Shown: piece by piece, positions 1 through 64,000 of the stretch | How positions within the stretch are numbered: position 1 is the first letter of the stretch | Layout: each line of letters opens with the position of its first letter | DNA from: a virus | Strand: one strand, 5' to 3' | IMG/VR virus record: IMGVR_UViG_3300045988_178038 | Span: 1-64,000 of that record | DNA length: 64,000 nt | Translations under genes and position numbers: made by a program | The notes under the pieces: generated by a model | Told to the model about the DNA's origin: nothing | Database searches by the model: none | The model's input: only the letters and a program-made list of their open reading frames with translations

Positions 1-2
1 AA

Positions 3-110
3 ACTTCAAATGAGAAAACTTTAAGATTTGCTCCACCTAAAAATGGACAAATTAAAGGTATTTCATTTGCAAAAGATTATGAAGTTGAGGAGGTGCTTAG
101 TAGGATGTGA
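3..110 (+). CDS. 3-prime end of an ORF truncated by the window edge (hypothetical)
   Basis: Only open frame from position 3; ends ...EVEEVLSRM then TGA at 108-110; no function assignable. Confidence 0.25.
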   Translation, partial: TSNEKTLRFAPPKNGQIKGISFAKDYEVEEVLSRM

Positions 111-132
111 AAACATATTTGAAACAATCATG

Positions 133-165
133 ATGTCGTAGGTTCAAGTCCTTCTACTCCCGCCA
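133..165 (+). other. orphan tRNA 3-prime half (T arm, acceptor 3-prime strand, CCA)
   Basis: GTAGG-TTCAAGT-CCTTC T arm (138-154), TACTCCC, G, CCA; no matching 5-prime acceptor strand GGGAGTA in the upstream 130 nt. Confidence 0.3.
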
Positions 166-168
166 TAT

Positions 169-255
169 GGGTCAGTACAGTGTAATTGGTATCACCCCTG
201 ACTGTAAATCAGGTGCTTAATGCGGTTGTTAGTTCAAGTCTAACCTGGCCCACCA
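169..255 (+). tRNA. tRNA-Tyr (anticodon GTA), long variable arm, encoded CCA
   Basis: Hand-folded cloverleaf: acceptor GGGTCAG/CTGGCCC (one G-T), anticodon stem CCTGA/TCAGG, loop CTGTAAA, T arm GTTAG-TTCAAGT-CTAAC, A + CCA. Confidence 0.85.
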
Positions 256-533
256 AATGATAGCGAGTAGTGTGAGTAGAAAAGATAAGAACGAAATAGT
301 ACCTTGTATGGTGGATAAACCTATTACTCACTTATTGAATCTATTGGAGTCACACACGGCTCCGCTTGCTTATCATTAACAACTATAAAGGAATGCTACA
401 TCCTGTTAATAGTATTAGCGTACTGTTGACGAAATAAAAGAGTAGTGTGGTAAGGAACACACCGGGAGTGGTTCTAAGGTCGTAAAAGCGGCTACAGTTG
501 AGTGGTAAACTAGTCTCAACAACTAAATTATAT
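256..533 (+). ncRNA. unassigned structured spacer between tRNAs (candidate ncRNA)
   Basis: No ORF; closing helix 256-267/365-377 (12 bp, one bulge), inner helices 272-278/325-331 and 346-349/360-363, further hairpins up to 533. Confidence 0.2.
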
Positions 534-602
534 CCTCTTTTAGTGTAGTGGTAGCACACTCCCCGTCAAGGGAGAAGAACGGGTTCGAGACCGTGCGGAG
601 GA
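534..602 (+). tRNA. aberrant tRNA-like element, Asp(GTC)-like (possible pseudo-tRNA)
   Basis: Good D arm GTGT-AGTGGTA-GCAC and acceptor CCTCTTT/GCGGAGG (6/7), but anticodon stem CTCCC/GGGAG encloses only 6 nt (CGTCAA) and the T arm is ACGG-GTTCGAGA-CCGT (4 bp, 8-nt loop); no CCA. Confidence 0.4.
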
Positions 603-777
603 CGGCTTGACACAGCCGTAGTGTTATCTCTGGTATACAAAGCAATCATCTTCGAAGGCCCTAGATTGTGAGGAGAAACAGTCCCTTGGGTTCTCCATTG
701 CATACATCCCTAGCGGTTGTTATGTTGAGACCGATGGCGCGACGGTCGTTTATAATATCGCGCCATTTGTCTAAAAT

Positions 778-852
778 GCGGGTGTAGTATAATGGTTATT
801 ATGTCTGCCTTCCAAGCAGAAGATGGGGCTTCGATTGCCCTCACTCGCTCCA
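778..852 (+). tRNA. tRNA-Gly (anticodon TCC), encoded CCA
   Basis: Acceptor GCGGGTG/CACTCGC, anticodon stem TCTGC/GCAGA with loop CTTCCAA, T arm GGGGC-TTCGATT-GCCCT, T + CCA. Confidence 0.85.
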
Positions 853-936
853 CCGCCCCATGGGAAGTTTGCCTCCAATAAGTCTCATGACTACTACTAG
901 ATTGCACTAGTTGACTGAATAAAGGTGGTTTTATAT

Positions 937-1013
937 GCACTTGTAGCTCAGTTGGTAGTAGCAATTGCCTTTTAAGCAATGGGTCGGGCATTCGAGTTGC
1001 CCCAAGTGCACCA
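937..1013 (+). tRNA. tRNA-Lys (anticodon TTT), encoded CCA
   Basis: Acceptor GCACTTG/CAAGTGC, anticodon stem ATTGC/GCAAT with loop CTTTTAA, T arm GGGCA-TTCGAGT-TGCCC, A + CCA. Confidence 0.85.
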
Positions 1014-1093
1014 TTTTATTTGGAATCAATAGCTTGTCCACCTTTGGGCGACCCGTAATAGCCGGACTTTTGAAAATTTCTTCTCGTAAATGT

Positions 1094-1122
1094 TTGAAAT
1101 TTTTCTGATTTCTTGATATAAT
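1094..1122 (+). promoter_or_regulatory. class A promoter (TTGAAA-17-TATAAT + conserved downstream box)
   Basis: TTGAAA 1094-1099, 17-bp spacer, TATAAT 1117-1122, followed by ATTTACAGAAAGTGAGG. Confidence 0.6.
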
Positions 1123-1148
1123 ATTTACAGAAAGTGAGGGAAACGAAA

Positions 1149-1322
1149 ATGGAAACTGAAACTCCGTGGAAGCCCGAAGTAAAGAAGATGTCTCCCGAAC
1201 AACTTGAGAAGTGGACGGCGCTCCGTAAAAAGTGTCAAGTCTTTCCTTCTCGAAAACCATATTCGCGCAAAATCAAACATAAAAATCGAGAAAAAGAAGA
1301 AAAAGAAGAAAACGAAATTTGA
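1149..1322 (+). CDS. hypothetical small basic protein (57 aa)
   Basis: ORF track 1134..1322; start moved to ATG 1149 behind GTGAGGG; lysine/glutamate rich; sits inside the tRNA island. Confidence 0.35.
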   Translation: METETPWKPEVKKMSPEQLEKWTALRKKCQVFPSRKPYSRKIKHKNREKEEKEENEI

Positions 1323-1347
1323 AAAACTTCTAAAATTTTGGTATAAT
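1319..1347 (+). promoter_or_regulatory. class A promoter
   Basis: TTGAAA 1319-1324, 17 bp, TATAAT 1342-1347, then ATTTATACAAGATGAGA. Confidence 0.6.
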
Positions 1348-1362
1348 ATTTATACAAGATGA

Positions 1363-1404
1363 GAGAGAGGAACTGGTCTTTTCCTTTCTACCAGTTCCTC
1401 TCTC
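1363..1404 (+). other. perfect 15-bp hairpin at the 5-prime end of the tRNA-Ile transcript
   Basis: GAGAGAGGAACTGGT (1363-1377) pairs with ACCAGTTCCTCTCTC (1390-1404), 12-nt loop, no U-run after it. Confidence 0.5.
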
Positions 1405-1436
1405 AGAAAGTCCTAATGTGGCTTACTTGAAAACTA

Positions 1437-1509
1437 TCCGATGTAGTTCAACTGGTTAGAATACCGCATTGATAAAGCGGAGCTTTCGGTTCAAATCCGG
1501 CCTTCGGGT
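1437..1509 (+). tRNA. tRNA-Ile (anticodon GAT), no encoded CCA
   Basis: Acceptor TCCGATG/CTTCGGG (6/7), D arm GTTC-AACTGGTTA-GAAT, anticodon loop TTGATAA (A-A mismatch closing), T arm TTCGG-TTCAAAT-CCGGC. Confidence 0.6.
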
Positions 1510-1903
1510 AGTTGGTAAGCAGTCCCAAGCCTGCATAAACACAGAGGGAGACTAATAGCGGTATTACAGTGGCCAATGTAGTATCCAAAATTTCGAGACA
1601 GGCAAGTCTTCAGGCAGTAATGTCTGATGAAACAACGACGGCGAAGGAGTCGCGACCTTCGGAGGAGCCGAGATAAACCTACGGGGACCGCCATCGGAGA
1701 AAAGGAATTTGTTAGTCAAATCAGTTTCGTGGTTCTGAAACTCAAAATCACCTCGCGCAGTCCCTATGGCGCAATATAAATAGGATAGGCGCTATCTGAC
1801 ATGGCGTGACGTTCAGCAGTTTCGATGCGTGGGCTTACCTATAAAACTCATGCTGGGTCTTTGGAGCCTTTTACCTCCTGTGTGAAACAAAAGGCTCGTA
1901 TAT
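1510..1903 (+). ncRNA. ORF-free structured region (candidate large ncRNA, 5-prime part)
   Basis: No credible ORF, visibly GC-richer than the flanking coding DNA, local helices such as CGAAGG/CCTTCG 1642-1647/1656-1661. Confidence 0.3.
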
Positions 1904-1980
1904 GGCACTGTAATCCAATTGGCAGAGATAGCGGATTCAAAATCCGTAAAGTGTGGATTCGAATTCCACCAGTGCTACCA
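1904..1980 (+). tRNA. tRNA with anticodon CAA (Leu by anticodon) but a short 5-nt variable arm, encoded CCA
   Basis: Acceptor GGCACTG/CAGTGCT, anticodon stem GCGGA/TCCGT with loop TTCAAAA, variable AAAGT, T arm GTGGA-TTCGAAT-TCCAC, A + CCA. Confidence 0.7.
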
Positions 1981-2066
1981 GAAATTCGTGTCCCGCTAAG
2001 CTCTATAATGATTGTGGCGAGGCTAAGGCGTTGGCAGATAAGGGGCAACCGCACGAATTAGAATAT

Positions 2067-2140
2067 TGCGCGGTCATCTAATGGTAGGATAGAAGGCTCA
2101 TTACCTTCCAATGCTGATTCGACTTCAGCCTGCGCACCCA
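2067..2140 (+). tRNA. tRNA-Met (anticodon CAT; initiator/elongator/Ile2 not distinguishable), encoded CCA
   Basis: Acceptor TGCGCGG/CTGCGCA, D arm ATCT-AATGGTA-GGAT, anticodon stem GAAGG/CCTTC with loop CTCATTA, T arm GCTGA-TTCGACT-TCAGC, C + CCA. Confidence 0.8.
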
Positions 2141-2935
2141 TTCGCCTAGGCGAAACTCTCGTAGAGGGTGGATTTTACGGTTCAACTACCACCGGCTTCC
2201 GCGCACGGGCGGCGATCGCTGATCGCCAGGGCTGACAACGAAGATATGTGGCTTTGTCATTTGTAGAGAGTATAATAAATAAAAACGAAAGTAAACCGTT
2301 ATTTGTTCCTTGAAAATAAAATATCTTAGAACTCGATGATAAACATTCTGTGACTAGGAATGTCGAGGCGTTTTGGAAAAGGGCGGCAGACAACGAACAA
2401 GGATACTTGTGGATACTGGCCGGCGTGCGTGACGTGAGTTGCGTGCCAGAGAGGATGAACTCCCAACCCTAAGAAACGGCATCGAGACTAACGCAAGTAA
2501 AGGTAGGACGCGCGTCGCTGGCGTAATAGAGGCTTTCAAGATAATTGAGAGCTGAATCCTAATCTCCCTTAGTTGGTGACTGTGGGTGAATCATTTGATT
2601 AGGAAATAACCACAAGCCAGTTTGTTGTGAAGCGAAGAAATTCGTGTATAAGACGTGTATGTGGCCTCTGAGTAGCCAAAGACAAGCACAATAATGATTA
2701 TTGATAATAAAAATCAAGAACTTGCTGAATGGCTGGTGAAAGGTTCTGGTAATCAATCCAGAAGAGACTACGCGCACGAAGGTGCGGCTATGGGAAGTAT
2801 GCGCGGGACGCTGCGTATGCTCAGCCCCATGGTACTCTTGACTGAATATACTTGAAGTTAGTTTTCGGTAGGTTGAAGAACCCATAGATATTTTATTTTC
2901 AGGGAACAAATCCCTTTCGACGGATAGGAACGTCG
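2141..2935 (+). ncRNA. ORF-free, hairpin-dense 0.8 kb region (candidate large ncRNA, 3-prime part)
   Basis: Helices 2141-2154, 2167-2171/2189-2193, 2211-2217/2221-2227, 2422-2428/2441-2447, 2558-2564/2597-2603, 2744-2749/2758-2763, 2773-2777/2782-2786, 2901-2905/2911-2915, 2916-2922/2931-2937; track ORFs here are antisense, RBS-less and low-complexity. Confidence 0.3.
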
Positions 2936-2965
2936 AAAATTTTGAATGATAGGAGAGGAACTATT

Positions 2966-3256
2966 ATGGCAAGATATTATAGCGACATTACAAACAAGCT
3001 CTACGATAGCATGGATGACCTTGAAGAGGCTGAAAAGAAGATTATCGCAAAACGAGAAGAGAAAAGAGTGGCAGAGCAGAAGCGTGCCGACGAACGAAAA
3101 GTTCGCGCGCAGGAGATTGATGAGTTACAGAAGACTTACGTAGACGCCCGAAAGGCGTATACAGAAGCTCTTGAGAAATTCTGTAATGATTACGGAACCT
3201 TTCATACTTCCATTTCTTCTGATAATCTTTTCGATTTTCTTTGGAGTTGGATGTAA
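2966..3256 (+). CDS. hypothetical coiled-coil protein (96 aa)
   Basis: ATG 2966 behind AGGAGAGG; charged heptad-like sequence; followed by a terminator. Confidence 0.55.
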   Translation: MARYYSDITNKLYDSMDDLEEAEKKIIAKREEKRVAEQKRADERKVRAQEIDELQKTYVDARKAYTEALEKFCNDYGTFHTSISSDNLFDFLWSWM

Positions 3257-3263
3257 TAGAAAC

Positions 3264-3291
3264 GGCGCCCTTGATTGGGCGCTTTTCTTTT
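3264..3291 (+). terminator. intrinsic terminator
   Basis: GCGCCC/GGGCGC stem (3265-3270/3277-3282) followed by TTTTCTTTT. Confidence 0.7.
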
Positions 3292-3321
3292 ATCAAAATA
3301 GAAACAGAAAGGAGAGAACAA

Positions 3322-3522
3322 ATGACACTTTATTTTGACAATGGGTATGAGCCGAGGCGGTCTATTGGTCATCCTAGCACTAAGGAAGATGCATATCAAC
3401 TGGTTTACAAGTTTTTAGAGGAGCACAACTATAAAGCTCCTTATACAAGAGAATGGACAAATGATATCAATGAGACTTGGATCGATGTTGGAAGCCACAC
3501 AGAATTCTTTATTTGGTGCTAA
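3322..3522 (+). CDS. hypothetical protein (66 aa)
   Basis: ATG 3322 behind AAAGGAGAG; the upstream part of track ORF 3241..3522 overlaps the terminator. Confidence 0.5.
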   Translation: MTLYFDNGYEPRRSIGHPSTKEDAYQLVYKFLEEHNYKAPYTREWTNDINETWIDVGSHTEFFIWC

Positions 3523-3594
3523 TTTATCAAGGTTATTTGGCGCCCGACTACTTAGAGATAGAAAGGAAAATATATCCCAGAAAAGGAGAATAGA

Positions 3595-4233
3595 ATGAAG
3601 AAAAATGAAGATATCGGACTGCTACCGCTAGTCCAAATTCCAGAAAGCGCGAATTATTCACTTCCCGATGATAATCTCCTGTCGTTCTACAATGATTTGG
3701 AAGAACGATTACTTTGGGTGACAGATGGAATTGATAGCTGTTCCTTGAATATTATTCATTATATTTTGAAGTGGAACCGTGAAGATAAGGGAATTGAACT
3801 TTCTGCGCGGAAGCCTATTCGTCTTCTCATTTTTAGTCCCGGTGGAGAGCTTGATGTTTTTACTGCCATTGGCAATATTATTCGTCTTTCAAAAACCCCT
3901 GTTATTGGTATCAATATTTCGTGTGCTTACAGCGCCGCGGCTATGATACTTCTAATGTGTCATAAGAGATATGCTTTGAGCAGTGATGTCTCTGTTCTTT
4001 TCCATCAAGGAAGTTGTTCTGGCATTCAGGGAACTTATGATCAGATTGCTAATTTTATGAAAGAATATGATGAGCAGGTTTCTCGTCTTTCTCAGGTTAT
4101 TCTCGATAGAACTTTATTTACAAAAGAAGAAGTAGATGAAAAGATGAAGAGCGATTGGTACGTATCCGCGCGCGAAGGTGTCGAACGTGGTGTATATGAT
4201 GGTATTATTTCTTCTATTGACGAACTAATCTGA
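3595..4233 (+). CDS. ClpP-like serine protease (S14 family homolog)
   Basis: IFSPGGELDVFTAIGNII...CAYSAAAMILLMC...VLFHQGS matches the ClpP pattern INSPGG...AASMGA...MIHQP; RBS AAAAGGAG. Confidence 0.7.
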   Translation: MKKNEDIGLLPLVQIPESANYSLPDDNLLSFYNDLEERLLWVTDGIDSCSLNIIHYILKWNREDKGIELSARKPIRLLIFSPGGELDVFTAIGNIIRLSKTPVIGINISCAYSAAAMILLMCHKRYALSSDVSVLFHQGSCSGIQGTYDQIANFMKEYDEQVSRLSQVILDRTLFTKEEVDEKMKSDWYVSAREGVERGVYDGIISSIDELI

Positions 4234-4243
4234 GGAGGTCTAA

Positions 4244-4459
4244 ATGGACTATACAGGAATTAGAGAAGTCTCGCTTACCCAAGAAGAATTAGCTCAATTT
4301 TATCAAGGAGATTTTCCAATTCTCAACTTATTGGAGAATCAATATGTTTTTCTTCGTGATGAGACCGGTAAGATTGTGGATAAGTTCTTCTGGCGCGCGG
4401 GACATTTAGAGAGAGAGTTCCTTTTATCATTTTTTCTTCTGATTTCGTTGGTAAGATAA
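4244..4459 (+). CDS. N-terminal fragment of the PhoH-like protein (frame-disrupted)
   Basis: RBS GAGGAGG; the frame ends in junk after the (GA)5 tract at 4408-4417, while the other frame continues as VPFIIFSSDFVGKIKPRNPEQECAFHLL into the ATPase. Confidence 0.45.
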   Translation: MDYTGIREVSLTQEELAQFYQGDFPILNLLENQYVFLRDETGKIVDKFFWRAGHLEREFLLSFFLLISLVR

Positions 4460-4497
4460 AACCGCGTAATCCAGAGCAAGAATGCGCTTTTCATCTT

Positions 4498-5076
4498 TTG
4501 CATGACCAAGATATTAGGGTGAAGTTGATTACAGGTCGATTTGGTTCTGGTAAGTCTATGAGCATGATAGCGCAAGCCGTTGAAGCACTAGATAAAGGCA
4601 TTATTGATAAGGTTGTTTACGTTCGTAATAATATTACCGTGCGTGATATGGCAGAACTAGGTTTTTTGCCAGGAGGAGAGGTTGACAAGCTCCTTCCATA
4701 TTTGATGCAATTTGCTGACCATGTTGGCGGGAAAGAAGCTCTTATCAGAATGATTTCCGAAGAAAAACTTGAGCCAATTCATCTAGGCTATTTGCGCGGG
4801 CGTGATATTCGTAATTCAATTATCTATGTCACAGAGGCGCAAAATCTTACGGCAGACCATATCAAGTTACTTTTGGGACGCGTTGGTGAGGGTTCCTATC
4901 TTTATCTTGATGGAGATTTTCATGCTCAGATTGACCGTTCAGTTTTTGAACGCTCTCCTGGCTTGAAACGAATGATTGAAGTCTTGGCCGGTAATAAGTT
5001 GTTTGGTTATGTAAATTTGGTAAAGTCAGAACGCTCTGAAGTTTCCGCTTTGGCTGACTTATTAGATGAAAATTGA
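4498..5076 (+). CDS. phoH: PhoH-like ATPase (C-terminal part as given by the ORF track)
   Basis: Walker A GRFGSGKS, LGFLPGG, YLRGRD, TEAQNLT, LDGDFHAQID are the classic PhoH motifs; this frame is open back to 4384. Confidence 0.75.
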   Translation: MHDQDIRVKLITGRFGSGKSMSMIAQAVEALDKGIIDKVVYVRNNITVRDMAELGFLPGGEVDKLLPYLMQFADHVGGKEALIRMISEEKLEPIHLGYLRGRDIRNSIIYVTEAQNLTADHIKLLLGRVGEGSYLYLDGDFHAQIDRSVFERSPGLKRMIEVLAGNKLFGYVNLVKSERSEVSALADLLDEN

Positions 5077-5122
5077 AAAACCAGCACCGGACTTCCTGCG
5101 GCGCTGTTTTCATATATCGTAG

Positions 5123-5152
5123 GGAGAGGGCGTGAGTCCTCTCCTTATTTTA
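5123..5152 (+). terminator. intrinsic terminator
   Basis: GGAGAGG/CCTCTCC stem (5123-5129/5138-5144) followed by TTATTTTA. Confidence 0.65.
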
Positions 5153-5165
5153 TGGAGTGAGATAA

Positions 5166-6848
5166 ATGGCATATCAATCTGTCTATTGGAAAAAATATGA
5201 TAGGTCAAAGATGTTTTCTCAAATGGATGTTTTTTATAATTATCTTGGAGAAGACCCCGCGCGGGCTTCACTGGCAGTTTTGAAAGGAATGGCAGAAGAC
5301 AGTTTCAATCGCCACTTGAATCAGATAAGAGAGATCTCAAAAAATGTTGAACCTTATAGACGTATTGCTGAGGCAGAAAAGGAAAAGGAATTAGCTCTTT
5401 TGCGCGAGGTCTTTGGGCAAGACCTTCATATAAATCTTCAAGACCAAAATGATGTAAAGTCGTTGATTGAGGCATTAAATAGTGTTTTGAATATAAAAGA
5501 TGTATATAATAGGAATGTCCGAACTTTGGAGCTTTCTAGGGGTGGTATGAAAAGCGTCGTATCTTTCTTCCCAACTTATTTTCTCCAAGTTTGGAATGAA
5601 CAGTGGGAAGATATCTATTTAGCGACTTGTGACATGTTCGCGCAAGGAAAAATTACATTGGAAGAGGCCTTGAAAAAAGAGGTCAATAAAAGAATTGATA
5701 ATATGACAATTGAAGCAATAGAGAGAATGTTGTCCGCGCAAGCTGAGATGAAAGGTATGCGCGAAGACGATAAATATAATAAAGCTTACCAAAAATTGCT
5801 TGACGCAATTAGGACTCTTCCAAGGTATAGAAATGAAATCATCGAAAGAATTCGTTCAATTTATCAGCTAGACAAGCTAAGCGACAGTATTACAGAGCAA
5901 ATCAAAGGGGAAGGGCACATAACAAAGAAACAAATAGAAAAGAAACTAAAAAATTCTGCTAAAAAACCAGTTGAAATTCAATCAGCTTCGCGCGGAGGAT
6001 TGACTTTAGAGGCTATTGAGAAAATGGTTTTCAATATGATTGGAGACAGAATAGAAGCCAATGGTGGGATGGCTAGAACCATTCATACTGGTAAGATTGG
6101 TAATATGAAAGCAGATAATATTATGACAATTGGCCTTGCTCCTTCCATCATTGATGAATGGCTTGATGATATTATGGAGATTTCTGGTTCATCGCGCGCA
6201 GATAATATAGAGAGAATTCGACGTCTTGGAGAATTGACACAAAATGCAGATAAAGGCTTTATAATTTATTCTAGTGATAAAAATTATACTTTGAATCAAA
6301 GGTTTCGTGAGCAATTTGGCTTTTCTGCCGGATCGGCATTGTCTGCTCAATCATTCTATGATGTGACGCGCAATGTAAATAAGAACGCGCGCACTTTTAC
6401 TGGTCTGCTGGTCAATACAATTGGCGGAGCTGTAATGGATACCGAAGGAACACGTGACCGCTTAGCAGAGATTGTTGCAGAGGATATTGCCGTAATGCTT
6501 TTTGATGATTATCAGACAATTGGTGATTTTAGAGGGAAAACAGGAGCTCGCGCCATTCATATAATGAATTTAGGTAATATAATGATACCTCTTTCTGTTT
6601 TTTTGACGATGTTCGCCAACGCAGTCGAGCAAGCGGAAAGTGAACCTTCTGATTTTGTGAGGGTCGCTATTATGACACCTGAAATTGAATTCAAAACATA
6701 TTCAGAGCAACTGGAATGGCAAGCTAGAGAAAGGGCAACTTCTAGCGAAGCATGGAGCTTTCAGCGGGAGCAAGCTCTCCAGAAGACTCGGATTTCGGTT
6801 CGTTTCTTCCGAGAATTCCGTTCTTTCATCACCACGCTCGGTCAGTAA
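5166..6848 (+). CDS. hypothetical protein (560 aa)
   Basis: Long ORF with a GGAG RBS; I recognise no motif. Confidence 0.6.
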   Translation: MAYQSVYWKKYDRSKMFSQMDVFYNYLGEDPARASLAVLKGMAEDSFNRHLNQIREISKNVEPYRRIAEAEKEKELALLREVFGQDLHINLQDQNDVKSLIEALNSVLNIKDVYNRNVRTLELSRGGMKSVVSFFPTYFLQVWNEQWEDIYLATCDMFAQGKITLEEALKKEVNKRIDNMTIEAIERMLSAQAEMKGMREDDKYNKAYQKLLDAIRTLPRYRNEIIERIRSIYQLDKLSDSITEQIKGEGHITKKQIEKKLKNSAKKPVEIQSASRGGLTLEAIEKMVFNMIGDRIEANGGMARTIHTGKIGNMKADNIMTIGLAPSIIDEWLDDIMEISGSSRADNIERIRRLGELTQNADKGFIIYSSDKNYTLNQRFREQFGFSAGSALSAQSFYDVTRNVNKNARTFTGLLVNTIGGAVMDTEGTRDRLAEIVAEDIAVMLFDDYQTIGDFRGKTGARAIHIMNLGNIMIPLSVFLTMFANAVEQAESEPSDFVRVAIMTPEIEFKTYSEQLEWQARERATSSEAWSFQREQALQKTRISVRFFREFRSFITTLGQ

Positions 6849-6849
6849 T

Positions 6850-6878
6850 TTGAAAATCAAAAAAAATTATGATATACT
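6850..6878 (+). promoter_or_regulatory. class A promoter
   Basis: TTGAAA 6850-6855, 17 bp, TATACT 6873-6878, then ATTTATAGAAAGTAGAA. Confidence 0.55.
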
Positions 6879-6910
6879 ATTTATAGAAAGTAGAAAGGAA
6901 AGAGAATATT

Positions 6911-15606: not shown

Positions 15607-16232
15607 TGTTGATAATCATCATAAGGATAGTTTTCATCAGTTTCATCATAGCAGTAGGGTTTTAATGCCCCAAAAGCATTTTGGTTTGCTTGTGGCATTA
15701 TAGCGTTAGCAAATGGCACAGAGATCTTTTTTGTAATATAAAAATCAGGAGGTGTCAAAATTGACTTTTTTTCAATACTATATGTCACTGACCAAGTTAT
15801 CTTTTTATCATAGTAGTCATCGTTGATGACTCCTATAGTAATACCATTTAGGGTTTCATAAACAGCATAGTATCTACGGGTGGCGTTATAGGAAATTGGA
15901 ATTTCTTTTCCAAAAAAATGTAAAATAAGAGTTTCATCATATTTATCAAAACTTTCGTCATCATCTTCTCCAATAAAAGTTATATAAAACGTTGCAGAAG
16001 TAGCAGAAATAGCATGTAGAGTTATATCTTCTGATATTCCCAACACGGGAGCATGAATAAAATATCCTCCTGGCCGATTTTTGATATAATCCTTAGCCTT
16101 TGGGTTATTCTGATCCCAATCTGCTTGAACTTGACTCTCTTCAACCGCTGTATCTACTAGACCTTCTAATACTGCTCTATTAGTATTGTGTGGTGTTTCC
16201 ATCACATAGTCTATAACATCTTGCTTTGACAT
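15528..16232 (-). CDS. tail-fibre locus protein (234 aa)
   Basis: RBS GGAAGGTG before ATG 16232; first gene of the minus-strand fibre block. Confidence 0.6.
   Translation of the reverse strand: MSKQDVIDYVMETPHNTNRAVLEGLVDTAVEESQVQADWDQNNPKAKDYIKNRPGGYFIHAPVLGISEDITLHAISATSATFYITFIGEDDDESFDKYDETLILHFFGKEIPISYNATRRYYAVYETLNGITIGVINDDYYDKKITWSVTYSIEKKSILTPPDFYITKKISVPFANAIMPQANQNAFGALKPYCYDETDENYPYDDYQQCYQVLGSGEQNGRLTTKNKYVRTIS
15552..15558 (-). promoter_or_regulatory. candidate -1 ribosomal frameshift heptamer A_AAA_AAC
   Basis: Read on the minus strand in the zero frame as acA AAA AAC; the -1 frame is exactly the frame of ORF 14014..15606; palindrome AGTACGTTCGTACT starts 1 nt downstream. 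Confidence 0.35.
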
Positions 16233-16304
16233 CTATTTCACCTTCCAAAAAAAATAATATCTCTACTATAGTAGGTAGGATTCCTATCTAGTAACTTGAC
16301 TAAT

Positions 16305-16333
16305 TTGAAAAACAATCAAAAATCTGATATAAT
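16305..16333 (+). promoter_or_regulatory. class A promoter
   Basis: TTGAAA 16305-16310, 17 bp, TATAAT 16328-16333, then ATTTATAGAAAATGAAG. Confidence 0.6.
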
Positions 16334-16360
16334 ATTTATAGAAAATGAAGGAGGAAAACG

Positions 16361-16621
16361 ATGAGTATCTTCAAGAAAATTTCTCAGAAGCTGGAGTATG
16401 CGAAGATGAAGAATGCAACAATTACCCCGAAGGGAATTTGCTTCCGTGAGTATTGTCAAAAAATCCGTGACCATAAATGGACACCTGCCGATACTATTGA
16501 AGCTTATGAAGAGGAGATTAGTATCGTGCGCGACCTCCTTGAACAGGGAAAATATGTAATTCATCGAGAAGATGTAGCAGATTATCTGTTCCAGCTGCTT
16601 TGGGAAGTAAAGGAGCAATAA
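16361..16621 (+). CDS. hypothetical protein (86 aa)
   Basis: RBS GAAGGAGG; first gene after the promoter. Confidence 0.6.
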   Translation: MSIFKKISQKLEYAKMKNATITPKGICFREYCQKIRDHKWTPADTIEAYEEEISIVRDLLEQGKYVIHREDVADYLFQLLWEVKEQ

Positions 16622-16627
16622 GATAAG

Positions 16628-16879
16628 ATGAGATATAAGAATTATGAACTAAGAAAAGTAGAAGATCATAAGTGGGAAATTGTTCAGTGGTTTCCTAATA
16701 ATCTAGTTGAGACCTGCACTGTTGTAATGTTTCTCAGATGGGATGCGCGAAGTGGCTCTTTGAAAATTGACCCAATAACTTCTAGCATTATTCAAACATA
16801 CAGCGTAAGAAATTTTGATAAATGGCTTGATATCTGTCTAAAGTTTATTGAGCTTTCTGAAGAGGAGGGTGAGGAATGA
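16628..16879 (+). CDS. hypothetical protein (83 aa)
   Basis: RBS AAGGAG; tightly packed operon. Confidence 0.55.
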   Translation: MRYKNYELRKVEDHKWEIVQWFPNNLVETCTVVMFLRWDARSGSLKIDPITSSIIQTYSVRNFDKWLDICLKFIELSEEEGEE

Positions 16880-17052
16880 AGTTGAAGATGTTGATTTTTG
16901 GAATTCTTAGCTATCTTGGCGCGATTTTTGGTTGGAATGCGTGGGCAATTATCAATAATTATCCACATTGGCTTATTTATATTGTTGAGTTCACGATGCT
17001 TGGTCTTTATGCTTTTGCCTATTGGAAAGGAGATAAGAGCGATGACAACTAA
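16876..17052 (+). CDS. hypothetical membrane protein (58 aa, two hydrophobic helices); below the ORF-track cut-off
   Basis: ATGA overlap with the previous stop, RBS GGAGGGTGAGG; MKLKMLIFGILSYLGAIFGW...VEFTMLGLYAFAYW. Confidence 0.5.
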   Translation: MKLKMLIFGILSYLGAIFGWNAWAIINNYPHWLIYIVEFTMLGLYAFAYWKGDKSDDN

Positions 17053-17248
17053 GGAAATTTGCGCGAACCTTGATAAAATTATCGATAGTGTTCCGGACAC
17101 TGATATTCAGAGAATCGCACGTGAAGCTCTTACTAGACTGCGCCATCAAGAAGAGGAGTTGCACACAATGCGAGAAGTGTCGATCGCGCACAAAGAACTG
17201 ATTGGCGCGCTCTATCATCAAATTGATACAATTGAAAGGGGAATTTGA
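17042..17248 (+). CDS. hypothetical protein (68 aa)
   Basis: ATG 17042 behind GGAAAGGAG; the upstream part of track ORF 16898..17248 is out-of-frame overlap with the membrane ORF. Confidence 0.55.
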   Translation: MTTKEICANLDKIIDSVPDTDIQRIAREALTRLRHQEEELHTMREVSIAHKELIGALYHQIDTIERGI

Positions 17249-17249
17249 T

Positions 17250-17501
17250 ATGAAGCCTAATACTTTCGTTCTTGACCGCAGCAAGTTCAAAACAAAGGAA
17301 GAGTTCAATACCACCATTGGTAATGCTATTCGTATGTTTACGGATGCAGACTATCAAGTAAAGGCGTACTGGGATGATATCGGCGTCGGCATTTTTGTGA
17401 TTGAGTATGACCACGCGAAACCCGAATTCGGCATCACTCTTGAGTGGCACGATGAAGTAGAAGACATGGTCATGAATGATAGAGACGAGGATTGCGACTA
17501 A
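17250..17501 (+). CDS. hypothetical protein (83 aa)
   Basis: ATG 17250 behind GAAAGGGG. Confidence 0.55.
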   Translation: MKPNTFVLDRSKFKTKEEFNTTIGNAIRMFTDADYQVKAYWDDIGVGIFVIEYDHAKPEFGITLEWHDEVEDMVMNDRDEDCD

Positions 17502-17502
17502 T

Positions 17503-17531
17503 TTGAATTTCTAGTAAAATTATGGTATAAT
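17503..17531 (+). promoter_or_regulatory. class A promoter
   Basis: TTGAAT 17503-17508, 17 bp, TATAAT 17526-17531, then TTTATTAGAAAATGAGA. Confidence 0.55.
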
Positions 17532-17566
17532 TTTATTAGAAAATGAGATAAGAAAGGATTGATACT

Positions 17567-17821
17567 ATGGCTGGTTATCGTAGAACGTCGAAGTATTCAG
17601 TGGAGGACACACAGAAATGGACAATTGAAGCAATGCTTACTCTTTCCGAAGAAAAACGCGCAATGACATGCGAAGAATTGCGCACGACTAATATCCAGCT
17701 AGTATCAGTCACTCCGCAGAAGCTTGCACGATGCCTTAGTTCTCTTTGCGATTTGGGAACGATTCGTAAGGAGAAGGGCAAGGATGGCCGTATGCGTTAT
17801 TGGTTCGTGGAGGCAATGTAA
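17567..17821 (+). CDS. hypothetical protein, possible winged-helix DNA binder (84 aa)
   Basis: TCEELRTT...QKLARCLSSLCDLGTIRKEKGKDGRMRYWF resembles a wHTH recognition helix plus wing. Confidence 0.45.
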   Translation: MAGYRRTSKYSVEDTQKWTIEAMLTLSEEKRAMTCEELRTTNIQLVSVTPQKLARCLSSLCDLGTIRKEKGKDGRMRYWFVEAM

Positions 17822-18045
17822 TGGAGACAAAAGAGGTAGTCAAAAAGATTCTTGAGGAAAGTAGTTGCCAATCTTCTAAGTCGATTAGCGCAATGGCAAT
17901 GCGCAAATTCAGAATTGAGGTAACTCCTGCGCAAGTTTCTGGTGTACTGCGCGCAATGATGGCGCGTGGAGAAGCTGCTTGTTCTAGTAATGGTAGTGGC
18001 CAGAGAGTATATTGGCTCGTGAAACATGAATGGGAGGAGAAATAA
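17821..18045 (+). CDS. hypothetical protein, possible winged-helix DNA binder (74 aa), distant paralog of the previous gene
   Basis: ATG 17821 overlaps the previous stop; SISAMAM...VSGVLRAMMARGEA...GQRVYWLV. Confidence 0.45.
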   Translation: METKEVVKKILEESSCQSSKSISAMAMRKFRIEVTPAQVSGVLRAMMARGEAACSSNGSGQRVYWLVKHEWEEK

Positions 18046-18046
18046 A

Positions 18047-18298
18047 ATGGTTCGTTTCAAAGTTGTTCTTGGATGGTGGGAAGATCCACTCGATGGTGGC
18101 AAGTCTACTTATAAGGAAAAGACTTTCAAGGGAGTAGCTTCTGGTCCTTCTTCTGCGGAAGCTCTCGCTCAGATTGAAGAGTATTATGGCGCCGACGAAA
18201 TTCAAAACGTCACACTCGAATACACTGACGATATGGATACTCCCATTTATGATGTAACAAATGAAGAAGAAGAGGTTTGGCTAACAAAGGAGGACTAA
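18047..18298 (+). CDS. hypothetical protein (83 aa)
   Basis: ATG 18047 behind GGGAGGAG. Confidence 0.55.
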   Translation: MVRFKVVLGWWEDPLDGGKSTYKEKTFKGVASGPSSAEALAQIEEYYGADEIQNVTLEYTDDMDTPIYDVTNEEEEVWLTKED

Positions 18299-18299
18299 T

Positions 18300-18749
18300 A
18301 TGAGCATTGATTATACTTTTTATATGAAGACAGCTAACAAAGAGTTTTATCCGATTGCTTCTTTTGGTAGTAGTTCTATGGTTGGTGAGGCTTTGAACAT
18401 CCAGTTCGGAAGTAGTAACTTTTGCAATAGACGAGCGCTTCATGAAGAGGAGCTGCGCCAGATGGCTGCTGAAAGAAACAATCGTGCGCGTGAGCATAAA
18501 GCAACGATTCGTAAGTATCAGAAACGACAGGAAGAAATTGGCAGTTGGACGAATTCTACGGATGAAAAATATAGTTTGATTACTGAACTCGATGACATGA
18601 TTGATGAGGAAAAGTGTGATATGGACTACTGCACGCGAAGTGCGGATTTCTTTGAATTCCTTTTGGATTTTATTGATATGGCGAAATACGTTAGTCCGGA
18701 TGACCTTAAGATTGATCCTGAAGACTATATCTATTGGGAGATGACCTGA
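18300..18749 (+). CDS. hypothetical protein (149 aa)
   Basis: RBS AAAGGAGG. Confidence 0.55.
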   Translation: MSIDYTFYMKTANKEFYPIASFGSSSMVGEALNIQFGSSNFCNRRALHEEELRQMAAERNNRAREHKATIRKYQKRQEEIGSWTNSTDEKYSLITELDDMIDEEKCDMDYCTRSADFFEFLLDFIDMAKYVSPDDLKIDPEDYIYWEMT

Positions 18750-19138
18750 TGGGGAAGCCCATTACACATCTAACTTGGGCGCTTTTTACTAGTTGGCGCC
18801 CATCAGTTTTCTTTGAAGACCTCTATATTTGGTTTAGAAGGCTTATTTTTCTTCTTCGACATGGATATTGCCCGCAGGCTAGATTCGAAATGTTTGAGTG
18901 GCATCGTCAGGTAATGAGCGAACTTCTTATCCATTTTCGCAATAATCATTCTGGCGTTCCTTATCTTATCGATGAAGAAGACAATCAAAAAAATGAAGAG
19001 ACATGGAATAATATTATTGACCAAATGTCATTAGCACTTGGAGAAATGGGTGACGATGTTGACTATCGCGCGCGCGAACACGCCAAAAAGAGATTTTTCC
19101 GTCTTTTTTCTGAATATTACTTCTACCTGTGGGACTAA
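18749..19138 (+). CDS. hypothetical protein (129 aa)
   Basis: ATG 18749 overlaps the previous TGA; GGGAG upstream. Confidence 0.5.
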   Translation: MGKPITHLTWALFTSWRPSVFFEDLYIWFRRLIFLLRHGYCPQARFEMFEWHRQVMSELLIHFRNNHSGVPYLIDEEDNQKNEETWNNIIDQMSLALGEMGDDVDYRAREHAKKRFFRLFSEYYFYLWD

Positions 19139-19167
19139 GTTCTCATAGGTCTTTTTACATTACAAAT

Positions 19168-19196
19168 TTGAATTTTGGCCATAAAAATGGTATAAT
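19168..19196 (+). promoter_or_regulatory. class A promoter
   Basis: TTGAAT 19168-19173, 17 bp, TATAAT 19191-19196, then ATCTATACAAGATAAAG. Confidence 0.6.
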
Positions 19197-19228
19197 ATCT
19201 ATACAAGATAAAGAAAGGAAAGGGAAAA

Positions 19229-19426
19229 ATGGTAGTTTCATTCAAGACTAATTCGGATATTACGCTAGAGAGTCATGACTTCTCCAAGAGACAGTGGCGC
19301 AAAATTTGTAAGGCACTTGGTGCGCAAGATGATGATAACGTTCTGTGGATTGAAATTCCAGCAAATACTGTGGAATTGGTTTGTAAGCCTACCAAAAGCG
19401 AATTGGAAGAATGGAACAGACGATAA
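19229..19426 (+). CDS. hypothetical protein (65 aa)
   Basis: RBS AAAGGAAAGGG. Confidence 0.5.
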   Translation: MVVSFKTNSDITLESHDFSKRQWRKICKALGAQDDDNVLWIEIPANTVELVCKPTKSELEEWNRR

Positions 19427-19599
19427 TTGCACTTAGAAAAAACTGAAGAGCGAACTAAGCGAACCGCAGTATAGATTGATATTGCCAGAACTATGGACAC
19501 TATCTCTACTTGGAATATCGATTTTAATATGCCAATTCTTAAAGGCGATGACTGTAAGTATGTTGATGATTTGATTTATGTAAAAGAGGATTAAATGAG

Positions 19600-19824
19600 A
19601 TGAAGAAGTATGATTATTTTCCGGTTCCTACACAGGTACAGTTTTGGGACTATAAGAAGAGACGCTATAAGGGTGGTATTGCTTACCGAGATGAAATTAT
19701 CTGCGGATGTTGCGGAGGTGTCTTCAATATTAGCGAAATCTATAAGGTTGCACCTGATACGCTCTTAAGAGATCCTATCATTGCCTATGATGATTGGGTA
19801 GGTATTAGCTCTGCGATGTTTTGA
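19600..19824 (+). CDS. hypothetical protein (74 aa)
   Basis: RBS AAAGAGGA; CGCCGG cysteine cluster. Confidence 0.5.
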   Translation: MKKYDYFPVPTQVQFWDYKKRRYKGGIAYRDEIICGCCGGVFNISEIYKVAPDTLLRDPIIAYDDWVGISSAMF

Positions 19825-19843
19825 GAGGAATAATAAAATGTGA

Positions 19844-20122
19844 ATGAATAAATTAGAACTTACAAATATAGTAGAGATAACTTATTGTAAGGATACAGAT
19901 AGGAATAATTCTTGTAATACTTTGCTAACTGCTATGGTTCATGTGCCTGAAGAGTCTCTACCTCCTATGAGTGAAGAAGAAAAGAAATATGGCCGTCTTC
20001 TTGATGTGTACTTTAAGAAGGCTTCCGAGATTCTGGAAAATGAAATTGGGCCAATCCATATTTATCCAATTTATCCAATTCATAGTTTCCGTTTTATGGG
20101 ACACATGACTGTGGTATATTAA
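19844..20122 (+). CDS. hypothetical protein (92 aa)
   Basis: ORF track; weak RBS. Confidence 0.4.
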   Translation: MNKLELTNIVEITYCKDTDRNNSCNTLLTAMVHVPEESLPPMSEEEKKYGRLLDVYFKKASEILENEIGPIHIYPIYPIHSFRFMGHMTVVY

Positions 20123-20151
20123 AAGGCTTCAACTATTCAGGAGGTAAAATA

Positions 20152-20475
20152 ATGGATTCTTTGGAACTTGCTCATGAAATAAATCGTATGTGTAAGTCTT
20201 TTGGCGACAGTTGCAGAGGTTGTCCCGCTAATGACGTTAGCGGTTGCATAGTCACTCAATTGTATGAAAAGATAGTTCCGATTGTAGAAAAGTGGTCAAA
20301 AGAGCATCCCCGTAAAACACGACAAGATGCGTTTTTAAAGCAATACCCTGATGCTCCTCTCAACTACGGAATAATTAATATTAAACCGTGTCAAGTAGTA
20401 AAAAATCATACTTATGGAAGTTGTAGTATAACTGACTGTCCACTGTGTCGAAAGAGTTTTGGAGTCAAGAGGTAG
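20152..20475 (+). CDS. hypothetical cysteine-rich protein (107 aa)
   Basis: RBS CAGGAGG. Confidence 0.55.
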   Translation: MDSLELAHEINRMCKSFGDSCRGCPANDVSGCIVTQLYEKIVPIVEKWSKEHPRKTRQDAFLKQYPDAPLNYGIINIKPCQVVKNHTYGSCSITDCPLCRKSFGVKR

Positions 20476-20479
20476 AATA

Positions 20480-20644
20480 ATGGATGAGAGATTATATATC
20501 GAAGATTTTGACGGCTTCGTAAAGATGGAAAGTAGAGTGGTATTCTTACGCGACCATGGTATAGAACCAATTAACGTCTTTCCTTGTAGTGATAACCGTT
20601 GGCGTATTGTGTATGTAAGTTGTCCAGATACTATTAGGATGTGA
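20480..20644 (+). CDS. hypothetical protein (54 aa)
   Basis: ATG 20480 behind AGAGG; track ORF 20459..20644 shortened. Confidence 0.4.
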   Translation: MDERLYIEDFDGFVKMESRVVFLRDHGIEPINVFPCSDNRWRIVYVSCPDTIRM

Positions 20645-20694
20645 GTAGATATCGTCGATATATATGGCTGTGCTTTGGAATAGGAGGACTAACA

Positions 20695-21261
20695 ATGACA
20701 AGAAGATATATTGATGCCGACGCTCTACAAGCACGGCTTGAGCGAAAGAAAGCCGGTATTGCTAATCAGCGTTATACTGAAGGGTGGAACGATTGCATGA
20801 TGCGTGTTAAGAGTATGGTAAGTAAGTCGTCCACAATTAACGTGGCACCAGTGGTGCACGGGCATTGGATTCGACCACATTGGAAGAACAGTAATTATTG
20901 CTGTGACTGTTCAGAATGTGGTGGAGAGGCGATGCACAAAGATTATTATTGGGATAAAAATGGTGTCTATCCTATTTGTCCCAACTGCGGCGCTCGAATG
21001 GACGGAGGTAATTGTGATGCGGATAATACGAATCTAGGAGACGCTATTGGACGTAATGCTTTTAGGAATAGACAAGATATTATTGATTTGATTAACGACC
21101 AGGCAACTGTAGATGCCGTACCTGTAGTCCGGTGCAAGGACTGCAAATATCATCATGATGAAGGAGAGGGTTATATTTATTATTGTTTAGCACTTCATAC
21201 GAAATGCCCAGATGATTCAGGTTTTTTCTGTAAATATGGTGAAAGAAAGAGGCCACTATGA
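20695..21261 (+). CDS. hypothetical Zn-ribbon protein (188 aa)
   Basis: ATG 20695 behind TAGGAGG; RYIDADAL N-terminus and ICPNCGARMDG ribbon, paralogous to the next gene. Confidence 0.55.
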   Translation: MTRRYIDADALQARLERKKAGIANQRYTEGWNDCMMRVKSMVSKSSTINVAPVVHGHWIRPHWKNSNYCCDCSECGGEAMHKDYYWDKNGVYPICPNCGARMDGGNCDADNTNLGDAIGRNAFRNRQDIIDLINDQATVDAVPVVRCKDCKYHHDEGEGYIYYCLALHTKCPDDSGFFCKYGERKRPL

Positions 21262-21539
21262 GACTGATTGATGCAAATGAACTGAAGAAACTAAGAGATA
21301 AATACATACGTGGAGAAATTGAATTTGACGACGAGTATGATTTGATTGATAGATGTCCTACTGTGGATGCTGTCCTAACGGCGCATGGACGGTGGGATGG
21401 AGATACTTGCACAGCGTGTAAGCTCTCGTGGAAATATAACATGGTACAAGATGCAGATGATTGGGGGTATTTCGACCCTATGCCGGACTATTGTCCCAAC
21501 TGTGGAGCGAAGATGGACGGAGAAACGGAGGGTAAATGA
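21258..21539 (+). CDS. hypothetical Zn-ribbon protein (93 aa), paralog of 20695..21261
   Basis: LIDANELKKL N-terminus and YCPNCGAKMDG. Confidence 0.55.
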   Translation: MRLIDANELKKLRDKYIRGEIEFDDEYDLIDRCPTVDAVLTAHGRWDGDTCTACKLSWKYNMVQDADDWGYFDPMPDYCPNCGAKMDGETEGK

Positions 21540-21799
21540 TGATTACACTTAGAGAGGTTGAGGAACGAATTGAGTGCGGTGATACATCGGAGATTATCCG
21601 AGAATTCCTTGAGGAAGCCGCGCGTAGCGGTGAAATGTTTGATAGTGAGTTGGTTCGTTTTATTTTCAATAGTTTTGATAGTGAGGATTATGTTGATTAT
21701 ATTGACTATTTTTATCAAAACTTTGATGACAGTTCGCGCTGGTCGATTACTCGCACAGAAATTGTCCGTTTCAACTCAGACCAATACTATTCTTTTTGA
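21536..21799 (+). CDS. hypothetical acidic protein (87 aa)
   Basis: RBS GGAGGG; the TGA stop is followed in frame by 42 more sense codons (see findings). Confidence 0.5.
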   Translation: MMITLREVEERIECGDTSEIIREFLEEAARSGEMFDSELVRFIFNSFDSEDYVDYIDYFYQNFDDSSRWSITRTEIVRFNSDQYYSF

Positions 21800-22068
21800 T
21801 ATGAAGTCGGTTTGACTGAGCATCAAGAAAATGAATGGTATGACCAGAAACCGCAGATTGCTCGACAGAAGAAAATTGAGAAGCTGATTTGGGTAGAGGA
21901 GAAAATTGAGAATGAAACTAATTCCTGAAGAAGCAAGGTACGCGCAAAAGTTGTTGCGTTTGGTTTCTATGACGGCGAGCTTGCTGTAAGAGTTAAGTAA
22001 AGTTTCCGTCCCCTTGCGGGGTGTGGGTTCTGCGGAAGATATTTTGAATAAGAAAAGGAGATTTGCAA

Positions 22069-22500
22069 ATGAGTAAGTTTGGTCGCAAGTCTACTGATTT
22101 TGGTTATTATGCTTATATTGATGATAACAATAATCTTGTAATTGGTGAGGAACGCTGGCGCGATGGTGGCGACCTCTATACTGGTGCTTGGCAGGAAATG
22201 AAAACGCCTTATATTCAAAAAATTAGAGAAGAAGACCCGGCTCTTTTCAATGAAATTCTTGAGCATTTTGGGATGGATTTTGCAACAGCTATTAATCAGT
22301 CTATTGATTCGTTTCTTGATAAGTTTGAGTTTTATTTACCCAAGGCGCTTTACGACAAGGTAAAAGAAGATTGTCTTAAAAATAAATGGACATCTAAGGA
22401 GACTCATATTCTTCGCACTGTGGATGAATTAAAGAATACTTGGTCAGGCGAAGACGATATGATTTACGTTCCGGCACATTATGAACGGAGAAAGAAGTAA
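22069..22500 (+). CDS. hypothetical protein (143 aa)
   Basis: ATG 22069 behind AAAAGGAG. Confidence 0.55.
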   Translation: MSKFGRKSTDFGYYAYIDDNNNLVIGEERWRDGGDLYTGAWQEMKTPYIQKIREEDPALFNEILEHFGMDFATAINQSIDSFLDKFEFYLPKALYDKVKEDCLKNKWTSKETHILRTVDELKNTWSGEDDMIYVPAHYERRKK

Positions 22501-23007
22501 TGGAAAACTATATTATGCTCGACGGCCGTAAGTTTAAGATTGATGAGAAGAACTCGATGCTTCTGCGCGGTCGTTGACAAGGAGAAGACAGAAAAGAAAA
22601 CCTCTTTTGCGCGGATGTATGATGAAGAGTATTATTTCATTAAAAGTGACGGAGGCGTTGAGGTTGAGACCGAATCTAATAGCTTTTGTGATGATGAACA
22701 TCATAAGGTTGCCAATTACTGTGCTGATAGAGAACTAACGTGTCAGCGCAATCTTCATGAAACTTTGAATAGACTTCTTTGGAGATTTTCCCTTGAGAAT
22801 GGTGGAGATAGCGAGTGGGATAGAATTGAATGTCATTGGTATATTACGTTTCAGGAGGGAGTTGGTGAAAAGAAGCTAGGAGTAGAGTGGATTTCACAGT
22901 GGCACCATCAAGGAGTGGTTTTCTTTTCTTCAATAAGAGCAGCAGAAAGAGCGATCGATGAAATCATAAAGCCTTTTATGACGGAACATCCTGAATTTGT
23001 GTGGTGA
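22500..23007 (+). pseudogene. frame-disrupted paralog of 26064..26549
   Basis: MENYIMLDGRKFKIDEKNSMLLR (frame of 22500) then, after skipping G22569, VVDKEKTEKKTSFARMYDEEYYF...NYCADRELT...LNRLLWRFSLENGG parallels MENYFVLNGQKIELT...NYCSDRKLM...LERILWRFSEDNGG. Confidence 0.55.
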
Positions 23008-23020
23008 GGAAAATTTGAAG

Positions 23021-23302
23021 ATGAATATCTATAAGATTTGGGCTGATGACTGGCTCGGCTATGATACCTATGATAGCGCCATTGTTGTGGCTAAGGATGA
23101 AGCGACTGCGCGACATATCCACCCGCAAGGAGAGGCACGTGGATGGAATAAGGAGACTAATCGTTATGATAAATTGTGGTATGAGAGTGATGAGTCTCTT
23201 GACACTTGGACAATGCCAGAAAGAATAAGTGTTAGACTGGTTGGAACAACAGAAATTTTTCCCGAAGGAACAGTTCTGTGCGCAAGTTATAACGCGGGGT
23301 AA
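23021..23302 (+). CDS. hypothetical protein (93 aa)
   Basis: ATG 23021 behind GGTGAGGA. Confidence 0.55.
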   Translation: MNIYKIWADDWLGYDTYDSAIVVAKDEATARHIHPQGEARGWNKETNRYDKLWYESDESLDTWTMPERISVRLVGTTEIFPEGTVLCASYNAG

Positions 23303-23307
23303 CTAAA

Positions 23308-23487
23308 ATGATTTGGATGTATTGTCCGAAGTGTGGTGCACCGATGAGAAGCGTAACGACTGGTTGGATTTGCACAGAACTTGGTTGTGGATGTAAACTT
23401 GATGTGTATGGAAATCAGTATAATGTTGATTATTGGTATGAAGTAGATGAAAGTGACCAAGGTCAAAAGGATATTGTTTTAGAATAA
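23308..23487 (+). CDS. hypothetical Zn-ribbon protein (59 aa); below the ORF-track cut-off
   Basis: MIWMYCPKCGAPM...CTELGCGC; fills the gap between neighbouring genes. Confidence 0.45.
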   Translation: MIWMYCPKCGAPMRSVTTGWICTELGCGCKLDVYGNQYNVDYWYEVDESDQGQKDIVLE

Positions 23488-23516
23488 AAGAGAAATAATA
23501 GAAAGGATTTTTGAAA

Positions 23517-23987
23517 ATGAAAAAGTTTATTTGTGTTCTTGTTTGTCTACTGATGATTATGAGCTGCGCTTACGGGTGCGCGCGGCCATCGATTGAGACT
23601 GCGCCGGAGACAACTGTTTCTGAGCCAGGGACGTCCGCGCCCACTGAAATCGATACGACAGTCTCACGCGAAGACGAAGTAGTTGAACTGGAAGAAACTT
23701 TCGTCGACAGTTTTGGTGAAGATAATGTTTCTTTCTGGTGGTCTGATGAAGGCGATGCGTATTTCATCACTATTTGGTGCGATTTTACTTTTGATGAATT
23801 CTATGAGTTTGATGTGAACAGTGGAACTCGTGATAATCTTGATTTTCTTCGCTTGATGGGCAACTCTGTTACAAACGTTGACACTTTCCTTACACTTTAT
23901 AGTAAAACAGATGGCGTCATTTATGCTTCTTATAATGGCGCAGATTTTACAAGAGAAGCTCTTATTTCTCAGGGAGCAAACAACTAA
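23517..23987 (+). CDS. putative lipoprotein (156 aa)
   Basis: MKKFICVLVCLLMIMSC signal peptide with a lipobox-like IMSC; ATG 23517. Confidence 0.55.
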   Translation: MKKFICVLVCLLMIMSCAYGCARPSIETAPETTVSEPGTSAPTEIDTTVSREDEVVELEETFVDSFGEDNVSFWWSDEGDAYFITIWCDFTFDEFYEFDVNSGTRDNLDFLRLMGNSVTNVDTFLTLYSKTDGVIYASYNGADFTREALISQGANN

Positions 23988-24097
23988 TGAACTGGTGGCA
24001 AGCTATTCTTTGCGGAGTTGGCGTTCTCGCAGTGGGAACGCTAATTCTCTATTTGACTTGGGCCATTTATGGTTGGGTCACAAAGGGAGGTAAGTAA
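23987..24097 (+). CDS. hypothetical single-pass membrane peptide (36 aa)
   Basis: ATG overlaps the previous stop; MNWWQAILCGVGVLAVGTLILYLTWAIYGW; ends 1 nt before the next ATG. Confidence 0.4.
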   Translation: MNWWQAILCGVGVLAVGTLILYLTWAIYGWVTKGGK

Positions 24098-24652
24098 ATG
24101 GCAATTCGTTATATTAGTGATCTTCATTTCGGTCATTCTAACGTTATTCGCTTTGATGGGCGTCCTTTTGAGTCAACAGAAGAAATGGACAAAGCGCTAG
24201 TAAAAAGATGGAACGAGGTTGTTGATAAAGATGACCAAGTTTATGTGCTAGGTGATATGTTTTGGAAGAAAGCAGACGAAGCTATTCCTATTCTCAAAGA
24301 ACTAAAAGGCAATAAGTTTCTGGTGCGCGGGAACCATGATAGAGTTGGAGACCGAAATTTTGACAAGTGCTTCGCGCGCATCACAGATTATACAGAAGTA
24401 AAAGATGAAGGGCGTCATGTAATTCTTTGCCACTACCCAATTTTTGCCTTCAAGAACCACTATTATGATGGTTGGTATCATCTTTATGGGCATGTTCATA
24501 ATACATGGGAGGAAAAAATTTGTGATGATGTTCGCGCGCGAATGAATGAGTGGGGAATTCGTTGTGAGATGAGAAATGCTGGCTGTATGATGCCATATAT
24601 GGACTATGCGCCGAGAACACTTGATGAAATTTTTGGAGCTGAGGAAACGTAA
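24098..24652 (+). CDS. calcineurin-like metallophosphoesterase
   Basis: ISDLHFGH, LGDMF, RGNHD, HYP, YGHVH are the canonical MPP motifs I-V. Confidence 0.8.
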   Translation: MAIRYISDLHFGHSNVIRFDGRPFESTEEMDKALVKRWNEVVDKDDQVYVLGDMFWKKADEAIPILKELKGNKFLVRGNHDRVGDRNFDKCFARITDYTEVKDEGRHVILCHYPIFAFKNHYYDGWYHLYGHVHNTWEEKICDDVRARMNEWGIRCEMRNAGCMMPYMDYAPRTLDEIFGAEET

Positions 24653-24679
24653 AGTGACCTCAGCTCCACTTCTATTTTA
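24635..24679 (+). terminator. intrinsic terminator overlapping the stop codon
   Basis: GGAGCTGAGG/CCTCAGCTCC stem (24635-24644/24658-24667), TAA in the loop, then ACTTCTATTTT. Confidence 0.7.
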
Positions 24680-24689
24680 TATGACAGAT

Positions 24690-24718
24690 TTGAAAAATAA
24701 CCGGAAATCTGGTATAAT
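24690..24718 (+). promoter_or_regulatory. class A promoter
   Basis: TTGAAA 24690-24695, 17 bp, TATAAT 24713-24718, then ATATATACAAGATGAGA. Confidence 0.6.
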
Positions 24719-24754
24719 ATATATACAAGATGAGAAAAGAAAGGAAGAAATAAT

Positions 24755-24970
24755 ATGACCAGAAAGCGTTACATCAAAAAAGCTCGTTATCTTCTTTGGC
24801 GTCTGAATCAGCTCCACTGTAATAAAAATAACAATCATCGTGACTTTTATTGGAGTGAGTGGCAGAAAAATATTCCGACGCCTTCTGAGCTGGGATGTTC
24901 TTATGATGAAGCATGGGCAAAAGTAGCAAAGGCTATTAGAACCATTGAGGGAATGGAGGACTTCGAATGA
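24755..24970 (+). CDS. hypothetical protein (71 aa)
   Basis: RBS GAAAGGAAG. Confidence 0.5.
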   Translation: MTRKRYIKKARYLLWRLNQLHCNKNNNHRDFYWSEWQKNIPTPSELGCSYDEAWAKVAKAIRTIEGMEDFE

Positions 24971-25251
24971 GACTTTGGATTGATGATATCCGTTCCGCGC
25001 CGACTGGCTTTGTTCGGATTAAAACAGCCAACGCGGCCAAAGCAGCGATTAGATGTTATGAGAGAGCGTTTTCTGGTGAGGATACAATCGTGATTAGTAT
25101 TGGTGATGATGTTGAAATTTTGAAGTGGCTTGAAGAGACGAAGTTCGTTGACACCGGTTATTTCTTCCATTTTCATTCGAGAAATACTATTGGAGCAAAG
25201 ATTATTGAAAAGAATGGTTGGCGAGAAATTCATAGTTTGGAGGTAATTTAG
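24967..25251 (+). CDS. hypothetical protein (94 aa)
   Basis: ATGA overlap; RBS GGAGGA. Confidence 0.55.
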   Translation: MRLWIDDIRSAPTGFVRIKTANAAKAAIRCYERAFSGEDTIVISIGDDVEILKWLEETKFVDTGYFFHFHSRNTIGAKIIEKNGWREIHSLEVI

Positions 25252-25252
25252 A

Positions 25253-25531
25253 ATGGCACGGTATCTTGTAATGAAGAGAGATAATGACATCGAGGTAGTA
25301 AAGGAAGAACAAAGCCAGATTGTTTCATTATCTTTTGGTGACTTTATTGAAGAGCTGGCATCTCCTCACTATGAGCGATATGGTGTTAGGTCTATTGACT
25401 ACTGGGATATTGATGAGGAAAGTGATGATGTTGAGGCCTTTGAAAGGCTTTGGAACTTTTGCGGTTATTCAATTGATGATTTCGTGGGACTTTTTAGTTC
25501 ATATGATTCGTATGATGGAGTTGATATCTAA
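25253..25531 (+). CDS. hypothetical acidic protein (92 aa)
   Basis: RBS TGGAGG. Confidence 0.55.
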   Translation: MARYLVMKRDNDIEVVKEEQSQIVSLSFGDFIEELASPHYERYGVRSIDYWDIDEESDDVEAFERLWNFCGYSIDDFVGLFSSYDSYDGVDI

Positions 25532-25833
25532 TGGGCAGAGTCTTGATTCTTCAAATTGATGACGAGTATTGTGTTTATCTTGAAAGTCGTTATTATAATA
25601 GGAAAAGATTTGATAGTCTGCGCGAGTTCTTTTCGGCTATGATGCTCGCGCACGTCGAAGAATTTGAAGCGCGCACTTTGGATTATATGTTTGTGAAAGA
25701 CGATAAGGAAAGAGCTATCTTTGAAAAAATTTTCGGTGATGAAATGATGTCGGCGCAAGAGTTGAACGAAGGTCTGAGTTTACTTTGGAATTCAAAAGAT
25801 GCCGACGAAGGTTTTGGTGATATTTTTGATTGA
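25531..25833 (+). CDS. hypothetical protein (100 aa)
   Basis: TAATG overlap; GGAG upstream. Confidence 0.55.
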   Translation: MGRVLILQIDDEYCVYLESRYYNRKRFDSLREFFSAMMLAHVEEFEARTLDYMFVKDDKERAIFEKIFGDEMMSAQELNEGLSLLWNSKDADEGFGDIFD

Positions 25834-25852
25834 AAAAAGGAGAGAAAGAAAA

Positions 25853-26062
25853 ATGAAGATTTATATGATTGGTGCGTACCAGTTTGATGGAAGTGATCCA
25901 TCTTATCGTTGTTTCTATGAAGAGTCTGACGCTAAGAGTTGCGCGCTCGAACTGATTGAGGAGAGCGAAGATAATGAGAAAGATGCGGGGGTAACGTGGG
26001 AAGATTTTCTTGACCGATGGGATTGTTGGGTTTGCTTTATGGAGGTATTGGAGGTAGAGTAA
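25853..26062 (+). CDS. hypothetical acidic protein (69 aa)
   Basis: ATG 25853 behind AAAAGGAGAG. Confidence 0.5.
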   Translation: MKIYMIGAYQFDGSDPSYRCFYEESDAKSCALELIEESEDNEKDAGVTWEDFLDRWDCWVCFMEVLEVE

Positions 26063-26063
26063 A

Positions 26064-26549
26064 ATGGAAAATTATTTTGTGCTGAATGGGCAGAAAATTG
26101 AACTGACGCCGGAACAGTATCAAAAGGTTTGTAACGCAGTTTCGCCGAAAGAAAAGTCTCTTTTCGGTAGAAAAGAAGGGAATGAAATTTATTACTATAT
26201 TGGCGATGATAGTTTTGTATATTCTAGTAAAGACCGAGGATGGGTTGCTGATACCTTACACTACGGAAATGCTAATTATTGCTCGGATAGGAAGTTGATG
26301 AAGAAGCGCTCGAATTATGAAGCTTTGGAACGAATTCTTTGGCGTTTTTCGGAAGATAACGGCGGCGCAGGCAGTTATACCATTTATATTAATACCGATA
26401 AAAATAGGTGGGATGTTTTGGATATCAGGATTTCTGCTGTTCTGTTTGGCCCAACTTTTTGTTCTCACCAAGTTGCAAATGAGGCAATTGAAGTGGCTAA
26501 GGAATGGCTTTCTAGTAATGGCTTGGCGCCGGAGGATGTGTTTTTTTGA
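26064..26549 (+). CDS. hypothetical protein (161 aa), intact paralog of 22500..23007
   Basis: RBS TGGAGG; shared motifs NYC(A/S)DR.L and L.R(L/I)LWRFS..NGG. Confidence 0.6.
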   Translation: MENYFVLNGQKIELTPEQYQKVCNAVSPKEKSLFGRKEGNEIYYYIGDDSFVYSSKDRGWVADTLHYGNANYCSDRKLMKKRSNYEALERILWRFSEDNGGAGSYTIYINTDKNRWDVLDIRISAVLFGPTFCSHQVANEAIEVAKEWLSSNGLAPEDVFF

Positions 26550-26554
26550 GATTG

Positions 26555-26592
26555 GCTGGCAAAACCTTTTGCTGGGTTTTGCCAGCTTTTCC
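26555..26592 (+). terminator. intrinsic terminator
   Basis: 12-bp stem GCTGGCAAAACC/GGTTTTGCCAGC (26555-26566/26575-26586) followed by TTTTCC. Confidence 0.75.
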
Positions 26593-26701
26593 TATTATTT
26601 AAAAAGTCAGTTGAACTAACTTTACTGCGCATTGCTAAAAAATTTACCCAAATTTTTGGAGTCCGCGCGAAAGTTAGCTACTTTATATATGAGGTGAAAA
26701 A

Positions 26702-26845
26702 ATGAAAGTCAAATATGATAATCCAGTAAGAACAAATGTTACAAAAGAAGTCAAGGAAGAGATTGATAGATATTGTGAGGAAAAAGGCGTTCGGCTTAGT
26801 GATTTCTTGCGAGATGCTATCGAGTTTTATCTAAAGAAGTCTTGA
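26702..26845 (+). CDS. ribbon-helix-helix (CopG/Arc-like) DNA-binding protein (47 aa); below the ORF-track cut-off
   Basis: RBS GAGGTG; pattern ...VRTNVTKEVKEEIDRYCEEKGVRLSDFLRDAIEFYLKK is a typical RHH strand-helix-helix. Confidence 0.6.
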   Translation: MKVKYDNPVRTNVTKEVKEEIDRYCEEKGVRLSDFLRDAIEFYLKKS

Positions 26846-26879
26846 ATAAAAGTGTGCAAAATTGCAAAGGAGACTTATA

Positions 26880-27071
26880 ATGTTTCAAAATCAGAATCGA
26901 AATCAGAATATTAAAAAAATATATAGCCGGAGACTAGCAATTGCTTTACGGCAAAAAGGGTTTAGAATCGTTGGAACGGAGATGAATCCCAAACGTCCAG
27001 AATTTGATGTATATCTTTTTATAGATACTCCGCAATTACGAGAAGCAATGACTGAGATTACCGGCAGATAA
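26880..27071 (+). CDS. hypothetical small protein (63 aa)
   Basis: ATG 26880 behind AAAGGAG. Confidence 0.5.
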   Translation: MFQNQNRNQNIKKIYSRRLAIALRQKGFRIVGTEMNPKRPEFDVYLFIDTPQLREAMTEITGR

Positions 27072-27090
27072 AAAGTGAGGTAATCAAAGG

Positions 27091-27738
27091 ATGAGTAGTC
27101 CAAATCAAAGAATAGTTCAAATAGAGAAGCCGAAGTATGAGAAAAATTTTCTCCAAATTGGAGAGGACGAATGGACTGAAGCTTTTACGAGACTAAAACC
27201 TTCGGCTTTTGGCATCTATCTTTACTTAGCGAATAATGCTAATGGGTACAAGCTTGAATTGAGTCAGAAAGCTGTTGAAAATAAATTGGGAATAAAGAAA
27301 TCAACTTATCATGAAGCCATTGCGCAATTAGAAAAAGTAGGGTATCTTTACTCAATAAAAGGAAATCTATGGGGTTTTCGTACAAAGTCCGGAAATCCGG
27401 ACAAACCCAATCAAATAGTAAATGATGAAGTCCGGAAATCCGGACAAGTTTGTCCAGAAATCCAGACTATAAAGTCCAGAAATCCGGACTTAGAAGTCCG
27501 GAAATCCAATATACAAATAGATAATAAATATATAGATAATATAGATATTAGAACAAAAAAGGGGATACGGCTTCGCGCGGAAGAGGATACGCCCGCGGAT
27601 AGATTGAAAGCTATGGCCTCGCGCTATCCGCAGCTCGAAGAAAGAATTTTTCAAAAGATGGATGAGGATGGAATGTCTGTTGAAGAAACTGTAAAATGGG
27701 TGGCGGAAACATACAATTTTATTTTTAGCAGAAAATAA
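27091..27738 (+). CDS. putative replication initiator / replisome organizer with internal origin iterons
   Basis: N-terminal wHTH-like segment (LSQKAVENKLGIKKSTYHEAIAQLEKVGYL); five iterons inside the coding sequence, as in lambda O or SPP1 G38P-type initiators. Confidence 0.55.
   Translation: MSSPNQRIVQIEKPKYEKNFLQIGEDEWTEAFTRLKPSAFGIYLYLANNANGYKLELSQKAVENKLGIKKSTYHEAIAQLEKVGYLYSIKGNLWGFRTKSGNPDKPNQIVNDEVRKSGQVCPEIQTIKSRNPDLEVRKSNIQIDNKYIDNIDIRTKKGIRLRAEEDTPADRLKAMASRYPQLEERIFQKMDEDGMSVEETVKWVAETYNFIFSRK
27386..27510 (+). repeat. five iterons, consensus AGTCCGGAAATCCGGAC (candidate origin)
   Basis: Copies at 27386-27402, 27429-27445, 27451-27467, 27473-27489, 27495-27510; each is itself an inverted repeat GTCCGG-AAAT-CCGGAC; AT-rich ATAAATATATAGATAATATAGATATT follows. 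Confidence 0.75.
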
Positions 27739-27740
27739 AA

Positions 27741-27779
27741 AGAAAAGCCAGAGAGTTTATGCTCTCTGGCTTCTTTTAT
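27741..27779. terminator. bidirectional terminator between convergent genes
   Basis: GCCAGAGAG/CTCTCTGGC stem (27747-27755/27762-27770) flanked by an A-run and a T-run. Confidence 0.75.
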
Positions 27780-28147
27780 TCTGCTTCGCAAAATTCTTTT
27801 TGTTCAATCGCCATTGCCAGCCAATCTCTAAATTGGGCATAGCTCATGGCGCGCGCGACCTCGTTTTCTATTATGACCAATCCTAGCTGATGGTCGCGCG
27901 CGAATTCCTCTTTCAATACGTAGTTCTTCTTTGTGTACTCTTTTGCGTTTTCGTAATGGATATCAATTAGGAGAAGTAGCTGATAGGGTACATAGCTTGT
28001 GTCCAGAATTCCAAAGGAATAACCAGTCGGCGCCCCGTGAGCTGAGCGCAACTCCTTGAAGGTGTAGAACATTACATAATGAAAGCCCCATTCATCTAGG
28101 GCTTTTGCCACTAGGTTTTCGGTATATGTTTTGTGGTAACGAAGCAT
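27776..28147 (-). CDS. hypothetical protein (123 aa)
   Basis: Track ORF 27776..28207 shortened to the ATG at 28147 behind AAAGGAGG. Confidence 0.5.
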   Translation of the reverse strand: MLRYHKTYTENLVAKALDEWGFHYVMFYTFKELRSAHGAPTGYSFGILDTSYVPYQLLLLIDIHYENAKEYTKKNYVLKEEFARDHQLGLVIIENEVARAMSYAQFRDWLAMAIEQKEFCEAE

Positions 28148-28261
28148 GCGCGCCTCCTTTAGTAAGTTTTCTTCTGTTAGAAAGAGGGAGAAAATTTGAG
28201 GACTCAAAATTTTTGAGAGGAATACAAGAAAAACCTCTTATAACTGGAAATAAAAAAATCT

Positions 28262-28960
28262 GTTAGAGAAAAACGAATAAGAATATTTTGTAAGAAATAG
28301 GGCGTATAAGATAGTGGTATAGAAGTAAGGGGAGCATAGAAGAGGGAGGAAAATAAAATAGGAAATGGAAAAAGAATAAAAGAAAAAAGTAGAAGAAAAA
28401 TAAATAAGAGGGGAAAATAGAAAAAGAAAGAATGGAAATAAAAAAGAAAAAAGAGAAAAGAAAATATAGAAAAAGGAAAAATAATAGAGAGGAAGATAAG
28501 AAAAAGTAGAAGAAGAATTATATGGAAGAATGTAAATAATAGAATTAGAGAAAAAATATATAAGAGGAAGTAATAAAAGGGAAAATAAAAGAAGAAAAAG
28601 ATAGGGGATAAAGGGAAAAGGAAAAAATTAGAAGAAGAGTATAAATAGAAGGACGTAAAAGAAGAAAGACAAAAGAAGGGGACAAAAAAGAGAGGGGAAA
28701 AAGAAAAAAGAAAAACGAAGAGAATAGAGAAGAAAGAAAAGAAAAGGTATAATCAATAGAACTGATAAGAAGGGGAAAGTAAAATTGGAGAATAGAGGGA
28801 AGGAAGAGAAAAAATCGTAGAAAAAAAAGTAAACGAAAAAAATTTCAAAAAAAAAGGGAGAACAGAAAAAAATTCTAGAAAAAGGGCGTAGATAAGGAGA
28901 AATAGAGGGAAGGAAGAGAAAAGAGGGAGAAAGGAAAGGGATAAAAAGGAGAAAAAATAA
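28262..28960 (+). repeat. cytosine-depleted polypurine tract (about 0.7 kb) with degenerate internal repeats
   Basis: No C at all between 28336 and 28653 (318 nt); very few C or T elsewhere; 22-bp perfect direct repeat AATAGAGGGAAGGAAGAGAAAA at 28791 and 28901; AAAAAGTAGAAGAA-like units about 115-120 bp apart; no ORF of 60 aa or more on either strand. Confidence 0.9.
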
Positions 28961-28969
28961 GTACTAGAA

Positions 28970-29002
28970 GCTTAGAAGCAATGGCTTAGAAGCAACGGCT
29001 TA
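28970..29002 (+). repeat. 14-bp tandem repeat x2.4 (GCTTAGAAGCAAYG)
   Basis: GCTTAGAAGCAATG GCTTAGAAGCAACG GCTTA. Confidence 0.8.
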
Positions 29003-29143
29003 TATATAGAAGGGATGGCACAGTTCCCCACGTGGGAGGGGTAGAGTGTGTGTCCGGACGATGGCGATCAATGGTTGTGGCCATTGGCGGATTGAGATAG
29101 GTAGAGGTGTGCGGAAATAGATTTCTCGCGCAAATTTATTTCT

Positions 29144-29205
29144 TGTCAAAAATTCAAATTATTTCAAAATTATCTTCTGTCAAAGATTCAACCCATTTCA
29201 AATTT
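29144..29205 (+). repeat. 28-bp imperfect direct repeat pair
   Basis: TGTCAAAAATTCAAATTATTTCAAAATT (29144-29171) and TGTCAAAGATTCAACCCATTTCAAATTT (29178-29205). Confidence 0.7.
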
Positions 29206-29315
29206 TTGTTATTGCTTATATGATATCGCGCAGCAAAATTTGACATCGCGTTACATGACATCATAGAATAAGGAATAAGCCCCAGCTAATAAGCCAGGGC
29301 TTAGGGGTAGAAAGC

Positions 29316-29684
29316 TTAGGAAAGCTTATAACCCTTCTGAGTTCCCTTCTTCTCCGGAATCTTCATGTCAACCTTCTCAAGCGTTCCTGCCTCGACGAAG
29401 GGCTTCAGAAGAGAGGGAATAGACTGTGGCTTGACCGTGTCAGCAAGACCAGCTGCCTCGATAAGCATAGTAGCGGTCTGCGGCTCATTCGTCATAACAT
29501 CCATAATGGCGTTACGAATAGGCTCCTTCTCTGCGTCCTTTGTGGCACGCTTTTCAGCCGCCTTGGCGCGGTTCTTCTCATTTGCGGCATTCATTACTTC
29601 CAGCTCGTGTGCGGCGAATTCAACCAGTTCAGCGGGCATGTCTTCAGCGGTAGCGATAGTGTTCAGAAATTCTCTCTTAGTCAT
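29316..29684 (-). CDS. hypothetical protein (122 aa), paralog of 33120..33512
   Basis: RBS GAAAGAAGGA; shared architecture MT(K/T)REF.N.I...E....E......L..M...N......K...K..E.....I...... and C-terminal KGY.L; GC-richer than neighbours. Confidence 0.6.
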   Translation of the reverse strand: MTKREFLNTIATAEDMPAELVEFAAHELEVMNAANEKNRAKAAEKRATKDAEKEPIRNAIMDVMTNEPQTATMLIEAAGLADTVKPQSIPSLLKPFVEAGTLEKVDMKIPEKKGTQKGYKLS

Positions 29685-29830
29685 ACTAGTATCCTTCTTT
29701 CAATTTTCTAATAGATGGGTTTATATCCCCGATTTTAGAAATAGAAGAAGATAATCGAACGTAAGTCGCAGCTTATGCGCGGTTCCACTATGTGGAGGTT
29801 TCGTTTCTTCTTCCCTCAGTTTCTATATAT

Positions 29831-29859
29831 ATTATACTATATTTTCGTTGATTTTTCAA
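29831..29859 (-). promoter_or_regulatory. promoter (minus strand) TTGAAA-17-TATAAT
   Basis: Read on the minus strand: TTGAAA (29859-29854), 17 bp, TATAAT (29836-29831); leader of about 140 nt to ATG 29684. Confidence 0.5.
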
Positions 29860-29869
29860 AATTGCGCCG

Positions 29870-29884
29870 GTCACGTTACGTGAC
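29870..29884. promoter_or_regulatory. 15-bp perfect palindrome GTCACGTTACGTGAC
   Basis: Sits 10 bp upstream of the -35 of the 29831-29859 promoter; a related GTCACGT half-site lies at 29899-29905. Confidence 0.5.
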
Positions 29885-30012
29885 ATTTTGTGCGTGCTGT
29901 CACGTAAAATGACGTCTTTCTTTGTCAAATTTTCCAGCTTAACAGTTGCAAAAAATGCGTTTTATTTTTTAAGAGGAAATTTCCATTGATACCTCTATAA
30001 ATTTCAATATCC

Positions 30013-30105
30013 CAGCTTATCGTCTGAAATATTGAAGACCCAGCTTATATGAAATTTGACACAAACGCAGCTTATTAGCAAGGCGGCCGCGCAGACGCAG
30101 CTTAT
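30013..30105 (+). repeat. four phased copies of CAGCTTAT (27-30 bp spacing)
   Basis: Copies at 30013, 30041, 30068, 30098; a fifth at 29769; lies in a 0.5 kb ORF-free region. Confidence 0.7.
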
Positions 30106-30272
30106 TTCAAAATTTGACTTTTCATTCAAATTCGATAATAGTTATTATATGAAGCGATAGAGGCCGCGCGATGTCATATAATATAGAAAAACTCATGTAA
30201 TATCGCGCGGCAAATATAATGTAATGTGGAATTGGGTATCATGTAAAGTTGAAAATTTGACAAAAATTTGAA

Positions 30273-30291
30273 TTAGACGTGAAACGTCTAA
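30273..30291. promoter_or_regulatory. dyad element TTAGACG-N5-CGTCTAA
   Basis: N5 = TGAAA; leftmost copy, next to the terminator at 30292. Confidence 0.6.
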
Positions 30292-30317
30292 TAAAAAAAG
30301 AGTGATTAAATCACTCT
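30292..30317 (-). terminator. intrinsic terminator (minus strand)
   Basis: AGAGTGAT/ATCACTCT stem (30299-30306/30310-30317), U-run encoded by the A-run 30292-30298. Confidence 0.65.
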
Positions 30318-30323
30318 TTATCA

Positions 30324-30422
30324 TTATCCGAATCGGATAAAATTAGAATCTCCGCTTGCTTTCCAAGGGTGGTTGATACCCATGCGTTTGCACCAAAAAT
30401 AACACTTAATTCTTCTAATCAT
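30324..30422 (-). CDS. hypothetical micro-ORF (32 aa) in the smallest cassette (could instead be an sRNA)
   Basis: GGAG 7 nt before ATG 30422; MIRRIKCYFWCKRMGINHPW...; own promoter and terminator. Confidence 0.3.
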   Translation of the reverse strand: MIRRIKCYFWCKRMGINHPWKASGDSNFIRFG

Positions 30423-30482
30423 TTTTAATCTCCGTTTCATCAGTATATTCTTCTGGCGTGCGGTCTTTCATTTGGTATTTGT

Positions 30483-30511
30483 ATTATATCATAGTTTTTT
30501 CTTTTTGTCAA
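30483..30511 (-). promoter_or_regulatory. promoter (minus strand) TTGACA-17-TATAAT
   Basis: TGTCAA at 30506-30511 and ATTATA at 30483-30488 on the plus strand; TGn extended -10. Confidence 0.65.
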
Positions 30512-30520
30512 CTCTTTTTA

Positions 30521-30539
30521 TTAGACGAAGAACGTCTAA
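30521..30539. promoter_or_regulatory. dyad element TTAGACG-N5-CGTCTAA
   Basis: N5 = AAGAA; 9 bp upstream of the -35. Confidence 0.6.
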
Positions 30540-30540
30540 A

Positions 30541-30573
30541 AAGAAAATAAAAAGAGGACGCTTACACGTCCTC
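30541..30573 (-). terminator. intrinsic terminator (minus strand)
   Basis: GAGGACG/CGTCCTC stem (30554-30560/30567-30573), U-run from the A-rich 30541-30553. Confidence 0.7.
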
Positions 30574-30592
30574 TACTAAAAGGTATTTGTTT

Positions 30593-30808
30593 TCAAAGAG
30601 GTGATTTTTCATCTTCTTCCCCGAATATGTCTCTTAGGATAGGAAGATAGTAGTATCTGATAAAAGATTGAACGGAAAAGAGATGATCAGAAAGCTCTTG
30701 AATTTCTGTTGCCTCATCTTCTTCTAGGTTTTCTTTTGCTCGGATGGAATCTGCTGAAAGCTCTTCGATTTCATCTACCATATTTCTAAGTTTTTGAGTA
30801 AGATTCAT
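30593..30808 (-). CDS. hypothetical acidic protein (71 aa)
   Basis: RBS GAAAGGAAG; own promoter and terminator. Confidence 0.6.
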   Translation of the reverse strand: MNLTQKLRNMVDEIEELSADSIRAKENLEEDEATEIQELSDHLFSVQSFIRYYYLPILRDIFGEEDEKSPL

Positions 30809-30857
30809 TTCTATTACTTCCTTTCACTTTGGTTGTTTCTTTCAACTTTGTAACTAG

Positions 30858-30886
30858 ATTATACCATAAAAATTTTGATTTGTCAA
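30858..30886 (-). promoter_or_regulatory. promoter (minus strand) TTGACA-17-TGgTATAAT
   Basis: TGTCAA 30881-30886, ATTATA 30858-30863; conserved leader CTAGTTACAAAGTTGA. Confidence 0.7.
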
Positions 30887-30895
30887 GAACTTTTT

Positions 30896-30914
30896 TTAGA
30901 CGGTTTACGTCTAA
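30896..30914. promoter_or_regulatory. dyad element TTAGACG-N5-CGTCTAA
   Basis: N5 = GTTTA; 9 bp upstream of the -35. Confidence 0.6.
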
Positions 30915-30922
30915 AAATGCGT

Positions 30923-30949
30923 AAAAGAAAAGGACACATAATGTGTCCT
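30923..30949 (-). terminator. intrinsic terminator (minus strand)
   Basis: AGGACACAT/ATGTGTCCT stem (30931-30939/30941-30949), U-run from 30923-30930. Confidence 0.7.
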
Positions 30950-30964
30950 TTTTCTCTTTACATA

Positions 30965-31711
30965 TCACCGAACGACGAATTTGTTCTTTGTCTTGTAATA
31001 TGTCGCGCGCGCTCCTTCGACAATAATTTTTTCACCCGGCAAGTCAATGGTGAGCTCGCGTGTCACTTTACGTTCAATAGAACGCTTTGCCTGATAGTCT
31101 CCGTTCAAATCGGCGCCACGGTCGAGACAAGCAAATAAAATTTCGGCTTCGATTTCGCTATCAGAAAGCGCGGTATGATCTTCAGTAAATGACGCATCAG
31201 AACGGATGTAACGCGTCAATGCTTCGGCAGTTGTGGAATAATGCCCGCTTTCAGTGAAAGCATTATTTTCTTCACACCATGCGCGGAATGTATTATCAAT
31301 CATGAAATGATGGACAAAACCGCGGATATCAGAAATAGGAACGGTTTCAAAAGGATTTATGACTTTGAACCAATCGCAGTTGAAATTGAAAACTTTTTCA
31401 TCGAAAGCGGAATTGTAAGCAAACGCGCGTTCAACTTCATAGTTGCGGAAATCACGGAGCATTTGCTGTGTCACATAACCGAACTTTTCCATCCGGATGG
31501 TTCGCGCTCTCAAAGCACCGACATAAATAGAACGCTTGTTTGCATAGTATGCAGTATTGAAAAGCGGGAGATTGTGCCAGATTTGCTCAATGACAAATTC
31601 ACGCTTTACAAGACAGGCACGAGATTCCGTATCAAGAATTAGATAGCCGACATTATAACAATACGGCTTTTCAAGGCTTGTCGTTTCCGTGTCGAATACA
31701 CAAATTTTCAT
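30965..31711 (-). CDS. DEDDh-type 3-prime to 5-prime exonuclease (DnaQ / RNase T-like)
   Basis: Exo I VFDTETTS, Exo II AYNSAFDEKVF, Exo III HTALSDSEIE. Confidence 0.75.
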   Translation of the reverse strand: MKICVFDTETTSLEKPYCYNVGYLILDTESRACLVKREFVIEQIWHNLPLFNTAYYANKRSIYVGALRARTIRMEKFGYVTQQMLRDFRNYEVERAFAYNSAFDEKVFNFNCDWFKVINPFETVPISDIRGFVHHFMIDNTFRAWCEENNAFTESGHYSTTAEALTRYIRSDASFTEDHTALSDSEIEAEILFACLDRGADLNGDYQAKRSIERKVTRELTIDLPGEKIIVEGARATYYKTKNKFVVR

Positions 31712-31771
31712 TTTTTCAAAGTCCTTTCATATTTCATTGATGGGTCTTTCGTCCTCTATCAACGTAACCAT

Positions 31772-31800
31772 ATTATAGCATAGAAAAGGGATTTTGTCAA
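31772..31800 (-). promoter_or_regulatory. promoter (minus strand) TTGACA-17-TGcTATAAT
   Basis: TGTCAA 31795-31800, ATTATA 31772-31777. Confidence 0.65.
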
Positions 31801-31842
31801 GAACTTTTTTTGTCGTGTAAGACGACGCGTGGTAGTCGGTTT

Positions 31843-31861
31843 TTAGACGATGGACGTCTAA
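31843..31861. promoter_or_regulatory. dyad element TTAGACG-N5-CGTCTAA
   Basis: N5 = ATGGA; 42 bp upstream of the -35; an extra small hairpin GTCGT-GTAAG-ACGAC lies at 31812-31826. Confidence 0.6.
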
Positions 31862-31897
31862 AAAAAAGAAATAAGAAAGAGGACGCATTACACGTCC
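31862..31897 (-). terminator. intrinsic terminator (minus strand) with the stop codon in the loop
   Basis: GGACG/CGTCC stem (31881-31885/31893-31897), loop holds TAA of ORF 31888; A-rich 31862-31880 gives the U-tail. Confidence 0.6.
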
Positions 31898-32109
31898 CTT
31901 TCGAGTTCAATGTAATGTTCAAGATTAGGAATTTCAATATCAAGAATTTCGTCGCAATCCGTTACTTTATTGAGTTTTTGATAAACTTCATTATACATAT
32001 TTTTCCACAATTTTTCATCGTAACAGTCATGAAGGGTGGTAGGCGCGAATTCGTCATCAATTTCAATTTCTTTTTCTACGCGTCCGATATAACTCACTTT
32101 TACTTTCAT
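31888..32109 (-). CDS. hypothetical protein (73 aa), paralog of 35407..35628
   Basis: ATG 32109; MKVKVSYIGRVEKEIEIDDE versus MKVKIIYTATVEKEIEVNDV. Confidence 0.6.
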   Translation of the reverse strand: MKVKVSYIGRVEKEIEIDDEFAPTTLHDCYDEKLWKNMYNEVYQKLNKVTDCDEILDIEIPNLEHYIELERDV

Positions 32110-32156
32110 TTCAAATCCTTCTTTCATTTGGTTATTTTCTTCAACCTTGTAACTAG

Positions 32157-32185
32157 ATTATAACATAAGAATTTCAATTTGTCAA
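32157..32185 (-). promoter_or_regulatory. promoter (minus strand) TTGACA-17-TGtTATAAT
   Basis: TGTCAA 32180-32185, ATTATA 32157-32162; conserved leader. Confidence 0.7.
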
Positions 32186-32194
32186 GAACTTTTT

Positions 32195-32213
32195 TTAGAC
32201 GTTCTTCGTCTAA
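32195..32213. promoter_or_regulatory. dyad element TTAGACG-N5-CGTCTAA
   Basis: N5 = TTCTT; 9 bp upstream of the -35. Confidence 0.6.
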
Positions 32214-32221
32214 AGACGAAA

Positions 32222-32250
32222 GGAAAAGAGGGTGACGCTTTACGCGCCAC
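32222..32250 (-). terminator. intrinsic terminator (minus strand) with the stop codon in the loop
   Basis: GTGACGC/GCGCCAC stem (6 of 7 bp), loop TTTAC holds TAA of ORF 32240. Confidence 0.55.
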
Positions 32251-32623
32251 TTTCCTCCTTTTCCTTTTCGCGTTCCTCGCGCTTGCGCTTTGCCTCGGCG
32301 CGGTTCTTTTCGTCCCATGCGATTTTTTCGGCTTTCTTCTTTGCGGTTTCGGCTTTTTTTGCGCGTTTCGCTTCGGTTTCCTGCGCGTAGTTCTGCGCTT
32401 CCTCGTAACCGTCATAAGGAATATAACATTTATTCTCTTTGTCACGCTCGCCCTTCGGGATACTAAAAGCGATATTCAAATATCCCTCATCTTCACCACG
32501 CACCCACGGAATAGAGATTGTTCCGCTTTTGACCTGTAACACATCTTCGCCCTTACTTTCGAACAGTTCGCGCACGGCAGACATAAATTCCTCGCGGATT
32601 TCAGTTTCAATTTTACTTGCCAT
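32240..32623 (-). CDS. hypothetical protein with a lysine/glutamate-rich C-terminal tail (127 aa)
   Basis: RBS AAAGGAAG; own promoter and terminator. Confidence 0.6.
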   Translation of the reverse strand: MASKIETEIREEFMSAVRELFESKGEDVLQVKSGTISIPWVRGEDEGYLNIAFSIPKGERDKENKCYIPYDGYEEAQNYAQETEAKRAKKAETAKKKAEKIAWDEKNRAEAKRKREEREKEKEESGA

Positions 32624-32658
32624 AGTTTTTGACTTCCTTTCTTTTATTTGGTAACTAG

Positions 32659-32687
32659 ATTATACCATAATTTTTTCAAAAAGTCAA
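32659..32687 (-). promoter_or_regulatory. promoter (minus strand) TTGACT-17-TGgTATAAT
   Basis: AGTCAA 32682-32687, ATTATA 32659-32664. Confidence 0.65.
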
Positions 32688-32738
32688 GTATTTGAAGAAA
32701 AAAATTTTTGGCGCGTTAGATTGCATTCTCGAAGGACT

Positions 32739-32757
32739 TTAGACGTATAACGTCTAA
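32739..32757. promoter_or_regulatory. dyad element TTAGACG-N5-CGTCTAA
   Basis: N5 = TATAA; 51 bp upstream of the -35. Confidence 0.6.
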
Positions 32758-32787
32758 AAATTTCTAAAGGGAAAGGCGAACCTAACC

Positions 32788-32985
32788 CTATTTTTCCTTT
32801 TCATCAATAAAAATTTCTTCATCGAGAAATTCCAAGCGATAAATTTTTTCCTGGACAAGATAAGTTTTACAATGCGGACATTTGATAAAACACGAGTAAT
32901 AATAATTATCATCTACTACTTCTTCAGTGGACTTGTAACAATTCTGAAATTCATCAAAGCGATTCTGACAATTTGGACAATACAT
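32788..32985 (-). CDS. hypothetical Zn-ribbon protein (65 aa)
   Basis: ATG 32985 behind GAAGGGAG; CPNC ... CPHC. Confidence 0.55.
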   Translation of the reverse strand: MYCPNCQNRFDEFQNCYKSTEEVVDDNYYYSCFIKCPHCKTYLVQEKIYRLEFLDEEIFIDEKEK

Positions 32986-33014
32986 TTTAAAAGCTCCCTT
33001 CACTTGATATCTTT

Positions 33015-33043
33015 ATTATAGCAGAAACTTATGAAAAAGTCAA
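33015..33043 (-). promoter_or_regulatory. promoter (minus strand) TTGACT-17-TGcTATAAT
   Basis: AGTCAA 33038-33043, ATTATA 33015-33020. Confidence 0.65.
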
Positions 33044-33053
33044 GAAAAATTTT

Positions 33054-33072
33054 TTAGACGTTCTTCGTCTAA
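33054..33072. promoter_or_regulatory. dyad element TTAGACG-N5-CGTCTAA
   Basis: N5 = TTCTT (identical to the copy at 32195); 10 bp upstream of the -35. Confidence 0.6.
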
Positions 33073-33082
33073 ATTAGTTCAT

Positions 33083-33111
33083 AAAAAAGGACGTCACTTT
33101 ATGTGACGTCC
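33083..33111 (-). terminator. intrinsic terminator (minus strand)
   Basis: GGACGTCAC/GTGACGTCC stem (33089-33097/33103-33111), U-run from 33083-33088. Confidence 0.75.
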
Positions 33112-33119
33112 CGTTACGT

Positions 33120-33512
33120 TTACTCTGCGTCGCTCGGCTCGGTGTCGCTCGGTTCTGCGTTCGCGAGGGAATAGCCCTTTGCTTTTCCCTTGCCCTTAAT
33201 CTTGACTTCAACAGAAGTCACTTCACCGGACTTCTCAAGAATCCGGAGCAGAGAAGAACACTTCTGAATGTTCTTCAGTTCCGGCTTTGCGTCAAAGAGG
33301 TCAGACGCGGTGATGTGATGGTCAGCAGCGGCGAGGACTTCGCGCACGATGGGCAGAAGTGCTTCGTTTTCCTTCTGTGCCTTTGTCGGCTTAGAGGAGC
33401 GTTCGGCGTTCTTCTTGTCCATTGCGGACAGGAGCGCGACAGCCTTTTCAGAGATTTCAGCGGAAACGTTTTCCATGGACAGGATAGCATTGTAAAATTC
33501 ACGAGTAGTCAT
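33120..33512 (-). CDS. hypothetical protein (130 aa), paralog of 29316..29684
   Basis: RBS GAAAGGAG; GC-richer than neighbours; see the paralog note. Confidence 0.6.
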   Translation of the reverse strand: MTTREFYNAILSMENVSAEISEKAVALLSAMDKKNAERSSKPTKAQKENEALLPIVREVLAAADHHITASDLFDAKPELKNIQKCSSLLRILEKSGEVTSVEVKIKGKGKAKGYSLANAEPSDTEPSDAE

Positions 33513-33592
33513 AATAGGCTCCTTTCATTTTAGCGACGGTCGCCACCCTATTTTTTTATATTCAAGAGGTTTCCTCTCTTGATTACGCCTTT

Positions 33593-33621
33593 ATTATACC
33601 ATAGATTTTTGAATTTGTCAA
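33593..33621 (-). promoter_or_regulatory. promoter (minus strand) TTGACA-17-TGgTATAAT (proximal of a tandem pair)
   Basis: TGTCAA 33616-33621, ATTATA 33593-33598. Confidence 0.65.
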
Positions 33622-33725
33622 GAGGGTTTTGGTCTTTTTTTTCATCGAAGCCGGCATTTGACTAAACTTGGGACTATATATACCATTAGGCTCGCCCACA
33701 GCGTCTCGCCCTCTTGACATTATGA

Positions 33726-33754
33726 ATTATATCATAGTCCGCGCGAAAAGTCAA
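33726..33754 (-). promoter_or_regulatory. promoter (minus strand) TTGACT-17-TGaTATAAT (distal of a tandem pair)
   Basis: AGTCAA 33749-33754, ATTATA 33726-33731; about 100 nt upstream of the proximal promoter. Confidence 0.55.
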
Positions 33755-33805
33755 GAAGAAATTTTAGAAATTTTGTCATATAACGTGACTTCGCGCGAGA
33801 AAGAT

Positions 33806-33824
33806 TTAGACGAGGAACGTCTAA
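33806..33824. promoter_or_regulatory. dyad element TTAGACG-N5-CGTCTAA
   Basis: N5 = AGGAA; 51 bp upstream of the -35 at 33749-33754. Confidence 0.6.
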
Positions 33825-33830
33825 TTCAAG

Positions 33831-33861
33831 AGAGAAAGAAAAGAGGCGCTTTATGCGCCTC
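33831..33861 (-). terminator. intrinsic terminator (minus strand)
   Basis: GAGGCGC/GCGCCTC stem (33843-33849/33855-33861), U-run from 33831-33842. Confidence 0.7.
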
Positions 33862-33884
33862 AAAAAGATATATTACATTTTATT

Positions 33885-34157
33885 TTACTTTTCTTTGTTG
33901 AGAATGTCAAAACATTTGTTTTCATCGACTCCAATGAAAGTTACTTTACAAGAAGTAGAATAGAATTTCCCACTTCTAAAGCTTGCTTCCCATTTTGCTA
34001 CATATTTGAGACCATTGTTATCGTTTCGCCATTCTCCCATTACCGTGCTTGTGATATATTTTCTTGCTACTTTGTCTTTGACGTGGTTTTTCGCCATTAC
34101 CATAGCTTGCTGAAGGTTGGTAAAATAATATCCTCTTACGCGATAAAACGTAGTCAT
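33885..34157 (-). CDS. hypothetical protein (90 aa)
   Basis: ATG 34157 behind AAAGGAGAA; track ORF shortened. Confidence 0.55.
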   Translation of the reverse strand: MTTFYRVRGYYFTNLQQAMVMAKNHVKDKVARKYITSTVMGEWRNDNNGLKYVAKWEASFRSGKFYSTSCKVTFIGVDENKCFDILNKEK

Positions 34158-34232
34158 TAGAAATTCTCCTTTTTGTGATAAGTCACAACCTATTTTTATT
34201 TCGTTGAGTTCCTGTCTCAACTTTGTAACTAG

Positions 34233-34261
34233 ATTATAACATAAAAGTTTTGATTTGTCAA
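34233..34261 (-). promoter_or_regulatory. promoter (minus strand) TTGACA-17-TGtTATAAT
   Basis: TGTCAA 34256-34261, ATTATA 34233-34238; conserved leader. Confidence 0.7.
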
Positions 34262-34280
34262 TAATTTTTCGAAAAATTTT

Positions 34281-34299
34281 TTAGACGGTCTACGTCTAA
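34281..34299. promoter_or_regulatory. dyad element TTAGACG-N5-CGTCTAA
   Basis: N5 = GTCTA; 19 bp upstream of the -35. Confidence 0.6.
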
Positions 34300-34300
34300 T

Positions 34301-34331
34301 AGGAAAGGGAATACGCTTATCGCGTATTCCC
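34301..34331 (-). terminator. terminator-like hairpin (minus strand) with the stop codon in the loop
   Basis: 10-bp stem GGGAATACGC/GCGTATTCCC (34307-34316/34322-34331); loop TTATC holds TAA of ORF 34317; weak U-tail. Confidence 0.5.
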
Positions 34332-34670
34332 GCAAATAATTCTTTTCATTATCTGTTCAATAATACTGTGGCTGTTCGGGATACAAAAAGGCAGTTTTAT
34401 ATTCAGTCTTTGTGCCTCATTGAGAAGGTCTGCGCGAATGTCATCATATCCCGCAATGCTACTCAAAAGACACGTTCTTGCAATTTCTGCGTCGTGGTCT
34501 GCTTTTTTCCTGTCTGGTGTATTTTCTGGATAGAGAATGGCAGAGAAGATTGTTGCATAGGTGTCAAAAACTCGCATTTCAAGTGTAAAAGTGCTTTCAT
34601 GTAAACGTTCAATTCGATTGTTGATCACGGGATTGGTAGTCGGCTGAATTTTCTTTTTCTTTTTGAACAT
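34317..34670 (-). CDS. hypothetical protein (117 aa)
   Basis: RBS GAAAGGAAG; own promoter and terminator. Confidence 0.6.
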   Translation of the reverse strand: MFKKKKKIQPTTNPVINNRIERLHESTFTLEMRVFDTYATIFSAILYPENTPDRKKADHDAEIARTCLLSSIAGYDDIRADLLNEAQRLNIKLPFCIPNSHSIIEQIMKRIICGNTR

Positions 34671-34704
34671 TTTAGAAGCTTCCTTTCTTTTGTTTGGTAA
34701 TTGT

Positions 34705-34733
34705 ATTATATCATAAGAATTTCAATTCGTCAA
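34705..34733 (-). promoter_or_regulatory. promoter (minus strand) TTGACG-17-TGaTATAAT
   Basis: CGTCAA 34728-34733, ATTATA 34705-34710. Confidence 0.6.
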
Positions 34734-34742
34734 TAGTTTTCT

Positions 34743-34761
34743 TTAGACGGTTCACGTCTAA
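34743..34761. promoter_or_regulatory. dyad element TTAGACG-N5-CGTCTAA
   Basis: N5 = GTTCA; 9 bp upstream of the -35. Confidence 0.6.
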
Positions 34762-34764
34762 GAC

Positions 34765-34800
34765 AAAAAAACAGAAAAAGGTGACGCTTTATGCGTCACC
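34765..34800 (-). terminator. intrinsic terminator (minus strand) with the stop codon in the loop
   Basis: GGTGACGC/GCGTCACC stem (34780-34787/34793-34800), loop TTTAT holds TAA of ORF 34789, U-run from 34765-34779. Confidence 0.75.
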
Positions 34801-35247
34801 AATCGAATGAAGAAAATCAAAAATCTCTGTCGCGTCATATGCCATCATTCCTGCGTGCGTCCATTCTTCACGATTTGGCTTTTCATCATCAAAAAGAAAA
34901 CCGCCGCGCAATATGCCAACTTCGCTTTTTGGTGTGCCGTAATGAACAATACAAATTTCATCGAATCGAACGCTTTTCAAATGGCGCGAAAGCCATTCCA
35001 TTTTTGCGCGGCGAACTTCTTCAAGAAAATTTTCGTCACGGTCTTTACTTCCCCATGATACAATGCGGATTTTCCATCCCTTGCGCTGAACCGCGTTCAA
35101 ACGTCGCGCGAGTCTTGAAAGATTGAGAAGTGCGCGTGCGTCTCTGTATGGGCTTGCATCATGCGCGCGAATTTTCGGAAGCCAATTTTTAATGCCGTAA
35201 AAGTCAACGATTGTTCCATCCATATCTAAACTAATAATTTTTTCCAT
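34789..35247 (-). CDS. HAD-superfamily 5-prime(3-prime)-deoxyribonucleotidase-like phosphatase
   Basis: N-terminal ISLDMDGTIVDF (DxDG nucleophile motif), FLFDD near the C-terminus; size typical of NT5C-like phage enzymes. Confidence 0.55.
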   Translation of the reverse strand: MEKIISLDMDGTIVDFYGIKNWLPKIRAHDASPYRDARALLNLSRLARRLNAVQRKGWKIRIVSWGSKDRDENFLEEVRRAKMEWLSRHLKSVRFDEICIVHYGTPKSEVGILRGGFLFDDEKPNREEWTHAGMMAYDATEIFDFLHSIGDA

Positions 35248-35276
35248 TTTAAAAGCTCCTTTCTTTTTGTATCTAA

Positions 35277-35305
35277 ATTATATCATAGTTTTTCTAATTT
35301 GTCAA
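35277..35305 (-). promoter_or_regulatory. promoter (minus strand) TTGACA-17-TGaTATAAT
   Basis: TGTCAA 35300-35305, ATTATA 35277-35282. Confidence 0.65.
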
Positions 35306-35355
35306 GAAGAATTTTAGAAAATTTTGACATATAAGATGAAATCTGTGTGAAATAT

Positions 35356-35374
35356 TTAGACGATGGACGTCTAA
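35356..35374. promoter_or_regulatory. dyad element TTAGACG-N5-CGTCTAA
   Basis: N5 = ATGGA (identical to the copy at 31843); 50 bp upstream of the -35. Confidence 0.6.
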
Positions 35375-35398
35375 CAAAAAAAGGGGAAATTCCCCCCC
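35375..35398 (-). terminator. intrinsic terminator (minus strand)
   Basis: GGGGA/TCCCC stem (35383-35387/35391-35395), U-run from 35375-35382. Confidence 0.6.
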
Positions 35399-35406
35399 CT
35401 CTTGTA

Positions 35407-35628
35407 TTACCATATTGCAATACAAATATATGAACCTTTTTCCTTGTCAAAGGCAAAAATACGGTCCATGTCTTTAAAACCTTCTTGTTTTTCTGCAATG
35501 TCGGCCATTTTGTCACAAAAAAGGTCGGAAATTTCTTCTGGGCAATCTTCCCGTTTTACAATTTCATAAACATCATTGACTTCAATTTCCTTTTCAACTG
35601 TAGCGGTATAAATAATTTTTACTTTCAA
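35407..35628 (-). CDS. hypothetical protein (73 aa), paralog of 31888..32109
   Basis: RBS GAAAGGAAA; shared N-terminus MKVK..Y...VEKEIE. Confidence 0.6.
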   Translation of the reverse strand: MKVKIIYTATVEKEIEVNDVYEIVKREDCPEEISDLFCDKMADIAEKQEGFKDMDRIFAFDKEKGSYICIAIW

Positions 35629-35676
35629 TTTATATTTTCCTTTCTTTTCGTTGAGTTATTTCAACTTTGTAATTAG

Positions 35677-35705
35677 ATTATATCATAAGAATTTCAATTT
35701 GTCAA
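35677..35705 (-). promoter_or_regulatory. promoter (minus strand) TTGACA-17-TGaTATAAT
   Basis: TGTCAA 35700-35705, ATTATA 35677-35682; conserved leader. Confidence 0.7.
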
Positions 35706-35714
35706 GAACTTTTT

Positions 35715-35733
35715 TTAGACGAACCACGTCTAA
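35715..35733. promoter_or_regulatory. dyad element TTAGACG-N5-CGTCTAA
   Basis: N5 = AACCA; 9 bp upstream of the -35. Confidence 0.6.
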
Positions 35734-35742
35734 TTTTCCACT

Positions 35743-35899
35743 AGAAGAAACGCGCGGTGATGGTTGCCCGCGCATTTCAATGTAAACAAAACAAAAACAC
35801 AAAAGAAAGGAGGCACTATTTTCTCCAACCATCAGAAGGAAACAGTATCAACAAAGAAGATTTTTCCTAACCCACCCACAACCATCTTCTTTTGATTAC
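35743..35899 (-). ncRNA. candidate sRNA of about 155 nt (promoter-to-terminator unit without a convincing ORF)
   Basis: Starts after the TATAAT at 35906-35911; hairpins AAGAAGAT/ATCTTCTT and GGAG/CTCC; ends at GCGCGG/CCGCGC stem (35752-35757/35768-35773) plus U-run; only RBS-less ORFs of 17-50 aa. Confidence 0.35.
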
Positions 35900-35905
35900 G
35901 TAATT

Positions 35906-35934
35906 ATTATAGCACGTTTTATGCGGTTTGTCAA
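35906..35934 (-). promoter_or_regulatory. promoter (minus strand) TTGACA-17-TGcTATAAT
   Basis: TGTCAA 35929-35934, ATTATA 35906-35911. Confidence 0.65.
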
Positions 35935-36003
35935 GAGGAATTTCAAAATTTCTGGAAATTATTTTTGTAAAATTTTCTGAAATTCTTTCCTCTAACTATC
36001 TAT

Positions 36004-36031
36004 ATTATACTATATTTTCTGAAAAAGTCAA
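36004..36031 (-). promoter_or_regulatory. promoter (minus strand) TTGACT-16-TATAAT (tandem, upstream of 35906-35934)
   Basis: AGTCAA 36026-36031, ATTATA 36004-36009. Confidence 0.55.
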
Positions 36032-36041
36032 GAAAAAACTT

Positions 36042-36060
36042 TTAGACGAAAAACGTCTAA
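36042..36060. promoter_or_regulatory. dyad element TTAGACG-N5-CGTCTAA
   Basis: N5 = AAAAA; 10 bp upstream of the -35. Confidence 0.6.
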
Positions 36061-36070
36061 ATCGATCTAG

Positions 36071-36100
36071 GAAAAAAGAGTTGACGCATTACGCGTCAAC
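36071..36100 (-). terminator. intrinsic terminator (minus strand) with the stop codon in the loop
   Basis: GTTGACGC/GCGTCAAC stem (36080-36087/36093-36100), loop ATTAC holds TAA of ORF 36089, U-run from 36072-36077. Confidence 0.75.
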
Positions 36101-36484
36101 TCCGTATTCTTTCATTTCTTTTTTCAATTCTTCAATTTTATCTGCGGGGAGATACCAACGATAATGTTCTTCATCATAAAGATAAAGCCCCGTCGTTTTA
36201 CGATTATGGCCACCATCGCTACTCCATGGGCTAATAATTTCACAAGAATTACACAATTCATCAATAGAGGGGATTGCGCTTTCATCTTCTATATAAATTC
36301 CCCAAATTTCACAGGAAGAAGAAACTATATCGTCAAAAGATAAAATTTTTTTATCACGGCCGAAAAAAATTACGTTGTTAAAATGTTTACTAATCTTTTC
36401 CAAGCGTTCGTGTTGCCAGCACTCATTTTCATCGTCAAAAACCTGCCCGCAGAGGTCGCAAACATATTTTGTGATAGTAGTCAT
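36089..36484 (-). CDS. hypothetical protein with an N-terminal C2H2-like zinc finger (131 aa)
   Basis: YVCDLCGQVFDDENECWQHE; RBS GAAAGGGGAA. Confidence 0.6.
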   Translation of the reverse strand: MTTITKYVCDLCGQVFDDENECWQHERLEKISKHFNNVIFFGRDKKILSFDDIVSSSCEIWGIYIEDESAIPSIDELCNSCEIISPWSSDGGHNRKTTGLYLYDEEHYRWYLPADKIEELKKEMKEYGVDA

Positions 36485-36513
36485 TTTTATTCCCCTTTCA
36501 TTTTGGTATTTGT

Positions 36514-36542
36514 ATTATATCATAGATTTTTTCTTTTGTCAA
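36514..36542 (-). promoter_or_regulatory. promoter (minus strand) TTGACA-17-TGaTATAAT
   Basis: TGTCAA 36537-36542, ATTATA 36514-36519. Confidence 0.65.
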
Positions 36543-36552
36543 GAATTTTTAT

Positions 36553-36571
36553 TTAGACGATATACGTCTAA
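36553..36571. promoter_or_regulatory. dyad element TTAGACG-N5-CGTCTAA
   Basis: N5 = ATATA; 10 bp upstream of the -35. Confidence 0.6.
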
Positions 36572-36580
36572 AATTTTCTG

Positions 36581-36606
36581 GAAGAGAAATGACGCGTTAT
36601 GCATCA
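36581..36606 (-). terminator. intrinsic terminator (minus strand) with the stop codon in the loop
   Basis: 6-bp stem 36590-36595/36601-36606 (one G-U on the transcript), loop holds TAA of ORF 36597, U-rich tail. Confidence 0.55.
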
Positions 36607-36827
36607 TCTCTCAAGATTTCTTCGTTCAAAATATAACAATTACCATCGTCTTGAATTTCGATATTTCCCAAAATATTTTCCAATTCATCAACGGCTCTTT
36701 GTAATTCGTTGTTCTGTGTAAATTGCAACGCATTTCTCAACCAGCACCGCGCGTTATTGATATCAGCAAATTCTTTGTCTGAAAAAGAAATCTGCTGTCT
36801 TTTGATAGTAATATTTTCAATCTTCAT
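36597..36827 (-). CDS. hypothetical protein (76 aa)
   Basis: RBS GAAGGAG; last gene of a three-ORF mini-operon. Confidence 0.6.
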   Translation of the reverse strand: MKIENITIKRQQISFSDKEFADINNARCWLRNALQFTQNNELQRAVDELENILGNIEIQDDGNCYILNEEILRDDA

Positions 36828-36891
36828 TTCAAAAACACTCCTTCAAAAATTTTGAAAATATTCCAATTTGCGAGAAAAGGCCGCGCGAAAA

Positions 36892-36978
36892 TCACGTTGA
36901 AATAAGAAAAATAAGCCAAAGAATCACAAGGATTCCAATTACACCAAAGAAATTTCCAAAAAACTTTTTAGTCTTCAT
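36892..36978 (-). CDS. hypothetical single-pass membrane peptide (28 aa)
   Basis: MKTKKFFGNFFGVIGILVILWLIFLIST; the ATG overlaps the end of the upstream micro-ORF. Confidence 0.3.
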   Translation of the reverse strand: MKTKKFFGNFFGVIGILVILWLIFLIST

Positions 36979-37105
36979 AGACTTGCGCATAACAAATCCA
37001 CTCTTCAATACAAAGGTCCGCGCGGTGCATTGCGTCCACAAAAGTTAGCCCAAAAATCATTGAGCATTCAAAGGTTTCTAAGTTTTGAATAAAGTAAGTA
37101 TACAT
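36968..37105 (-). CDS. hypothetical micro-ORF (45 aa)
   Basis: RBS AAAGGAGAA 5 nt before ATG 37105; first ORF after the promoter at 37129-37157. Confidence 0.35.
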   Translation of the reverse strand: MYTYFIQNLETFECSMIFGLTFVDAMHRADLCIEEWICYAQVYED

Positions 37106-37128
37106 TGTTTTCTCCTTTCTTTGATTAT

Positions 37129-37157
37129 ATTATATCAGAATTTTTTGAAAAAGTCAA
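37129..37157 (-). promoter_or_regulatory. promoter (minus strand) TTGACT-17-TGaTATAAT
   Basis: AGTCAA 37152-37157, ATTATA 37129-37134. Confidence 0.6.
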
Positions 37158-37168
37158 GAAATTTTTTT

Positions 37169-37187
37169 TTAGACGAATTACGTCTAA
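37169..37187. promoter_or_regulatory. dyad element TTAGACG-N5-CGTCTAA
   Basis: N5 = AATTA; 11 bp upstream of the -35. Confidence 0.6.
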
Positions 37188-37216
37188 GAAATTAGAGCTG
37201 GCTCAAGTCCAGCTCT
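37186..37216 (-). terminator. terminator-like hairpin (minus strand)
   Basis: AGAGCTGG/CCAGCTCT stem (37194-37201/37209-37216) overlapping the stop of the 57-aa ORF; short U-rich tail. Confidence 0.5.
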
Positions 37217-37376
37217 CTCCTTCTCGATTTGGCAAAATTGTCAGCTTATAAACGCAGCTCCCAGCTTGTAAGTAGTTTTTGATGAGGGAAGGCAACTCCT
37301 CTAGAGTAGTAATGTTGTCTTCACTGACGCCATGTTGGCCCATGATGCCATTGTCATGTTCTACTAAAACTGTCAT
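37203..37376 (-). CDS. hypothetical protein (57 aa); below the ORF-track cut-off
   Basis: RBS GGAAGGAG 8 nt before ATG 37376; MTVLVEHDNGIMGQHGVSEDNITTLEEL...; own promoter and hairpin. Confidence 0.5.
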   Translation of the reverse strand: MTVLVEHDNGIMGQHGVSEDNITTLEELPSLIKNYLQAGSCVYKLTILPNREGESWT

Positions 37377-37453
37377 GATATATTACTCCTTCCATGTTAT
37401 ACGACATTCCAATAAACTTCGGATAATATTCATTTTCCGCCGTCCTTGCCCAT

Positions 37454-37481
37454 ATTATATCACATAATAGCAAAAAATCAA
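37454..37481 (-). promoter_or_regulatory. promoter (minus strand) TTGATT-16-TGaTATAAT
   Basis: AATCAA 37476-37481, ATTATA 37454-37459. Confidence 0.5.
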
Positions 37482-37513
37482 GTCCTCTAACATGACAGAA
37501 TGGCGTCTAATAG

Positions 37514-37532
37514 TTAGACGAACTCCGTCTAA
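37514..37532. promoter_or_regulatory. dyad element TTAGACG-N5-CGTCTAA
   Basis: N5 = AACTC; part of a cluster with half-sites CGTCTAA 37504-37510 and TTAGACG 37598-37604. Confidence 0.6.
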
Positions 37533-37559
37533 AAATGAATAAAAGTCACATAAGATGAC

Positions 37560-37578
37560 TTAGACGAACCACGTCTAA
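37560..37578. promoter_or_regulatory. dyad element TTAGACG-N5-CGTCTAA
   Basis: N5 = AACCA (identical to the copy at 35715). Confidence 0.6.
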
Positions 37579-37640
37579 AAGTCATACTACATTGCTTTTA
37601 GACGTGACCGGGTGATGTCATGTAAAGTGACATCAATTGA

Positions 37641-37670
37641 TAAAAAGAAAAGACGCTTTACGCGTCTTTT
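37641..37670 (-). terminator. intrinsic terminator (minus strand) with the stop codon in the loop
   Basis: AAAAGACGC/GCGTCTTTT stem (37648-37656/37662-37670), loop TTTAC holds TAA of ORF 37658, U-run from 37641-37650. Confidence 0.7.
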
Positions 37671-37912
37671 CCCACATAAACGATGATTTCATGGTCTCTT
37701 GTCAACTCAAGTCCCTTGACATGCCATTTTTCAATCTCATCGGGAAAGAGGACTTCTCCCGTTACAGAGTTGACATAGCGCCCGCACCCGTCATTTTCAT
37801 AATTAGAATTGTCATAGACCCATTCAGCCCCCGTTTCATCGTCATAGATGAATTCGGGGTAAGCATACGCGACATAGTCGCAGAAGTCAGCTAAGGTAAT
37901 AGTTTTTTTCAT
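37658..37912 (-). CDS. hypothetical protein (84 aa)
   Basis: ATG 37912 behind GAAAGGAA; last gene of a three-gene operon. Confidence 0.55.
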   Translation of the reverse strand: MKKTITLADFCDYVAYAYPEFIYDDETGAEWVYDNSNYENDGCGRYVNSVTGEVLFPDEIEKWHVKGLELTRDHEIIVYVGKDA

Positions 37913-37966
37913 TTTATATTCCTTTCTGCCCGTCATGCCGATAGCTCAGCGTCATGTCATTTTAGG

Positions 37967-38203
37967 TTACGCACTCCATCTTAGGTTGCGCCACCCGCCA
38001 ATGTCAGTCCCATTTTCATCTATGGTTACGATGTCGCCTGATGCGACTTTTTCTTGTACGACAAAGCCGAGACGCGCGCCGTTCTCCATAGCTTTGTCAA
38101 GATAAGTGACTACTGTATCCGCGTCGCCTAACGTTGCGAAATACTGGTCTGTCACTTCTTCTGTCATGTCATAGCGCACAATCAGTCTAAAATTCATTTC
38201 CAT
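37967..38203 (-). CDS. hypothetical protein (78 aa)
   Basis: RBS GGAAGGAG; follows 38240..38740 without a terminator. Confidence 0.6.
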   Translation of the reverse strand: MEMNFRLIVRYDMTEEVTDQYFATLGDADTVVTYLDKAMENGARLGFVVQEKVASGDIVTIDENGTDIGGWRNLRWSA

Positions 38204-38239
38204 GTTACATAGCTCCTTCCATTTTACGGGACTGGGCGC

Positions 38240-38740
38240 TTAGAGCGCCCATCCATTGTCCAGCCATTCGGAAAACGGCATTGCCTGCGCGCAGGCAACA
38301 GCGCGTTCAAGTATTTCAAGTAACTTGAAATACTTCTTGCCGTGCGGAGCGTTCAGTTTACCATTCCAAAATGTTTGGATGGTTATTTTACGCTCCCCAT
38401 TGCTACTAGTCTTTTCGCGGAGAAGTCCAGCCTCTGACAGGACTTCAATGAAGGTGTCGCGTGTCAGGACATAGGCCCTCTGCTCTGTTAACTCTTTGTC
38501 GGGATTGATGACCGGACAATAGATCACATAACGTGACCCCTTGACCAGCTTGTCACCTAACCGGCCAAGCTCACCAGCCCCCGATTTGATTTCATAACAC
38601 TGCGCGGCGCGGCGCATATCCGTGCGACCGGGCGCCGCCACTTTAGATTTCATATGCAGCGTCTCTTTACAAAGACGTTCAAACGCCTTCCCACAGCGCC
38701 CGCAGTCGCTTTCAGTGTAACCGTACTTTTCAATATTCAT
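38240..38740 (-). CDS. hypothetical protein, possible PD-(D/E)xK nuclease fold (166 aa)
   Basis: N-terminal CGRCGKAF...C cluster; TDMRRAAQCYEIKSG fits D-x(n)-E-x-K; GC-richer than neighbours. Confidence 0.5.
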   Translation of the reverse strand: MNIEKYGYTESDCGRCGKAFERLCKETLHMKSKVAAPGRTDMRRAAQCYEIKSGAGELGRLGDKLVKGSRYVIYCPVINPDKELTEQRAYVLTRDTFIEVLSEAGLLREKTSSNGERKITIQTFWNGKLNAPHGKKYFKLLEILERAVACAQAMPFSEWLDNGWAL

Positions 38741-38804
38741 CTTTTATTCTCACTTTCTCGTCGTCTGTCCGGCGTGTCGTTGTTTTGTTTTTGTTTACGC
38801 TCTT

Positions 38805-38833
38805 ATTATAGCAATAACGTCTAAGAATGTCAA
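38805..38833 (-). promoter_or_regulatory. promoter (minus strand) TTGACA-17-TGcTATAAT with a dyad half-site in the spacer
   Basis: TGTCAA 38828-38833, ATTATA 38805-38810; CGTCTAA at 38818-38824 lies between -35 and -10. Confidence 0.65.
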
Positions 38834-39050
38834 CAACTTTTTTCACCAGTTTGTCGCATAATATTTCGTCAATTCTAACAAACTAAAGTCTTATTATATG
38901 ACAGGCTCTTGTGCAGAACAGCGAACTGCAGAACGACGTATAATGGGGTGGGTTTTGTCGTTTGACATGACAAAATATGGGCCGGGGTACATTTAGTAAT
39001 TTTACTTTTTCTATGACACATTACATTTCGGGGCCTCGCAACTTTTCTCA

Positions 39051-39113
39051 CTGAAATTTAAAACTGAAATTTAAAACTGAAATTTAAAACTGAAATTTAA
39101 AACTGAAATTTAA
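39051..39113 (+). repeat. 13-bp tandem repeat CTGAAATTTAAAA x4.8
   Basis: Four perfect units from 39051 plus a partial fifth; 34 bp upstream of the -35 of the structural-module promoter. Confidence 0.9.
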
Positions 39114-39122
39114 TTCCACCGA

Positions 39123-39138
39123 GATGGCCTTGGCCATC
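39123..39138. promoter_or_regulatory. 16-bp palindrome GATGGCCTTGGCCATC (operator-like)
   Basis: Perfect inverted repeat GATGGCC/GGCCATC ending 8 bp upstream of the -35 at 39147. Confidence 0.5.
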
Positions 39139-39146
39139 GAGGAAAT

Positions 39147-39175
39147 TTGACTTCGTCCCAAAATTTCGATATAAT
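39147..39175 (+). promoter_or_regulatory. promoter TTGACT-17-TATAAT heading the packaging/head/tail module
   Basis: TTGACT 39147-39152, 17 bp, TATAAT 39170-39175, then CTAAATTAGAAAGG. Confidence 0.6.
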
Positions 39176-39196
39176 CTAAATTAGAAAGGAACGAAA

Positions 39197-40525
39197 ATGA
39201 TTTTGGGCGCAAAGGAGAAAATGAAAATGCCTAAACGAAATCGCTTACAGCTAGACTTCTCGCTTTCTTCGGCAGAAGAACGCCAAGTCTTTCTCACGAA
39301 ATATCTTGAAACCTTGGCGTTTACGCCAACCTCATCCGAACTAGAGCTAATGGCCGACTATGTTCTATGGGGAGATAAAAATTCTAACGAAGCCATTGAG
39401 CTAGAAACCTTCTGGAAGAAGAAAGAAAAAAAAGTCGAGTCTCTTGATGAATTACGAGAGAATCCTACTTTCCTCGAAGCACGTCTTGTTTCCCCTTACA
39501 TCACTCCAAAAACTCAAAAAACGCGTCGAGTCTTTTCTCGTGAAGAAGCTCGCTCTTTCGCTTCCCCCTATGTGCTCGCGCACCTTGAAGACCTTTGGCG
39601 CGAAATTGATACACTTGACCTAGAAACTCGCTTCTATGAAAACTTTATTAGCCGTCAAACCAAGCCTCCCCGCAGTCAGCTCCTCGAACGTTTTACTTCG
39701 GCGGAAGCCGAAGAAATCCGCGCGCACGCCCAATCTCTAACTGAATATGCCTACTTGAAGAAGCGAAAGCTTCTAGTTGAAAAACGCTCTGAACAATACC
39801 CATGGCGTGATACCTACACGACTCCTCTAGTCCAACGCCATACCCCTACTATTGCCCAAGACCCCGTACCTCCTCCGCTCCTAAACGCAGATATTCCCAT
39901 TCTTCCACTCGGAAGCCTTCCAATTCAACTAGTCCCAAAAATTTTCCCTTCCTCCGGTGAGTTTCCAACTCCCGGCACTCTAACCCCAGACGAAGAAAAG
40001 CTTCTCTCCAAGACTATCTGGCGCGAACCCTCAAATGCGCCGAACTCATTTGATTTTCGAGACCCTGCGCACCTCGCTTCTTTTATCTCTCTTTACTCTG
40101 AGCTTTTGCCCGACCAAAATTCTGATGAAGGCCTCCAAGCCCTCTTTTCCACTTTTACCTATTATCAAAAACTCGCACGACTTTCGCCTCTCTACCTTGA
40201 TATATTGCGCGCGAAGGTCGCACACGAAACCAACACTAAAATTGTAGAGAAGATAGCATCAAAATACGGCAAATCCTATGGCGAAAATTATATTTCAACT
40301 CTTTATCGCCAAAAGATATTGCCGAAAATAGCCGCAGCGGCGTCCGCGCACTATCAAGTTACTTCGGAGTTATTTTTCCCCGAAAACTTCAAAACGTGTA
40401 AGGATTGCGCGCGCACGCTACTTAGGACTCCAGATTACTTTATGCGCAAAGCAAAATCTTCAGATGGCTTTTCACCCCGTTGTAAAGCTTGCGAGAAAGC
40501 GTTGCGCGAAAGGAGGAAAAATTGA
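39197..40525 (+). CDS. hypothetical protein with a C-terminal zinc ribbon (442 aa; start could be 39221 or 39227)
   Basis: First gene of the module; CKDCARTLL...FSPRCKACEKA at the C-terminus. Confidence 0.6.
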   Translation: MILGAKEKMKMPKRNRLQLDFSLSSAEERQVFLTKYLETLAFTPTSSELELMADYVLWGDKNSNEAIELETFWKKKEKKVESLDELRENPTFLEARLVSPYITPKTQKTRRVFSREEARSFASPYVLAHLEDLWREIDTLDLETRFYENFISRQTKPPRSQLLERFTSAEAEEIRAHAQSLTEYAYLKKRKLLVEKRSEQYPWRDTYTTPLVQRHTPTIAQDPVPPPLLNADIPILPLGSLPIQLVPKIFPSSGEFPTPGTLTPDEEKLLSKTIWREPSNAPNSFDFRDPAHLASFISLYSELLPDQNSDEGLQALFSTFTYYQKLARLSPLYLDILRAKVAHETNTKIVEKIASKYGKSYGENYISTLYRQKILPKIAAAASAHYQVTSELFFPENFKTCKDCARTLLRTPDYFMRKAKSSDGFSPRCKACEKALRERRKN

Positions 40526-40797
40526 AACTAGATTTAGTAAACGAGTTTGTCGCGCGCGCGGCGTCGCTGGAAGTAGAGGAGTTTTTGGGGCTTACCAATC
40601 TTCTCAATGTTCCACTAACTACAGACGCGCGCGATCACCGTCCTTTTGAGGATGTTTTTATTGATACGGTTGTCGCTTTCGGGAAGATGGGGCGAAAGCA
40701 AAAACGAGAACTCATAAAAGTGCTGCGCCGCGTAGAAAAGGACAATAAGGAAATGCGCGCGGCTCTTGAAGAGGAGGCGGCCTCTAAATGCCAGTAA
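40522..40797 (+). CDS. hypothetical protein (91 aa)
   Basis: TTG 40522, 5 nt after AGGAGG, overlapping the previous TGA; track ORF 40489..40797 shortened. Confidence 0.5.
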   Translation: MKLDLVNEFVARAASLEVEEFLGLTNLLNVPLTTDARDHRPFEDVFIDTVVAFGKMGRKQKRELIKVLRRVEKDNKEMRAALEEEAASKCQ

Positions 40798-41783
40798 TTC
40801 CTCAAATTCCTCGCCCCAAACGTTCATTTCTCTCTAAACGGTGCGCGCGATGTCAGGTAGAACAACCGGAAGAGGATTTCGCTTTCACCCACAGTAAGTT
40901 CTATCCAGACCACCATCTTCCACTTTGTAATTCATGCATTACTTTGATGTTGCGCGAACACGACTTTGATTGGGGCTTTATTGATAAGTTGTGCCAATGG
41001 GCCGATATTCCTTTTATTGTAAAAGAATGGGAGAGATTGCGCGAACTCAATTCTCCTGATAGTGTATGGGCAGCTTACTCTAAAGTTTTTGCTTCGCAAG
41101 ATTATGAGGGCCTTGGGTGGGATACTTATTTCAAGCAATATCAAGAACTAAAAGCAGTTGGTCTAGTGGAAGAAGAGATTCCGCTTTTGAAGGAGAAGCA
41201 CTTCGATGAGCTGCGCGCGCGATGGGGCGCGAACTATGATGAAGAAGCTCTCGATTATCTTGAAAACCTTTACCAAGGACTTTTGATGTCTCAAAATGTA
41301 GTCGGCGCGCTTCAAATTGACCAAGCTCAAAAACTTTGTAAAGTTTCGTATGAGATTGATAGTCGCATTCGCGCGGGAGACAAAGATGTCGATAAATTCA
41401 TGGCAACCTATGACAAGCTAGTCAAAACCGCTGAGTTCACACCTAAAAACATAAAGAATGCACGCGACTTTGATAGTTTTGGCGAATTGGCACTTTGGCT
41501 TGAAAAGCGCGGAAATCAAAACAAATTCTACGATGGCGCGACACGTGATGTTATCGACGAGACTATCAAAAATATCCAAGCTTGGAACCAACGTCTCTAT
41601 GTAAATGAAAGTAGTCTAAGTGAAGAAATTACCGCGCGTCTCCAAGCTCTCAAAAATGTCCAAGAAAGCGAAAATTTCTATGAGACAGAGCAAAAAGATT
41701 TCGACGCAGACCTATATGAAGCAGAAGTTTTCAAGGATGAGGATAATGAAGACTTTGAAACAGAAGGAGAGATGGGCATATGA
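40788..41783 (+). CDS. hypothetical protein directly upstream of terL (possible small terminase subunit; unproven)
   Basis: Position only; N-terminal zinc ribbon CARCQ...CNSC; RBS GAGGAGG. Confidence 0.55.
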   Translation: MPVIPQIPRPKRSFLSKRCARCQVEQPEEDFAFTHSKFYPDHHLPLCNSCITLMLREHDFDWGFIDKLCQWADIPFIVKEWERLRELNSPDSVWAAYSKVFASQDYEGLGWDTYFKQYQELKAVGLVEEEIPLLKEKHFDELRARWGANYDEEALDYLENLYQGLLMSQNVVGALQIDQAQKLCKVSYEIDSRIRAGDKDVDKFMATYDKLVKTAEFTPKNIKNARDFDSFGELALWLEKRGNQNKFYDGATRDVIDETIKNIQAWNQRLYVNESSLSEEITARLQALKNVQESENFYETEQKDFDADLYEAEVFKDEDNEDFETEGEMGI

Positions 41784-42315
41784 GTAATGTGATTCAATTG
41801 CGCCCGCCCACTTCTCCTTTTCTCCAAGATAATCGTATCTATCGAGATGGCATTTTACTTGAAAAAGGTGTTGAAGTTACTGAAGACTTTTTATTGCGGA
41901 ATGAAAAGTTTTTTGCGGATTTGACGCAGCTTTATACTGTATACCCTGACGTCTACTTAGACACAATCCGACCAGAAAATAGCCAGTTTGATCTATTTCC
42001 GTATCAGCGATGCTTTTTGAGGTCTCTGATGCGTTATAATCAAGTTTATATAACAGCAACACGCGCGGCCTCTAAATCTTTTCTTTCTGTTCTAGGGATG
42101 TTTTTACAATGCGTTTTTATCCCCGGTCACAAATGTTCACTCATTGCGCCGGTTAAAACACAAGGCGTAAAAATTTTCAAAGAAAAGATAGCTGAGATAC
42201 TAAAGATTTGGCCGCTTCTTGAAAAAGAACTCGAAGTTTTTATGGGCAAGCCTCATATCAACTTATCAAAAGATGTTGGTGAAGCCTATTTCAAAAATAG
42301 TTCGCTATTTACCGT
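41780..42315 (+). CDS. terL: terminase large subunit, exon 1 (3-prime boundary approximate)
   Basis: LFPYQRCFL...ITATRAASKS Walker A-like ATPase N-terminus; the frame runs into a stop 45 nt into the intron. Confidence 0.7.
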
Positions 42316-42541
42316 CGAAGGGGCGAATTTGTTGCCCTCCCCTATAGTAATATACGGGTAATAAACTTTTCTAATTGCTGGAACACCCTAACGTAAAGAC
42401 GAGGGCAATCAGCAGCTAAGTCTTCTTTTGAAGAAAAGTTCAACGACTATCTCGTAAAGAGAGTAGAGAAATCGAAAAGGAAAGCACCTCGATGAGGTGA
42501 AGATATAGTCTAATCTTTATGGAGACATAAAGTAGTAAATG
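42316..42541 (+). mobile_element. group I intron 1 in terL, ORF-less (5-prime end somewhere in 42316-42334)
   Basis: Conserved core CAGCAGCTAAGTC (42410-42422), GTTCAACGACTAT (42438-42450), AAGATATAGTC (42500-42510) = the Q, R and S elements of group I introns (compare Tetrahymena GCAGCCAAGUCC, GUUCACAGACUAAA, AAGAUAUAGUC); ends ...GTAAATG. Confidence 0.7.
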
Positions 42542-43247
42542 AACAGATTCCTCACGCGGTTTGCGACGCCACTCAATTTTCCTCGACGAGACCCGCGATG
42601 CTGACGAAGACGCAGTTAGTGAAATTATTATTCCTCAATTGAATGTTTCCCGTCGCAACGCACTTGGTCTTGTAAATCCATACGAAGCTGTAAATCAGCA
42701 AATGATTAGTGGCACTTCTGCGGGCACTAAATCATCCTATGCTTACGCGTTACTTTGTGAGACAATGATACAGGCTATAATTGATCCCGCGCACGCTTTT
42801 GTGATGGGACTTGATTATAGATTGCCCGCGATGCATGGCCTGGTAGACAAAGCCTTCGTCGAACGTCAAAAATTCTCATCCTCTTACAATGAAGCTACTT
42901 TCGCAGCAGAGTTTTTAGGAATTTGGGAAGGCGGAAGTAGTGAAGCTTGGTATGATTTTGAGAAACTTTCTAAATACAGAAAGAAAAAAAATCCAGAGTG
43001 GCATCAAAAATATAAAGACGATCCAAATGTTTTCTACTTACTGTCGATAGATATTGGTAGAATTCACGATAGTACAGTAGCAACAGTATTTCGAGTCAAT
43101 AAAGTAAATGGCAAATACTATTCAACAGTAGTAAATATCTATGTTCTAGGGCGTCAAGCGGAAACTAAAACTTTCTCTCAACAGGCAATTGATATAAAAC
43201 TCCTAATTGAGAGATATAATCCACGTGAAGTCCTTATTGACACTAAT
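42542..43247 (+). CDS. terL: terminase large subunit, exon 2 (boundaries approximate)
   Basis: In-frame SSRGLRRHSIFLDETRDADE (Walker B) begins right after the intron; the track ORF continues into intron 2 and stops at 43379. Confidence 0.7.
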
Positions 43248-43484
43248 GGCTTAGTAGAACTTAGGTCATTCAAAATCCCTCTAACTGCTGGGAAACCTCT
43301 TTTGAGGCAATCAGCAACGAAGTCGCGTTCGCGCGAAACGCTCAACGACCAATCGCAAGATGTAGGGGCAGCGCCCTGAAATGGGGGATACTTTTTGTAA
43401 AGTAAAGATATGGTCTTCTCTACATAGAGATATGTAGCAGTTCATAAGAGAACGCATACGCTTGCGAAACGTATGGAAAATAAG
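43248..43484 (+). mobile_element. group I intron 2 in terL, ORF-less (boundaries within about 10 nt)
   Basis: Diverged core CAATCAGCAACGAAGTC (43308-43324), GCTCAACGACC (43340-43350), AAGATATGGTC (43405-43415); flanking exons join as ...LIDTN / (I)GLGIADEM, a typical terminase nuclease motif. Confidence 0.6.
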
Positions 43485-44021
43485 ATAGGTTTAGGTATTG
43501 CTGACGAAATGATAAAAACTCATATTGATGGCCGAGGGCGCGAACTTCCTGCTTACGGCTTTTTCAATAATGACGATTATAAAAAAATTCAACCAAAAAA
43601 TTGTATTCCAATTCTATATTCAATGAAAGCAAATGGCCCATTGAAATCAAAAATCAATGGTAACGCTTATGCTCGCCTAAATAGTGGTCTTGTTCGTTTT
43701 TTGATTTCTGAACAAGAGGCGCGCGCTTCACTTCTTGCCACAAAAAAAGGTCAGAAGATGTCTATGAAAGAACGTGCGGAACGGCTTATCCCGCACGAAA
43801 ATACGACAAAACTTTTCAATGAAATGGGGAACCTTCGTGCGAAGCAAACGGGCAATGATATTGTCCTTGAACCAATCAATACTCGGTTCCCAGATGATAA
43901 ATACTATTCATTTGCTTATGGCCTTTGGCGCATCAAAGAAATAGAGGAAGAAGAACAAAAACGACAACGGAAACGAGGCCTCAATAAACGAAAACTCGTA
44001 TTCTTTACAGGAGGAACCTAA
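43485..44021 (+). CDS. terL: terminase large subunit, exon 3 (nuclease domain)
   Basis: GLGIADEMIKTHIDGRG...; ends 1 nt before the portal gene. Confidence 0.65.
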   Translation: MGLGIADEMIKTHIDGRGRELPAYGFFNNDDYKKIQPKNCIPILYSMKANGPLKSKINGNAYARLNSGLVRFLISEQEARASLLATKKGQKMSMKERAERLIPHENTTKLFNEMGNLRAKQTGNDIVLEPINTRFPDDKYYSFAYGLWRIKEIEEEEQKRQRKRGLNKRKLVFFTGGT

Positions 44022-45536
44022 TTGGAAAATCAACAAAACAAAGTGAAAACCGCGCGCGATATTTCCTCCTTTTCCCGCGCGCGAGAACAAATGGTAGCCA
44101 AAAGCCGAGAGGTCTATGGAGACTATGATTATCTATCTGGCGCGCGAGCTTCTCGAAGATTGCGCAAATATTCCTTGAAGGAGATAGATGAAATTATTAG
44201 TTCTGGTTCTTTAGCAGAACAACGAATTTTATCTCGAAATTATTTTTCGCTGGATGGGCTTTATAAGAGAATTCTTTTGTATTATGCTACCTTGATGAAA
44301 GGGGCCGGATTGCTGGCGCCAGTCCCGGCGTATGGCAAACAACTCTCCGCCGACCACATTCAAAAACGTTATTATAATGCTTTGAATTATATAGACAAGC
44401 TTCATCTGGAGGAATTCGAGACAAAAGTGGCATTGCGCGCACTTATTGACGGATGCTATTATGGCGTCATTCAAAGGCTTGATAAGAATGATTTGGTTCT
44501 TCTTGATTTGCCCGCGCAGTTCGCTCGTTCATGCTATAAGGATATATATGGCAGAGATATAATTGAATTTGATGTTACTTATTTCTCTCAAATTATTGAT
44601 AAAGAAGAGAGAGAAGAAGAATTATCTCTTTTCCCATCAGTAATTAGTAAGTATTATCGTCGATATGCAAAAGGTAGGGAAACTTGCTCGTGGGTAAAGG
44701 TGCCTTCCGAGTTAGGAGTTTGTTTCTCTTTTGTCGAAGATGGTGCTCCGCTCTTTCTTTCTACAATTCCCGCAACAATTCAATATGACGAAGCAGTAGA
44801 TACCGAGAGAGAAAGAGATTTGGACGAAATTAGAAAAATTCTAATTCAAAAAATCCCTCACCTTCAAGATGGTTCACTTCTATTTGAACCGGAAGAAGCG
44901 GTTGAAATGCACGCTGGTACGGTCGAGATGATGGCTGGAAATAAGAATGTCTCAGTATTGACCACATATGCTGATGTTGATTCAATTGTTTCTAAAACGT
45001 CTTCAGATGCAGTTTCTAATAATTTGGAAAAGATGCTTCAAAATGTATATGCTGAAGCTAGTGTCAGCGCACAATTATTCTCGCCAACAGGAGCACAGGC
45101 TCTTGACAATTCTATTCGTAATGATATGTCCTTTATGATGATACTTATGAATAAAATTGCCCGCTTTGTTACTGATTTAGTGAATGGACTTTTTGGAAAT
45201 ACGAATATCTCTTTCAAATATACCATTCTGCCAATTACTTATTACAATCAATCTGAATTTATTACTGATTCCATGAAGCTCGCGCAAGCTGGATATAGCT
45301 ATCTATTGCCATCTATCGCGATTGGCGTTGGACAAAGAGAACTTCTTGGAATAAAGGAATTAGAAAATGAAGCGCTAGGTCTTCGTGATAAACTAATTCC
45401 TCTTGCTTCTTCTTATACTGAGTCAGCTGGAAATGACCCTGGACGTCCCACAAAGACAACAGAACAAAAAGCTCCTTCAACAATTCAGAAAGAAGAATCA
45501 ATCAATAAGCAAGGAGGCGTGAAGACCGATGAATAA
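44022..45536 (+). CDS. portal protein (by position and size)
   Basis: 504 aa, immediately after terL; TTG start behind CAGGAGG. Confidence 0.6.
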   Translation: MENQQNKVKTARDISSFSRAREQMVAKSREVYGDYDYLSGARASRRLRKYSLKEIDEIISSGSLAEQRILSRNYFSLDGLYKRILLYYATLMKGAGLLAPVPAYGKQLSADHIQKRYYNALNYIDKLHLEEFETKVALRALIDGCYYGVIQRLDKNDLVLLDLPAQFARSCYKDIYGRDIIEFDVTYFSQIIDKEEREEELSLFPSVISKYYRRYAKGRETCSWVKVPSELGVCFSFVEDGAPLFLSTIPATIQYDEAVDTERERDLDEIRKILIQKIPHLQDGSLLFEPEEAVEMHAGTVEMMAGNKNVSVLTTYADVDSIVSKTSSDAVSNNLEKMLQNVYAEASVSAQLFSPTGAQALDNSIRNDMSFMMILMNKIARFVTDLVNGLFGNTNISFKYTILPITYYNQSEFITDSMKLAQAGYSYLLPSIAIGVGQRELLGIKELENEALGLRDKLIPLASSYTESAGNDPGRPTKTTEQKAPSTIQKEESINKQGGVKTDE

Positions 45537-46881
45537 TTTCGAGTTTCCTGTCTCCGTTTATGGGAAATTAGAAAAATATAATGACGTGCTTTCAAAAGGA
45601 CGGTGTCGTATTTTTTATAAATACGGCAACCGCAATGGCACTTATATAACGGATGAGTTTTCTGAGAAACTTCTGTCAACAATAGCTTACGCGCCAGTCA
45701 AAGGTATTTATGAATATGATGATTTTACCGATCATGGCGCGCGGCGTTCTGAAGGACGAATTTATGGTATTGTGCCAGAAAATCCACATCTTCAATGGGA
45801 AGAACATGAAGATGAGGATGGGGTTGCGCGCGCATATGCTTGTGTTGATGTCCTGATTTTTACTGCACTTTATAAAGAAGCCAGCGATATTATTGGTAAA
45901 GCACAATCAATGGAACTTTATGAACCTTCCTTACAATACCACAGAGAAATTATTCATGGTCAACAATATATTGTTTTTGACGAAGGATGTTTCTTAGGAC
46001 TTCAAGTCCTAGGGAAGGATGTTGAGCCATGTTTTGAAGGCGCGGCTTTTTTCCAATTACAGGAAAATATTGAAGAAGTTGTAAAGAAAATTCAAGAGAT
46101 TGAAATGACATATTCCAAAGGAGGACAAAAAGAAATGCCTCAGATGAATTTTAAGTTGTCTGATAGCCAGAAATTCGATGCTCTTTGGTCTTTGCTCAAT
46201 CCAAATTATACAGAGGAAGGCAATTGGACAATTGATTATGCTATTTGCGATGTATATGACGAGTATGCTCTAGCTTATAGTTATGAAAATGCGCAATATG
46301 AACGTGTTTATTATACTAAAAATGATGAGACCGATAGTGTAGCTCTTGGTGAAAAAGTTCGTGTTTATGTTGTCGATGTTACTGAAAAGGAAAAGACCAC
46401 TCTTGACACACTGCGCGACCTCAATGGCGGAACGTATGAGCTTGTAAATGAAAATCTTGAGCACGCGCAAGAAAATGCTGAAAAAATTTCTGGTTTTGAA
46501 CTCAAAGTTACCGAGTTAGAAAATAATATCGCAACTTTGAATACAGAGAAGTCTGCAGTTCAGTCAAGTTATGAACTTGAGCATCAAAAAGTTGAAAGTC
46601 TAACTGCTGAAAATGAAGGACTAAAACAGTATAAGCTATCCATCGAAGCAGAACAGAAGAATGCGGTTTTCACAGAGTATAAGGATAAACTTTCTGAAGA
46701 AATTCTTGATACTTATCGTGAGAAGGCAGCAGAATATTCTGTCGCTGACCTAGATAAAGAATTAGCTTATGAACTGAAGAAAACAAATTTCTCTTTCTAT
46801 GAGAAAAAGGATAATGGTTATTTACGCAAAGATGTCCAGAAGAATGGCATCGACGAGATTCTTGCTCGTTATGTAAAGTAA
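45529..46881 (+). CDS. putative prohead protease / scaffolding protein
   Basis: Lies between portal and capsid genes; the C-terminal 150 aa is a heptad-rich coiled coil (ELKVTELENNIATLNTEK...). Confidence 0.45.
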   Translation: MNNFEFPVSVYGKLEKYNDVLSKGRCRIFYKYGNRNGTYITDEFSEKLLSTIAYAPVKGIYEYDDFTDHGARRSEGRIYGIVPENPHLQWEEHEDEDGVARAYACVDVLIFTALYKEASDIIGKAQSMELYEPSLQYHREIIHGQQYIVFDEGCFLGLQVLGKDVEPCFEGAAFFQLQENIEEVVKKIQEIEMTYSKGGQKEMPQMNFKLSDSQKFDALWSLLNPNYTEEGNWTIDYAICDVYDEYALAYSYENAQYERVYYTKNDETDSVALGEKVRVYVVDVTEKEKTTLDTLRDLNGGTYELVNENLEHAQENAEKISGFELKVTELENNIATLNTEKSAVQSSYELEHQKVESLTAENEGLKQYKLSIEAEQKNAVFTEYKDKLSEEILDTYREKAAEYSVADLDKELAYELKKTNFSFYEKKDNGYLRKDVQKNGIDEILARYVK

Positions 46882-46902
46882 TAAATTTTTGGAGGACTAA
46901 AA

Positions 46903-47457
46903 ATGGCTACTAAGAGATTAGTAATCGACGGTTATGGCCAGGTTGAGCTAAACAACGTTGCCTTCCGTCGTGATGGACGTATCGTGGCTCAGTGCGCGCC
47001 CGATGCTACTGATTTTGCTTCTGTCCCAGTCGAGAATGGTATGATTCTTGCTGTTGACGAGGCTAACCGCACTGTAAAGTTTGCTACTGACAATTCTCTT
47101 CCTCTCGCTCTGGTTTATTCTACTGAGCATATGTATGACGAGAGAATGCCTGGTCTAAAGAATTTCAAGCTAAATGGCTCTGATGACTTCCTACCTCGTC
47201 TAGGTTATCCAGCCGTTGGCGATAAGTGGCATACTAACACTATTTGCTATTCTGACGCAGAATATACTAATGAAACAGCGCTCATTACTGCACTAAAGGC
47301 ATATAAGACTGCTGCTGTTTATGGTAAAGTTGATGCTACTGGTGCTGTTTGTTTGACCGCCACTGCTCCTACCGTTGGTCTAAAGCTAAAGGTTGTTGAG
47401 TATGGCACTATGCCCGACGGTCAGAAGGGCGTAAAGCTACAAGTTTTAGATGTGTAA
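46903..47457 (+). CDS. head-associated protein (decoration or accessory; hypothetical)
   Basis: Strong RBS TGGAGG; highly expressed-looking codon usage; precedes the capsid gene. Confidence 0.45.
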   Translation: MATKRLVIDGYGQVELNNVAFRRDGRIVAQCAPDATDFASVPVENGMILAVDEANRTVKFATDNSLPLALVYSTEHMYDERMPGLKNFKLNGSDDFLPRLGYPAVGDKWHTNTICYSDAEYTNETALITALKAYKTAAVYGKVDATGAVCLTATAPTVGLKLKVVEYGTMPDGQKGVKLQVLDV

Positions 47458-47472
47458 TAGGAGGGTAATAAA

Positions 47473-48528
47473 ATGACTATTGCTGAACTACAAGAAATTG
47501 CCCTTCACGCCGTAAAGGGCACTGTACCTGCCACTTATGCCAATAAGGAAGTTGATATGCAGGCCGCTTTTGCTGATGGTCTTAGCGAGCTAATGGGCTC
47601 CTACAATCAGTTTATGAAGAATCGTTATGACATTTATGAAATTGTCATGAAGGCCTATAACGAAATTCTTCCTGCAAAGGTTATTGATGCCATTGGCGCT
47701 TTTGCTGATGTCCAAACCACGAAGAATGGCGAGAAGGTTGTGTTCAAGGTCCGTAAGGGCAAGCTGCGCGCCAAGAAGTTCCTAACTCAGGCTGCTATCA
47801 ATGGTGTCTATGAGACTTTCCGTCTTGATTCTGATACCTTTACGCTCAATATGCACAATGTCGGTGGTGGTGTTTCTGTTGACCTACAACGTGTTGCTGA
47901 TGGCGCTGAGTCTCTAGCCGAGTGCATGGCTATTCTAAATGAGGGTCTAACTGACGCTGTTTATTATGAGGTTTATAAAGCCCTCCACGCAGCTATCAAT
48001 GCCTCCGCTCGTCCTACCGCTAATAAGGTTGACGTTTCTTCTTGGGATGCTGAGAAGATGGTCAAGCTAGTCAATGTTGTTCGTGCTTATGGCAATGGTG
48101 TTGCTATTTTTGCTCCTCCTGAGTTCATTGGCGCGATGGGTGCTGACGCCATTGTTTCTGGTATTGCCAATACTACCAATGGCATTTATCATCCTCAAGA
48201 TATTGATGCTATTCATAATACTGGTTACATCAATATCTTCCGCGGTTGCCCAGTCGTTCCAATTCGTCAGTCCTTTACTGACGAGAGCAATGAGAAGACT
48301 TGGATTGACCCACAGATTGCTTATGTTCTTCCCGCTGGCGGCGAGAAGGTTGTCAAGGTTGGACTTGAAGGTGGCTCTCTAATTCGTGACTACCAGAACC
48401 GTGATGGTTCTACCGAGATTTATGCTGAGCAGAAGATGGGCTGTGCTATTCTTGCTCATCATAACTGGGGTATTTATAGAAATACCGGTATCGAGCAAAC
48501 TTACGAGAACCCCTACGTCAATCTTTGA
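47473..48528 (+). CDS. major capsid protein (by position, size, strong RBS, downstream terminator)
   Basis: 351 aa; RBS TAGGAGGG; followed by an 11-bp-stem terminator. Confidence 0.6.
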   Translation: MTIAELQEIALHAVKGTVPATYANKEVDMQAAFADGLSELMGSYNQFMKNRYDIYEIVMKAYNEILPAKVIDAIGAFADVQTTKNGEKVVFKVRKGKLRAKKFLTQAAINGVYETFRLDSDTFTLNMHNVGGGVSVDLQRVADGAESLAECMAILNEGLTDAVYYEVYKALHAAINASARPTANKVDVSSWDAEKMVKLVNVVRAYGNGVAIFAPPEFIGAMGADAIVSGIANTTNGIYHPQDIDAIHNTGYINIFRGCPVVPIRQSFTDESNEKTWIDPQIAYVLPAGGEKVVKVGLEGGSLIRDYQNRDGSTEIYAEQKMGCAILAHHNWGIYRNTGIEQTYENPYVNL

Positions 48529-48550
48529 TAAATCCCTACGATATATAATA

Positions 48551-48584
48551 GATGGGGGAGGTAGCTCCTCCTCCATCTTTTCTA
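48551..48584 (+). terminator. intrinsic terminator/attenuator after the capsid gene
   Basis: GATGGGGGAGG/CCTCCTCCATC stem (one G-T) followed by TTTTC. Confidence 0.7.
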
Positions 48585-48611
48585 AATTTTGGAGTAAAAG
48601 GAGTATTCATA

Positions 48612-49085
48612 ATGTCTAAGGTAAAAATTATTAGTAAGTATTCTGGTTCAATTTTGGTAAAAATTCCAGACTTGAATTTCCGTCGTGAACTAATTGCGCG
48701 CGGTTCGTCTTTTACAGTAGATAGCGAGCTTCTGCAGGAAATGATGTATGATTATGGCTTCCGTTATATGATAGAAAGCGGAATGCTTTATATCGATGAT
48801 CTTCAAGTCAAGAAAGACCTGGGGCTTGAACCAGAAGATGCTACAGAGCCAGTCAATCTAATTCCGCTAGAAGAGCCTCAAATGAAGCGCGCGATGACGG
48901 TTATGCCAATCAATGAGTTCAAGGCATTTATCAAAAAGCTCACATATGAACAAATGCTTGCGCTATCTGATTATGCTATTTATAACGAGCTAGGAGATTT
49001 TCAAAAAGCACAAATTATCAAAGAAGCTTGTGAAAAGGATATTCTAAAAGCGATTGAACTAAATAGGCAGGCTAAGGAGGGCTAA
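48612..49085 (+). CDS. hypothetical head-module protein (157 aa)
   Basis: ATG 48612 behind AAAAGGAG; the upstream part of track ORF 48552 overlaps the terminator. Confidence 0.55.
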   Translation: MSKVKIISKYSGSILVKIPDLNFRRELIARGSSFTVDSELLQEMMYDYGFRYMIESGMLYIDDLQVKKDLGLEPEDATEPVNLIPLEEPQMKRAMTVMPINEFKAFIKKLTYEQMLALSDYAIYNELGDFQKAQIIKEACEKDILKAIELNRQAKEG

Positions 49086-49088
49086 TAA

Positions 49089-49520
49089 ATGGCGACTCCT
49101 TTACAAACAGTATATCAAGCTTTTTTGTCAAAGATTTTAGAGGATGAGTGGCAAGGATGGTCACAGGAAGAATTAGAGGCTGATTTAGAAACACTTCTAA
49201 CTGGCGCCGTCACTCGTTTCAAGTTCCCCCGCAAATCTCTTGAATGGAATAACGAAGGTTTCATTGAAGATTTAGACAACGAAGAAATTCAAATTTTAGC
49301 TTGTTATATGAAAGTAGAATGGCTCAATAGGACCATTCTCTGCTGGGAAAATGTAAAACCTCTTTACGAGGAAAGAGACTTTTCTCAAGCAAATCTTCTT
49401 GATAAGTTTGACCAAATGCTAAAAACAGAACAAAAGACTGCCGCGCAGTTAGAAGCAATTTATTATCGTTCTATAAAGCGGAAGCCCTTTGCTTATCGTA
49501 AGTTGGCCGAGCAGTCATGA
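49089..49520 (+). CDS. putative head-tail connector protein (143 aa)
   Basis: Position after the capsid block; RBS AAGGAGGG. Confidence 0.45.
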   Translation: MATPLQTVYQAFLSKILEDEWQGWSQEELEADLETLLTGAVTRFKFPRKSLEWNNEGFIEDLDNEEIQILACYMKVEWLNRTILCWENVKPLYEERDFSQANLLDKFDQMLKTEQKTAAQLEAIYYRSIKRKPFAYRKLAEQS

Positions 49521-49786
49521 AAAAAGAATTTGCTGAAGGATATATCAACAAGCTAAAGAGCAAACTTTTTGGTCTATTGTGTGAATTTGAAAAGAATGGC
49601 GAGTGGGAAAAATTTCTTGATTCGATCATTACTGAGCTTCTTGGTTTTCCAGAGGATTTACGCACGATAAACTATTATATTTTGTTGGCTAAAATTTCTT
49701 CGCTTCGTTATCTTCGTTATGAATATTTTCGCAATACAATTTTTAGTTGTATGACTTTATTGGGGAAGACTGATGAACTATTATGA
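49517..49786 (+). CDS. hypothetical head-tail joining protein (89 aa)
   Basis: ATGA overlap with the previous gene. Confidence 0.45.
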   Translation: MKKEFAEGYINKLKSKLFGLLCEFEKNGEWEKFLDSIITELLGFPEDLRTINYYILLAKISSLRYLRYEYFRNTIFSCMTLLGKTDELL

Positions 49787-50501
49787 TATTTATAATAAGC
49801 GACTGAATCGCTATGGCAATGATTATCAGTCACGACTTCAAGGGAAGCGCGAACATCAATTTGAGTTATACCTCTCTCGTTCTGTTTATTATACAGTTTT
49901 CAAATACAATAACACCGATGTTGAAGGTAGTTTTGAACGCTATAAACAAGATGAGACAAAAGCTCTTCATTATCTTTTGACAAAAATTGAAGTAAAAATT
50001 CCAAACGGAACGGTTCTTATGATACCGAATAAAGATGGAATTGAAGAACCTTGGATGGTATATTATCTTGAACGAATAAAAGCAAGTGGATATAACCGTT
50101 ATATTATGCTTCATATGACTCACTATTTGACCTGGACCGCGCGAGATGGTTCAACCCAAAATACTTGGGCTTATATGTATGGTCAAGAAAACAATATGTT
50201 GATAGATGAACTTCGTTCAAGAAGTCGAATGGATACTCTTTATACAGAGAATTTGAAGACTAGTTTCTTCATTATGCCAAGAAATCAATACATAAAAAAA
50301 GACGATTATTTTATTGTCGGTGAAAAACCTTTTCAGGAATATTATCGAGTAACAGGATACGATTTTCAGTCAAGCGAAGGAGTTGAATATGTAACAATTG
50401 ACCCAGTTTATGAATTTGATTTGACACCCGCGCCTATGAAGCAAGAGAATGATACAGATGAGGATTTCTTTTGGCTGAATGGAGGGGAAATAAATGATTA
50501 G
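49773..50501 (+). CDS. hypothetical head-tail joining protein (242 aa)
   Basis: Overlapping start, GGGGAAG RBS. Confidence 0.5.
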   Translation: MNYYDIYNKRLNRYGNDYQSRLQGKREHQFELYLSRSVYYTVFKYNNTDVEGSFERYKQDETKALHYLLTKIEVKIPNGTVLMIPNKDGIEEPWMVYYLERIKASGYNRYIMLHMTHYLTWTARDGSTQNTWAYMYGQENNMLIDELRSRSRMDTLYTENLKTSFFIMPRNQYIKKDDYFIVGEKPFQEYYRVTGYDFQSSEGVEYVTIDPVYEFDLTPAPMKQENDTDEDFFWLNGGEIND

Positions 50502-50982
50502 AAATCTAAGAGAAATTGGGCCTTATCTTCAAAAAATTGTTACTAGACTCCAATCAAATCAAAATCTTCTCAAATATCTTTATTATACAGATAAAGATCC
50601 TTTAGCAAATCAGAACTTATCAAAGAAACAGATACAGGAAGAAATTTTCAATGAATTGATAAAAATCGTTCCTCGTGTGGGACCGAAAGAAACTGCAAAA
50701 AGTTTGATTTCTATCCGAGTGGTGAATGGACATCAAAATGATGCTAATAATCAAATTGAAGATTTATCTGTCGCTATTGAAGTTTTTGTTCCTATGACTC
50801 AATGGATTATCAAAGATGAGAATCTTCGCCCATTTTGTATAATGGGAGAAATTCAGAATTCTTTGAACGGGAAGAATATTGATGGTCTCGGTCGAGTTCA
50901 TGGTGGAGATTTTGCTGCTAATTTTTTTACAGATGAAATTTCCTGTTACGAAATGACATATTCTTTTTCACTATATGATTGA
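50494..50982 (+). CDS. hypothetical tail-completion-like protein (162 aa)
   Basis: RBS TGGAGGGG; overlaps both neighbours. Confidence 0.5.
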   Translation: MIRNLREIGPYLQKIVTRLQSNQNLLKYLYYTDKDPLANQNLSKKQIQEEIFNELIKIVPRVGPKETAKSLISIRVVNGHQNDANNQIEDLSVAIEVFVPMTQWIIKDENLRPFCIMGEIQNSLNGKNIDGLGRVHGGDFAANFFTDEISCYEMTYSFSLYD

Positions 50983-51724
50983 TGAAAGAGTTTTTCTTGG
51001 CTTCCCTAAAAATTTTGATAATCTCTGTAAAATATATCCGCCCAAGATAAAAGATGTAATTGGGAATGATAAATTCCCTTTATATAAAAGAATTCTTACT
51101 TTGTCTCAAGAGGAGATAGAGGACGAATTCACTGAGAAAGGGTTAGATTTAGCCAATATGTTGTCACCTTTTGAAACATTATTTACCAATGCTTATAATA
51201 ATGAAGAAATGCGACAACTGACCAATGACGCTTTTTTCTTTTTTATTCATGAACCAATAATGCTTCTTTATGAGCAGAAAAAAATTATTATTGGGGACAT
51301 TGAAAAAGTTTTGAAAAAAATTGAAAAAATTGATGATTTGAAGATTATTGATGATTCTAATTTTTTCAATTTTCAGAATGAAGTGCGCGCGATGCTTGGT
51401 GAAAAGAAAATTGACCCTCCCAATCCGAATGAGGATCCGCGCCTAAAAAGGATGAAGGCCAAAGCTCGTTATCGTGATAGAGTGAAAGCAAAATCAGGAA
51501 AAGGTCTCCAATTAGGTTCATCACTGGCTTCACTTTGTTGTATGGGTTTTGGACTAAATCCACTTTCTCTTGGAGAGTTGAGTTATGCTTCAGTTCCAAT
51601 TTTGATACGTTACTATCAAGAAAAAGAAAAATATCAATTTGATGTTGATAGCTTACTTGCTGGCGCTGATGCTAAAAAAGTAAAACCCAAATATTGGGTT
51701 AGAAACATTGATATGGATGAATAA
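50975..51724 (+). CDS. hypothetical protein (249 aa)
   Basis: Translationally coupled to the previous gene. Confidence 0.5.
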   Translation: MIDERVFLGFPKNFDNLCKIYPPKIKDVIGNDKFPLYKRILTLSQEEIEDEFTEKGLDLANMLSPFETLFTNAYNNEEMRQLTNDAFFFFIHEPIMLLYEQKKIIIGDIEKVLKKIEKIDDLKIIDDSNFFNFQNEVRAMLGEKKIDPPNPNEDPRLKRMKAKARYRDRVKAKSGKGLQLGSSLASLCCMGFGLNPLSLGELSYASVPILIRYYQEKEKYQFDVDSLLAGADAKKVKPKYWVRNIDMDE

Positions 51725-51746
51725 ATTTTTTATAGGAGGCTATAAA

Positions 51747-51773
51747 ATGGCTGATATTCTAAGTCGTTATGGT
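51747..51773 (+). CDS. exon 1 (nine codons, MADILSRYG) of the putative major tail protein
   Basis: RBS TAGGAGG 7 nt upstream; the frame stops two codons later inside the intron; the splice point is inferred after GGT, as in the tape-measure intron. Confidence 0.5.
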
Positions 51774-52977
51774 AGATAAAATGCCACCATAAGAAGTAAT
51801 TCTTATTGGAAAAATCTTGTGAATTGCTGGAAGATTCTAAAGCTAACTGACTACAACGTAAGAAGTAATTCTAAGCGTGAGAGTGAAAAAATAGTTAGAT
51901 AGTGAACTCGAAGGAGGTCTAAAATGGACAATCAGCAGCTAAGCATCAATTCAGAAATATATTATAGAAAGCCTACTAGTGGGAATGGTTTTATTTATAA
52001 ATACACAAGTCCATCTGGAAAGAGTTATATTGGAAAAGCAATAGGAACTTTGAAAAAGAGAGCTATAAATTTAGTCTCTGGGATAGGGTATAAGAAATGT
52101 CCTCTTTTTTGGCGAGCAATAAATAAATATGGATTTTTGAATTTTCAGGTAGAAATAATTGAAGAAGCCCCTTTATCAATTTTAGGCGAAAAAGAAATTT
52201 TTTATATTGAAAAATATAATACAAGAAACCCCCATGGATATAATATTGCTCAAGGTGGAGAAGGGGGGCAAAAGAAAGAGGTTTATGTATATTCGGCGCA
52301 GAATGGAGAATATGTTGGGCATTATTCAAGCTTGACGGAGGCTTCAGTGGAAACAGGAGTTCCTATTGAAACAATCAGTATAATAATGAAGCAGCAAAGA
52401 CGAAAACAGGCTCACAATTTGATTTTTTTGGATAGCTATATTGAAAGATATGATATAAATAATTTAGCTCGAAAAAATTATACAAAAGTTTTTGTATATG
52501 ATAAAAACGGGAGCTACGTAGGCAGTTATAGCAGTATTTCTAATGCTTCGAAAGAATTGGACATATCAGAAAGTGCAATAACACGAGCACTTGCCGGCAC
52601 TATTTTACATGCTTCATTTTTTCAGTTTAGAAAAGAAAAAGAAGAGTATTTACCTCCAATTCCCAAAAATTCAAAAAGCCCGATTCCTGTATGCCAAATT
52701 GACCCAAAGACAGGAGAAATTCTAAACAGATTTAGTTCTCTTCAAGAAGCTGGTCGAGCGGTCGGATTGACAAGTGGTAGTGGAATAAAAAAAGTAATTA
52801 CAAGAGGTAAAGGAACTAGTGGTGGATATTTCTGGATAATTGATGAAAGTTCAACGACTAAGTAGAGCAAAATCCTAGCTCTCTGTGCAAGACCTCCAAT
52901 TTTATTGGAGGAAGATATAGTCTAATCTTAGGCGAAAGTCTAAGCAGCATTTATCTAGTCACAATAAATGCGGACAG
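51774..52977 (+). mobile_element. group I intron with GIY-YIG homing endonuclease (3-prime end somewhere in 52970-52989)
   Basis: AATTGCTGG (51822), CAATCAGCAGCTAAGC (51929-51944), GTTCAACGACTA (52849-52860), AAGATATAGTC (52912-52922), same core as the terL and tape-measure introns. Confidence 0.7.
51924..52865 (+). CDS. GIY-YIG homing endonuclease (I-TevI-like) with three NUMOD1/IENR1-type HTH repeats
   Basis: GFIYKYTSPSGKSYIGKA, R..., EKEIFYIEKYN, GYNIAQGG; repeats VYVYSAQNGEYVGHYSSLTEAS, VFVYDKNGSYVGSYSSISNAS, VCQIDPKTGEILNRFSSLQEAG. Confidence 0.85.
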   Translation: MDNQQLSINSEIYYRKPTSGNGFIYKYTSPSGKSYIGKAIGTLKKRAINLVSGIGYKKCPLFWRAINKYGFLNFQVEIIEEAPLSILGEKEIFYIEKYNTRNPHGYNIAQGGEGGQKKEVYVYSAQNGEYVGHYSSLTEASVETGVPIETISIIMKQQRRKQAHNLIFLDSYIERYDINNLARKNYTKVFVYDKNGSYVGSYSSISNASKELDISESAITRALAGTILHASFFQFRKEKEEYLPPIPKNSKSPIPVCQIDPKTGEILNRFSSLQEAGRAVGLTSGSGIKKVITRGKGTSGGYFWIIDESSTTK

Positions 52978-52989
52978 ATTGGGAACCTG

Positions 52990-53709
52990 TTGAATGTTAT
53001 GATTAAGGAAGTTTGTGACTTCACTCTATATGATATCAATGACGACGGTTCTATTGGCGCCCCTGCGCTATATCTGGATACTCTAAAAATTTCAACCGTC
53101 GAGCAAACAGCTGATAGCACTTCTGCTCGTGGCGGCAAGGGTAACAGTGAATTGATTATGTGGGACTTCGGTCGTGAAATTACCCTAAACCTTCAGGATG
53201 CTCTTTTCTCTGCTAAATCTATGGCAATCATGTTTGGTGATGCTGATGGCGCTTCTGCTCCTGCTGATGGTTCTGTGCTTCGTACTTGGAACCTAACTAA
53301 GCTTGGTACTCTTAGCGCTGCTCCTACTCAGCTAGATCTAGGTCTTGGTAAGAAGCATACTGTTTCTGCTAGCGCTGTTTATTATACGGCTACTGGCTCT
53401 TCTAGCTCTGAATGGAGTGCTAATGCTGTGTATATCACCGACAAGGTTACCACTAAGGATCATACTGAAATTGTTATCAATGCTGAGACATTCCCCGGAA
53501 CTTATGCTTGTATTGGCGACACCTACTGCCGCAGTGAAGATACCGGTAACGATAGCTTCTTCCAAATTCAAATTCCAAAGGCAAAGATGCTTTCTGACGT
53601 TACTCTAACGATGGAAGCTGAGGGCGACCCAACTGTCTTTGATATGCAGATGAAGGTTCTCCGTCCAAAGAACGGCGAAATGATGAAGCTAGTCAAGTAT
53701 GATATCTAA
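52990..53709 (+). CDS. putative major tail (tube) protein, exon 2 (true exon start 52971-52990)
   Basis: No RBS or ATG context of its own; strong codon bias; followed by a strong terminator; lies upstream of the tape-measure gene. Confidence 0.5.
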   Translation: MNVMIKEVCDFTLYDINDDGSIGAPALYLDTLKISTVEQTADSTSARGGKGNSELIMWDFGREITLNLQDALFSAKSMAIMFGDADGASAPADGSVLRTWNLTKLGTLSAAPTQLDLGLGKKHTVSASAVYYTATGSSSSEWSANAVYITDKVTTKDHTEIVINAETFPGTYACIGDTYCRSEDTGNDSFFQIQIPKAKMLSDVTLTMEAEGDPTVFDMQMKVLRPKNGEMMKLVKYDI

Positions 53710-53730
53710 AATCTGAATAGAGAAAATAGG

Positions 53731-53763
53731 GCGGTGGAGGTTGACCTCCATCGCTCTTTTTTT
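53731..53763 (+). terminator. intrinsic terminator after the tail protein gene
   Basis: GCGGTGGAGG/CCTCCATCGC stem (one G-T), loop TTGA, then TCTTTTTTT. Confidence 0.75.
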
Positions 53764-53773
53764 GGAGGATAAA

Positions 53774-54553
53774 ATGGTAGATTTATTTTCTTTCAAGGAA
53801 TTAGAGCCATGCTATTTGAAAGCTACTTATCCTATAGAGATTGGGAATAGAAAAATTGAAAAAGGAGAAGTCCTTGCTACTTTTGATAAAATTCAAATTG
53901 GAGCTTTGAAAGAAGTAAAAAATTTTGTAGCTGCGCGAGGTGGTTTTGATAATCGCGCACATGTCTATTGGGAAACAACAAAAGAACTTCCTCTTTCATT
54001 TTCTCAAGGAGTCTTTTCAAAAACTCAGCTGGCTCTTCTGATGAATTCAAAATTGGTGGACTTTCAGAAAGATGACCCTATTCCAGTCTTGTTTAGCGAG
54101 AAAATAGAAAGTGATGAGAATGGAGAGTTCAACCTAAAAGAAATTCCAATAAGACTCTTCTTATACGAAGAAAAAACTGGAGAAAAAATTTCTTTTGGGT
54201 TGGATGGAAAAAGAGTAAAAATTGAAAATCCATATACAGAAGTGGTAGCGCAATATACCTATAATTATATGGATGGTGCTTCTCAAATTCAATTGGGCAA
54301 GCGTTTATTGACTGGCTTCGTAGAACTTGAAGCTAGAACTAGAGTAAAGGACGATACAACCGGACAAGTTGTAACTGGACTTTTCAAAATTCCAAAGTTG
54401 AAACTAATGTCTGATTTATCTATTCGGCTGGGCGCGCAAGCTACACCGGTGGTTGCTAATTTCTCGGCGGTAGGCGTTCCAGTGGGTTCAAAAGGGAGTT
54501 CTTATGTAGGAGAATTCTATATTTTGAGTAATGATATAGATAGTGATTTCTAA
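53774..54553 (+). CDS. hypothetical tail protein (259 aa)
   Basis: ATG 53774 behind TGGAGGA; sits between the tail protein and the tape measure. Confidence 0.5.
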   Translation: MVDLFSFKELEPCYLKATYPIEIGNRKIEKGEVLATFDKIQIGALKEVKNFVAARGGFDNRAHVYWETTKELPLSFSQGVFSKTQLALLMNSKLVDFQKDDPIPVLFSEKIESDENGEFNLKEIPIRLFLYEEKTGEKISFGLDGKRVKIENPYTEVVAQYTYNYMDGASQIQLGKRLLTGFVELEARTRVKDDTTGQVVTGLFKIPKLKLMSDLSIRLGAQATPVVANFSAVGVPVGSKGSSYVGEFYILSNDIDSDF

Positions 54554-54558
54554 GTGAT

Positions 54559-54592
54559 ATCAGCATTAGTTTTCCGCTAATGCTGATTTTTT
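54559..54592 (+). terminator. intrinsic terminator
   Basis: ATCAGCATTAG/CTAATGCTGAT stem followed by TTTTT. Confidence 0.75.
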
Positions 54593-54607
54593 ATGTGGGA
54601 GGGAGAA

Positions 54608-55939
54608 ATGGCAGAAAAAAGAGTAATACAAATTGCCTTTGATGGCAATATAGAAAAAGTATCTTCTAAAATTCAGACCATTCAAAATGAACTTAGTAAG
54701 CTAAGTCTAGGTAAAGGCTTAAATCGTGAATTTGAAGATACTTTTTCTTCTTTGATGAGCGAACTAAAAAAGCTTCAAGGTTTGACAGATGGTAATAAAG
54801 TAGATTTTGTTGATGTAAAAAAAGTTGAGAAAAGCACCGATGCTATTGATAGACTTTATGATAGGCTGTCTCGTCTTGCAAGTTCTTCTGGAGTGAATAG
54901 TTCGCTTCTCAAAAATGATAAGAAGGCAATTGATGCACTGACTAGCGCGCGAACGAAATACAATTCGGTTACAGTAGCGGGACTAAAGGAGCAGCAACGT
55001 CTTCAAAAAGATTTAGCTAACGCTCAAGAAAAAACAAATTCTAAAGCTGAAAGAGCGCAATTTATTGATAATTTACGCGAACAAACTACTAATGCGTTAC
55101 TAAACGCGCAGAAGGAACTGGCTTCATTAGAAGCTCAATTGCGTGCAAAAGGCGGAAATAATCCAACTAAATACCTAAAAACAGATGGAGACGGCAACGT
55201 AGTTGGCGCAGATAAGAGAACCTCTCTTGGAAAGCAATACAATGCGCTAAAGGAGCAGTTGCCGCAGTTAGAAGCAGCGGCAAAAAGTGCTGAAAAAGCT
55301 GTTAAACCAAGTTTCGCACAAATTGAAGAAGAAGCGAAAAAGATTGCCGATGGAATTGATAAAGCCAAGAAGGCTCTTATTGACTTCAATAACACGCAGC
55401 CACAGAAACAAGCAAAAGCTTTTGTAGAGGTACGTCAAGAACTTGAAAAGATTAGCGGTATTGATTGGAAATCTCTTGGTATTGACCTCAGCAGCATCAA
55501 TAATATTGATGAACTAAATGATAAACTTTCAACTCTTTCTAGCGATGCTGGGGTTCGCGCGCAGCAAGTTCTTGAAAATATTCGGAATGCAAGTTCTGAA
55601 GGAGCCGAACCACTTAGGGCCCTAGGAAGAAATGCTCAAGCCGCAGGACAAGATTTACAAGAACTAACTGACCGAGATAAAGATATTCAACGTCTAACCG
55701 ATCAGCTAAAGAATTTCTTTTCAATTTCTAACTCTGTTCAATTGTTCAAACGAGCAGTTCGTTCTGCTTTTGAAACAGTAAAAGAACTTGACAGTGCAAT
55801 GACTGAGATTGCGGTAGTCTCTGATTTCTCTGTTGGTGATATGTGGGAGAGACTTCCAGAATTTACCACGCAAGCAAATGAGCTAGGCGTAGCAATCAAA
55901 GACACTTATAATGCTACCGCTCTCTATATACAGCAAGGT
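54608..55939 (+). CDS. tape measure protein, exon 1
   Basis: ATG 54608 behind GGGAGGGAG; long coiled-coil; ends ...ATALYIQQG where the conserved TMP core normally continues. Confidence 0.7.
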
Positions 55940-55948
55940 GGTCAAAAT

Positions 55949-55977
55949 TTGATTTTTCCATGAATTTTGGATATAAT
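55949..55977 (+). promoter_or_regulatory. promoter inside the intron for the HNH endonuclease gene
   Basis: TTGATT 55949-55954, 17 bp, TATAAT 55972-55977. Confidence 0.45.
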
Positions 55978-56037
55978 AATTTTAGAAGAAAGAGAACTTA
56001 CAAATGTCTTCTAATATATTATATAAAGGAGAAAATT

Positions 56038-64000: not shown

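Follow-up and report, generated by a model that had tools for sequence, protein, structure and literature searches.

We conclude, at a probability of about 80%, that positions 1319-2945 of the window (the whole stretch of DNA analysed, 64,000 nucleotides) are a string of independent RNA genes: a twister ribozyme that carries a tRNA, a structured RNA, two tRNAs and a ROOL RNA (Table 1). The identities and boundaries of these parts, their conserved base pairing and their modularity are observed directly. The string forms the distal stretch of a tRNA array that belongs to a tailed phage (~100-120 kb, from rumen or gut metagenomes); a portal, an intron-split terminase and a sigma factor are encoded in the window and identify it as phage DNA. 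BLAST of positions 1-3300 against GenBank phages returned tRNA-sized matches only, with no close cultured relative among them.

Table 1. RNA elements and associated signals between positions 1319 and 2945 of the window.
Feature	Position	Strand	Basis and remarks
Sigma-70-type promoter-like site	1319..1347	+	TTGAAA, 17 nt, TATAAT, TG extension; 11/12 consensus positions; consensus match only
Leader hairpin, perfect 15-bp stem	1363..1404	+	Inverted repeat I3, 100% complementary; just 5' of predicted cleavage site
Twister 5' half	1409..1426	+	Model R1; RF03160 consensus layout; five covarying P1 pairs
P3 insert with tRNA-Ile(GAU)	1427..1514	+	ARAGORN; Rfam tRNA 46.3 bits (gathering score 29)
Twister 3' half	1515..1553	+	RF03160 layout; model R1; compensatory changes in P4, T1 and P3
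Structured RNA, ~350 nt, no described family	1554..1903	+	Compensatory changes; two divergent types in relatives
tRNA-Leu(CAA), 77 nt	1904..1980	+	ARAGORN; Rfam 57.6 bits
Spacer	1981..2066	+	MFE: one domain, 9-bp closing stem, 8 Watson-Crick (AAUUCGUG with CACGAAUU); z -0.7, not significant
tRNA, anticodon CAU (Met, or Ile2 if modified)	2067..2140	+	ARAGORN; Rfam 46.7 bits
Conserved spacer	2141..2300	+	Alignment A7
ROOL RNA	2301..2911	+	RF03087 match 2308-2902; closing helix 2301-2326/2886-2911
Terminator-like hairpin	2915..2945	+	UUUCGACG with CGUCGAAA, then AUUUUGA; directly 3' of ROOL; terminator scan

A first-pass annotation, made from the letters of the window, had described 1510-2935 as ORF-free, GC-enriched and hairpin-dense phage DNA beside tRNA genes. 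The context is real, the tRNAs had been placed correctly (Ile 1436-1510, Leu(CAA) 1904-1980, Met(CAU) 2067-2140), and between tRNA-Ile and the ATG of the first gene at 2966 there are indeed only short ORFs, on both strands. The GC content of 1511-2935 is 0.465 (0.476, 0.477, 0.487 and 0.440 by part), against 0.382 for the genes at 2966-9000 and 0.398 for the whole window. The hairpin density needs a distinction: folding of the single sequence does no better than chance, none of the MFE z-scores being significant (1511-1903, -1.0; 2141-2307, -1.1; 1405-1557, -0.8; for 1981-2066 see Table 1), but relatives show conserved structure at 1405-1557, 1554-1903 and 2301-2938. The edges of the two blocks that had been delimited (394 and 795 nt) differ from those of the actual elements.

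Judged by its consensus layout and covariation, the first element is a type-P1 twister ribozyme, a class said to have been described by Roth et al. in 2014, and it is split by tRNA-Ile inside stem P3. In the 5' half, P1a (A1409-C1412) and the unpaired C1413 precede the predicted cleavage site U1414/A1415, which is followed by A1416, P2a (UGUG 1417-1420), the T2 partner G1421-C1422 and P3a (UUAC 1423-1426). The 3' half has exactly the RF03160 consensus layout: P3b (GUAA 1515-1518), P4 (1519-1521/1532-1534) closing the loop GUCCCAAGCC (1522-1531), AUAAA (1535-1539), P2b (CACA 1540-1543), GAGGG (1544-1548), which pairs with C1524-C1526 as pseudoknot T1, and P1b (1550-1553). As the two halves flank tRNA-Ile, the tRNA lies inside P3. 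The 3' half makes up the first 43 nt of the 394-nt block; the 5' half is upstream of tRNA-Ile, outside the coordinates of the first-pass annotation, and had been missed there.

A covariance model (R1) built solely from 10 tRNA-less phage twisters found a single match in the 64 kb (1410-1552, 47.0 bits, E 1e-12, with a 92-nt P3 insert), the runner-up reaching only 11.7 bits, and the same split match occurs once in each of seven relatives (46.9-54.8 bits). The core (U1414^A1415 A1416, G1421 C1422, 1522-1531, 1536-1539, 1544-1548) is complete and is invariant in 12 distinct sequences, except for T1 positions 1524 and 1548, which change together (C1524-G1548 becomes U-A in three sequences; sibling twisters have UCAC/GUGA and UCUC/GAGA). 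Covariation spans the tRNA in P1, P3, P4 and T1. Five P1 pairs and two P4 pairs have changed on both sides, and three versions of P1 pair across the tRNA (AGUC/GACU, AUGGAUU/AAUCCAU and UAUG/CAUA); P2 (UGUG/CACA) is invariant, and T2 (G1421-C1422 with G1529-C1530) is able to pair and shows no variation among the sequences. For the twister and its insert together, 14 of 50 pairs have changed on both sides, compared with 5.3±1.7 in shuffles and 1-2 in slid controls.

The Rfam twister-P1 model (RF03160) itself scores 29.2 bits here, below its gathering score of 67.2, because it cannot span the 92-nt insert and misplaces the 5' half. Canonical sibling phage twisters with the same core also fall below gathering (35.6-60.8 bits), and a gathering-threshold Rfam scan returned nothing in eight loci, seven of them with canonical twisters; E-value mode was needed to detect them. 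Covariance-model scans at curated thresholds thus miss large-insert ribozymes. We rejected Rfam's own alignment, which uses the T-arm of the tRNA as the twister 5' half and breaks two of the four P2 pairs. We also rejected a type-P3 (circularly permuted) twister with a downstream 5' half UUACAGUGGCC at 1564-1574, since UUACAGUGGCC forms the loop of a hairpin that carries four compensatory changes in L005, and its GCC is not conserved there.

The insert starts with a junction and a 5-bp extension helix (1432-1436/1509-1513), in which the discriminator base is paired as well and which runs on without a break into the 7-bp acceptor stem of tRNA-Ile(GAU) (1436/1437 to 1509/1510); in the MFE fold P3, extension and acceptor stem are one long helix. 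Compensatory changes occur in the extension helix and in the anticodon stem. Twister structures solved so far have P3 stacked at the end of the P1-T1-P2-T2 column (PMC6154101), which makes a distal P3 insert sterically plausible. The tRNA is a cloverleaf with canonical D and T loops and a 7-nt anticodon loop; its irregularities are the pairs U1-G72 and U6-U67 and a mismatched first T-stem pair. Because it is degenerate in some relatives (the T-arm is missing in L005, the T-loops of L003 and L013 are non-canonical, and the anticodon loop of L030 has 6 nt), the embedded tRNA may be a structural module rather than a tRNA for translation. By pairing the discriminator and the first bases of the leader, the extension helix would presumably impede RNase P and RNase Z.

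The arrangement might instead be an inactive relic: an old leader ribozyme would have received a tRNA gene in its P3 loop and kept its halves by inertia, with only protein nucleases and RNase P acting on the RNA. It is known from a single clade, its P1 in the window is short (four pairs only, with a C-A mismatch at the innermost position, beside the cleavage site), the extension helix seems ill suited to the processing of the tRNA, and the Rfam score lies under the gathering threshold. What speaks against a relic is that the positions (near-)invariant in sibling twisters are intact in all 12 distinct sequences, that P1 was rebuilt three times with full compensation on both sides of the tRNA, that P4, P3 and T1 are compensated as well, and that in L005 the tRNA has decayed and the ribozyme is still intact. 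The rebuilt P1, the compensated helices and the intact core point to selection on the ribozyme fold, and we regard decay as unlikely.

We take the RNA that follows the split twister, at 1554-1903, to be a second conserved structure. The supported helices are 1560-1568/1577-1585, 1597-1602/1607-1611, 1636-1642/1649-1654, 1690-1695/1784-1790, 1709-1711/1717-1719, 1729-1734/1746-1751, 1755-1758/1769-1772, 1795-1803/1810-1817, 1828-1833/1847-1852 and 1864-1872/1889-1897. Of the 60 proposed pairs (94.9% of cells paired), 25 have changed on both sides, compared with 10.7±2.2 in shuffles (25 was reached in 0 of 500) and 2-6 in slid controls; this contrast is inflated by counting on the alignment from which RNAalifold derived the structure, and the shuffle control is not a probability, here or for the twister and ROOL, the homologues all coming from one phage clade and hence being related. 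Double-sided changes are found in 1636-1642/1649-1654 (GC to AU), 1729-1734/1746-1751 and 1828-1833/1847-1852, in up to six sequences. Two divergent homologous types (A and B) exist among relatives; they have conserved blocks in common, yet their 5' domains are so diverged that BLAST matches none, and the helices predicted from type A alone persist in type B.

The RNA was found in this phage clade only. Rfam gave no match to 1554-1903 at E<=1, matches in IMG/VR to an exact 23-mer from the 394-nt block were confined to the same clade, and a degenerate two-gap pattern made from the blocks conserved between types A and B brought up 28 new loci, none of them homologous by an nhmmer profile of the RNA. 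A new RNA class had been allowed for in the first-pass annotation, and the 394-nt block does hold a structured RNA of no described family. The same annotation had entertained a graveyard of tRNAs or introns, and a decayed tRNA, intron or gene remnant, or a neutral spacer, seeming structured only because the sequences are close relatives, has in its favour the single-sequence fold that is no better than shuffles (z -1.0), the lack of an Rfam family, the restriction to one clade and a structure derived and tested on one alignment. Such a remnant would hardly keep its helices through double-sided changes between types as diverged as A and B, or exceed slid controls, which preserve relatedness, by 25 pairs to 2-6; no tRNA-like or intron match was found in 1511-1903. 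We consider this explanation improbable, to the same degree as a relic twister. The heptamer GACUAAU (1550-1556) overlaps both P1b and a helix to GUUAGUC (1717-1723), and may indicate a rearrangement after cleavage. RNAalifold also proposed long-range pairings that join the twister 3' half to the distal end of the block (CACAGAGGG with CCUCCUGUG); we rejected them, as they are lost in relatives with an alternative 3' module.

The two tRNAs that follow are flanked by spacers of differing conservation. tRNA-Leu(CAA) has no long variable arm and its CCA is encoded; in some relatives an 86-nt version occupies its position. The 1981-2066 spacer is 98-100% identical in L001, L002 and L013 and is present in L036 too; it gives no covariation to judge because the copies are near-identical, and Rfam found no match to it at E<=1. 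A CAU tRNA precedes ROOL in most clade members examined (by ARAGORN, Rfam or reading of the sequence); it is not called there in L003, L004, L006 and L007, although L006 and L007 have CAU-tRNA-like sequence upstream of ROOL. The 2141-2300 spacer consists of a hairpin (2142-2153), a conserved block (2157-2200), a variable GC-rich hairpin (2201-2230) and a promoter-like block (TTGTCA 2254-2259, TATAAT 2271-2276) whose start near 2283 would lie ~18 nt 5' of ROOL. The 11-nt spacing of this block is non-canonical, and the promoter scan did not call it. The block including TATAAT is kept in a distant phage (L011, ClpP 42% identical), where a different RNA follows; in other relatives the whole spacer is replaced by 55 nt without TATAAT.

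The RNA at 2301-2911 matches RF03087 along the whole model (positions 1-574 of 574) with 282 bits and E 1.4e-63, the gathering score being 99.1; it is a ROOL, and a new one within an established class. The first ROOL RNAs came from cow rumen, and we know of no established biological role for the cage that the class forms. The closing inverted repeat is 26 nt long and 96% complementary. Imposed on 10 clade sequences, the Rfam structure is paired in 87.4% of cells, and 21 pairs have changed on both sides (shuffles 7.5±1.8, with 21 reached in 0 of 500; slid controls 0-3). A hypervariable AT-rich internal linker lies at ~2690-2725 (alignment columns ~400-460, roughly 30 to 80 nt) between invariant flanks, in agreement with the disordered linker seen by cryo-EM in a solved ROOL (PMC12286853). 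The terminator-like hairpin just downstream shows a compensatory U-A to C-G change in four sequences. ROOL sits at the same place in all 15 related contigs scanned that extend to that position; tRNA(CAU) is 160 nt upstream, and at other ROOL phage loci tRNAs occur in the examined DNA of 11 of 13.

These results bear on the central proposal of the first-pass annotation, a single ~1.4-kb RNA of the GOLLD or ROOL kind at 1510-2935, wrapped around two tRNAs. ROOL was the right class for one part of it. GOLLD, group I and II introns, tmRNA and raiA, which had been named with it as searches to run in Infernal/Rfam, have no match in 1-3100 at E<=1, nor do HDV-like and other small ribozymes, and GOLLD has no match at its gathering threshold anywhere in the window. 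It is true that the region is continuous, non-coding and GC-enriched, that all features lie on the same strand, that GOLLD carries tRNAs in its linker (PMC12286853) and that co-transcription of the parts may well occur. However, the ROOL model is limited to 2308-2902 and the RNA closes on itself through a 26-bp helix, no long-range pairing was found between 1511-1903 and 2141-2935, and relatives exchange the 1903-2300 segment, with its varying cassettes, and combine the 394-nt block and ROOL in different versions. Mosaic breakpoints among relatives show that the modules recombine independently: in L030 the 1554-1903 RNA is 99% identical, ROOL only 82% and ClpP 54%. Among 13 other ROOL phage contigs recovered, the twister is absent from 12 and the 1554-1903 RNA from all 13. 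One giant RNA is thus very improbable. There is next to no chance that the region codes for small proteins (e.g. a 50-aa ORF at 1627-1779 or a 116-aa ORF at 2559-2909 on the minus strand): ORFs do exist mechanically, but the four longest within 1511-1903 carry frameshifts or stops in most of nine relatives (88-97% identical), ribosome-binding sites are absent according to the first-pass annotation, and the minus-strand ORF lies inside the 282-bit ROOL match, where substitutions follow base pairing.

The following account of transcription, of self-cleavage, of the sequence of processing steps and of a cage built from this ROOL is our inference. The strong promoter-like site at 1319-1347, which duplicates a site at 1094-1122 (73% identical, direct repeat D1), would start a transcript near 1354 that begins with the leader hairpin, whose 3' arm is conserved among relatives, and continues into the twister. 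As P3 extends through the 5-bp helix into the acceptor stem of tRNA-Ile, the twister halves would meet only after the tRNA has been transcribed and the acceptor helix has formed. Cleavage at U1414/A1415 would then remove the 5' leader and leave a 5'-OH end 22 nt upstream of tRNA-Ile, which RNase P and a 3' nuclease would set free. The twister 3' half would remain attached to the ~350-nt RNA, whose 3' end would be set by the RNase P cut at tRNA-Leu; our working guess is that processing of the tRNAs on either side matures 1554-1903 into a stable phage ncRNA. ROOL could be made from its own weak promoter-like element or by read-through, and would end at the conserved hairpin. For ROOL env-120, the only ROOL known to us to form a cage, cryo-EM shows a flat monomer and a homo-octameric, RNA-only nanocage, and the linker is disordered and conserved in neither sequence nor length (Kretsch et al. 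2025, PMC12286853). By homology, this ROOL would be expected to fold to a flat monomer and assemble an octameric cage with the variable linker inside.

A bolder extension, which we offer tentatively and think rather unlikely, is that the tRNA-carrying twister is a functional device. Its activity would depend on the embedded tRNA having folded, or on a factor that recognises tRNAs binding or processing it, and tRNA maturation would be coupled to leader removal and to release or stabilisation of the 350-nt RNA; that RNA would in turn represent a new class of ncRNA acting together with the tRNAs and ROOL of the phage. Were this true, no natural twister before it would have had an assignable biological task, and no natural ribozyme before it would have used a tRNA as a structural or regulatory arm. 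Twisters are abundant in bacteria and phages and, to our knowledge, are after a decade without an established biological role. A natural twister closed around a tRNA, its two halves having co-evolved on either side of the insert, would offer a directly testable tie to the processing of tRNA-array transcripts.

Compared with other type-P1 twisters (RF03160; reviewed in PMC6154101), the one described here shares the U-A cleavage dinucleotide, the GC, the GUCCCAAGCC loop, UAAA and GAGGG, the stems P1, P2 and P4, nucleotides able to pair as the T1 and T2 pseudoknots and the termini in P1, and its core is nearly identical to those of ordinary twisters on other phage contigs. P3 is optional in the family; here it is no hairpin but a 4-bp stem, a junction, a 5-bp helix and a complete ~73-nt tRNA, in all a 92-nt insert. 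A search of IMG/VR and one genome per bacterial species for twisters with 85-115-nt P3 inserts, by a pattern with fixed P4 length and core sequence that variants would escape, gave two cases (L046 and L056), neither of them tRNA-bearing, and the searchable literature yielded no natural twister with a tRNA inside it. There is a parallel with theta ribozymes, minimal HDV-like ribozymes that adjoin phage tRNAs and are proposed to process tRNA transcripts without host nucleases (Kienbeck et al. 2024, PMC10879173). In both, a small self-cleaving ribozyme (cleavage here being predicted), of a different class in each case, is physically coupled to a tRNA gene in tailed phages of gut or rumen. Theta lies directly 3' of the tRNA and cuts its 3' end, whereas the twister surrounds the tRNA; its predicted cut is 22 nt upstream of the tRNA 5' end, and it therefore cannot make a mature tRNA end alone. 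The tRNA-carrying twister complements the recent theta ribozymes at phage tRNA 3' ends.

GOLLD resembles the twister in being a phage RNA with a tRNA nested in a larger conserved fold in a tRNA island; it differs in sequence and structure (no match at E<=1) and is a cage-forming RNA of more than 800 nt, compared with a ribozyme core of 52 nt. The 1554-1903 RNA shares with drum RNA (RF02958) its place as a conserved structured RNA among phage tRNA genes, but has no similarity to it, is about three times longer and occurs in this clade only. Together with other long array spacers, it suggests that phage tRNA islands harbour a stock of structured RNAs yet to be described. The ROOL agrees with its class (Weinberg et al. 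2017, PMC5737381; RF03087) in multi-junction architecture, long closing helix, hypervariable linker, phage tRNA-array context and rumen or gut source, and differs in nothing essential, having its own promoter-like cassette in some clade members and lying 55 nt after tRNA(CAU) in others; it adds one phage member to a class of solved structure.

We note that a human-gut metagenome label is attached to at least one of the close relatives of this phage, that drum RNA is found further up the same array in relatives, and that the group I introns of the window lie far off, at 42297-42532 and 43243-43437.

ROOL, one of the RNA classes that the first-pass annotation had named for 1510-2935, was a correct lead for 611 nt out of the interval's 1,426. 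The ROOL part is ordinary. What was not expected sits at the 5′ edge of the interval and beyond it: a twister ribozyme whose P3 contains a tRNA, and after it an unclassified structured RNA. The twister was indicated by a sub-threshold Rfam twister-P1 match (29 bits, 1489-1552), which pointed to 1519-1552. This stretch, GCA-GUCCCAAGCC-UGC-AUAAA-CACA-GAGGG-AGAC, matches the consensus of the twister 3′ half at every position; the Rfam placing of the 5′ half on the tRNA T-arm is not credible, as P2 is broken there. Scanning IMG/VR with the 3′ half as a pattern recovered complete twisters of the ordinary kind from unrelated phage contigs, of the form N-UAAUGUGGCC-(P3)-GUUCCAAGCC-...-UAAACACAGAGGA-N' and scoring 35.6-60.8 bits against RF03160 (E 3e-4 to 1e-11). 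A matching 5′ half, GUCC-U^AA-UGUG-GC-UUAC, is found at 1410-1426, upstream of tRNA-Ile.

Parts of the predicted split twister, and phage genes and introns in the window
Feature	Coordinates	Remark
Twister P1a	1409-1412	C1413 unpaired
Predicted cleavage site	between U1414 and A1415	
Twister P2a	1417-1420	then G1421-C1422
Twister P3a	1423-1426	then junction
5-bp extension helix	1432-1436 with 1509-1513	runs on into tRNA acceptor stem
Twister P3b	1515-1518	
Twister P4 and loop L4	1519-1534	then AUAAA
Twister P2b	1540-1543	then GAGGG
Twister P1b	1550-1553	
Sigma factor	39197-40525	
Apparent large terminase subunit	41780-44021	in three ORF pieces, split by two group I introns
Group I introns in terminase gene	42297-42532, 43243-43437	Rfam 105.9 and 65.2 bits
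Portal protein	44022-45536	

A covariance model (R1) trained on ten tRNA-less phage twisters only, and run unfiltered across the whole window, gave one significant match: it scores 47.0 bits (E about 1e-12), runs from 1410 to 1552 over the full model and takes up a local insert of 92 nt in P3. The runner-up scored 11.7 bits. On seven relatives R1 returned exactly one split match apiece (46.9-54.8 bits), and the split match is absent from the distant phage L011. Over twelve distinct sequences, 88.9% of cells are paired and 14 of 50 pairs have changed on both sides, against 5.3±1.7 in shuffles (0/500 reach the observed count) and 1-2 in controls with slid partners. P1 exists in three wholly distinct, self-consistent versions flanking the tRNA (AGUC/GACU, AUGGAUU/AAUCCAU, UAUG/CAUA); P4 varies from GCA/UGC to GCG/CGC and ACG/CGU, P3 from UUAC/GUAA to UUAU/AUAA, the extension helix from AACUA/UAGUU to AGCCA/UGGCU and pseudoknot T1 from C-G to U-A, while T2 and P2 are invariant. 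MFE and centroid folds reproduce P2 and the long P3/extension/acceptor helix. In solved twisters P3 is stacked at the end of the P1-T1-P2-T2 column, and in the family P3 is optional and P1 dispensable for cleavage (PMC6154101), so a distal insert and a weak P1 should be tolerable. We regard the ribozyme fold as established by comparative evidence, and infer catalysis.

In the window the embedded element makes a reasonable tRNA-Ile(GAU) (46 bits): the D loop carries GG, the T loop UUC, and U33 and A37 are present. Pairing takes in its discriminator base and the first bases of the leader, and a CCA end is not encoded. Among the relatives, the T arm is lost in L005, the T loops of L003 and L013 are non-canonical, L029 reads AAU and the anticodon loop of L030 has 6 nt (UCUCAA). 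As the ribozyme core is intact in every one of these, we suggest that the tRNA may be partly a structural arm. Rarity scans for the same core with an 85-115-nt P3 insert, covering IMG/VR and one genome per bacterial species, gave outside the clade only L046 (IMG/VR) and L056 (bacterial genomes), neither insert being a tRNA; because the pattern was narrow, this is a lower bound. Full-text literature searches turned up no account of a twister containing a tRNA, and the nearest precedent for the arrangement is the theta (HDV-like) ribozymes that adjoin the 3′ ends of phage tRNAs (PMC10879173).

In three unrelated phage contigs (L034:2588-2680, L039:3986-4080, and L042 on the minus strand, downstream of the twister) a canonical twister precedes a common GC-rich element, GAGCGCGU...GGCCCUC...GAGGGC...GGCGCGUAAGU; here, too, the 5′ end of a conserved non-coding element is occupied by a twister. 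Two short phage contigs are crowded with ribozymes: L037 has five twister-P1 matches, and in L040 three such matches stand beside a type III hammerhead just under its gathering score (47.9 bits against 48.5).

The RNA at 1554-1903 occurs among the relatives in two versions, a window-like type A and a type B (L013, L036, L029), which have no BLAST link in the 5′ domain and are alignable via conserved blocks. From 17 sequences, RNAalifold plus a manually added terminal hairpin gave 60 pairs, with 94.9% of cells paired and 25 of the 60 changed on both sides (shuffles 10.7±2.2, 0/500 reaching this; slid controls 2-6); structure and pair test were drawn from the same alignment. Three helices speak against this caveat: they were predicted with type A sequences only, and double changes preserve them in type B. 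A third, alternative 3′ module has rebuilt versions of the two 3′ hairpins (1828-1852 and 1864-1897). Rfam has no matching family, and of about 100 loci fetched, an nhmmer profile picked out only those of this clade. We regard 1554-1903 as a real, unclassified structured RNA. In type A the P1b bases GACU could pair alternatively with 1720-1723, which hints at a rearrangement after cleavage.

The ROOL (RF03087) match at 2308-2902 covers all 574 model positions (282 bits, gathering score 99.1, E 1.4e-63), and a 26-bp inverted repeat, 96% complementary, lengthens its closing helix to 2301-2911. ROOL lies at the same position in 15/15 scanned relatives that reach it (247-286 bits). When the Rfam consensus pairs were mapped on the window and counted in ten clade sequences (82-98% identical), 87.4% of cells were paired and 21 pairs had changed on both sides (shuffles 7.5±1.8, 0/500 reaching this; slid partners 0-3), a test that is independent because the structure was not derived from the tested sequences. 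An AT-rich internal segment, free to vary in length and sequence, matches the disordered linker inside the cage of rumen ROOL env-120 seen by cryo-EM (PMC12286853). The conserved hairpin at 2915-2938, with one compensatory pair and followed by AUUUUGA, looks like a terminator.

Upstream, a 160-nt spacer (2141-2300) 3′ of tRNA(CAU), shared by the window and roughly half of the relatives, terminates in a block with TTGTCA (2254-2259) and TATAAT (2271-2276). The block is kept in L011 (ClpP 42% identical), where it precedes another RNA, and this suggests a promoter-and-leader cassette; its hexamers are a non-canonical 11 nt apart, and the promoter scan did not call it. In L005, L006, L007, L009 and L023 the entire spacer is substituted by 55 nt without TATAAT, immediately 3′ of another tRNA(CAU), so read-through from the tRNA operon can evidently produce ROOL, in line with the proposal of Weinberg et al. 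(PMC5737381). L011 itself has, at 6230-8600, ~2.7 kb around four tRNAs with no ORF of ≥60 aa, including a 790-nt GC-rich spacer, the homologue of 2141-2300 with its different RNA, and a GIY-YIG homing-endonuclease ORF with interrupting stop codons; Rfam matched only tRNAs there.

The single giant RNA of the first-pass annotation is an incorrect reading. Ribozyme, ~350-nt RNA and ROOL co-occur in the clade yet recombine freely; in L030, for example, identity is 99% for the ~350-nt RNA, 82% for ROOL and 54% for ClpP. Other phage clades yielded thirteen ROOL loci, 11 with tRNAs in the fetched DNA; the ~350-nt RNA occurs in 0/13 and a twister in 0/12 of those searched with the twister model. The parts are thus neighbours in a tRNA island and do not form one machine. 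GOLLD, group I/II introns, tmRNA and raiA gave nothing at E<=1 in an Rfam search of 1-3100. The underlying observation is real. The proposed tRNA positions hold (Ile(GAU) 1436-1510, Leu(CAA) 1904-1980, Met(CAU) 2067-2140), as does the GC enrichment (0.465 in 1511-2935 against 0.382 in the following 6 kb of genes). The region is also non-coding as proposed, since its ORFs are short and on both strands, and the four longest in 1511-1903 carry a frameshift or stop in most close relatives. Its hairpin density is demonstrable on comparison with relatives, but not by single-sequence folding, which is no better than shuffles (z about -1).

The window is part of a tailed phage genome. Cultured phages in GenBank gave only tRNA-sized matches to the first 3.3 kb; some 15 related contigs (90-121 kb), located in IMG/VR and metagenome assemblies via the ClpP-like gene (3595-4233), are 88-97% identical across most of the region, yet strongly mosaic. 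The GC content jumps to 0.55-0.62 over 9000-11540 (background 0.38), a segment that includes the end of ORF 8928-9581 and the gene for a 623-aa protein (9669-11540) with a domain of the tyrosine phosphatase family. Tandem repeats were not found in it, and it is possibly a recent acquisition.

Elsewhere in the tRNA array, 126-169 is the 3′ remnant of a tRNA-Asn for which relatives have the intact gene, and 170-252 is an 83-nt Tyr-like tRNA (anticodon GUA, long variable arm; Rfam 36.7 bits) that ARAGORN missed. A tRNA-like gene at 534-602 (26 bits, below the Rfam threshold) has an anticodon loop of only 6 nt (CGUCAA), resembling that of the L030 embedded tRNA; ARAGORN labels the homologous gene of L009 and L013 'tRNA-??? 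(tc)'. The ORF-poor spacers 253-533 and 603-777 between tRNA genes (GC 0.43-0.49; one has an 18-nt inverted repeat, at 725-775), partly kept and partly exchanged among relatives, could hold more structured RNAs. A duplicate (1094-1122) of the strong promoter-like site at 1319-1347 lies upstream of a mid-array 57-aa ORF (1149-1322), lysine- and glutamate-rich with a plausible ribosome-binding site and a weak DUF7230 match (E 0.0013). The tRNA-Leu(CAA) lacks a long variable arm in the window (1904-1980), L003 and L006-L009 (77-78 nt) and has one in L001 (4318-4403), L002, L004, L005 and L013 (85-86 nt). The 86-nt tRNA-Leu/tRNA-Met spacer (1981-2066) is predicted to fold as one domain with an 8-bp Watson-Crick closing stem, and its homologues are 98-100% identical. 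Further up the same array, just beyond the 5′ end of the window, L001 (1944-2071) and, at the equivalent position, at least 11 further distinct relatives have a drum RNA (RF02958; 53-57 bits, gathering score 43) with a tRNA-Ile(UAU) of 95 nt after it.

What the first reader, a model, noticed from the sequence alone, without database searches (positions are those of the whole stretch)
28262..28960. A 0.7 kb cytosine-depleted polypurine tract with degenerate periodic repeats, in the replication/control region
The plus strand is almost pure A/G here. There is no C at all for 318 nt (28336-28653), only about 16 C across 28321-28980, and few T. No ORF of 60 aa or more exists on either strand.

Internal order is visible. 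There is a perfect 22-bp direct repeat 110 bp apart (28791 and 28901), and AAAAAGTAGAAGAA-like units recur every 115-120 bp.

The tract lies between the iteron-bearing initiator gene and the early cassette array. I can think of four non-exclusive readings:
- a strand-asymmetric replication or DNA-unwinding / H-DNA element;
- a protein-binding array;
- if transcribed rightward, an RNA packed with GGA/GGAG/AGGAGG motifs that could titrate CsrA-like proteins or anti-SD sequences;
- if transcribed leftward, a G-less pyrimidine RNA.

None of these is established.
Basis: seen in the sequence. Interest (0 to 1): 0.7.

Follow-up and report, generated by a model that had tools for sequence, protein, structure and literature searches.

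The report
Conserved purine-only spacer in gut phages
A 0.7 kb non-coding stretch whose top strand is almost pure A/G is real and is kept by every known relative of this human-gut phage, but it is not the replication origin and what it does is still unproven; my best guess is that it limits leftward early transcription.

Summary
Window 28262-28960 is 86% purine with 15 C. There is a 318-nt C-free run, where the longest anywhere else in the 64 kb window is 73 nt. It is also the only stretch above 80% purine.

It is not an assembly artefact. About 20 related human-gut phage contigs carry a tract of 320-880 nt and 81-89% purine at the same place and polarity.

The replication reading is weakened. 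A lambda-type origin (five palindromic iterons plus an AT-rich segment) lies inside the initiator gene at 27387-27565. Relatives swap that cassette and keep the tract.

- No excess of mirror repeats, so H-DNA gains no support.
- GGA, GGAG and AGGAGG motifs are at or below composition expectation, so the SD/CsrA sponge reading has no support.

The tract lies where two early transcription arms converge. It sits downstream of 19 near-consensus promoters and one terminator, and upstream of a 123-aa clade-specific gene.

Read leftward, the RNA is G-less (C/G 12.7) and structure-free. It has no start codons across the C-free core and very few elsewhere.

My best guess (about 0.3) is a Rho-type insulator or leader. 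Rivals are a polar DNA barrier, a protein-binding array, a purine-rich RNA, and neutral expansion. Transcript data are needed.

The parts
27091..27738 (+). Initiator-like gene (215 aa) with an HTH_36 domain and weak matches to O-like and DnaD-like replication initiators.
   Evidence: Pfam HTH_36 at 2.8e-7. PHROGs 270, 678, 186 and 345 at 4.5e-6 to 2e-3.
27387..27565 (+). Lambda-type origin inside the initiator gene. It has five palindromic iterons of the form GTCCGGAAATCCGGAC at 27387, 27430, 27452, 27474 and 27496, then an AT-rich, C-poor segment at 27509-27565.
   Evidence: Nine matches were found against 0.94 expected, and no shuffle reached 9.
27743..27774 (.). Bidirectional intrinsic terminator shared by the rightward arm and the 123-aa gene.
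   Evidence: Stems of 12-13 bp with T-rich tails on both strands.
27776..28147 (-). 123-aa gene (ATG at 28147, preceded by AAGGAGG). It is found only in this phage group and always lies directly downstream of the tract. It may have a small Vsr/DUF2726-like nuclease fold.
   Evidence: There are 16 homologues at 76% identity or more and only 4 remote hits; one of those remote hits matches DUF2726 at 8.7e-5. The AF2 model has pLDDT 73 with no significant fold match.
28153..28272 (.). Ultra-conserved non-coding block. It contains CTGTTAGA twice (28174 and 28260) and the palindrome CTCAAAATTTTTGAG.
   Evidence: Only 3 of 121 columns vary among 10 phages (2.5%). That is lower than codon positions 1+2 (10.3%, p = 0.004). 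The RNA folds are not significant.
28233..28295 (.). Deeply conserved core at the left edge of the tract: CTCTTATAAC..GAAATAAAAAAATCTGTTA..N..AAGAATATTTTTGTAAG. It is also present in the most distant relatives.
   Evidence: The core was used as the metagenome search pattern and returned 12 true loci.
28290..28960 (+). The purine tract proper. The plus strand is A 60%, G 27%, T 11%, C 2%.
   Evidence: It is the least stable duplex of the window. Either single strand is essentially free of secondary structure.
28353..28512 (+). Hypervariable, indel-rich A/G filler on the left side of the tract.
   Evidence: 57% of columns vary and 60% carry gaps.
28513..28872 (+). Moderately conserved centre of the tract, with islands that contain T and C (TTAGAAGAAG, GGGCGTAAAT / GGACGTAAAA, ATCGTAGAAAAA, AAAATTCTAGAAAAA).
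   Evidence: 26.8% of columns vary, against 40.9% at codon position 3 (p = 4e-4).
28791..28922 (+). Perfect 22-bp direct repeat AATAGAGGGAAGGAAGAGAAAA at 28791-28812 and 28901-28922. It is part of a unit whose copy number varies between relatives.
28873..28960 (+). Hypervariable filler at the right end of the tract. Relatives carry insertions of up to about 200 nt here.
   Evidence: 68% of columns vary.
28970..29002 (+). 14-nt direct repeats GCTTAGAAGCAAYG, 2.4 copies here and 3.4 copies in one relative.
28993..29095 (.). Conserved GC-rich non-coding block with two short inverted repeats (CCCCACGTGGG and CAATGG..CCATTG). No significant RNA structure and no Rfam match.
   Evidence: 11% of columns vary over 28993-29072.
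29131..29202 (+). AT-rich tandem repeats of 17/34 nt (AAATTCAAATTATTTCA). Copy number varies between relatives.
29236..29269 (+). An AAATTTGACA motif plus a half-operator-like CGTTACATGACAT. In this window it scores as TTGACA-18-TAGAAT, but the -10 hexamer is not conserved.
29276..29303 (-). Intrinsic terminator that ends the last unit of the leftward early array.
   Evidence: 12-bp stem with tail TTCCTTATTC.
29316..29684 (-). 122-aa early gene, the last promoter-gene-terminator unit of the array. Its promoter is TTGAAA-17-TATAAT at 29859-29831.
29831..38833 (-). Leftward early array: 19 near-consensus sigma-A-type promoters driving small genes.

Best explanation
**What it is.** The tract is a real, clade-specific, non-coding spacer with strongly asymmetric strands. 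It lies where two early transcription arms converge.

**How I think it works.** Its pyrimidine-rich strand is the sense strand of the leftward early array and of the 123-aa gene immediately downstream. I think it most likely acts on leftward transcription. Any RNA polymerase that reads through the last early terminator (29303-29276) would make several hundred nucleotides of RNA that is about U 60%, C 27%, A 11%, G 2%.

That RNA has three properties:
- It can hardly be translated. Its 318-nt C-free core has no AUG, GUG or UUG at all, the rest has very few, and GGAGG can hardly occur on a strand that is about 2% G.
- It cannot fold.
- It has a C-to-G ratio of about 13.

These are the properties of a Rho-loading (rut-type) region, or more generally of an attenuating leader.

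**What it would achieve.** It would insulate two things from the 19 strong early promoters, or meter their read-through. One is the 123-aa gene, which has no recognisable sigma-A promoter and sits behind an ultra-conserved 120-bp control block. The other is the convergent replication module.

**Shown:** composition, polarity, lack of structure, lack of ORFs and near-absence of start codons, promoter and terminator layout, and conservation of the arrangement.

**Inferred:** that the tract is transcribed leftward at all, that Rho or another factor acts on it, and that this controls the 123-aa gene.
For: 1. **Layout.** There are 19 promoters within one mismatch of TTGACA-N16/17-TATAAT on the minus strand between 29859 and 38833. 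A minus-strand terminator follows at 29303-29276. No conserved sigma-A promoter lies on either strand between 28150 and 29276. The 123-aa gene comes directly after the tract.

2. **Properties of the leftward RNA.**
   - Composition is T 404, C 178, A 75, G 14, giving C/G 12.7. There are 24 YC dinucleotides per 100 nt. The highest 78-nt C/G ratio on that strand is 24, against a median of 1.23.
   - Minimum free energy is 0 to -6 kcal/mol per 300 nt, against a window mean of -63 +/- 16.
   - Stop-free frames run to 163 codons, yet the only start-bearing ORFs of 40 aa or more on that strand are two TTG-started ones of 46 and 42 aa.

3. **C is avoided more than T.** C on the plus strand (G on the RNA) falls to 2% against 18% genome-wide. 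T falls only to 12% against 29%. Plus-strand G is not depleted at all: 26% against 22%. So the conserved property is 'no G on the early-sense strand', not low GC content.

4. **Composition is kept while sequence and length drift.** Tracts are 320-880 nt and 81-89% purine in 14 phages. They are unalignable in the most distant relatives, whose neighbouring protein is 76-79% identical. This suits an element read by composition, as rut sites are.

5. **Linkage.** The tract always travels with the 123-aa gene and the early arm, not with the initiator and iteron cassette, which is swapped in L006, L009, L023 and L026.
Against: - No transcript data exist. Leftward transcription into the tract requires read-through of a reasonable intrinsic terminator.
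- The host is unknown, so I cannot say whether it has Rho or uses it much. Some Firmicutes lack Rho; this point rests on my own knowledge.
- The RNA is U-rich (60%) rather than C-rich. It is also about ten times longer than characterised rut sites.
- The conserved T- and C-containing islands in 28513-28872 are not explained by a purely compositional signal. Nor is the 110-117 nt and 13.7 nt periodicity of pyrimidine positions.
- Among the ten close relatives, the tract as a whole changes at the synonymous rate. Transitions occur in 31.5% of columns against 33.6% at codon position 3. Transversions occur in 10.8% against 13.0%. Selection on composition is therefore not demonstrable at that timescale.
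- Enterococcus phage VRE9_2 has the same overall layout and manages without such a tract.
Confidence: 0.3

Rival explanations
1. DNA-level element: a strand-asymmetric, easily melted, structure-free zone next to the origin. It could serve as an accessory unwinding or helicase-loading zone, an R-loop zone, or a polar barrier. As a barrier it would stall the rightward fork or rightward transcription, because the purine strand is the lagging-strand template for a fork leaving the origin at 27.4-27.6 kb.
For: - It is the least stable duplex of the window at 100, 300 and 700 bp scales. At 300 bp it scores -1.093 kcal/mol per step against a mean of -1.302 (sd 0.067), and the next best region scores -1.163.
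- Both single strands are structure-free.
- The origin's own AT-rich segment (27509-27565) has the same polarity and is also C-poor.
- In lambda, the A+T-rich part of the origin has 'almost all purines in one strand', and a specific strand is captured on opening (PMC5043065; PMC4081077).
- One-strand G-free 'ATC' sequences are described as base-unpairing regions (abstract of PMC2148460).
- (GAA)n.(TTC)n tracts are reported to impede transcription (abstract of PMC1851639).
Against: - The origin is complete without the tract. It has its own AT-rich segment and is about 730 bp away, beyond a terminator and a gene.
- The initiator and iterons are replaced in relatives that keep the tract.
- G on the purine strand is not depleted, so low stability is not the conserved property.
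- The tract lies in a convergent transcription zone. By my own reasoning from the twin-domain model, that should favour positive supercoiling, not negative.
- There is no mirror-repeat excess: the longest arm is 9, against 10.4 in shuffles.
- Length varies 2.7-fold.
Confidence: 0.2
2. Protein-binding scaffold. The conserved T- and C-containing islands would be sites for a phage or host DNA-binding protein, possibly the neighbouring 123-aa protein. The A/G filler would act as a spacer of tolerated length.
For: - Motifs are enriched over composition: TAGA 19 against 7.8 expected, TAGAAG 6 against 1.3, CGTA 4 against 0.29, and GGGCGTA 2 against 0.01.
- There are ten TAGAAG copies in 28320-29012, all on the plus strand.
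- The central tract is more conserved than synonymous sites.
- Pyrimidine positions show periods of about 112 nt and 13.7 nt.
- The flanks are rich in other repeated motifs.
- The tract is strictly linked to a clade-restricted small protein.
Against: - GGGCGTA spacing is irregular (80-353 nt) and the motif is absent in the three most distant relatives.
- Pyrimidine-majority columns are not more conserved than A-majority columns: A 72% invariant, T 63%, C 39%.
- No DNA-binding domain was found in the 123-aa protein.
- This reading does not explain why the spacer has to be purine-only.
Confidence: 0.15
3. No function of its own. The tract would be a self-perpetuating low-complexity expansion, produced by slippage and unit duplication of purine-rich seeds in a tolerated intergenic gap.
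For: - Taken as a whole, the tract changes at the synonymous rate.
- Its ends vary faster than codon position 3 (61% against 41% of columns) and are full of indels.
- Length ranges from 320 to 880 nt.
- Insertions in relatives look like duplicated units.
- A phage with the same layout lacks the tract.
Against: - It is present in every one of about 20 related contigs, with no natural deletion found.
- The central 360 nt is conserved above the synonymous rate (p = 4e-4).
- The tract remains 83-89% purine in lineages where it can no longer be aligned.
- Phage genomes are tightly packed. Here the tract is framed by the two most conserved non-coding blocks of the region.
Confidence: 0.15
4. A rightward purine-rich non-coding RNA. 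It would start at the conserved core on the left edge (CTGTTA-N15-18-AATATT/TATATT, preceded by an A-tract). It would act as an RNA sponge or as an R-loop former.
For: - The purine run starts within about 10 nt of a -10-like element that is conserved in all relatives, including the distant ones.
- An A-rich stretch lies upstream of the -35-like hexamer.
- A weak hairpin followed by a U-rich stretch lies at about 29110-29150.
Against: - The -35-like hexamer matches only 3 of 6 positions, and the site fails the promoter scan.
- SD-like and GGA motifs are not enriched.
- There is no structure and no Rfam family.
- Such an RNA would run head-on into the early array.
Confidence: 0.1

Closest known systems
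A+T-rich, strand-asymmetric segment of the phage lambda origin (ori-lambda)
   Same: It is non-coding in function and A+T-rich, with almost all purines in one strand (PMC5043065). It lies to the right of palindromic iterons inside the initiator gene. This phage has the same iteron-in-gene arrangement, and its purine-rich strand has the same polarity as the initiator gene.
   Different: - The lambda segment is about 40 bp (my own knowledge) and abuts the iterons.
- Here that role is already filled by 27509-27565.
- The tract is 10-20 times longer and about 730 bp away, beyond a terminator and a gene.
- It is retained when the initiator and iterons are exchanged.
Rho utilisation (rut) regions of Rho-dependent terminators, for example lambda tR1
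   Same: The RNA is untranslated, unstructured, C-over-G-skewed and pyrimidine-rich, and it lies downstream of strong early promoters. It appears to be read by composition rather than by a strict motif.
   Different: - It is about ten times longer than characterised rut sites (my own knowledge).
- It is U-rich rather than C-rich.
- An intrinsic terminator lies upstream of it.
- Rho dependence, and even the host, are unknown.
Untranslated repeat regions and injection stop signal of the phage T5 terminal repeat
   Same: Both are large untranslated regions, more conserved than the neighbouring small early ORFs, at the inner edge of a block of early genes that makes up about 8% of the genome (bioRxiv 10.1101/866236). 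Here the early array spans 29.3-38.8 kb, about 9.5 kb of roughly 119 kb.
   Different: - The T5 region is built of direct repeats, inverted repeats, palindromes and paired DnaA boxes.
- This tract has none of these, and no DnaA box lies within 28-30.4 kb.
- The genome termini are unknown here.
Expanded homopurine.homopyrimidine repeats such as (GAA)n.(TTC)n, and SATB1-type 'ATC' base-unpairing regions
   Same: One strand is purine-only, or equivalently one strand lacks G. These sequences are known to affect transcription and to unpair easily (abstracts of PMC1851639 and PMC2148460).
   Different: - It is not a simple repeat.
- It is interrupted by T every 8 nt or so. The longest pure purine run is 38 nt.
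- It has no mirror symmetry.
- The setting is a bacteriophage.

Membership tests
Lambda-type origin A+T-rich unwinding segment | A+T-rich, with purines concentrated on one strand | tested here: met
   72-78% A+T and 86% purine. Lowest predicted duplex stability in the window.
Lambda-type origin A+T-rich unwinding segment | Directly adjoins the initiator's iterons | tested here: not met
   The iterons are at 27387-27511 with their own AT-rich segment at 27509-27565. The tract starts at about 28290, beyond a terminator and a gene.
Lambda-type origin A+T-rich unwinding segment | Belongs to the same replication cassette as the initiator and iterons | tested here: not met
   L006 and L023 carry different iterons (CTGACTTTTAAAAGTCAG). 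L006, L009 and L026 have other initiator genes. All of them keep the tract.
Lambda-type origin A+T-rich unwinding segment | Opened by the initiator under negative supercoiling | not testable with these tools
   Needs KMnO4 or P1 nuclease probing.
Rho-dependent terminator / rut region | At least 70-80 nt of C-rich, G-poor RNA | tested here: met
   Leftward RNA has C 178 and G 14 over 671 nt (C/G 12.7) and 24 YC per 100 nt. However, U is 60%.
Rho-dependent terminator / rut region | RNA free of secondary structure | tested here: met
   Minimum free energy is 0 to -6 kcal/mol per 300 nt, against -63 +/- 16 elsewhere on that strand.
Rho-dependent terminator / rut region | Not translated | tested here: met
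   No ORF of 60 aa or more. The minus strand of the 318-nt C-free core has no start codon, and the rest of the tract gives only two TTG-started ORFs of 46 and 42 aa. The 243-aa 'protein' called in L023 is a Phe/Leu/Ser/Pro-rich artefact.
Rho-dependent terminator / rut region | Lies within a transcript of that strand | tested here: inconclusive
   There are 19 strong promoters upstream on that strand, but an intrinsic terminator at 29303-29276 intervenes. No RNA data are available.
Rho-dependent terminator / rut region | Termination depends on Rho | not testable with these tools
   The host is unknown. Needs bicyclomycin treatment, a rho mutant, or in-vitro assays.
H-DNA (intramolecular triplex) element | Uninterrupted homopurine.homopyrimidine run of about 15 bp or more | tested here: met
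   Pure purine runs of 38, 32 and 25 nt here, and up to 79 nt in L024.
H-DNA (intramolecular triplex) element | Mirror-repeat symmetry | tested here: not met
   The longest perfect mirror arm is 9, against a shuffle mean of 10.4. No arm reaches 10, against 1.5 expected.
CsrA-titrating or anti-SD sponge RNA | GGA / AGGAGG motifs enriched beyond what composition predicts | tested here: not met
   GGA 30 against 28.5, GGAG 7 against 7.4, GGAGG 1 against 1.9, AGGAGG 0 against 1.2.
CsrA-titrating or anti-SD sponge RNA | Motifs presented in hairpin loops | tested here: not met
   The plus-strand RNA has essentially no structure: -2 to -6 kcal/mol per 300 nt.
T5-type injection stop region | Large untranslated region at the inner edge of the first-entering early block, in a terminal repeat | tested here: inconclusive
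   The layout and the 8% proportion resemble T5. The termini and any terminal repeat cannot be determined from assembled contigs.
T5-type injection stop region | Paired DnaA boxes with nested inverted repeats and palindromes | tested here: not met
   No TTATCCACA match, even allowing one mismatch, between 24.3 and 32.0 kb. Inverted repeats occur only in the flanks.
Tandem-repeat or iteron array | Head-to-tail copies of a definable unit | tested here: not met
   Tandem Repeats Finder gives only degenerate arrays with 58-78% matches. No autocorrelation lag is significant. There is one true 22-bp duplicate.

The most novel reading that the evidence does not exclude
The tract would be a barrier encoded by composition rather than by motifs. 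It would mark the inner boundary of a first-entering early segment of about 9.5 kb, roughly 8% of the genome. That would make it a Gram-positive, gut-phage counterpart of the T5 first-step-transfer stop, or a polar stop for polymerases, built from purine.pyrimidine DNA instead of DnaA boxes and palindromes. The linked 123-aa Vsr/DUF2726-like protein would act on it.
Probability: 0.07. Interest if true: 0.85.

Novelty: new variant of a known kind. Interest (0 to 1): 0.5.

Why it matters
If the tract works as I propose, it would show that a virulent gut phage separates its expression phases with a long element read by composition. The element would be an RNA that cannot be translated or folded, rather than a hairpin terminator or a protein-binding site.

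More generally, it is a clean natural case of a strand-asymmetric sequence several hundred base pairs long that is kept across a phage clade. That makes it a useful test object for Rho loading, R-loop formation, or polar fork and polymerase stalling in bacteria.

There are practical consequences too:
- The tract breaks short-read assemblies; 6 of 12 metagenome contigs end in it.
- It induces false gene calls, such as a 243-aa Phe/Leu/Ser/Pro-rich 'protein'.

Annotators of gut viromes should know about both.

The value is limited for now. The host is unknown and no expression data exist.

Tried and rejected
- **DNA similarity to cultured phages:** no match by megablast or blastn.
- **Assembly artefact:** rejected. 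Independent assemblies agree.
- **Hidden coding under recoded stops:** the distant relative phAss-1 uses an alternative genetic code (PMC10607447). Even with TAG or TGA recoded, the plus strand stays closed, with 63 codons or fewer open. The minus-strand open frames are what a strand poor in A and G would give by composition, and almost none has a start codon.
- **SD/CsrA sponge:** rejected on motif counts.
- **H-DNA:** no mirror symmetry.
- **DnaA boxes:** none nearby.
- **Known RNA family or structured RNA in the tract or its flanks:** none. The only Rfam match is a sub-threshold hit on the terminator hairpin. Fold z-scores run from -1.6 to +0.2.
- **Tract as the DUE of the origin:** disfavoured once the iterons and AT-rich segment were found inside the initiator gene and the cassette swap was seen.
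- **Function of the 123-aa neighbour:**
  - Pfam gave nothing and PHROGs only a weak homing-endonuclease match.
  - The PDB sequence search was empty.
  - The AF2 model (pLDDT 73) had no Foldseek hit with E <= 0.001.
  - The exhaustive HMM search gave only 4 remote hits, one with a sub-threshold DUF2726 match.
  - This is a lead, not an assignment.
- **Phage-specific promoter motif shared between the left flank and other intergenic regions:** none found by 9-mer sharing.
- **Similar tract in phages with a related layout:** absent in Enterococcus phage VRE9_2 at the analogous junction and in the last 46 kb of phAss-1.
- **Literature searches for polypurine or purine-rich tracts in phage genomes:** no description of such an element.
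- **Selection against pyrimidines among close relatives:** not detectable.
Full report
**1. The observation**

The sequence is as described.
- Window 28262-28960 has A 418, G 183, T 83 and C 15, which is 86% purine.
- The C-free run 28336-28653 is 318 nt. The next longest in the 64 kb window (76 nt) is also inside the tract; the longest outside it is 73 nt.
- With 200-nt windows, 28238-29023 is the only region above 80% purine. The window mean is 0.53 with sd 0.066.
- No ORF of 60 aa or more exists on either strand.
- The minus strand has stop-free frames of up to 163 codons. That is what a strand poor in A and G would give. Start codons all need G, so its 318-nt C-free core has none and the rest gives only two TTG-started ORFs of 46 and 42 aa.
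- A gene caller fell for such a frame in a relative. It predicted a 243-aa 'protein' rich in Phe, Leu, Ser and Pro.

The internal order is partly confirmed.
- The perfect 22-bp repeat 110 bp apart exceeds all 500 dinucleotide-preserving shuffles.
- Three AAAAA[G/T]TAGAAGAA units are spaced 117 and 124 nt apart.
- Pyrimidine positions show power at 110-117 nt and at 13.7 nt.
- There is no significant gapless autocorrelation.
- There is no clean tandem array.

**2. It is real and clade-wide**

The phage has no DNA match among 50,697 deposited phage genomes. Its portal protein is only 23-30% identical to those of phAss-1, large Bacillus siphophages and Enterococcus phages.

Searches with the flanking genes, with tract 22-mers and with the conserved left-edge core recovered about 20 distinct related contigs. 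They come from IMG/VR, Logan and ENA human-gut assemblies.
- Every one that reaches this position has a tract in the same place and polarity.
- Tracts are 320-880 nt long and 81-89% purine.
- Separately deposited contigs are 99.9-100% identical across it.
- Six of 12 metagenome contigs end inside it. The tract is hard to assemble, and the filler lengths should be checked with long reads.

**3. Surroundings**

Left of the tract:
- Plus-strand genes end at 27738 with a 215-aa protein that resembles O-like and DnaD-like initiators and carries an HTH_36 domain.
- Inside that gene are five palindromic iterons (GTCCGGAAATCCGGAC, mostly 22 nt apart, 27387-27511), followed by an AT-rich, C-poor segment (27509-27565). 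This is the classic lambda arrangement.
- A bidirectional terminator follows at 27743-27774.
- On the minus strand comes a 123-aa gene (27776-28147, with AAGGAGG before the ATG).

Right of the tract:
- 14-nt direct repeats, a conserved GC-rich block and AT-rich 17/34-nt repeats of variable copy number.
- A minus-strand terminator at 29303-29276.
- A leftward array of small genes driven by 19 promoters within one mismatch of TTGACA-N16/17-TATAAT, spanning 29859-38833.

The rightward arm from about 16.3 kb also uses such promoters. The tract therefore sits where two early arms converge. No conserved sigma-A-type promoter lies on either strand between 28150 and 29276.

**4. How it evolves**

I compared ten close relatives against a baseline from the two flanking genes. 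In those genes, 40.9% of third-codon-position columns vary and 10.3% of first- and second-position columns vary.

| Region | Variable columns | Comparison |
|---|---|---|
| Block 28153-28272 | 2.5% | Below coding positions 1+2 (p = 0.004) |
| Block 28993-29072 | 11% | Similar to positions 1+2 |
| Central tract 28513-28872 | 26.8% | Below position 3 (p = 4e-4) |
| Two ends of the tract | 61% | Above position 3; riddled with indels |

Taken whole, the tract has transition and transversion frequencies indistinguishable from third codon positions. I therefore cannot show selection against pyrimidines at this timescale.

The argument for maintained composition rests on the distant relatives. Their neighbouring protein is 76-79% identical. 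Their tracts no longer align, yet they are still 83-89% purine.

The tract travels with the 123-aa gene, whose family is confined to this clade. It does not travel with the origin cassette. L006 and L023 have different iterons, and L006, L009 and L026 have different initiator genes.

**5. Physical properties**

- The tract is the least stable duplex of the window at every scale tried.
- As a single strand, in either orientation, it is essentially unable to fold. Minimum free energy is 0 to -6 kcal/mol per 300 nt, against -63 to -71 +/- 15 elsewhere.
- C on the plus strand is depleted about 8-fold and T about 2.4-fold. G is not depleted at all.
- What is conserved is therefore 'no G on the minus strand', not merely low GC content.

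**6.

- **Replication or unwinding.** The low stability is real and the polarity matches the origin's own AT-rich segment. Lambda offers a precedent for a purine-asymmetric unwinding segment (PMC5043065). However, the origin is complete without the tract, it is 730 bp away behind a gene, and it is exchanged independently of the tract. The H-DNA version gains no support, because mirror arms are no longer than in shuffles.
- **Protein-binding array.** This is compatible with the conserved islands and with enrichment of TAGA, TAGAAG, CGTA and GGGCGTA. Spacing is irregular, and the GGGCGTA motif is missing in the distant relatives.
- **SD/CsrA sponge.** Not supported. The motifs occur at or below composition expectation, and AGGAGG does not occur at all.
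- **Leftward G-less RNA.** This fits the layout best.

**7. Best explanation (confidence about 0.3)**

Transcription that escapes the last early terminator would produce a long RNA that is close to untranslatable, cannot fold, and is C-over-G-skewed and pyrimidine-rich. It would lie in front of a gene that has no promoter of the early type and is preceded by an ultra-conserved control block. These are the textbook properties of a Rho-loading region or attenuating leader.

A signal read by composition would also tolerate the observed drift in sequence and length.

The steps not shown are:
- that the tract is transcribed leftward;
- that the unknown host has Rho and uses it;
- that this gates the 123-aa gene or protects the convergent replication module.

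Points against are the U-richness, the extreme length, the conserved islands, and a layout-related Enterococcus phage that lacks any such tract.

The rivals are listed separately with their tests: a DNA-level polar barrier or accessory unwinding zone, a protein scaffold, neutral expansion, and a rightward purine RNA.

**8. Comparison with known systems**

The tract fails membership tests as follows:
- Lambda-type origin segment: fails on adjacency and cassette linkage.
- H-DNA element: fails on mirror symmetry.
- CsrA or SD sponge: fails on motif enrichment.
- T5 injection-stop region: no DnaA boxes, and termini are unknown.
- Tandem array: no definable repeating unit.

It meets the sequence-level features of a rut region. 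The functional features cannot be tested here.

I found no description of such an element in phage literature searches. I classify it as a new variant of a known kind, namely strand-asymmetric non-coding control DNA or RNA, with its mechanism unresolved.

**9. The neighbouring protein**

The 123-aa protein has an alpha-beta-beta-beta-alpha-beta core in a moderate-confidence model (pLDDT 73). It has no significant PDB fold match. One remote homologue gives a sub-threshold DUF2726 match and a weaker REase_MTES_1575 match. A small nuclease-like fold is a lead worth testing against tract DNA, nothing more.

Noticed in passing
window 27387-27565: A textbook lambda-type origin inside the initiator gene. 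It has five palindromic GTCCGGAAATCCGGAC iterons, mostly 22 nt apart, followed by an AT-rich, C-poor segment. Relatives L006 and L023 carry a different cassette with CTGACTTTTAAAAGTCAG iterons.
   Followed up: yes
window 28153-28272: A 120-bp non-coding block just left of the finding. It is more conserved than the first and second codon positions of the neighbouring genes (3 of 121 columns vary). It contains CTGTTAGA twice and a CTCAAAATTTTTGAG palindrome. It has no significant RNA fold, and its function is unknown.
   Followed up: partly
window 29831-38833, minus strand: Nineteen promoters within one mismatch of TTGACA-N16/17-TATAAT drive small genes with interspersed terminators. This dense early 'host-takeover-like' array spans about 9.5 kb, roughly 8% of a genome of about 119 kb. 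It includes an NT5C-type 5'-nucleotidase (34789-35247).
   Followed up: partly
window 29700-30300: A second non-coding stretch of about 0.6-0.9 kb. It has CAGCTTAT about six times, AAATTTGACA four to five times, and operator-like palindromes such as GTCACGTTACGTGAC (29870-29884). Similar motifs recur at 33773 and 37615.
   Followed up: partly
window 2308-2902: A full-length ROOL RNA (Rfam RF03087, 282 bits against a gathering score of 99) lies next to a tRNA cluster.
   Followed up: no
window 170-2140: A cluster of tRNA genes. Gly, Lys, Ile and Leu were called by both tools. Met(cat) at 2067-2140 was called by ARAGORN only. An 83-nt tRNA-like hit at 170-252 was called by Rfam only.
   Followed up: no
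window 42297-42532 and 43243-43437: Two group I introns (106 and 65 bits) lie between short ORFs just upstream of the portal gene. They probably split a late gene, possibly the large terminase. None of the flanking ORFs has a Pfam match.
   Followed up: partly
window 39047-39112: Five tandem copies of a 13-nt unit (CTGAAATTTAAAA) lie just upstream of the rightward promoter at 39147. That promoter heads the late arm, which begins with a sigma-factor-like gene at 39197-40525.
   Followed up: no
L023 5117-5848 (Logan ERR2145022_619): The public gene call of a 243-aa protein on the pyrimidine strand of the tract is a compositional artefact; the predicted protein is dominated by Phe, Leu, Ser and Pro.
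   Followed up: yes
L035-L038, L040, L041; also L003, L004, L005, L016: Contig ends cluster here. Six of 12 metagenome contigs stop inside the tract. Several IMG/VR contigs break at the initiator's iterons or within about 3 kb of the tract. The cause is probably repeats and low complexity, but a coverage step at a terminal-repeat boundary is not excluded.
   Followed up: partly
L029 (Enterococcus phage VRE9_2, PP680568.1) 19640-20200: A cultured phage has the same overall layout: a sigma-factor gene, an early array with homologues of two early genes (phrog_30233 and phrog_20187), and a convergent arm with a phosphoesterase gene and tRNAs. At the equivalent junction it has an ordinary AT-rich gap of about 0.45 kb and no purine tract.
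   Followed up: yes
L031 (MDTC01206101.1) 4742-4764: The 23-nt search pattern also hit by chance inside a bacterial ORF of an AT-rich organism, possibly a pseudouridine-synthase gene. This is a false positive of the metagenome scan.
   Followed up: yes

Follow-up and report, generated by a model that had tools for sequence, protein, structure and literature searches.

What might explain why an abundant, uncultured human-gut phage, whose host is probably a Firmicute, has an array of about 18 early genes, all small and each predicted to have a strong promoter and a terminator to itself (shared and ORF-less units excepted), and why one unvarying palindrome recurs between them? The array lies in a 64,000-nt stretch of DNA, here called the window (positions 1 to 64,000 of IMG/VR record IMGVR_UViG_3300045988_178038), and every plausible gene from 29316 to 38740 is on the minus strand, as are all features described below. 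We put at about 50% the probability of the following reading, taken as a whole: the source is an uncultured human-gut siphovirus with a genome of roughly 117 kb, the array (29.3-38.8 kb) is its early-gene region, and it combines PeSL-like recombination modules with a lineage-specific protein-and-site system for which we infer binding to, and control of, the early promoters.

A module of 70-100 bp is reiterated between the genes. As read from the sequence, the typical unit would run GC-rich hairpin terminator, palindrome, A-tract, sigma-A promoter, leader and Shine-Dalgarno sequence, and the cassettes are predicted to be independent transcripts. Eleven minus-strand promoters of sigma-A type are perfect (TTGACA-17-TGnTATAAT, 12/12) and eight more score 11/12; in total the scan found 56 promoter-like sites, where shuffled sequence gave 28. 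Twelve minus-strand terminators were found by scan and three others are legible in the sequence (about 37641-37670, 35747-35778 and about 30923-30958), a total of about 15. The palindrome, TTAGACG-N5-CGTCTAA (19 bases; hereafter the dyad), sits between terminator and promoter and occurs in exactly 17 copies at 30273-37578, each without a mismatch, where shuffles give 0.22. The original prediction of 17 dyads, about 19 promoters and about 15 terminators, with all genes on the minus strand and ORFs of heterogeneous GC content (0.30-0.52), was thus correct. It had also described four modules as almost verbatim copies, which they are not: three are 82-90% identical, and the fourth is about 65% identical and carries a 10-nt insertion. 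The remaining modules share 50-77% identity, and no more than three or four modules, those most alike, have the leader called conserved. In all lineages, a stable hairpin stands 0-20 nt upstream of the dyad.

Read in the direction of transcription, the array opens with a promoter (38805..38833; TTGACA-17-TGcTATAAT, 12/12) whose spacer contains a single half-site TTAGACG (38818-38824), conserved in diverged lineages. It serves three genes: gene 1 (38240..38740, 166 aa), encoding a restriction-endonuclease-like candidate for recognition of the dyad, gene 2 (37967..38203, 78 aa) and gene 3 (37658..37936, 92 aa), which ends the operon at the hairpin at about 37641-37670. A dyad-cluster module (37454..37604) follows, with dyads at 37560-37578 and 37514-37532, half-sites at 37598-37604 and 37504-37510 and a weaker promoter (37454-37481, TTGATT-16-TATAAT); every close relative keeps this tandem arrangement, with spacings of 32 and 78. 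Next come a 57-aa ORF (37203..37376; terminator 37194-37216) and a module (37129..37187) in which the dyad (37169-37187) lies 11 nt from the promoter (37129-37157, TTGACT-17-TGaTATAAT). That promoter serves a unit of two or three small ORFs (36597..37105), of 45 aa (36968-37105) and 76 aa (36597-36827), with a short hydrophobic ORF inside (about 36892-36992) and a weak hairpin (36584-36612). The module at 36514..36571 (dyad 36553-36571, 10 nt, promoter 36514-36542, 12/12) precedes a 131-aa ORF with a zinc-ribbon-like N-terminal Cys pair (36089..36484; terminator 36077-36103). A two-promoter module (35742..36060) has a dyad at 36042-36060 and promoters at 36004-36031 and 35906-35934 (12/12), the second leading through ORF-less sequence to the hairpin at 35747-35778. 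The module at 35677..35733 (dyad 35715-35733, 9 nt, promoter 35677-35705, 12/12, conserved leader) is followed by a 73-aa ORF with a TTG start (35407..35628; terminator 35379-35403), and that at 35277..35374 (dyad 35356-35374, 50 nt including a TTATATGTCA element, promoter 35277-35305, 12/12) by a 152-aa HAD-type 5'-nucleotidase-like ORF (34789..35247; terminator 34780-34800).

Further along, the module at 34705..34761 (dyad 34743-34761, 9 nt, promoter 34705-34733, TTGACG, 11/12) and that at 34233..34299 (dyad 34281-34299, 19 nt, promoter 34233-34261, 12/12, conserved leader and hairpin) introduce two variable cassettes, a 117-aa ORF (34317..34670; terminator 34307-34331), missing in L014, L015 and L022, and a 90-aa ORF (33885..34157; terminator 33843-33861). 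The module at 33583..33824 has its dyad at 33806-33824, 51 nt, including a TTATATGACA element, from a promoter (33726-33754) that heads a short unit lacking a Shine-Dalgarno sequence (a 45-aa ORF or an RNA); a second promoter (33593-33621, 12/12) precedes the family 17 protein (33120..33512, 130 aa; terminator 33088-33112). Then follow the module at 33015..33072 (dyad 33054-33072, 10 nt, promoter 33015-33043) with a 65-aa zinc-ribbon ORF (32788..32985; weak hairpin 32768-32789), that at 32659..32757 (dyad 32739-32757, 51 nt, promoter 32659-32687) with the family 19 protein (32240..32623, 127 aa; terminator 32232-32250), that at 32157..32213 (dyad 32195-32213, 9 nt, promoter 32157-32185, 12/12, conserved leader) with another 73-aa ORF (31888..32109; terminator 31880-31898), and that at 31772..31861 (dyad 31843-31861, 42 nt, promoter 31772-31800, 12/12) with a 248-aa exonuclease-like ORF containing a DTET motif (30965..31711; terminator about 30923-30958). 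The last two complete modules, at 30858..30914 (dyad 30896-30914, 9 nt, promoter 30858-30886, 12/12, conserved leader) and 30483..30539 (dyad 30521-30539, 9 nt, promoter 30483-30511, 12/12), precede ORFs of 71 aa (30593..30808; terminator 30553-30574) and 38 aa (30324..30440; terminator 30297-30319). The final dyad (30273..30291) has no adjacent promoter and is followed by ~410 nt of non-coding DNA. The final unit (29276..29859) has a promoter (29831-29859, TTGAAA-17-TATAAT) without a dyad, a 140-nt leader and a 122-aa paralogue of family 17 (29316-29684; terminator 29276-29303). Not every gene forms a unit of its own, then: three genes share the first promoter and two or three share the promoter at 37129-37157, while the promoters at 35906-35934 and 33726-33754 head units without a convincing ORF.

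That the module is portable is supported by genome comparison. Among six close relatives (88-93% nucleotide identity across shared blocks), 23 of 26 clusters of homology breakpoints lie in a module or no more than 10 nt from the edge of an ORF (binomial p = 7e-7), and the three exceptions all lie within the sole operon without an internal module. Gene 2, in that operon, is missing from L014, L016 and L022 through a deletion that does not end at modules. Gene-order maps show cassettes present or absent, replaced and, once, translocated. The 30593..30808 cassette occupies another array position in L019, L020 and L023, an unrelated 117-aa ORF replaces the zinc-ribbon ORF (32788..32985) in L014, and the slot at 31888..32109 is hypervariable, holding other ORFs in relatives. 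Modules are alike (60-90% identical) while the ORFs beside them are unrelated. The core of the original prediction, a portable terminator-promoter module around exchangeable small genes, therefore holds in close relatives, and in the comparison proposed as its check cassettes were present or absent, replaced or, once, moved, with homology ending in the modules. For the PeSL motifs of T4-type phages, such recombination of whole cassettes, each with a promoter and a terminator, has been described.

The dyad is the most distinctive part of the module: invariant, phased with the promoter, typed by lineage and tied to one phage gene. Across 12 arrays, some from phages merely 37% identical in a neighbouring protein, 181 copies are exact, two have one mismatch and none has two. 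The arms are constant while loop, flanks, promoters and proteins diverge, and the 181 copies contain neither compensatory changes in the arms nor G-U variants. The distance from dyad to -35 has modes at 9, 19, 31-32, 41 and 51 bp (514 sites); with the first mode removed, R = 0.43 at 10.5 bp (null maximum 0.24), and the remaining modes keep the helical phase of the 9-bp mode. Lone half-sites, for which a hairpin is impossible, are kept in or adjoining the gene-1 promoter of diverged lineages. On this pattern the dyad is a candidate sequence-specific DNA site.

Different invariant palindromes, of the GTAGTCT, TAACCTA and GCCCGGGC types, fill the same slot in related lineages. In the independent TAACCTA-N3-TAGGTTA lineage the spacings to the -35 are 8, 18-19 and 29 (R = 0.98). 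In the GTAGTCT lineage the dyad lies 41-121 nt from the promoter without clear phasing, and its half-site gap varies (4 or 5 nt), a poor fit to a rigid dimer. Blocks common to L187 and L188 are 73-89% identical in nucleotide sequence, yet the two phages differ in palindrome: L187 has 14 TTAGACG dyads and gene 1, whereas L188 has eight sites of GCCCGGGC, an 8-bp perfect palindrome, and its gene-1 slot holds a different D..QxK protein.

A member of the gene-1 family is present at 17/19 loci of the TTAGACG type, against 0/65 loci of other types (Fisher 7e-16); the GCCCGGGC type is tied to its protein far more loosely (16/27 against 12/57). TTAGACG loci are polyphyletic on a HAD-gene tree, itself the tree of an array cassette, and because gene 1 belongs to the same array, its co-occurrence with the dyad could partly stem from shared ancestry or linkage. 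D41, E50 and K52 are invariant in the gene-1 alignment (D-x8-E-x-K). The AF2 model (pLDDT 90.6) matches a viral protein in BFVD named 'Restriction endonuclease' (E 1.2e-10); since no significant match was found among solved structures (best E = 0.1), and none in Pfam or PHROG, the putative restriction-endonuclease-like fold is based on the motif and that one name. The invariant residues, being of catalytic type, point to an active enzyme more than to a protein that only regulates.

In the reading that we prefer, the modules, being reiterated, act as portable homology, and, as the genome comparison shows, recombination between them deletes, inserts, replaces or moves whole cassettes with their own promoter and terminator. 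The palindrome would be the DNA site recognised by a dimeric protein that the phage encodes, most likely the gene 1 product, which would be expressed from the one promoter bearing just a half-site. This protein would sit on one helix face just upstream of the -35, where the RNA polymerase alpha subunits would contact DNA, and regulate all early promoters jointly. Because the promoters are already of consensus strength, shut-off or insulation seems more likely than activation. Related lineages would have their own pairs of site and protein in this position, much as lambdoid phages differ in immunity type.

It is possible, though we would not bet on it, that the gene 1 product is an active, site-specific endonuclease or nickase with the palindromes as its targets. 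By breaking DNA at cassette boundaries it would stimulate module recombination, and this would drive the shuffling of cassettes, replication that depends on recombination, or the exclusion of co-infecting relatives with the same site type; any effect on transcription would be secondary, and the array would resemble homing or integron-style cassette mobilisation. The D-x8-E-x-K residues and the structural match point this way, as do the all-or-none conservation of the site (181 exact copies against two near-misses), typical of restriction-type recognition, the pairing of the 8-bp palindrome with another D..QxK protein, the location of palindromes exactly at cassette exchange points, and the rarity of the heptamer outside the array (one seen, about 5.6 expected, P = 0.024). 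However, breakpoints are scattered over terminator, dyad, -35, -10, leader and start codon with no focus on the dyad, cutting both strands at 17 places would destroy the phage's own genome unless it were protected or the enzyme tightly controlled, and helical phasing and half-sites in gene 1's own promoter are regulator traits.

We consider it improbable that the palindrome acts in folded form, as a hairpin of RNA or single-stranded DNA, making with the variable hairpin upstream a two-hairpin 3'-end signal that terminates, processes or stabilises read-through transcripts, possibly with a hairpin-specific nuclease. The constant upstream hairpin is consistent with this, and in L027, L004 and L145 most such hairpins have no U-tract, which, with the hairpin as the dyad's constant neighbour, hints at a role in termination or processing; the 4- or 5-nt centre and promoter-distant position of the GTAGTCT type also fit. 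Against it, G-U and compensatory variants are absent, two independent dyad types keep helical phase with the -35, the conserved half-sites are unable to fold, and the dyad, lying between the terminator and the next transcription start, is expected to be absent from most transcripts. Binding by a host global regulator or nucleoid protein, with palindrome types mirroring hosts, is just as doubtful: the phage binder is a candidate only and the winged-helix family 17 proteins do not co-vary with dyad type, but close relatives (L187 and L188) differ in palindrome, palindrome type follows a phage gene, and we know of no Firmicute regulator motif that matches the dyad. Modules of one genome do resemble each other and recombine, as they would in a plain PeSL-like repeat without a dedicated trans factor, the dyad being its best-conserved piece kept uniform by gene conversion; invariant arms amid divergence of everything around them (proteins to 37% identity), whole-array type switches that accompany a gene and the conserved half-site in the gene-1 promoter make this very unlikely.

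The suggestion that the array genes serve host takeover or anti-defence gained no support, and nearly none of them matched a protein family. The ORFs had been called unrelated, which is mostly so, except for two paralogous pairs (35407-35628 with 31888-32109, and 33120-33512 with 29316-29684). That all are exchangeable is not borne out: the HAD nucleotidase, the exonuclease, family 17 and family 19 are present in every lineage examined. The proposed HAD nucleotidase and DEDDh exonuclease find weak support, the former in Pfam NT5C (3.3e-6) and PHROG 2643, the latter in PHROG 20187 (8.6e-24) and PHROG 192; Enterococcus phage EF1 and phAss-1 encode homologues of the exonuclease. The C-terminal half of family 17 is winged-helix-like (AF2 pLDDT 82; in Foldseek it matches the winged helices of Fur, PadR and MarR at E about 2e-3); it was rejected as a dyad-specific binder, its recognition helix being identical in phages of three dyad types. 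Family 19 has a charged C-terminal helix and is present on hundreds of metagenome contigs. The ~158-nt ORF-less RNA predicted from promoter 35906-35934 is a candidate small RNA, with a fold z-score of -3.0.

As first predicted, every credible ORF between 29.3 and 38.8 kb lies on the minus strand, in an array of early genes whose cassettes are separated by a module of terminator hairpin, palindrome, sigma-A promoter and leader. The palindrome, TTAGACG-N5-CGTCTAA (the dyad), occurs 17 times between 30273 and 37578, the number claimed, and all 17 copies have 0 mismatches in a search that allowed two, where shuffles lead one to expect 0.22. The 19 sigma-A promoters are likewise present, all on the minus strand: 11 are a perfect TTGACA-17-TATAAT with the TG extension and eight match at 11 of 12 positions, and an A-tract, and with it an AT-rich upstream stretch, lies ahead of most of them. 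A scan found 12 minus-strand terminators and three more were read directly in the sequence, making up the 15 expected. A predicted terminator hairpin (free energy -8 to -24 kcal/mol) stands 0-34 nt upstream of every dyad in the window, and 15 of the 17 dyads are upstream of a promoter, at phased distances. A stable hairpin is found 0-20 nt 5' of the dyad in every lineage, and its U-tract is poor in several of them. The dyad itself was rejected as an intrinsic terminator because a U-tract follows it on neither strand, and a general 5' leader hairpin was rejected because only about 6 of 16 leaders have one. The array ORFs vary in GC content from 0.30 to 0.52, as heterogeneous as described. Other elements of the original prediction are true only in part. 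Among the four modules described as almost verbatim copies, three are 82-90% identical and the fourth only about 65%, and the remaining modules are 50-77% identical; the ORFs, said to be unrelated, include two pairs of paralogues; and the rule of one gene per transcription unit is broken by the first promoter, which drives a three-gene operon, and by two promoters that have no convincing ORF downstream.

Several smaller features lie among the cassettes, where Rfam contains no match to a known RNA family. A candidate phage small RNA (35742-35899, minus strand) begins after a perfect promoter at 35906-35934 and comprises about 158 nt free of ORFs and a strong terminator hairpin, with a fold z-score of -3.0, and a second, similar ORF-poor unit lies 3' of the promoter at 33726-33754. 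The motif TTAYATGAYA has 52 matches when one mismatch is allowed, where 18.8 are expected, and is concentrated at both array edges and in modules with long (41-51 nt) dyad-promoter spacers (29216-30246, 31811, 33774, 35325, 37488-37625 and 38894-39018); it may be the site of a second regulator or part of another promoter class. Beyond the last dyad, an ORF-free stretch of about 410 nt holds five copies of ATAAGCTG (29769-30105, minus strand), four of them spaced 27-30 nt apart and iteron-like in look; a replication-initiator-like gene is nearby, at 27091-27738.

Cassettes are exchanged at the modules. The 442-aa gene next to the array, used as a query, found eight close relatives, 94-96% identical in that protein, each of which has the same dyad in 13-17 copies. 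Shared blocks among these relatives are 88-93% identical, and gene order differs. Cassettes of families 2, 14, 15 and 18 are present in some relatives and absent from others, and a 73-aa ORF of the window is replaced at the same place by a 121-aa ORF. Alternative ORFs also occupy the slot between the 127-aa gene (family 19) and the 248-aa exonuclease gene (30965-31711), a slot that differs again in six further genomes fetched via an identical 127-aa protein, and a 71-aa ORF (30593-30808) that follows the exonuclease gene in the window is found between families 15 and 17 in three related loci (L019, L020 and L023). The ends of collinear homology form 26 clusters, of which 18 are strictly non-coding and 5 others are at most 10 nt from a start or stop codon, placing 23 of 26 in modules or at ORF edges (p = 7e-7), against a non-coding fraction of 37% for the array, or 41% with margins. 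The expectation that cassettes would be gained and lost at module boundaries in related genomes was thus borne out. All three internal breakpoints represent one deletion, in the sole operon without an internal module. Breakpoints are spread over terminator, dyad, -35, -10, leader and start codon, a scatter that fits homologous recombination anywhere within the module, of the kind reported for the promoter-early stem-loop (PeSL) modules of T4-type phages, and does not fit site-specific recombination; an integron-like reaction at the dyad was rejected because breakpoints are not focused there.

Across 12 arrays, the dyad arms are represented by 181 exact copies, 2 with one mismatch and 0 with two, and variation is seen in the central five bases, in the flanks and in the promoters. 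The same exact dyad is present in the arrays of L027, a related phage whose neighbouring protein is only 37% identical to that of the window, it fills the distant contigs L004 (22 copies) and L010, and it is found on more than 100 IMG/VR stretches. Its heptamer is confined to the array in 37 of 38 copies, the 1 outside comparing with about 5.6 expected. The distance from dyad to -35 clusters at 9, 19, 31-32, 41 and 51 nt among 514 non-identical sites, related sites not being independent of each other. With the first mode excluded, the vector strength at 10.5 bp is 0.43, in phase with 9, and 5000 uniform controls reach at most 0.24. In a separate lineage, whose dyad is different, the spacings are 8 (six sites), 18-19 (six) and 29 (one), for which R = 0.98.

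Loci with alternative palindromes were fetched via the conserved HAD nucleotidase gene (34789-35247) and a homologue of family 17, an array family of winged-helix fold. The layout of hairpin, palindrome and promoter is common to these loci, with other invariant palindromes in the same slot: GTAGTCT-N4/5-AGACTAC in L145 (12 exact copies, 0 near-misses), TAACCTA-N3-TAGGTTA in L195 (16-17 copies), GCCCGGGC in at least 4 copies in 27 of 84 loci, and several further types. L145 and the TTAGACG-type L027 are equally close to the window. The palindrome also switches between loci whose shared blocks are 73-89% identical in nucleotide sequence: L187 has 14 TTAGACG dyads and no GCCCGGGC, and L188 and L182 have 8-9 copies of GCCCGGGC and 0-1 TTAGACG dyads. 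The lone TTAGACG-N5-CGTCTAA of L182, at 6389 within the GCCCGGGC-type array, may be a relic or a hybrid module from exchange between site types. Some lineages (L161, L214) have two palindromes per array, CGAACATATGTTCG or GCCCGGGC after terminators and TTGTTAA-N4-TTAACAA near promoters, sometimes in tandem pairs.

Which protein might recognize the dyad? The HAD nucleotidase, the exonuclease and families 17 and 19 are the four array families kept in every lineage. Among the array ORFs, no domain of the ParB or helix-turn-helix regulators was found. The winged-helix family 17, whose gene is conserved and duplicated (33120-33512 and 29316-29684), does not co-vary with dyad type and was rejected as the binder on two grounds: its putative recognition helix TQKASALLRQL is the same across TTAGACG, GTAGTCT and TAACCTA phages, and that helix varies widely among TTAGACG phages. 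Family 19 (32240-32623) was rejected for the same reason; a second homologue search, with this family, found near-identical proteins only. The 442-aa protein encoded divergently from the array (39197-40525, plus strand; PHROG 'sigma factor' match, E 2e-12; a zinc ribbon at its end) was also considered, and its homologues in L027, L145 and L026 are interrupted by in-frame stop codons and gave no useful alignment. Stop codons may be recoded in these phages, as they are in phAss-1, a related 'code 15' phage.

The gene that follows the dyad type is the first of the array, gene 1 (38240-38740, minus strand, 166 aa). Its family profile matches 17 of 19 TTAGACG-type loci and 0 of 65 others (Fisher 7e-16). 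The two misses may be uninformative, the gene-1 position perhaps falling outside the locus, since in L176 only about 600 nt separate the HAD match from the locus end, and L004 starts 245 nt before its first dyad. In a tree of the HAD gene, TTAGACG loci fall in at least 6 separate places and gene 1 accompanies them each time. The gene-1 promoter has one TTAGACG half-site directly 3' of the -35, within the spacer, in the window, L155, L027 and L228; the L187 group has a CGTCTAA half-site 8-9 nt 5' of the -35, and the sequence around these half-sites is otherwise diverged. This arrangement resembles autoregulation. D41, E50 and K52 are invariant in 20 gene-1 homologues, down to 34% identity, and form a D ... 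(D/E)xK motif. The gene-1 structure model (pLDDT 90.6) matches, in BFVD, a gut-phage protein named 'Restriction endonuclease' (E 1.2e-10, TM 0.73). Gene 1 has no Pfam or PHROG match, its family profile no match among PDB sequences, and its model no significant match among solved structures in the PDB (best E 0.1). In L188 the same slot encodes a different, 155-aa protein with the motif order kept (GxxFE ... D ... QxK). Its family is found in 16 of 27 GCCCGGGC loci versus 12 of 57 others, including loci with other palindromes, and never in TTAGACG loci.

The anatomy and reiteration of the module, cassette exchange at it, the invariance and phasing of the dyad, its alternative types and its co-occurrence with gene 1 are established at the level of sequence comparison. 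From these we infer that gene 1 binds the dyad, and that binding would regulate the promoters. Regulation would more plausibly be shut-off or insulation than activation, because the promoters are already of consensus strength and the dyad falls in the zone upstream of a promoter that RNA polymerase usually contacts. The main rival retains this pair of site and protein and makes gene 1 a nuclease whose breaks at cassette borders would be recombinogenic; the restriction-endonuclease-like model and the D ... (D/E)xK motif are compatible with it, and the scatter of breakpoints from terminator to start codon has to be set beside them. Binding of the dyad by a host factor is less likely: the concerted type switches between L187 and L188/L182 argue for a cognate factor that changes with its sites. 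A role as an RNA hairpin is also less likely, since the lone half-site at the gene-1 promoter cannot form a hairpin, which means that the motif is read on DNA. We likewise give less weight to a purely passive repeat, which leaves aside the invariance of the arms and the switching of whole arrays together with a gene.

Regulation by gene 1 and breakage by gene 1 could also be combined. Across a gut-phage clade that is large and abundant, the dyad and gene 1 would then be a self-targeting system in which a restriction-endonuclease-like early protein recognizes a palindrome at its own cassette junctions, gates early transcription and makes the breaks or nicks that mobilize promoter-carrying cassettes, the specificity types (TTAGACG, GCCCGGGC, GTAGTCT, TAACCTA and others) being compatibility groups of competing phages. 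We consider this unlikely; if true, it would be a phage counterpart of the integron, assembled from a nuclease and host-type promoters. A nuclease-like protein sited on its own genome, with switchable specificity types, could be new in kind. Searches of the literature on the motif, on conserved palindromes at phage early promoters and on nuclease-fold repressors found no paper on this palindrome or on its pairing with gene 1.

How does the array compare with known systems? The PeSL of T4-type phages combines a stem-loop that serves as terminator with an AT-rich stretch, a consensus early promoter for the host sigma factor and a Shine-Dalgarno sequence (Arbiol et al. 2010, PMC2839356; Comeau et al. 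2014, PMC4122927). PeSLs are reiterated around small genes without known relatives, closely related phages differ by indels and replacements that end at the motif, and crossovers occur at various points within it (PMC2839356, PMC4122927). The PeSL analogy of the original prediction is apt in the functional sense, three testable defining features being found here: a promoter with an AT-rich stretch, an adjacent stem-loop and motif-bounded indels. The composite motif, its reiteration around small genes, motif-bounded exchange and scattered crossovers are all shared. Unlike the T4-type PeSL, the module has a different sequence without homology to it, and belongs to a large phage, probably of Gram-positive gut bacteria, with siphovirus-type genes, unrelated in lineage and host type to T4-like myoviruses. 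PeSLs lie in scattered hyperplastic regions, whereas the units here form one contiguous single-strand array in which four cassettes are conserved core genes, and the module has an extra invariant palindrome that is promoter-phased, lineage-variable in type and linked to a phage gene.

The host-takeover module of Bacillus phage SPO1, described by Stewart and colleagues in 1998, reportedly comprises 24 small genes served by many sigma-A promoters of the early class and by many terminators, and lies in the terminal redundancy. The array is similar in its density of small early genes of a phage that probably infects a Firmicute and in the strong sigma-A promoter and terminator of each gene or small group, and it too may adjoin a genome end, several related contigs beginning or ending at 13-mer repeats beside it. 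PHROGs revealed no homology to SPO1 genes, and we know of no invariant palindrome described for SPO1. The integron attC array is similar in having exchangeable small-gene cassettes with an inverted-repeat element at each border. It differs in that every cassette here has its own promoter, the dyad is invariant, unlike attC, and breakpoints are spread over the module rather than placed at one fixed repeat point; no integrase was detected among the array ORFs by Pfam or PHROGs.

The C1 operators of phage P1 form a global regulon in which one element-encoded protein serves many sites. On plasmid RK2, the KorB/OB and KorA/OA operators, TTTAGCGGCTAAA and GTTTAGCTAAAC, are near-identical palindromes at many promoters (PMC11790492). 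The dyad is reminiscent of both regulons in being one palindromic site at many promoters and at several promoter distances. Unlike in those regulons, the candidate regulator is nuclease-like, the sites are in a tandem cassette array and the type switches between close relatives. Recruitment of an enzyme-type fold as a repressor has a precedent in the integrase-like repressor of SPbeta (bioRxiv 10.1101/2025.11.27.690993).

If our reading is correct, the PeSL principle, in which regulatory repeats are the joints for swapping accessory genes, would hold beyond T4-like coliphages, in phages of Gram-positive gut bacteria that are uncultured and very common. Each joint would in addition contain an invariant palindrome, specific to the lineage and apparently paired with an early protein that is small and nuclease-like. 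This would give a testable handle on the joint shut-off or insulation of a whole early-gene block, and a possible explanation of why cassette exchange stays within compatible phage types. The modules would be compact natural parts, with a strong promoter, a terminator and a specific protein site in several orthogonal specificities, and the variable cassettes a defined place to seek new host-takeover or anti-defence genes.

The phage itself has no match at the DNA level among deposited phages. Its nearest named genomes are gut phage phAss-1 and large Bacillus and Enterococcus siphoviruses, with a portal identity of 24-30%; the related portal and a 2170-aa tape measure mark its genes as siphovirus-type. 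Its proteins recur on metagenome contigs that number in the hundreds and measure about 115-120 kb, and which by their sample names appear to come from human-gut studies, and one protein bears the database name 'MAG TPA ... Caudoviricetes sp.'. The phage is probably lytic, and promoter type and endolysin point to a Gram-positive host. The window also encodes a tRNA cluster, a ROOL RNA, a head protease, tail fibre genes and a replication initiator. The ROOL RNA is full-length (2308-2902, plus strand; Rfam RF03087, 282 bits, E 1.4e-63) and lies directly 3' of the tRNA cluster (170-2140), which has five or six genes. Just upstream of the portal gene, a gene run at 41780-44021 is split by two group I introns (Rfam RF00028; 106 and 65 bits) at 42297-42532 and 43243-43437 (plus strand); the gene that they split may encode the large terminase. 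The structural genes are interspersed with free-standing genes for homing-type endonucleases, one a NUMOD1 domain protein and the other an HNH endonuclease (51924-52865 and 55960-57036, plus strand). A 623-aa ORF (9669-11540, plus strand) with a tyrosine-phosphatase domain (Pfam Y_phosphatase3, 9e-26) is in an unusually GC-high patch (0.53 versus about 0.39). The 13-mer ACTGAAATTTAAA forms a perfect tandem repeat of 4.9 copies (39050-39113) in the region from which the array and the 442-aa gene diverge. Four related IMG/VR contigs start or stop within about 150 nt of this repeat, which could be a genome terminus or packaging site, or a mere assembly break. Multi-promoter arrays are present in phAss-1 and Enterococcus phage EF1 (L147, MF001358), and invariant dyads are absent from both. 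The early-gene array of EF1 has eight strong extended -10 promoters and three to five copies of TTGTGAA-N4-TTCACAA (L147 3417, 3758 and 9717), which we take to be a match to the Rex repressor box.

Follow-up and report, generated by a model that had tools for sequence, protein, structure and literature searches.

Described parallels to the locus analysed here include the PeSL elements of T4-type phages, which combine a stem-loop terminator with an early promoter (PMC2839356, PMC4122927), and the T4 nuclease I-TevI, which represses its own promoter through a partial site (PMC2988022). In the present phage, of which a 64,000-nucleotide stretch of an IMG/VR virus record (the window) was analysed, the terminator and promoter architecture of an early gene array and its mosaic genes resemble PeSLs (PMC2839356, PMC4122927), and the autoregulation proposed below for the first array gene resembles that of I-TevI at its operator (PMC2988022). 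The array additionally contains a repeated dyad, which is examined here together with a candidate protein partner. If the proposed reading is true, it would constitute a previously undescribed early-gene control system in this uncultivated gut/rumen phage and hundreds of relatives.

The dyad within the early cassette array

The window contains 17 exact matches to TTAGACGNNNNNCGTCTAA, all within 30273-37578, compared with none in 100 dinucleotide-preserving shuffles of the window, confirming the proposal of a sequence-only reading that 17 exact TTAGACG-N5-CGTCTAA copies are confined to the early array (Table 1). TTAGACG half-sites are also enriched, with 38 present against 6.6 expected; 34 lie inside the dyads and the remaining four begin at 37504, 37598, 38818 and 55691. 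The third of these falls, as had been reported, in the spacer of the outermost promoter. The last does exist but had been assigned to the wrong gene, since it lies within ORF 54593-55963 and the tape-measure gene is 57323-63835.

The array's genes and promoters all lie on the minus strand, a small correction to the earlier description, and each cassette runs in the order gene, intrinsic terminator with a T-run, dyad, A-tract and consensus TTGACA-17-TGnTATAAT promoter, i.e. the dyad sits between an intrinsic terminator and a 12/12 consensus, sigma-70-type promoter with an extended -10. The T-run and A-run noted previously on the 5' and 3' sides of the dyad are real: the former is the U-tract of the upstream gene's terminator and the latter a UP-element-like tract ahead of the -35. 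Because it follows one gene's terminator and precedes the next gene's -35, the dyad is essentially untranscribed. Gaps between dyad and -35 measure 9, 9, 9, 9, 9, 10, 10, 10 and 11 bp in the nine cassettes with strong promoters and 19, 32, 42, 50, 51 and 51 bp in the remaining cassettes, in agreement with the 9-11 bp and 19-51 bp given before.

The same anatomy is seen in related loci, where a near-consensus promoter is present on exactly one side of 374 of 524 dyads and on both sides of none, and a terminator-like hairpin occurs within 70 nt upstream of the dyad in 194 of 297 cassettes versus 0 of 297 in a control region. The distance from hairpin to dyad is variable (4 to 19 nt); that from dyad to -35 is quantised at 8-9, 18-19, 31-33, 41-42 and 50-51 bp (Rayleigh R = 0.44, period 10.5-11 bp, n=126), with the extra helical turns filled by phased A-tracts. 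The commonest spacing centres the dyad near -54.

Table 1. Coordinates of array features in the window (gaps run from dyad to -35)
Feature	Position	Strand	Details
Early cassette array	30193..38833	-	~20 transcription units: terminator with T-run, dyad, A-tract, promoter
Dyad 1, TTAGACGTGAAACGTCTAA	30273..30291		9 bp to degenerate TTGTCA -35, distal array end
Dyad 2	30521..30539		Gap 9 bp, promoter 30483-30511 (minus strand)
Dyad 3	30896..30914		Gap 9 bp, promoter 30858-30886
Dyad 4	31843..31861		Gap 42 bp, promoter 31772-31800
Dyad 5	32195..32213		Gap 9 bp, promoter 32157-32185
Dyad 6	32739..32757		Gap 51 bp, promoter 32659-32687
Dyad 7	33054..33072		Gap 10 bp, promoter 33015-33043
Dyad 8	33806..33824		Gap 51 bp, promoter 33726-33754
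Dyad 9	34281..34299		Gap 19 bp, promoter 34233-34261
Dyad 10	34743..34761		Gap 9 bp, promoter 34705-34733
Dyad 11	35356..35374		Gap 50 bp, promoter 35277-35305
Dyad 12	35715..35733		Gap 9 bp, promoter 35677-35705
Dyad 13	36042..36060		Gap 10 bp, promoter 36004-36031
Dyad 14	36553..36571		Gap 10 bp, promoter 36514-36542
Dyad 15	37169..37187		Gap 11 bp, promoter 37129-37157
Dyad cluster	37504..37604		Dyads 16 (37514-37532) and 17 (37560-37578), half-sites 37504-37510 and 37598-37604; upstream of weaker promoter 37454-37481
Outermost array promoter	38805..38833	-	TTGACA-TTC-TTAGACG-TTATTGC-TATAAT, half-site 38818-38824 in -35/-10 spacer
First array gene	38240..38740	-	166 aa, looks PD-(D/E)XK / restriction-endonuclease-like
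Array winged-helix protein	33120..33512	-	Paralogue at 29316-29684

The promoter following dyad 4 drives an exonuclease-like gene (30965-31711) and that following dyad 11 an NT5C-like 5'-deoxynucleotidase gene (34789-35247). After the promoter of dyad 8 comes a second promoter, 33593-33621, without a dyad.

Conservation and switching of the dyad

A motif scan of related phages, suggested by the sequence-only reading, recovered the same dyad from over 60 IMG/VR loci, where the arrays reach 24 copies; many of these loci have no nucleotide similarity to the window. Across related loci the arms are exact in 528 sites, with one mismatch in 17 and two in 2, and the N5 spacing is kept in 618 of 622. 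The centre varies in the window, as had been stated, but not freely across the family: position 8 is T/A (0.71/0.27) and position 12 A/T (0.56/0.36), both almost without G/C, and positions 9-11 are AT-rich, so that the dyad in full is TTAGACGW-N3-WCGTCTAA. Lone half-sites recur between the -35 and the -10 of the promoter of the first array gene, including in divergent lineages in which the first-gene protein is only 28-50% identical.

The best reading of these constraints is that the dyad is the predicted duplex-DNA target of a phage-encoded symmetric (dimeric) protein. Recognition on DNA by a dimer, rather than an RNA structure or terminator, had been proposed before and is supported by the invariant arms and rigid spacing, and further by A/T at positions 8 and 12, the lone half-sites, the ~10.5 bp ladder to the -35 and the untranscribed position. 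The operator idea holds; the regulators named with it, an RHH protein (26702-26845) and a winged-helix-like pair (17567-18045), are unsupported, having no detectable link to the dyad and homologues seen in no more than two of the related loci.

In sister lineages the place of TTAGACG (type A) in the cassette is taken by CTTTA-N6-TAAAG or GTTAG-N6-CTAAC. At least six independent switches follow from the tree of the neighbouring 331-aa protein, in which A and non-A lineages intermingle. The orthologous NT5C cassette, for example, contains the TTAGACG module in locus L261 and the CTTTA module in L262; the protein is ~90% identical, promoter core and UTR are homologous and the swap point lies just upstream of the -35. 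Another locus, L263, retains one type A dyad among six of type B, and L282 combines two dyad types with two paralogues of the first gene. The pairs of dyad and first gene (types A, B and C) differ by lineage and behave like specificity groups.

The first array gene as candidate partner

An HMM of the family of the first array gene matches 29 of 30 type A loci and none of 24 non-A loci. It is the sole protein family co-varying with the TTAGACG dyad; the remaining array families are found in all types or are limited to small subsets. Since the dyad type changes when the first gene changes, the dyad is most likely the target of the first-gene product. Against this, the two features are physically linked, at most 10 kb apart in a highly recombinogenic region, and the gene may therefore hitch-hike with the dyad type. 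Moreover, the conserved C-terminal residues are not the same in the type A subfamilies REa (166 aa) and REb (195 aa), although the dyad is the same for both; F132 and F262, the non-A first-gene families, show no clean division between types B and C; L275 has type A dyads with no family homologue detected within its 6.5 kb; and L282 pairs TTAGACC-N5-GGTCTAA dyads with F132-type genes alone. The tie of F132 to the window's family comes from iterative searches of a small database, and direct hhalign of L132's protein was negative.

The product itself looks like a PD-(D/E)XK / restriction-endonuclease-like protein. Residues E21, D41, E50 and K52 form an E...D...ExK pattern that is invariant across 33 homologues of 35-96% identity, weak PD-(D/E)XK matches are found in Pfam and PADLOC, and the best viral fold match of an AF2 model (pLDDT 92) is an annotated restriction endonuclease (E 7e-10, TM 0.72). 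A PDB fold search with the model gave no significant match, and no known DNA-binding domain was recognised in the protein. Its invariant catalytic residues would be unneeded in a pure repressor and point to cleavage, and "operator" is possibly too narrow a term because the predicted partner looks like an active nuclease.

We consider the chances about even that the nuclease-like first-gene product binds the dyads and coordinately controls, and probably shuts off, the early cassettes. The dyad is a module placed just upstream of the UP-like A-tract and -35 of nearly every early promoter, these promoters being of host-sigma-A type, and in the other spacings it is moved further upstream by whole helical turns. 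The first-gene product, made from the outermost promoter, would accumulate and fill all dyads, bringing the cassettes under coordinate control; shut-off might follow from interference with alpha-CTD/UP-element use or from bridging of sites, and the first gene would autoregulate via the half-site in its own promoter spacer. What the sequences show directly is the anatomy and conservation of the dyad, its constraints at the DNA level, the switching of types and the co-variation with the first gene; binding by this protein, repression as the direction of effect and any cutting are what we infer. Repression is favoured solely on the grounds that these promoters match the consensus already and are shared by relatives carrying different dyad types. 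By its geometry, a site with its centre near -54 and a UP-like tract downstream is more typical of activators than of repressors.

Alternative readings of the dyad

Another reading, unlikely but to be taken seriously, is that the nuclease-like first-gene product cuts or nicks at the dyads, which would then not primarily be operators, with programmed breaks at cassette boundaries processing the first-entering early region. Such breaks might end early expression, provide recombinogenic or replication-priming ends, or stimulate cassette exchange between co-infecting relatives. A comparable and likewise unproven idea concerns T5 A1/A2 acting on first-step-transfer DNA (bioRxiv 10.1101/866236). The invariant catalytic residues favour cleavage, and so does the form of the motif: a palindrome that is interrupted by an unspecified centre, rigidly spaced and conserved in all-or-none fashion has the typical look of a type II restriction site, not of an operator. 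The arrays are mosaic, as in the mixed dyad types of L263, and 12 of 47 homology breakpoints between the window and ~87%-identical relatives lie no more than 10 nt from a dyad, where 3.6 would be expected and none of 2000 randomisations exceeded 11, although breakpoints at conserved islands are in part an alignment artefact. However, if the phage cut itself at 17-24 sites its early region would be destroyed, no protective modification system is seen, and this reading accounts neither for the half-site in the nuclease gene's own promoter nor for a distance to the -35 that is fixed and helically phased.

It is rather improbable that the dyad is the operator of a different regulator, whether a phage winged-helix, RHH or AbrB-like protein or a host factor, with the first gene merely hitch-hiking. 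The same palindrome is promoter-proximal beside GntR-family regulator genes in Paenarthrobacter and Sphaerochaetaceae, so winged-helix proteins plausibly read it, and among the array's own products is a conserved, widespread winged-helix family whose recognition helix is itself strongly conserved. That helix, however, is unchanged in lineages without this dyad, so that the family, considered as a binder, does not follow the dyad type. AbrB-like proteins, encoded in the arrays of several dyad-bearing lineages, are absent from the window, and the RHH and 17567/17821 proteins have no family-wide conservation among available loci. Roughly 40% of the phage genome falls outside the window and could encode another candidate. 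Switches of dyad type between phages that probably share a host, given neighbouring proteins 88-97% identical, are hard to reconcile with a host factor, and no single-copy chromosomal dyad sites were seen among the Clostridia records returned.

That the dyad acts as a nucleic-acid structure is highly improbable, be it in RNA (a second terminator hairpin, processing or stability element), as a DNA hairpin or cruciform recognised single-stranded by REP/RAYT-like or HUH enzymes, or as an N4-type hairpin promoter. As single-stranded DNA it does fold into a hairpin of 7-10 bp (-5.6 to -8.5 kcal/mol), 76% of sites have complementary bases at positions 8 and 12, both arms are altered together in the TTAGACC-N5-GGTCTAA dyads of L282, and the identical 19-mer occurs in Patescibacteria as a REP-like repeat that flanks IS200/RAYT-like genes. 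Yet transcripts normally do not include the dyad, since the terminator U-tract precedes it and transcription starts beyond it, and no T-run follows it on either strand, in line with the earlier view that it is not an intrinsic terminator. None of 19 variant sites is compensatory, and L111 has an identical single-arm change in four sites. Avoidance of G/C at stem-extending positions runs opposite to what selection for stability would favour, the conserved lone half-sites keep a specific place within a promoter, and cruciform extrusion needs arms longer than 7-8 bp. The dyad had no match in Rfam, and the window proteins scanned included no Y1/HUH transposase.

Equally implausible is a dyad without any binding partner, copied and homogenised by recombination as part of a PeSL-like terminator/promoter cassette: PeSLs do share the layout, a stem-loop terminator and an early promoter set between genes that are small and variable, as well as the mosaic gene content, but homogenisation would also keep neighbouring sequence conserved, whereas flanks, centres and spacers have diverged freely around 14-16 positions invariant across phages without nucleotide similarity, and it explains neither the half-sites in the first promoter nor the concerted replacement of every dyad while array genes are still ~90% identical.

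An untranscribed palindrome ahead of the early promoters

The seventeen exact copies of TTAGACG-N5-CGTCTAA that an earlier, sequence-only reading had counted and placed in the early cassette array are confirmed at the same positions, and no match arose in 100 dinucleotide-preserving shuffles. Half-sites, i.e. single 7-bp arms TTAGACG, number 38 in the window where 6.6 are expected, and 34 of the 38 lie within the 17 dyads. The other four stand alone, including one in the late part of the window that exists as reported by that reading but falls in a separate ORF and not, as it had stated, in the tape-measure gene (see table). Only this dyad type, designated type A, is found in the window, and approximately 40% of this phage genome lies outside it.

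From about 30.2 to 38.8 kb every gene is encoded on the minus strand and, read in that direction, a cassette runs from gene stop through a GC-rich hairpin with T-run to the dyad, then to an A-rich tract (typically AAAAAGTTC) and finally to a promoter of the form TTGACA-17-TGnTATAAT; eleven array promoters combine a 12/12 consensus match with an extended -10. The hairpin and T-run after the gene stop constitute an intrinsic terminator, so the 5' T-run and 3' A-run noted previously around the dyad are real and represent the terminator U-tract and an UP-element-like tract, respectively. The dyad sits past the termination point and before the next transcription start and is therefore normally untranscribed. 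The earlier statement that it is not itself an intrinsic terminator also holds: the T-run precedes it and the A-run follows it on the transcribed strand, the reverse strand is alike, and the genuine terminator is a separate hairpin 4-19 nt upstream. As previously measured, 9-11 bp separate the dyad from the -35 in nine strong cassettes, with gaps of 19, 32, 42, 50, 51 and 51 bp elsewhere. No Rfam 15 family matched either strand of positions 28000-39500 at E <= 0.1. Two consensus promoters have no dyad of their own, and one of them heads a unit with a hairpin at its end that may encode a small RNA or micro-ORF.

Features of the window and their nucleotide positions
Feature	Position	Remark
Five tRNA genes	778-2140	Gly-TCC, Lys-TTT, Ile-GAT, Leu-CAA, Met-CAT
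Replication-initiator-like gene	27091-27738	phrog_270/678/186
Pyrimidine-only-like tract	28230-29000	~800 nt; CT-rich on minus strand; no ORF
ATAAGCTG(C/G)G repeats	29000-30130	~8-10 copies
ATAAGCTG(C/G)G repeats within array	37240-37270	two copies
Early cassette array	30193-38833	minus strand
Winged-helix family gene	33120-33512	array
Winged-helix paralogue	29316-29684	
Consensus promoters without own dyad	35740-35934, 33593-33621	tandem, downstream of dyad-bearing promoters
Promoter of unit without ORF >=50 aa	35906-35934	unit of ~150 nt
Lone half-sites	37504, 37598, 38818, 55691	
First gene of array	38240-38740	166 aa; REa family
First-gene promoter	38805-38833	half-site in spacer
Tandem repeat AAACTGAAATTTA	39050-39115	x5; just upstream of sigma-like gene promoter
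Promoter of sigma-like gene	39147-39175	sigma-70-type; no dyad
Sigma-like gene	39197-40525	442 aa
Conserved gene beside array	40788-41783	331 aa
Two adjoining conserved ORFs	42561-44021	272 and 182 aa; just upstream of portal gene
ORF with lone half-site	54593-55963	
HNH endonuclease gene	55960-57036	phrog_59, E 6e-70
Tape-measure gene	57323-63835	2170 aa

An exact-pattern scan of IMG/VR returned at least 117 stretches with the dyad and, among those listed, 60 carry 3-24 copies each (570 dyads in total) on contigs of approximately 60-140 kb. Some relatives have arrays about 87% identical to that of the window, while five loci (L002, L040, L079, L029 and L054) share essentially no nucleotide similarity with it and keep the dyad nonetheless. 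The related-locus statistics come from our own scripts applied to stretches of up to 21 kb per contig, at loci partly ascertained through the motif itself and with cassettes that are not phylogenetically independent. A near-consensus sigma-70-type promoter lies within 90 nt on exactly one side of 374 out of 524 dyads and on both sides of none. Among 297 de-duplicated cassettes the commonest gap to the -35 is 8-9 bp (125 cassettes), with minor peaks at 12, 18-19, 23, 31-33, 41-42 and 50-51 bp; gaps of 15 bp or more show a periodicity of 10.5-11 bp (Rayleigh R 0.44, n = 126), the nominal p-value of which overstates significance because cassettes are not independent. Phased A5-6 tracts fill the longer gaps. 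A terminator-like hairpin with T-run occurs within 70 nt upstream in 194/297 cassettes vs 0/297 in a control segment, at a variable distance of 4-19 nt from the dyad. Given the fixed or periodic gap to the -35 and the variable distance to the terminator, the dyad is placed relative to the promoter and not to the terminator, and the operator-like placement proposed earlier is borne out, with a modal gap of 9 bp and the other gaps on a ladder of about 10.5 bp.

The sequence constraint likewise upholds the proposed dimeric operator-like pattern of two-fold symmetric arms, fixed N5 spacing, reading by sequence, W at positions 8 and 12 and an AT-rich centre. In dyad-bearing loci 528 sites in unique contexts have exact arms, 17 have one mismatch and two have two mismatches; none of the 19 variant sites shows a compensatory change, and in one locus (L111) the identical single-arm change T17>C recurs unpaired at four sites. 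Spacing is N5 in 618 sites, N4 in three and N7 in one. Position 8 is T (0.71) or A (0.27) and position 12 is A (0.56) or T (0.36), with G+C at 8% or less, and positions 9-11 are AT-rich, so that the true motif is TTAGACGW-N3-WCGTCTAA. G and C are excluded exactly where they would lengthen the stem, which is the opposite of selection for hairpin stability and is as predicted for indirect readout by a dimeric protein. The only two-arm change, to TTAGACC-N5-GGTCTAA, is lineage-wide in a single locus (L282) and is explained equally well by a dimeric protein. As single-stranded DNA, dyad hairpins reach only -5.6 to -8.5 kcal/mol; for an N4-type hairpin promoter, no RNA-polymerase-like protein was found in the window, whose largest ORF is the tape-measure protein, and a host-type promoter is already paired with every dyad.

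Lone half-sites in related loci occur at roughly twice the composition expectation (177 vs ~86), and 24 unique examples lie within the -35/-10 spacer of a sigma-70-like promoter. The first-gene promoter in particular has the form TTGAC(A/T)-N0-3-TTAGACG-...-TATAAT, in the window and in ten other loci (L103, L054, L070, L096, L129, L003, L074, L059, L042 and L004) whose first-gene proteins are only 28-50% identical; the half-site is sometimes reversed. A half-site is unable to form a hairpin, and its conservation at one promoter position is therefore strong evidence that a protein reads the 7-bp arm on duplex DNA. The dyad is an untranscribed, promoter-coupled, sequence-read and two-fold symmetric element, accompanied by functional-looking half-sites.

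Alternative dyads and the first gene of the array

Independently of the motif, the 331-aa gene beside the array served to gather 54 loci in which 5 kb or more of array lies upstream. Type A dyads are present in 30 of these loci, a second palindrome (type B, CTTTA-N6-TAAAG, usually followed by GCCCGGGC) in 14 and a third (type C, GTTAG-N6-CTAAC) in six; four loci have none of the three. Types B and C occupy the same place as type A, directly past the terminator T-run and upstream of the A-tracts and promoter, and L282 combines type C dyads with five copies of TTAGACC-N5-GGTCTAA. A neighbour-joining tree of the 331-aa protein interleaves A and non-A lineages, with at least six switches, and two type B loci (L262 and L263) are nested in a tight type A clade (L261-L272). 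The NT5C-like nucleotidase and the 32240-family protein of these two loci are 88-97% identical to those of type A relatives L261 and L267, which means that the switches are not whole-module replacements. In the NT5C cassette of L261 the T-run is followed by TTTAGACGAAGTTCGTCTAAA, 11 nt and TTGACA, and in that of L262 by CTTTATCTTGTTAAAG, aattGCCCGGGCc, 49 nt and TTGACA; the two cassettes are homologous from the -35 on, through promoter core, UTR and gene. In L263 a single intact type A dyad persists among six of type B. This cassette swap and the mixed array of L263 indicate that the dyad can be exchanged as a module and has to match some other component of the genome.

The motif GCCCGGGC(G) is itself a second conserved element, 3-15 nt after type B and C dyads in the arrays of L132-L135, L282, L296 and L305, and is missing from type A cassettes. 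Three LexA-box-like sites (GAACAAACGTTCG, AACATATGTTC; CGAAC-N4-GTTCG) are clustered at the distal ends of two type B arrays (L132, ~270-480; L134, ~40-245), which hints at SOS-linked control in those phages.

All minus-strand array ORFs were clustered into families and compared against dyad type. Families found in most arrays, namely the NT5C-like nucleotidase, winged-helix, 32240 and DEDD exonuclease-like families, span all dyad types, and the only family general in type A and absent elsewhere is that of the first gene, here called REa, together with a 195-aa subfamily, REb (hhalign probability 91%, E 1e-6). With a profile built from the REa alignment, an array ORF was matched in 29/30 type A loci and 0/24 non-A loci. 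Non-A arrays have proteins of two other families, F132 or F262, at the first-gene position, and L282, with its two dyad types, has two F132 paralogues. Iterative searching ties F132 to the REa superfamily through common motifs (D...[S/Q]xK and YVM.R..F...RE.EKNGG..KIR), a link that is tentative because direct hhalign comparison of the L132 first-gene protein with the first-gene family of the window was negative. Comparison across loci indicates that dyad type tracks one gene and apparently must match the genome that carries it, and the first-gene family is the candidate partner of the dyad on this correlative evidence of co-variation.

The first-gene protein has invariant residues E21, D41, E50-x-K52, R108 and K110 and the motifs IQTFWN and PHG. 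Its AF2 model (pLDDT 92.3) has an N-terminal alpha-beta-beta-beta-beta core, with E21, D41, E50 and K52 located on H15-27 and strands 42-53. No significant sequence or fold match was found in the PDB; in BFVD the top match, a protein of a gut phage, bears the annotation 'restriction endonuclease' (E 7e-10, TM 0.72/0.63), and the Pfam and PADLOC matches of REa and REb are all to PD-(D/E)XK models and all sub-threshold. Pfam, PHROG, PDB-sequence and PADLOC scans of the array proteins were otherwise mostly empty.

Other potential binders fared less well. A host factor is hard to reconcile with the data because dyad type switches between near-identical phages, and no regulon was seen in candidate Clostridia hosts among the matches listed from 185,579 scanned genomes; those matches include, besides the bacterial sites described below, phage arrays binned in ruminant and human gut MAGs (Clostridia, Eubacteriales, Acutalibacteraceae). 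The winged-helix family of the array has a wHTH fold resembling the DNA-binding domains of Fur and PadR, and was rejected since its recognition helix (S/T-Q-K-x-S-x-L-x-R) does not differ between phages of types A, B and C. Several type A arrays encode AbrB-like proteins, which are missing from the window, and for DUF5659 family-wide conservation was not visible in the available loci. The regulators nominated by the sequence-only reading, an RHH protein (26702..26845, RHH_1 match) and two winged-helix-like proteins (17567/17821), find no support in the available loci, with homologues in at most two related ones. No ParB-like family was detected in Pfam and PHROG scans of about 65 window ORFs.

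Bacterial genome records (L139-L258) contain the palindrome in other settings. TTAGACGT-N3-ACGTCTAA occurs as a conserved promoter-proximal single site at operons of the GntR family in Paenarthrobacter/Arthrobacter (L146) and Sphaerochaetaceae (L171, L189, L256), and the 19-mer TTAGACGTCSGACGTCTAA recurs as a REP-like, multi-copy repeat across many Patescibacteria (Giovannonibacteria, Saccharibacteria, Nealsonbacteria and others), where it flanks IS200/RAYT-like HUH transposase genes (L168, L239, L174). These contexts make it plausible that winged-helix regulators can read the palindrome and that HUH enzymes can read it as a hairpin, in uses unrelated to the phage array. The phage dyad is not itself a REP/RAYT repeat, as its centres and flanks vary and its copies are confined to promoter-upstream positions; no Y1_Tnp match was found among the scanned window proteins.

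Possible roles and known parallels

In the favoured model the first-gene product would be made from the outermost promoter, bind the dyads as a dimer and shut off the early array, and would also autoregulate through the half-site in its own promoter. Restraint is likelier than activation because the promoters, with their UP-like tracts, match the consensus already, and arrays with other dyads share the same promoters. A less probable alternative, suggested by its invariant, predicted catalytic residues, is that the first-gene product cuts or nicks full dyads. Cutting would fit the homology break points, which fall within 10 nt of a dyad in 12/47 cases vs 3.6 expected (maximum 11 in 2000 randomisations), most others lying inside the intergenic unit, and it would tie the dyad to cassette shuffling of the kind ascribed to the PeSLs of T4-type phages (PMC2839356, PMC4122927).

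A broader and rather doubtful proposal concerns the hypervariable family of small restriction-endonuclease-like proteins that the first-expressed gene encodes throughout a large, abundant clade of siphoviruses from gut and rumen. This family and the palindrome at every early promoter would form matched specificity pairs, the protein acting as both global early-gene switch and nuclease, and the pairs (at least types A, B and C) would diversify and be swapped wholesale for kin discrimination. This could take the form of immediate silencing or cleavage of whatever DNA of a same-type superinfecting phage enters first, or of break-driven exchange of gene cassettes. If true, such pairs would constitute a heteroimmunity-like system in lytic phages that is based on a nuclease fold.

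In architecture the cassettes resemble the PeSL (promoter-early stem-loop), a short unit of terminator and early promoter between the small variable early genes of T4-type phages (PMC2839356, PMC4122927). The array has the defining features of PeSLs, i.e. a stem-loop and early sigma-70 promoter between variable ORFs, and in both systems the end points of gene gain, loss and replacement lie inside the cassettes. PeSLs, however, have no extra invariant dyad between stem-loop and promoter, which places the dyad outside their definition, and no lineage-specific alternative motifs or associated protein have been described for them; in the array the additional 19-bp element is the most conserved part and switches type with a gene.

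The global operators of IncP plasmid RK2 are palindromes bound by KorB (OB, TTTAGCGGCTAAA) and KorA (OA, TGTTTAGCTAAACA) (PMC11790492, PMC2665229). They resemble the dyads as many near-identical, short, perfect palindromes at defined promoter distances on a mobile element, and their coordinate repression by an element-encoded dimer is a candidate parallel. KorB is a ParB-family CTPase and KorA an HTH protein, whereas the candidate partner here has a predicted nuclease fold and no ParB or HTH domain was found in it; furthermore, the dyads belong to a phage early array and lie upstream of an UP-like tract instead of adjacent to or overlapping the -35.

A nuclease acting as a repressor has precedent in T4, where I-TevI binds a partial target overlapping its own promoter and represses without cutting, and I-TevII/III are probably autorepressors likewise (PMC2988022). 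The lone half-site in the spacer of the first-gene promoter recalls this arrangement. I-TevI, however, belongs to the GIY-YIG homing endonucleases and has a single homing site and a single operator, and dyad arrays have 17-24 full sites in the phage's own genome and give no evidence of homing.

The pre-early (first-step-transfer) region of T5 carries host-DNA degradation functions and a 5'-deoxyribonucleotidase, and T5 repeats are clustered in the injection-stop region (bioRxiv 10.1101/866236). The array conserves nuclease-like, DEDD exonuclease-like and NT5C-like 5'-deoxynucleotidase genes, and contig ends suggest that it adjoins a genome end. Stewart et al., in 1998, are said to have placed the SPO1 host-takeover module in the terminal redundancy. 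The likeness to both is that of a terminal, first-expressed block of small genes with strong promoters for host RNA polymerase; there is no sequence relationship, we know of no repeated promoter-linked dyad in T5 or SPO1, and the resemblance to the first-entering region of T5 is only an analogy.

Related lambdoid phages carry alternative, non-cross-reacting pairs of cis-site and protein that are exchanged by recombination, which the type switching of dyads resembles. The lambdoid pairs serve as lysogeny switches and consist of HTH repressors and 3+3 degenerate operators, whereas the phage here appears lytic and has a nuclease-like candidate protein and far more sites, which hardly vary. Type IIP restriction sites may also be interrupted palindromes, such as GACN5GTC and GCCN5GGC, and the dyad shares their symmetry, rigid spacing, unspecified centre and all-or-none character, along with a small candidate PD-(D/E)XK protein. 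At 14-16 specified bp it is far longer than usual, and its sites are concentrated at regulatory positions in the phage's own DNA, where they are enriched and not avoided, unlike the expectation for restriction-modification; no methyltransferase was seen among the window proteins scanned. None of PeSLs, RK2 Kor operators and lambdoid heteroimmunity combines an invariant early-promoter palindrome with lineage alternatives and a co-varying nuclease-fold first gene.

The literature searched contains no description of the dyad element or of palindromes at phage early promoters, and searches with motif strings returned primers and reporters only. Megablast of the array against INPHARED phages gave no match; the closest named phage, phAss-1, has only about 30% portal identity, and the paper describing it is silent on promoters and repeats.

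The findings would define the early-transcription control logic of a large and abundant phage clade known only from metagenomes, one window protein being indexed in 646 blocks of a public assembly collection. With its 14-16 specified bp and hundreds of copies, the cis-element is sharp enough to mark out early promoters and to tell phage 'types' apart. Concerted switching of all dyads with one gene is a natural experiment that points to the trans factor, so that a small protein and a 19-bp oligonucleotide would suffice for an immediate test of the system. Coordinate operator arrays on mobile elements are already known, and the mechanism here could be more unusual: if the partner is a nuclease-fold regulator and/or self-directed nuclease, it would offer a new answer both to how lytic phages shut off early genes that depend on host polymerase and to how cassettes are shuffled in hyperplastic early regions. 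The system could also give orthogonal operator/protein pairs for synthetic biology in Firmicutes.

Other features of the array and the window

The winged-helix family is the most widespread array family (52 loci, all dyad types), and is phage-specific; it has an acidic tail and, at its centre, a KPTKAQKENE motif that hardly varies. Beyond the distal end of the array, the polypyrimidine tract, in a region with an AT skew of 0.23 (28-30 kb), adjoins the replication-initiator-like gene and may be an origin or other structural DNA. The ATAAGCTG(C/G)G repeats between this tract and the array end look like iterons or another protein-binding repeat.

At the opposite end, three related contigs (L120, L121, L128) start inside repeats equivalent to the AAACTGAAATTTA tandem repeat, and in more than ten contigs from several lineages the end falls 1.6-2.1 kb upstream of the 331-aa gene. 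Either a physical end of the genome or a DTR edge lies here, or assemblies repeatedly break at this point; in the former case the nuclease-like gene would be the terminal, first-entering gene. The 442-aa protein is conserved beside the array in every lineage, carries a zinc ribbon at its C-terminus and matches phrog_5767 'sigma factor' over its C-terminal third (E 2e-12). It is a candidate sigma factor of the phage for the structural genes next to it.

The adjoining 272- and 182-aa ORFs, separated by insertions of 1.2-1.5 kb in L133-L135, are possibly parts of one split gene (terminase?), with some relatives carrying a mobile insertion. The HNH endonuclease gene lies between the ORF with the lone half-site and the tape-measure gene. 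The five tRNA genes include no suppressor tRNA, and the long ORFs of the window read through with the standard code, while the distant relative phAss-1 belongs to a code 15 clade.
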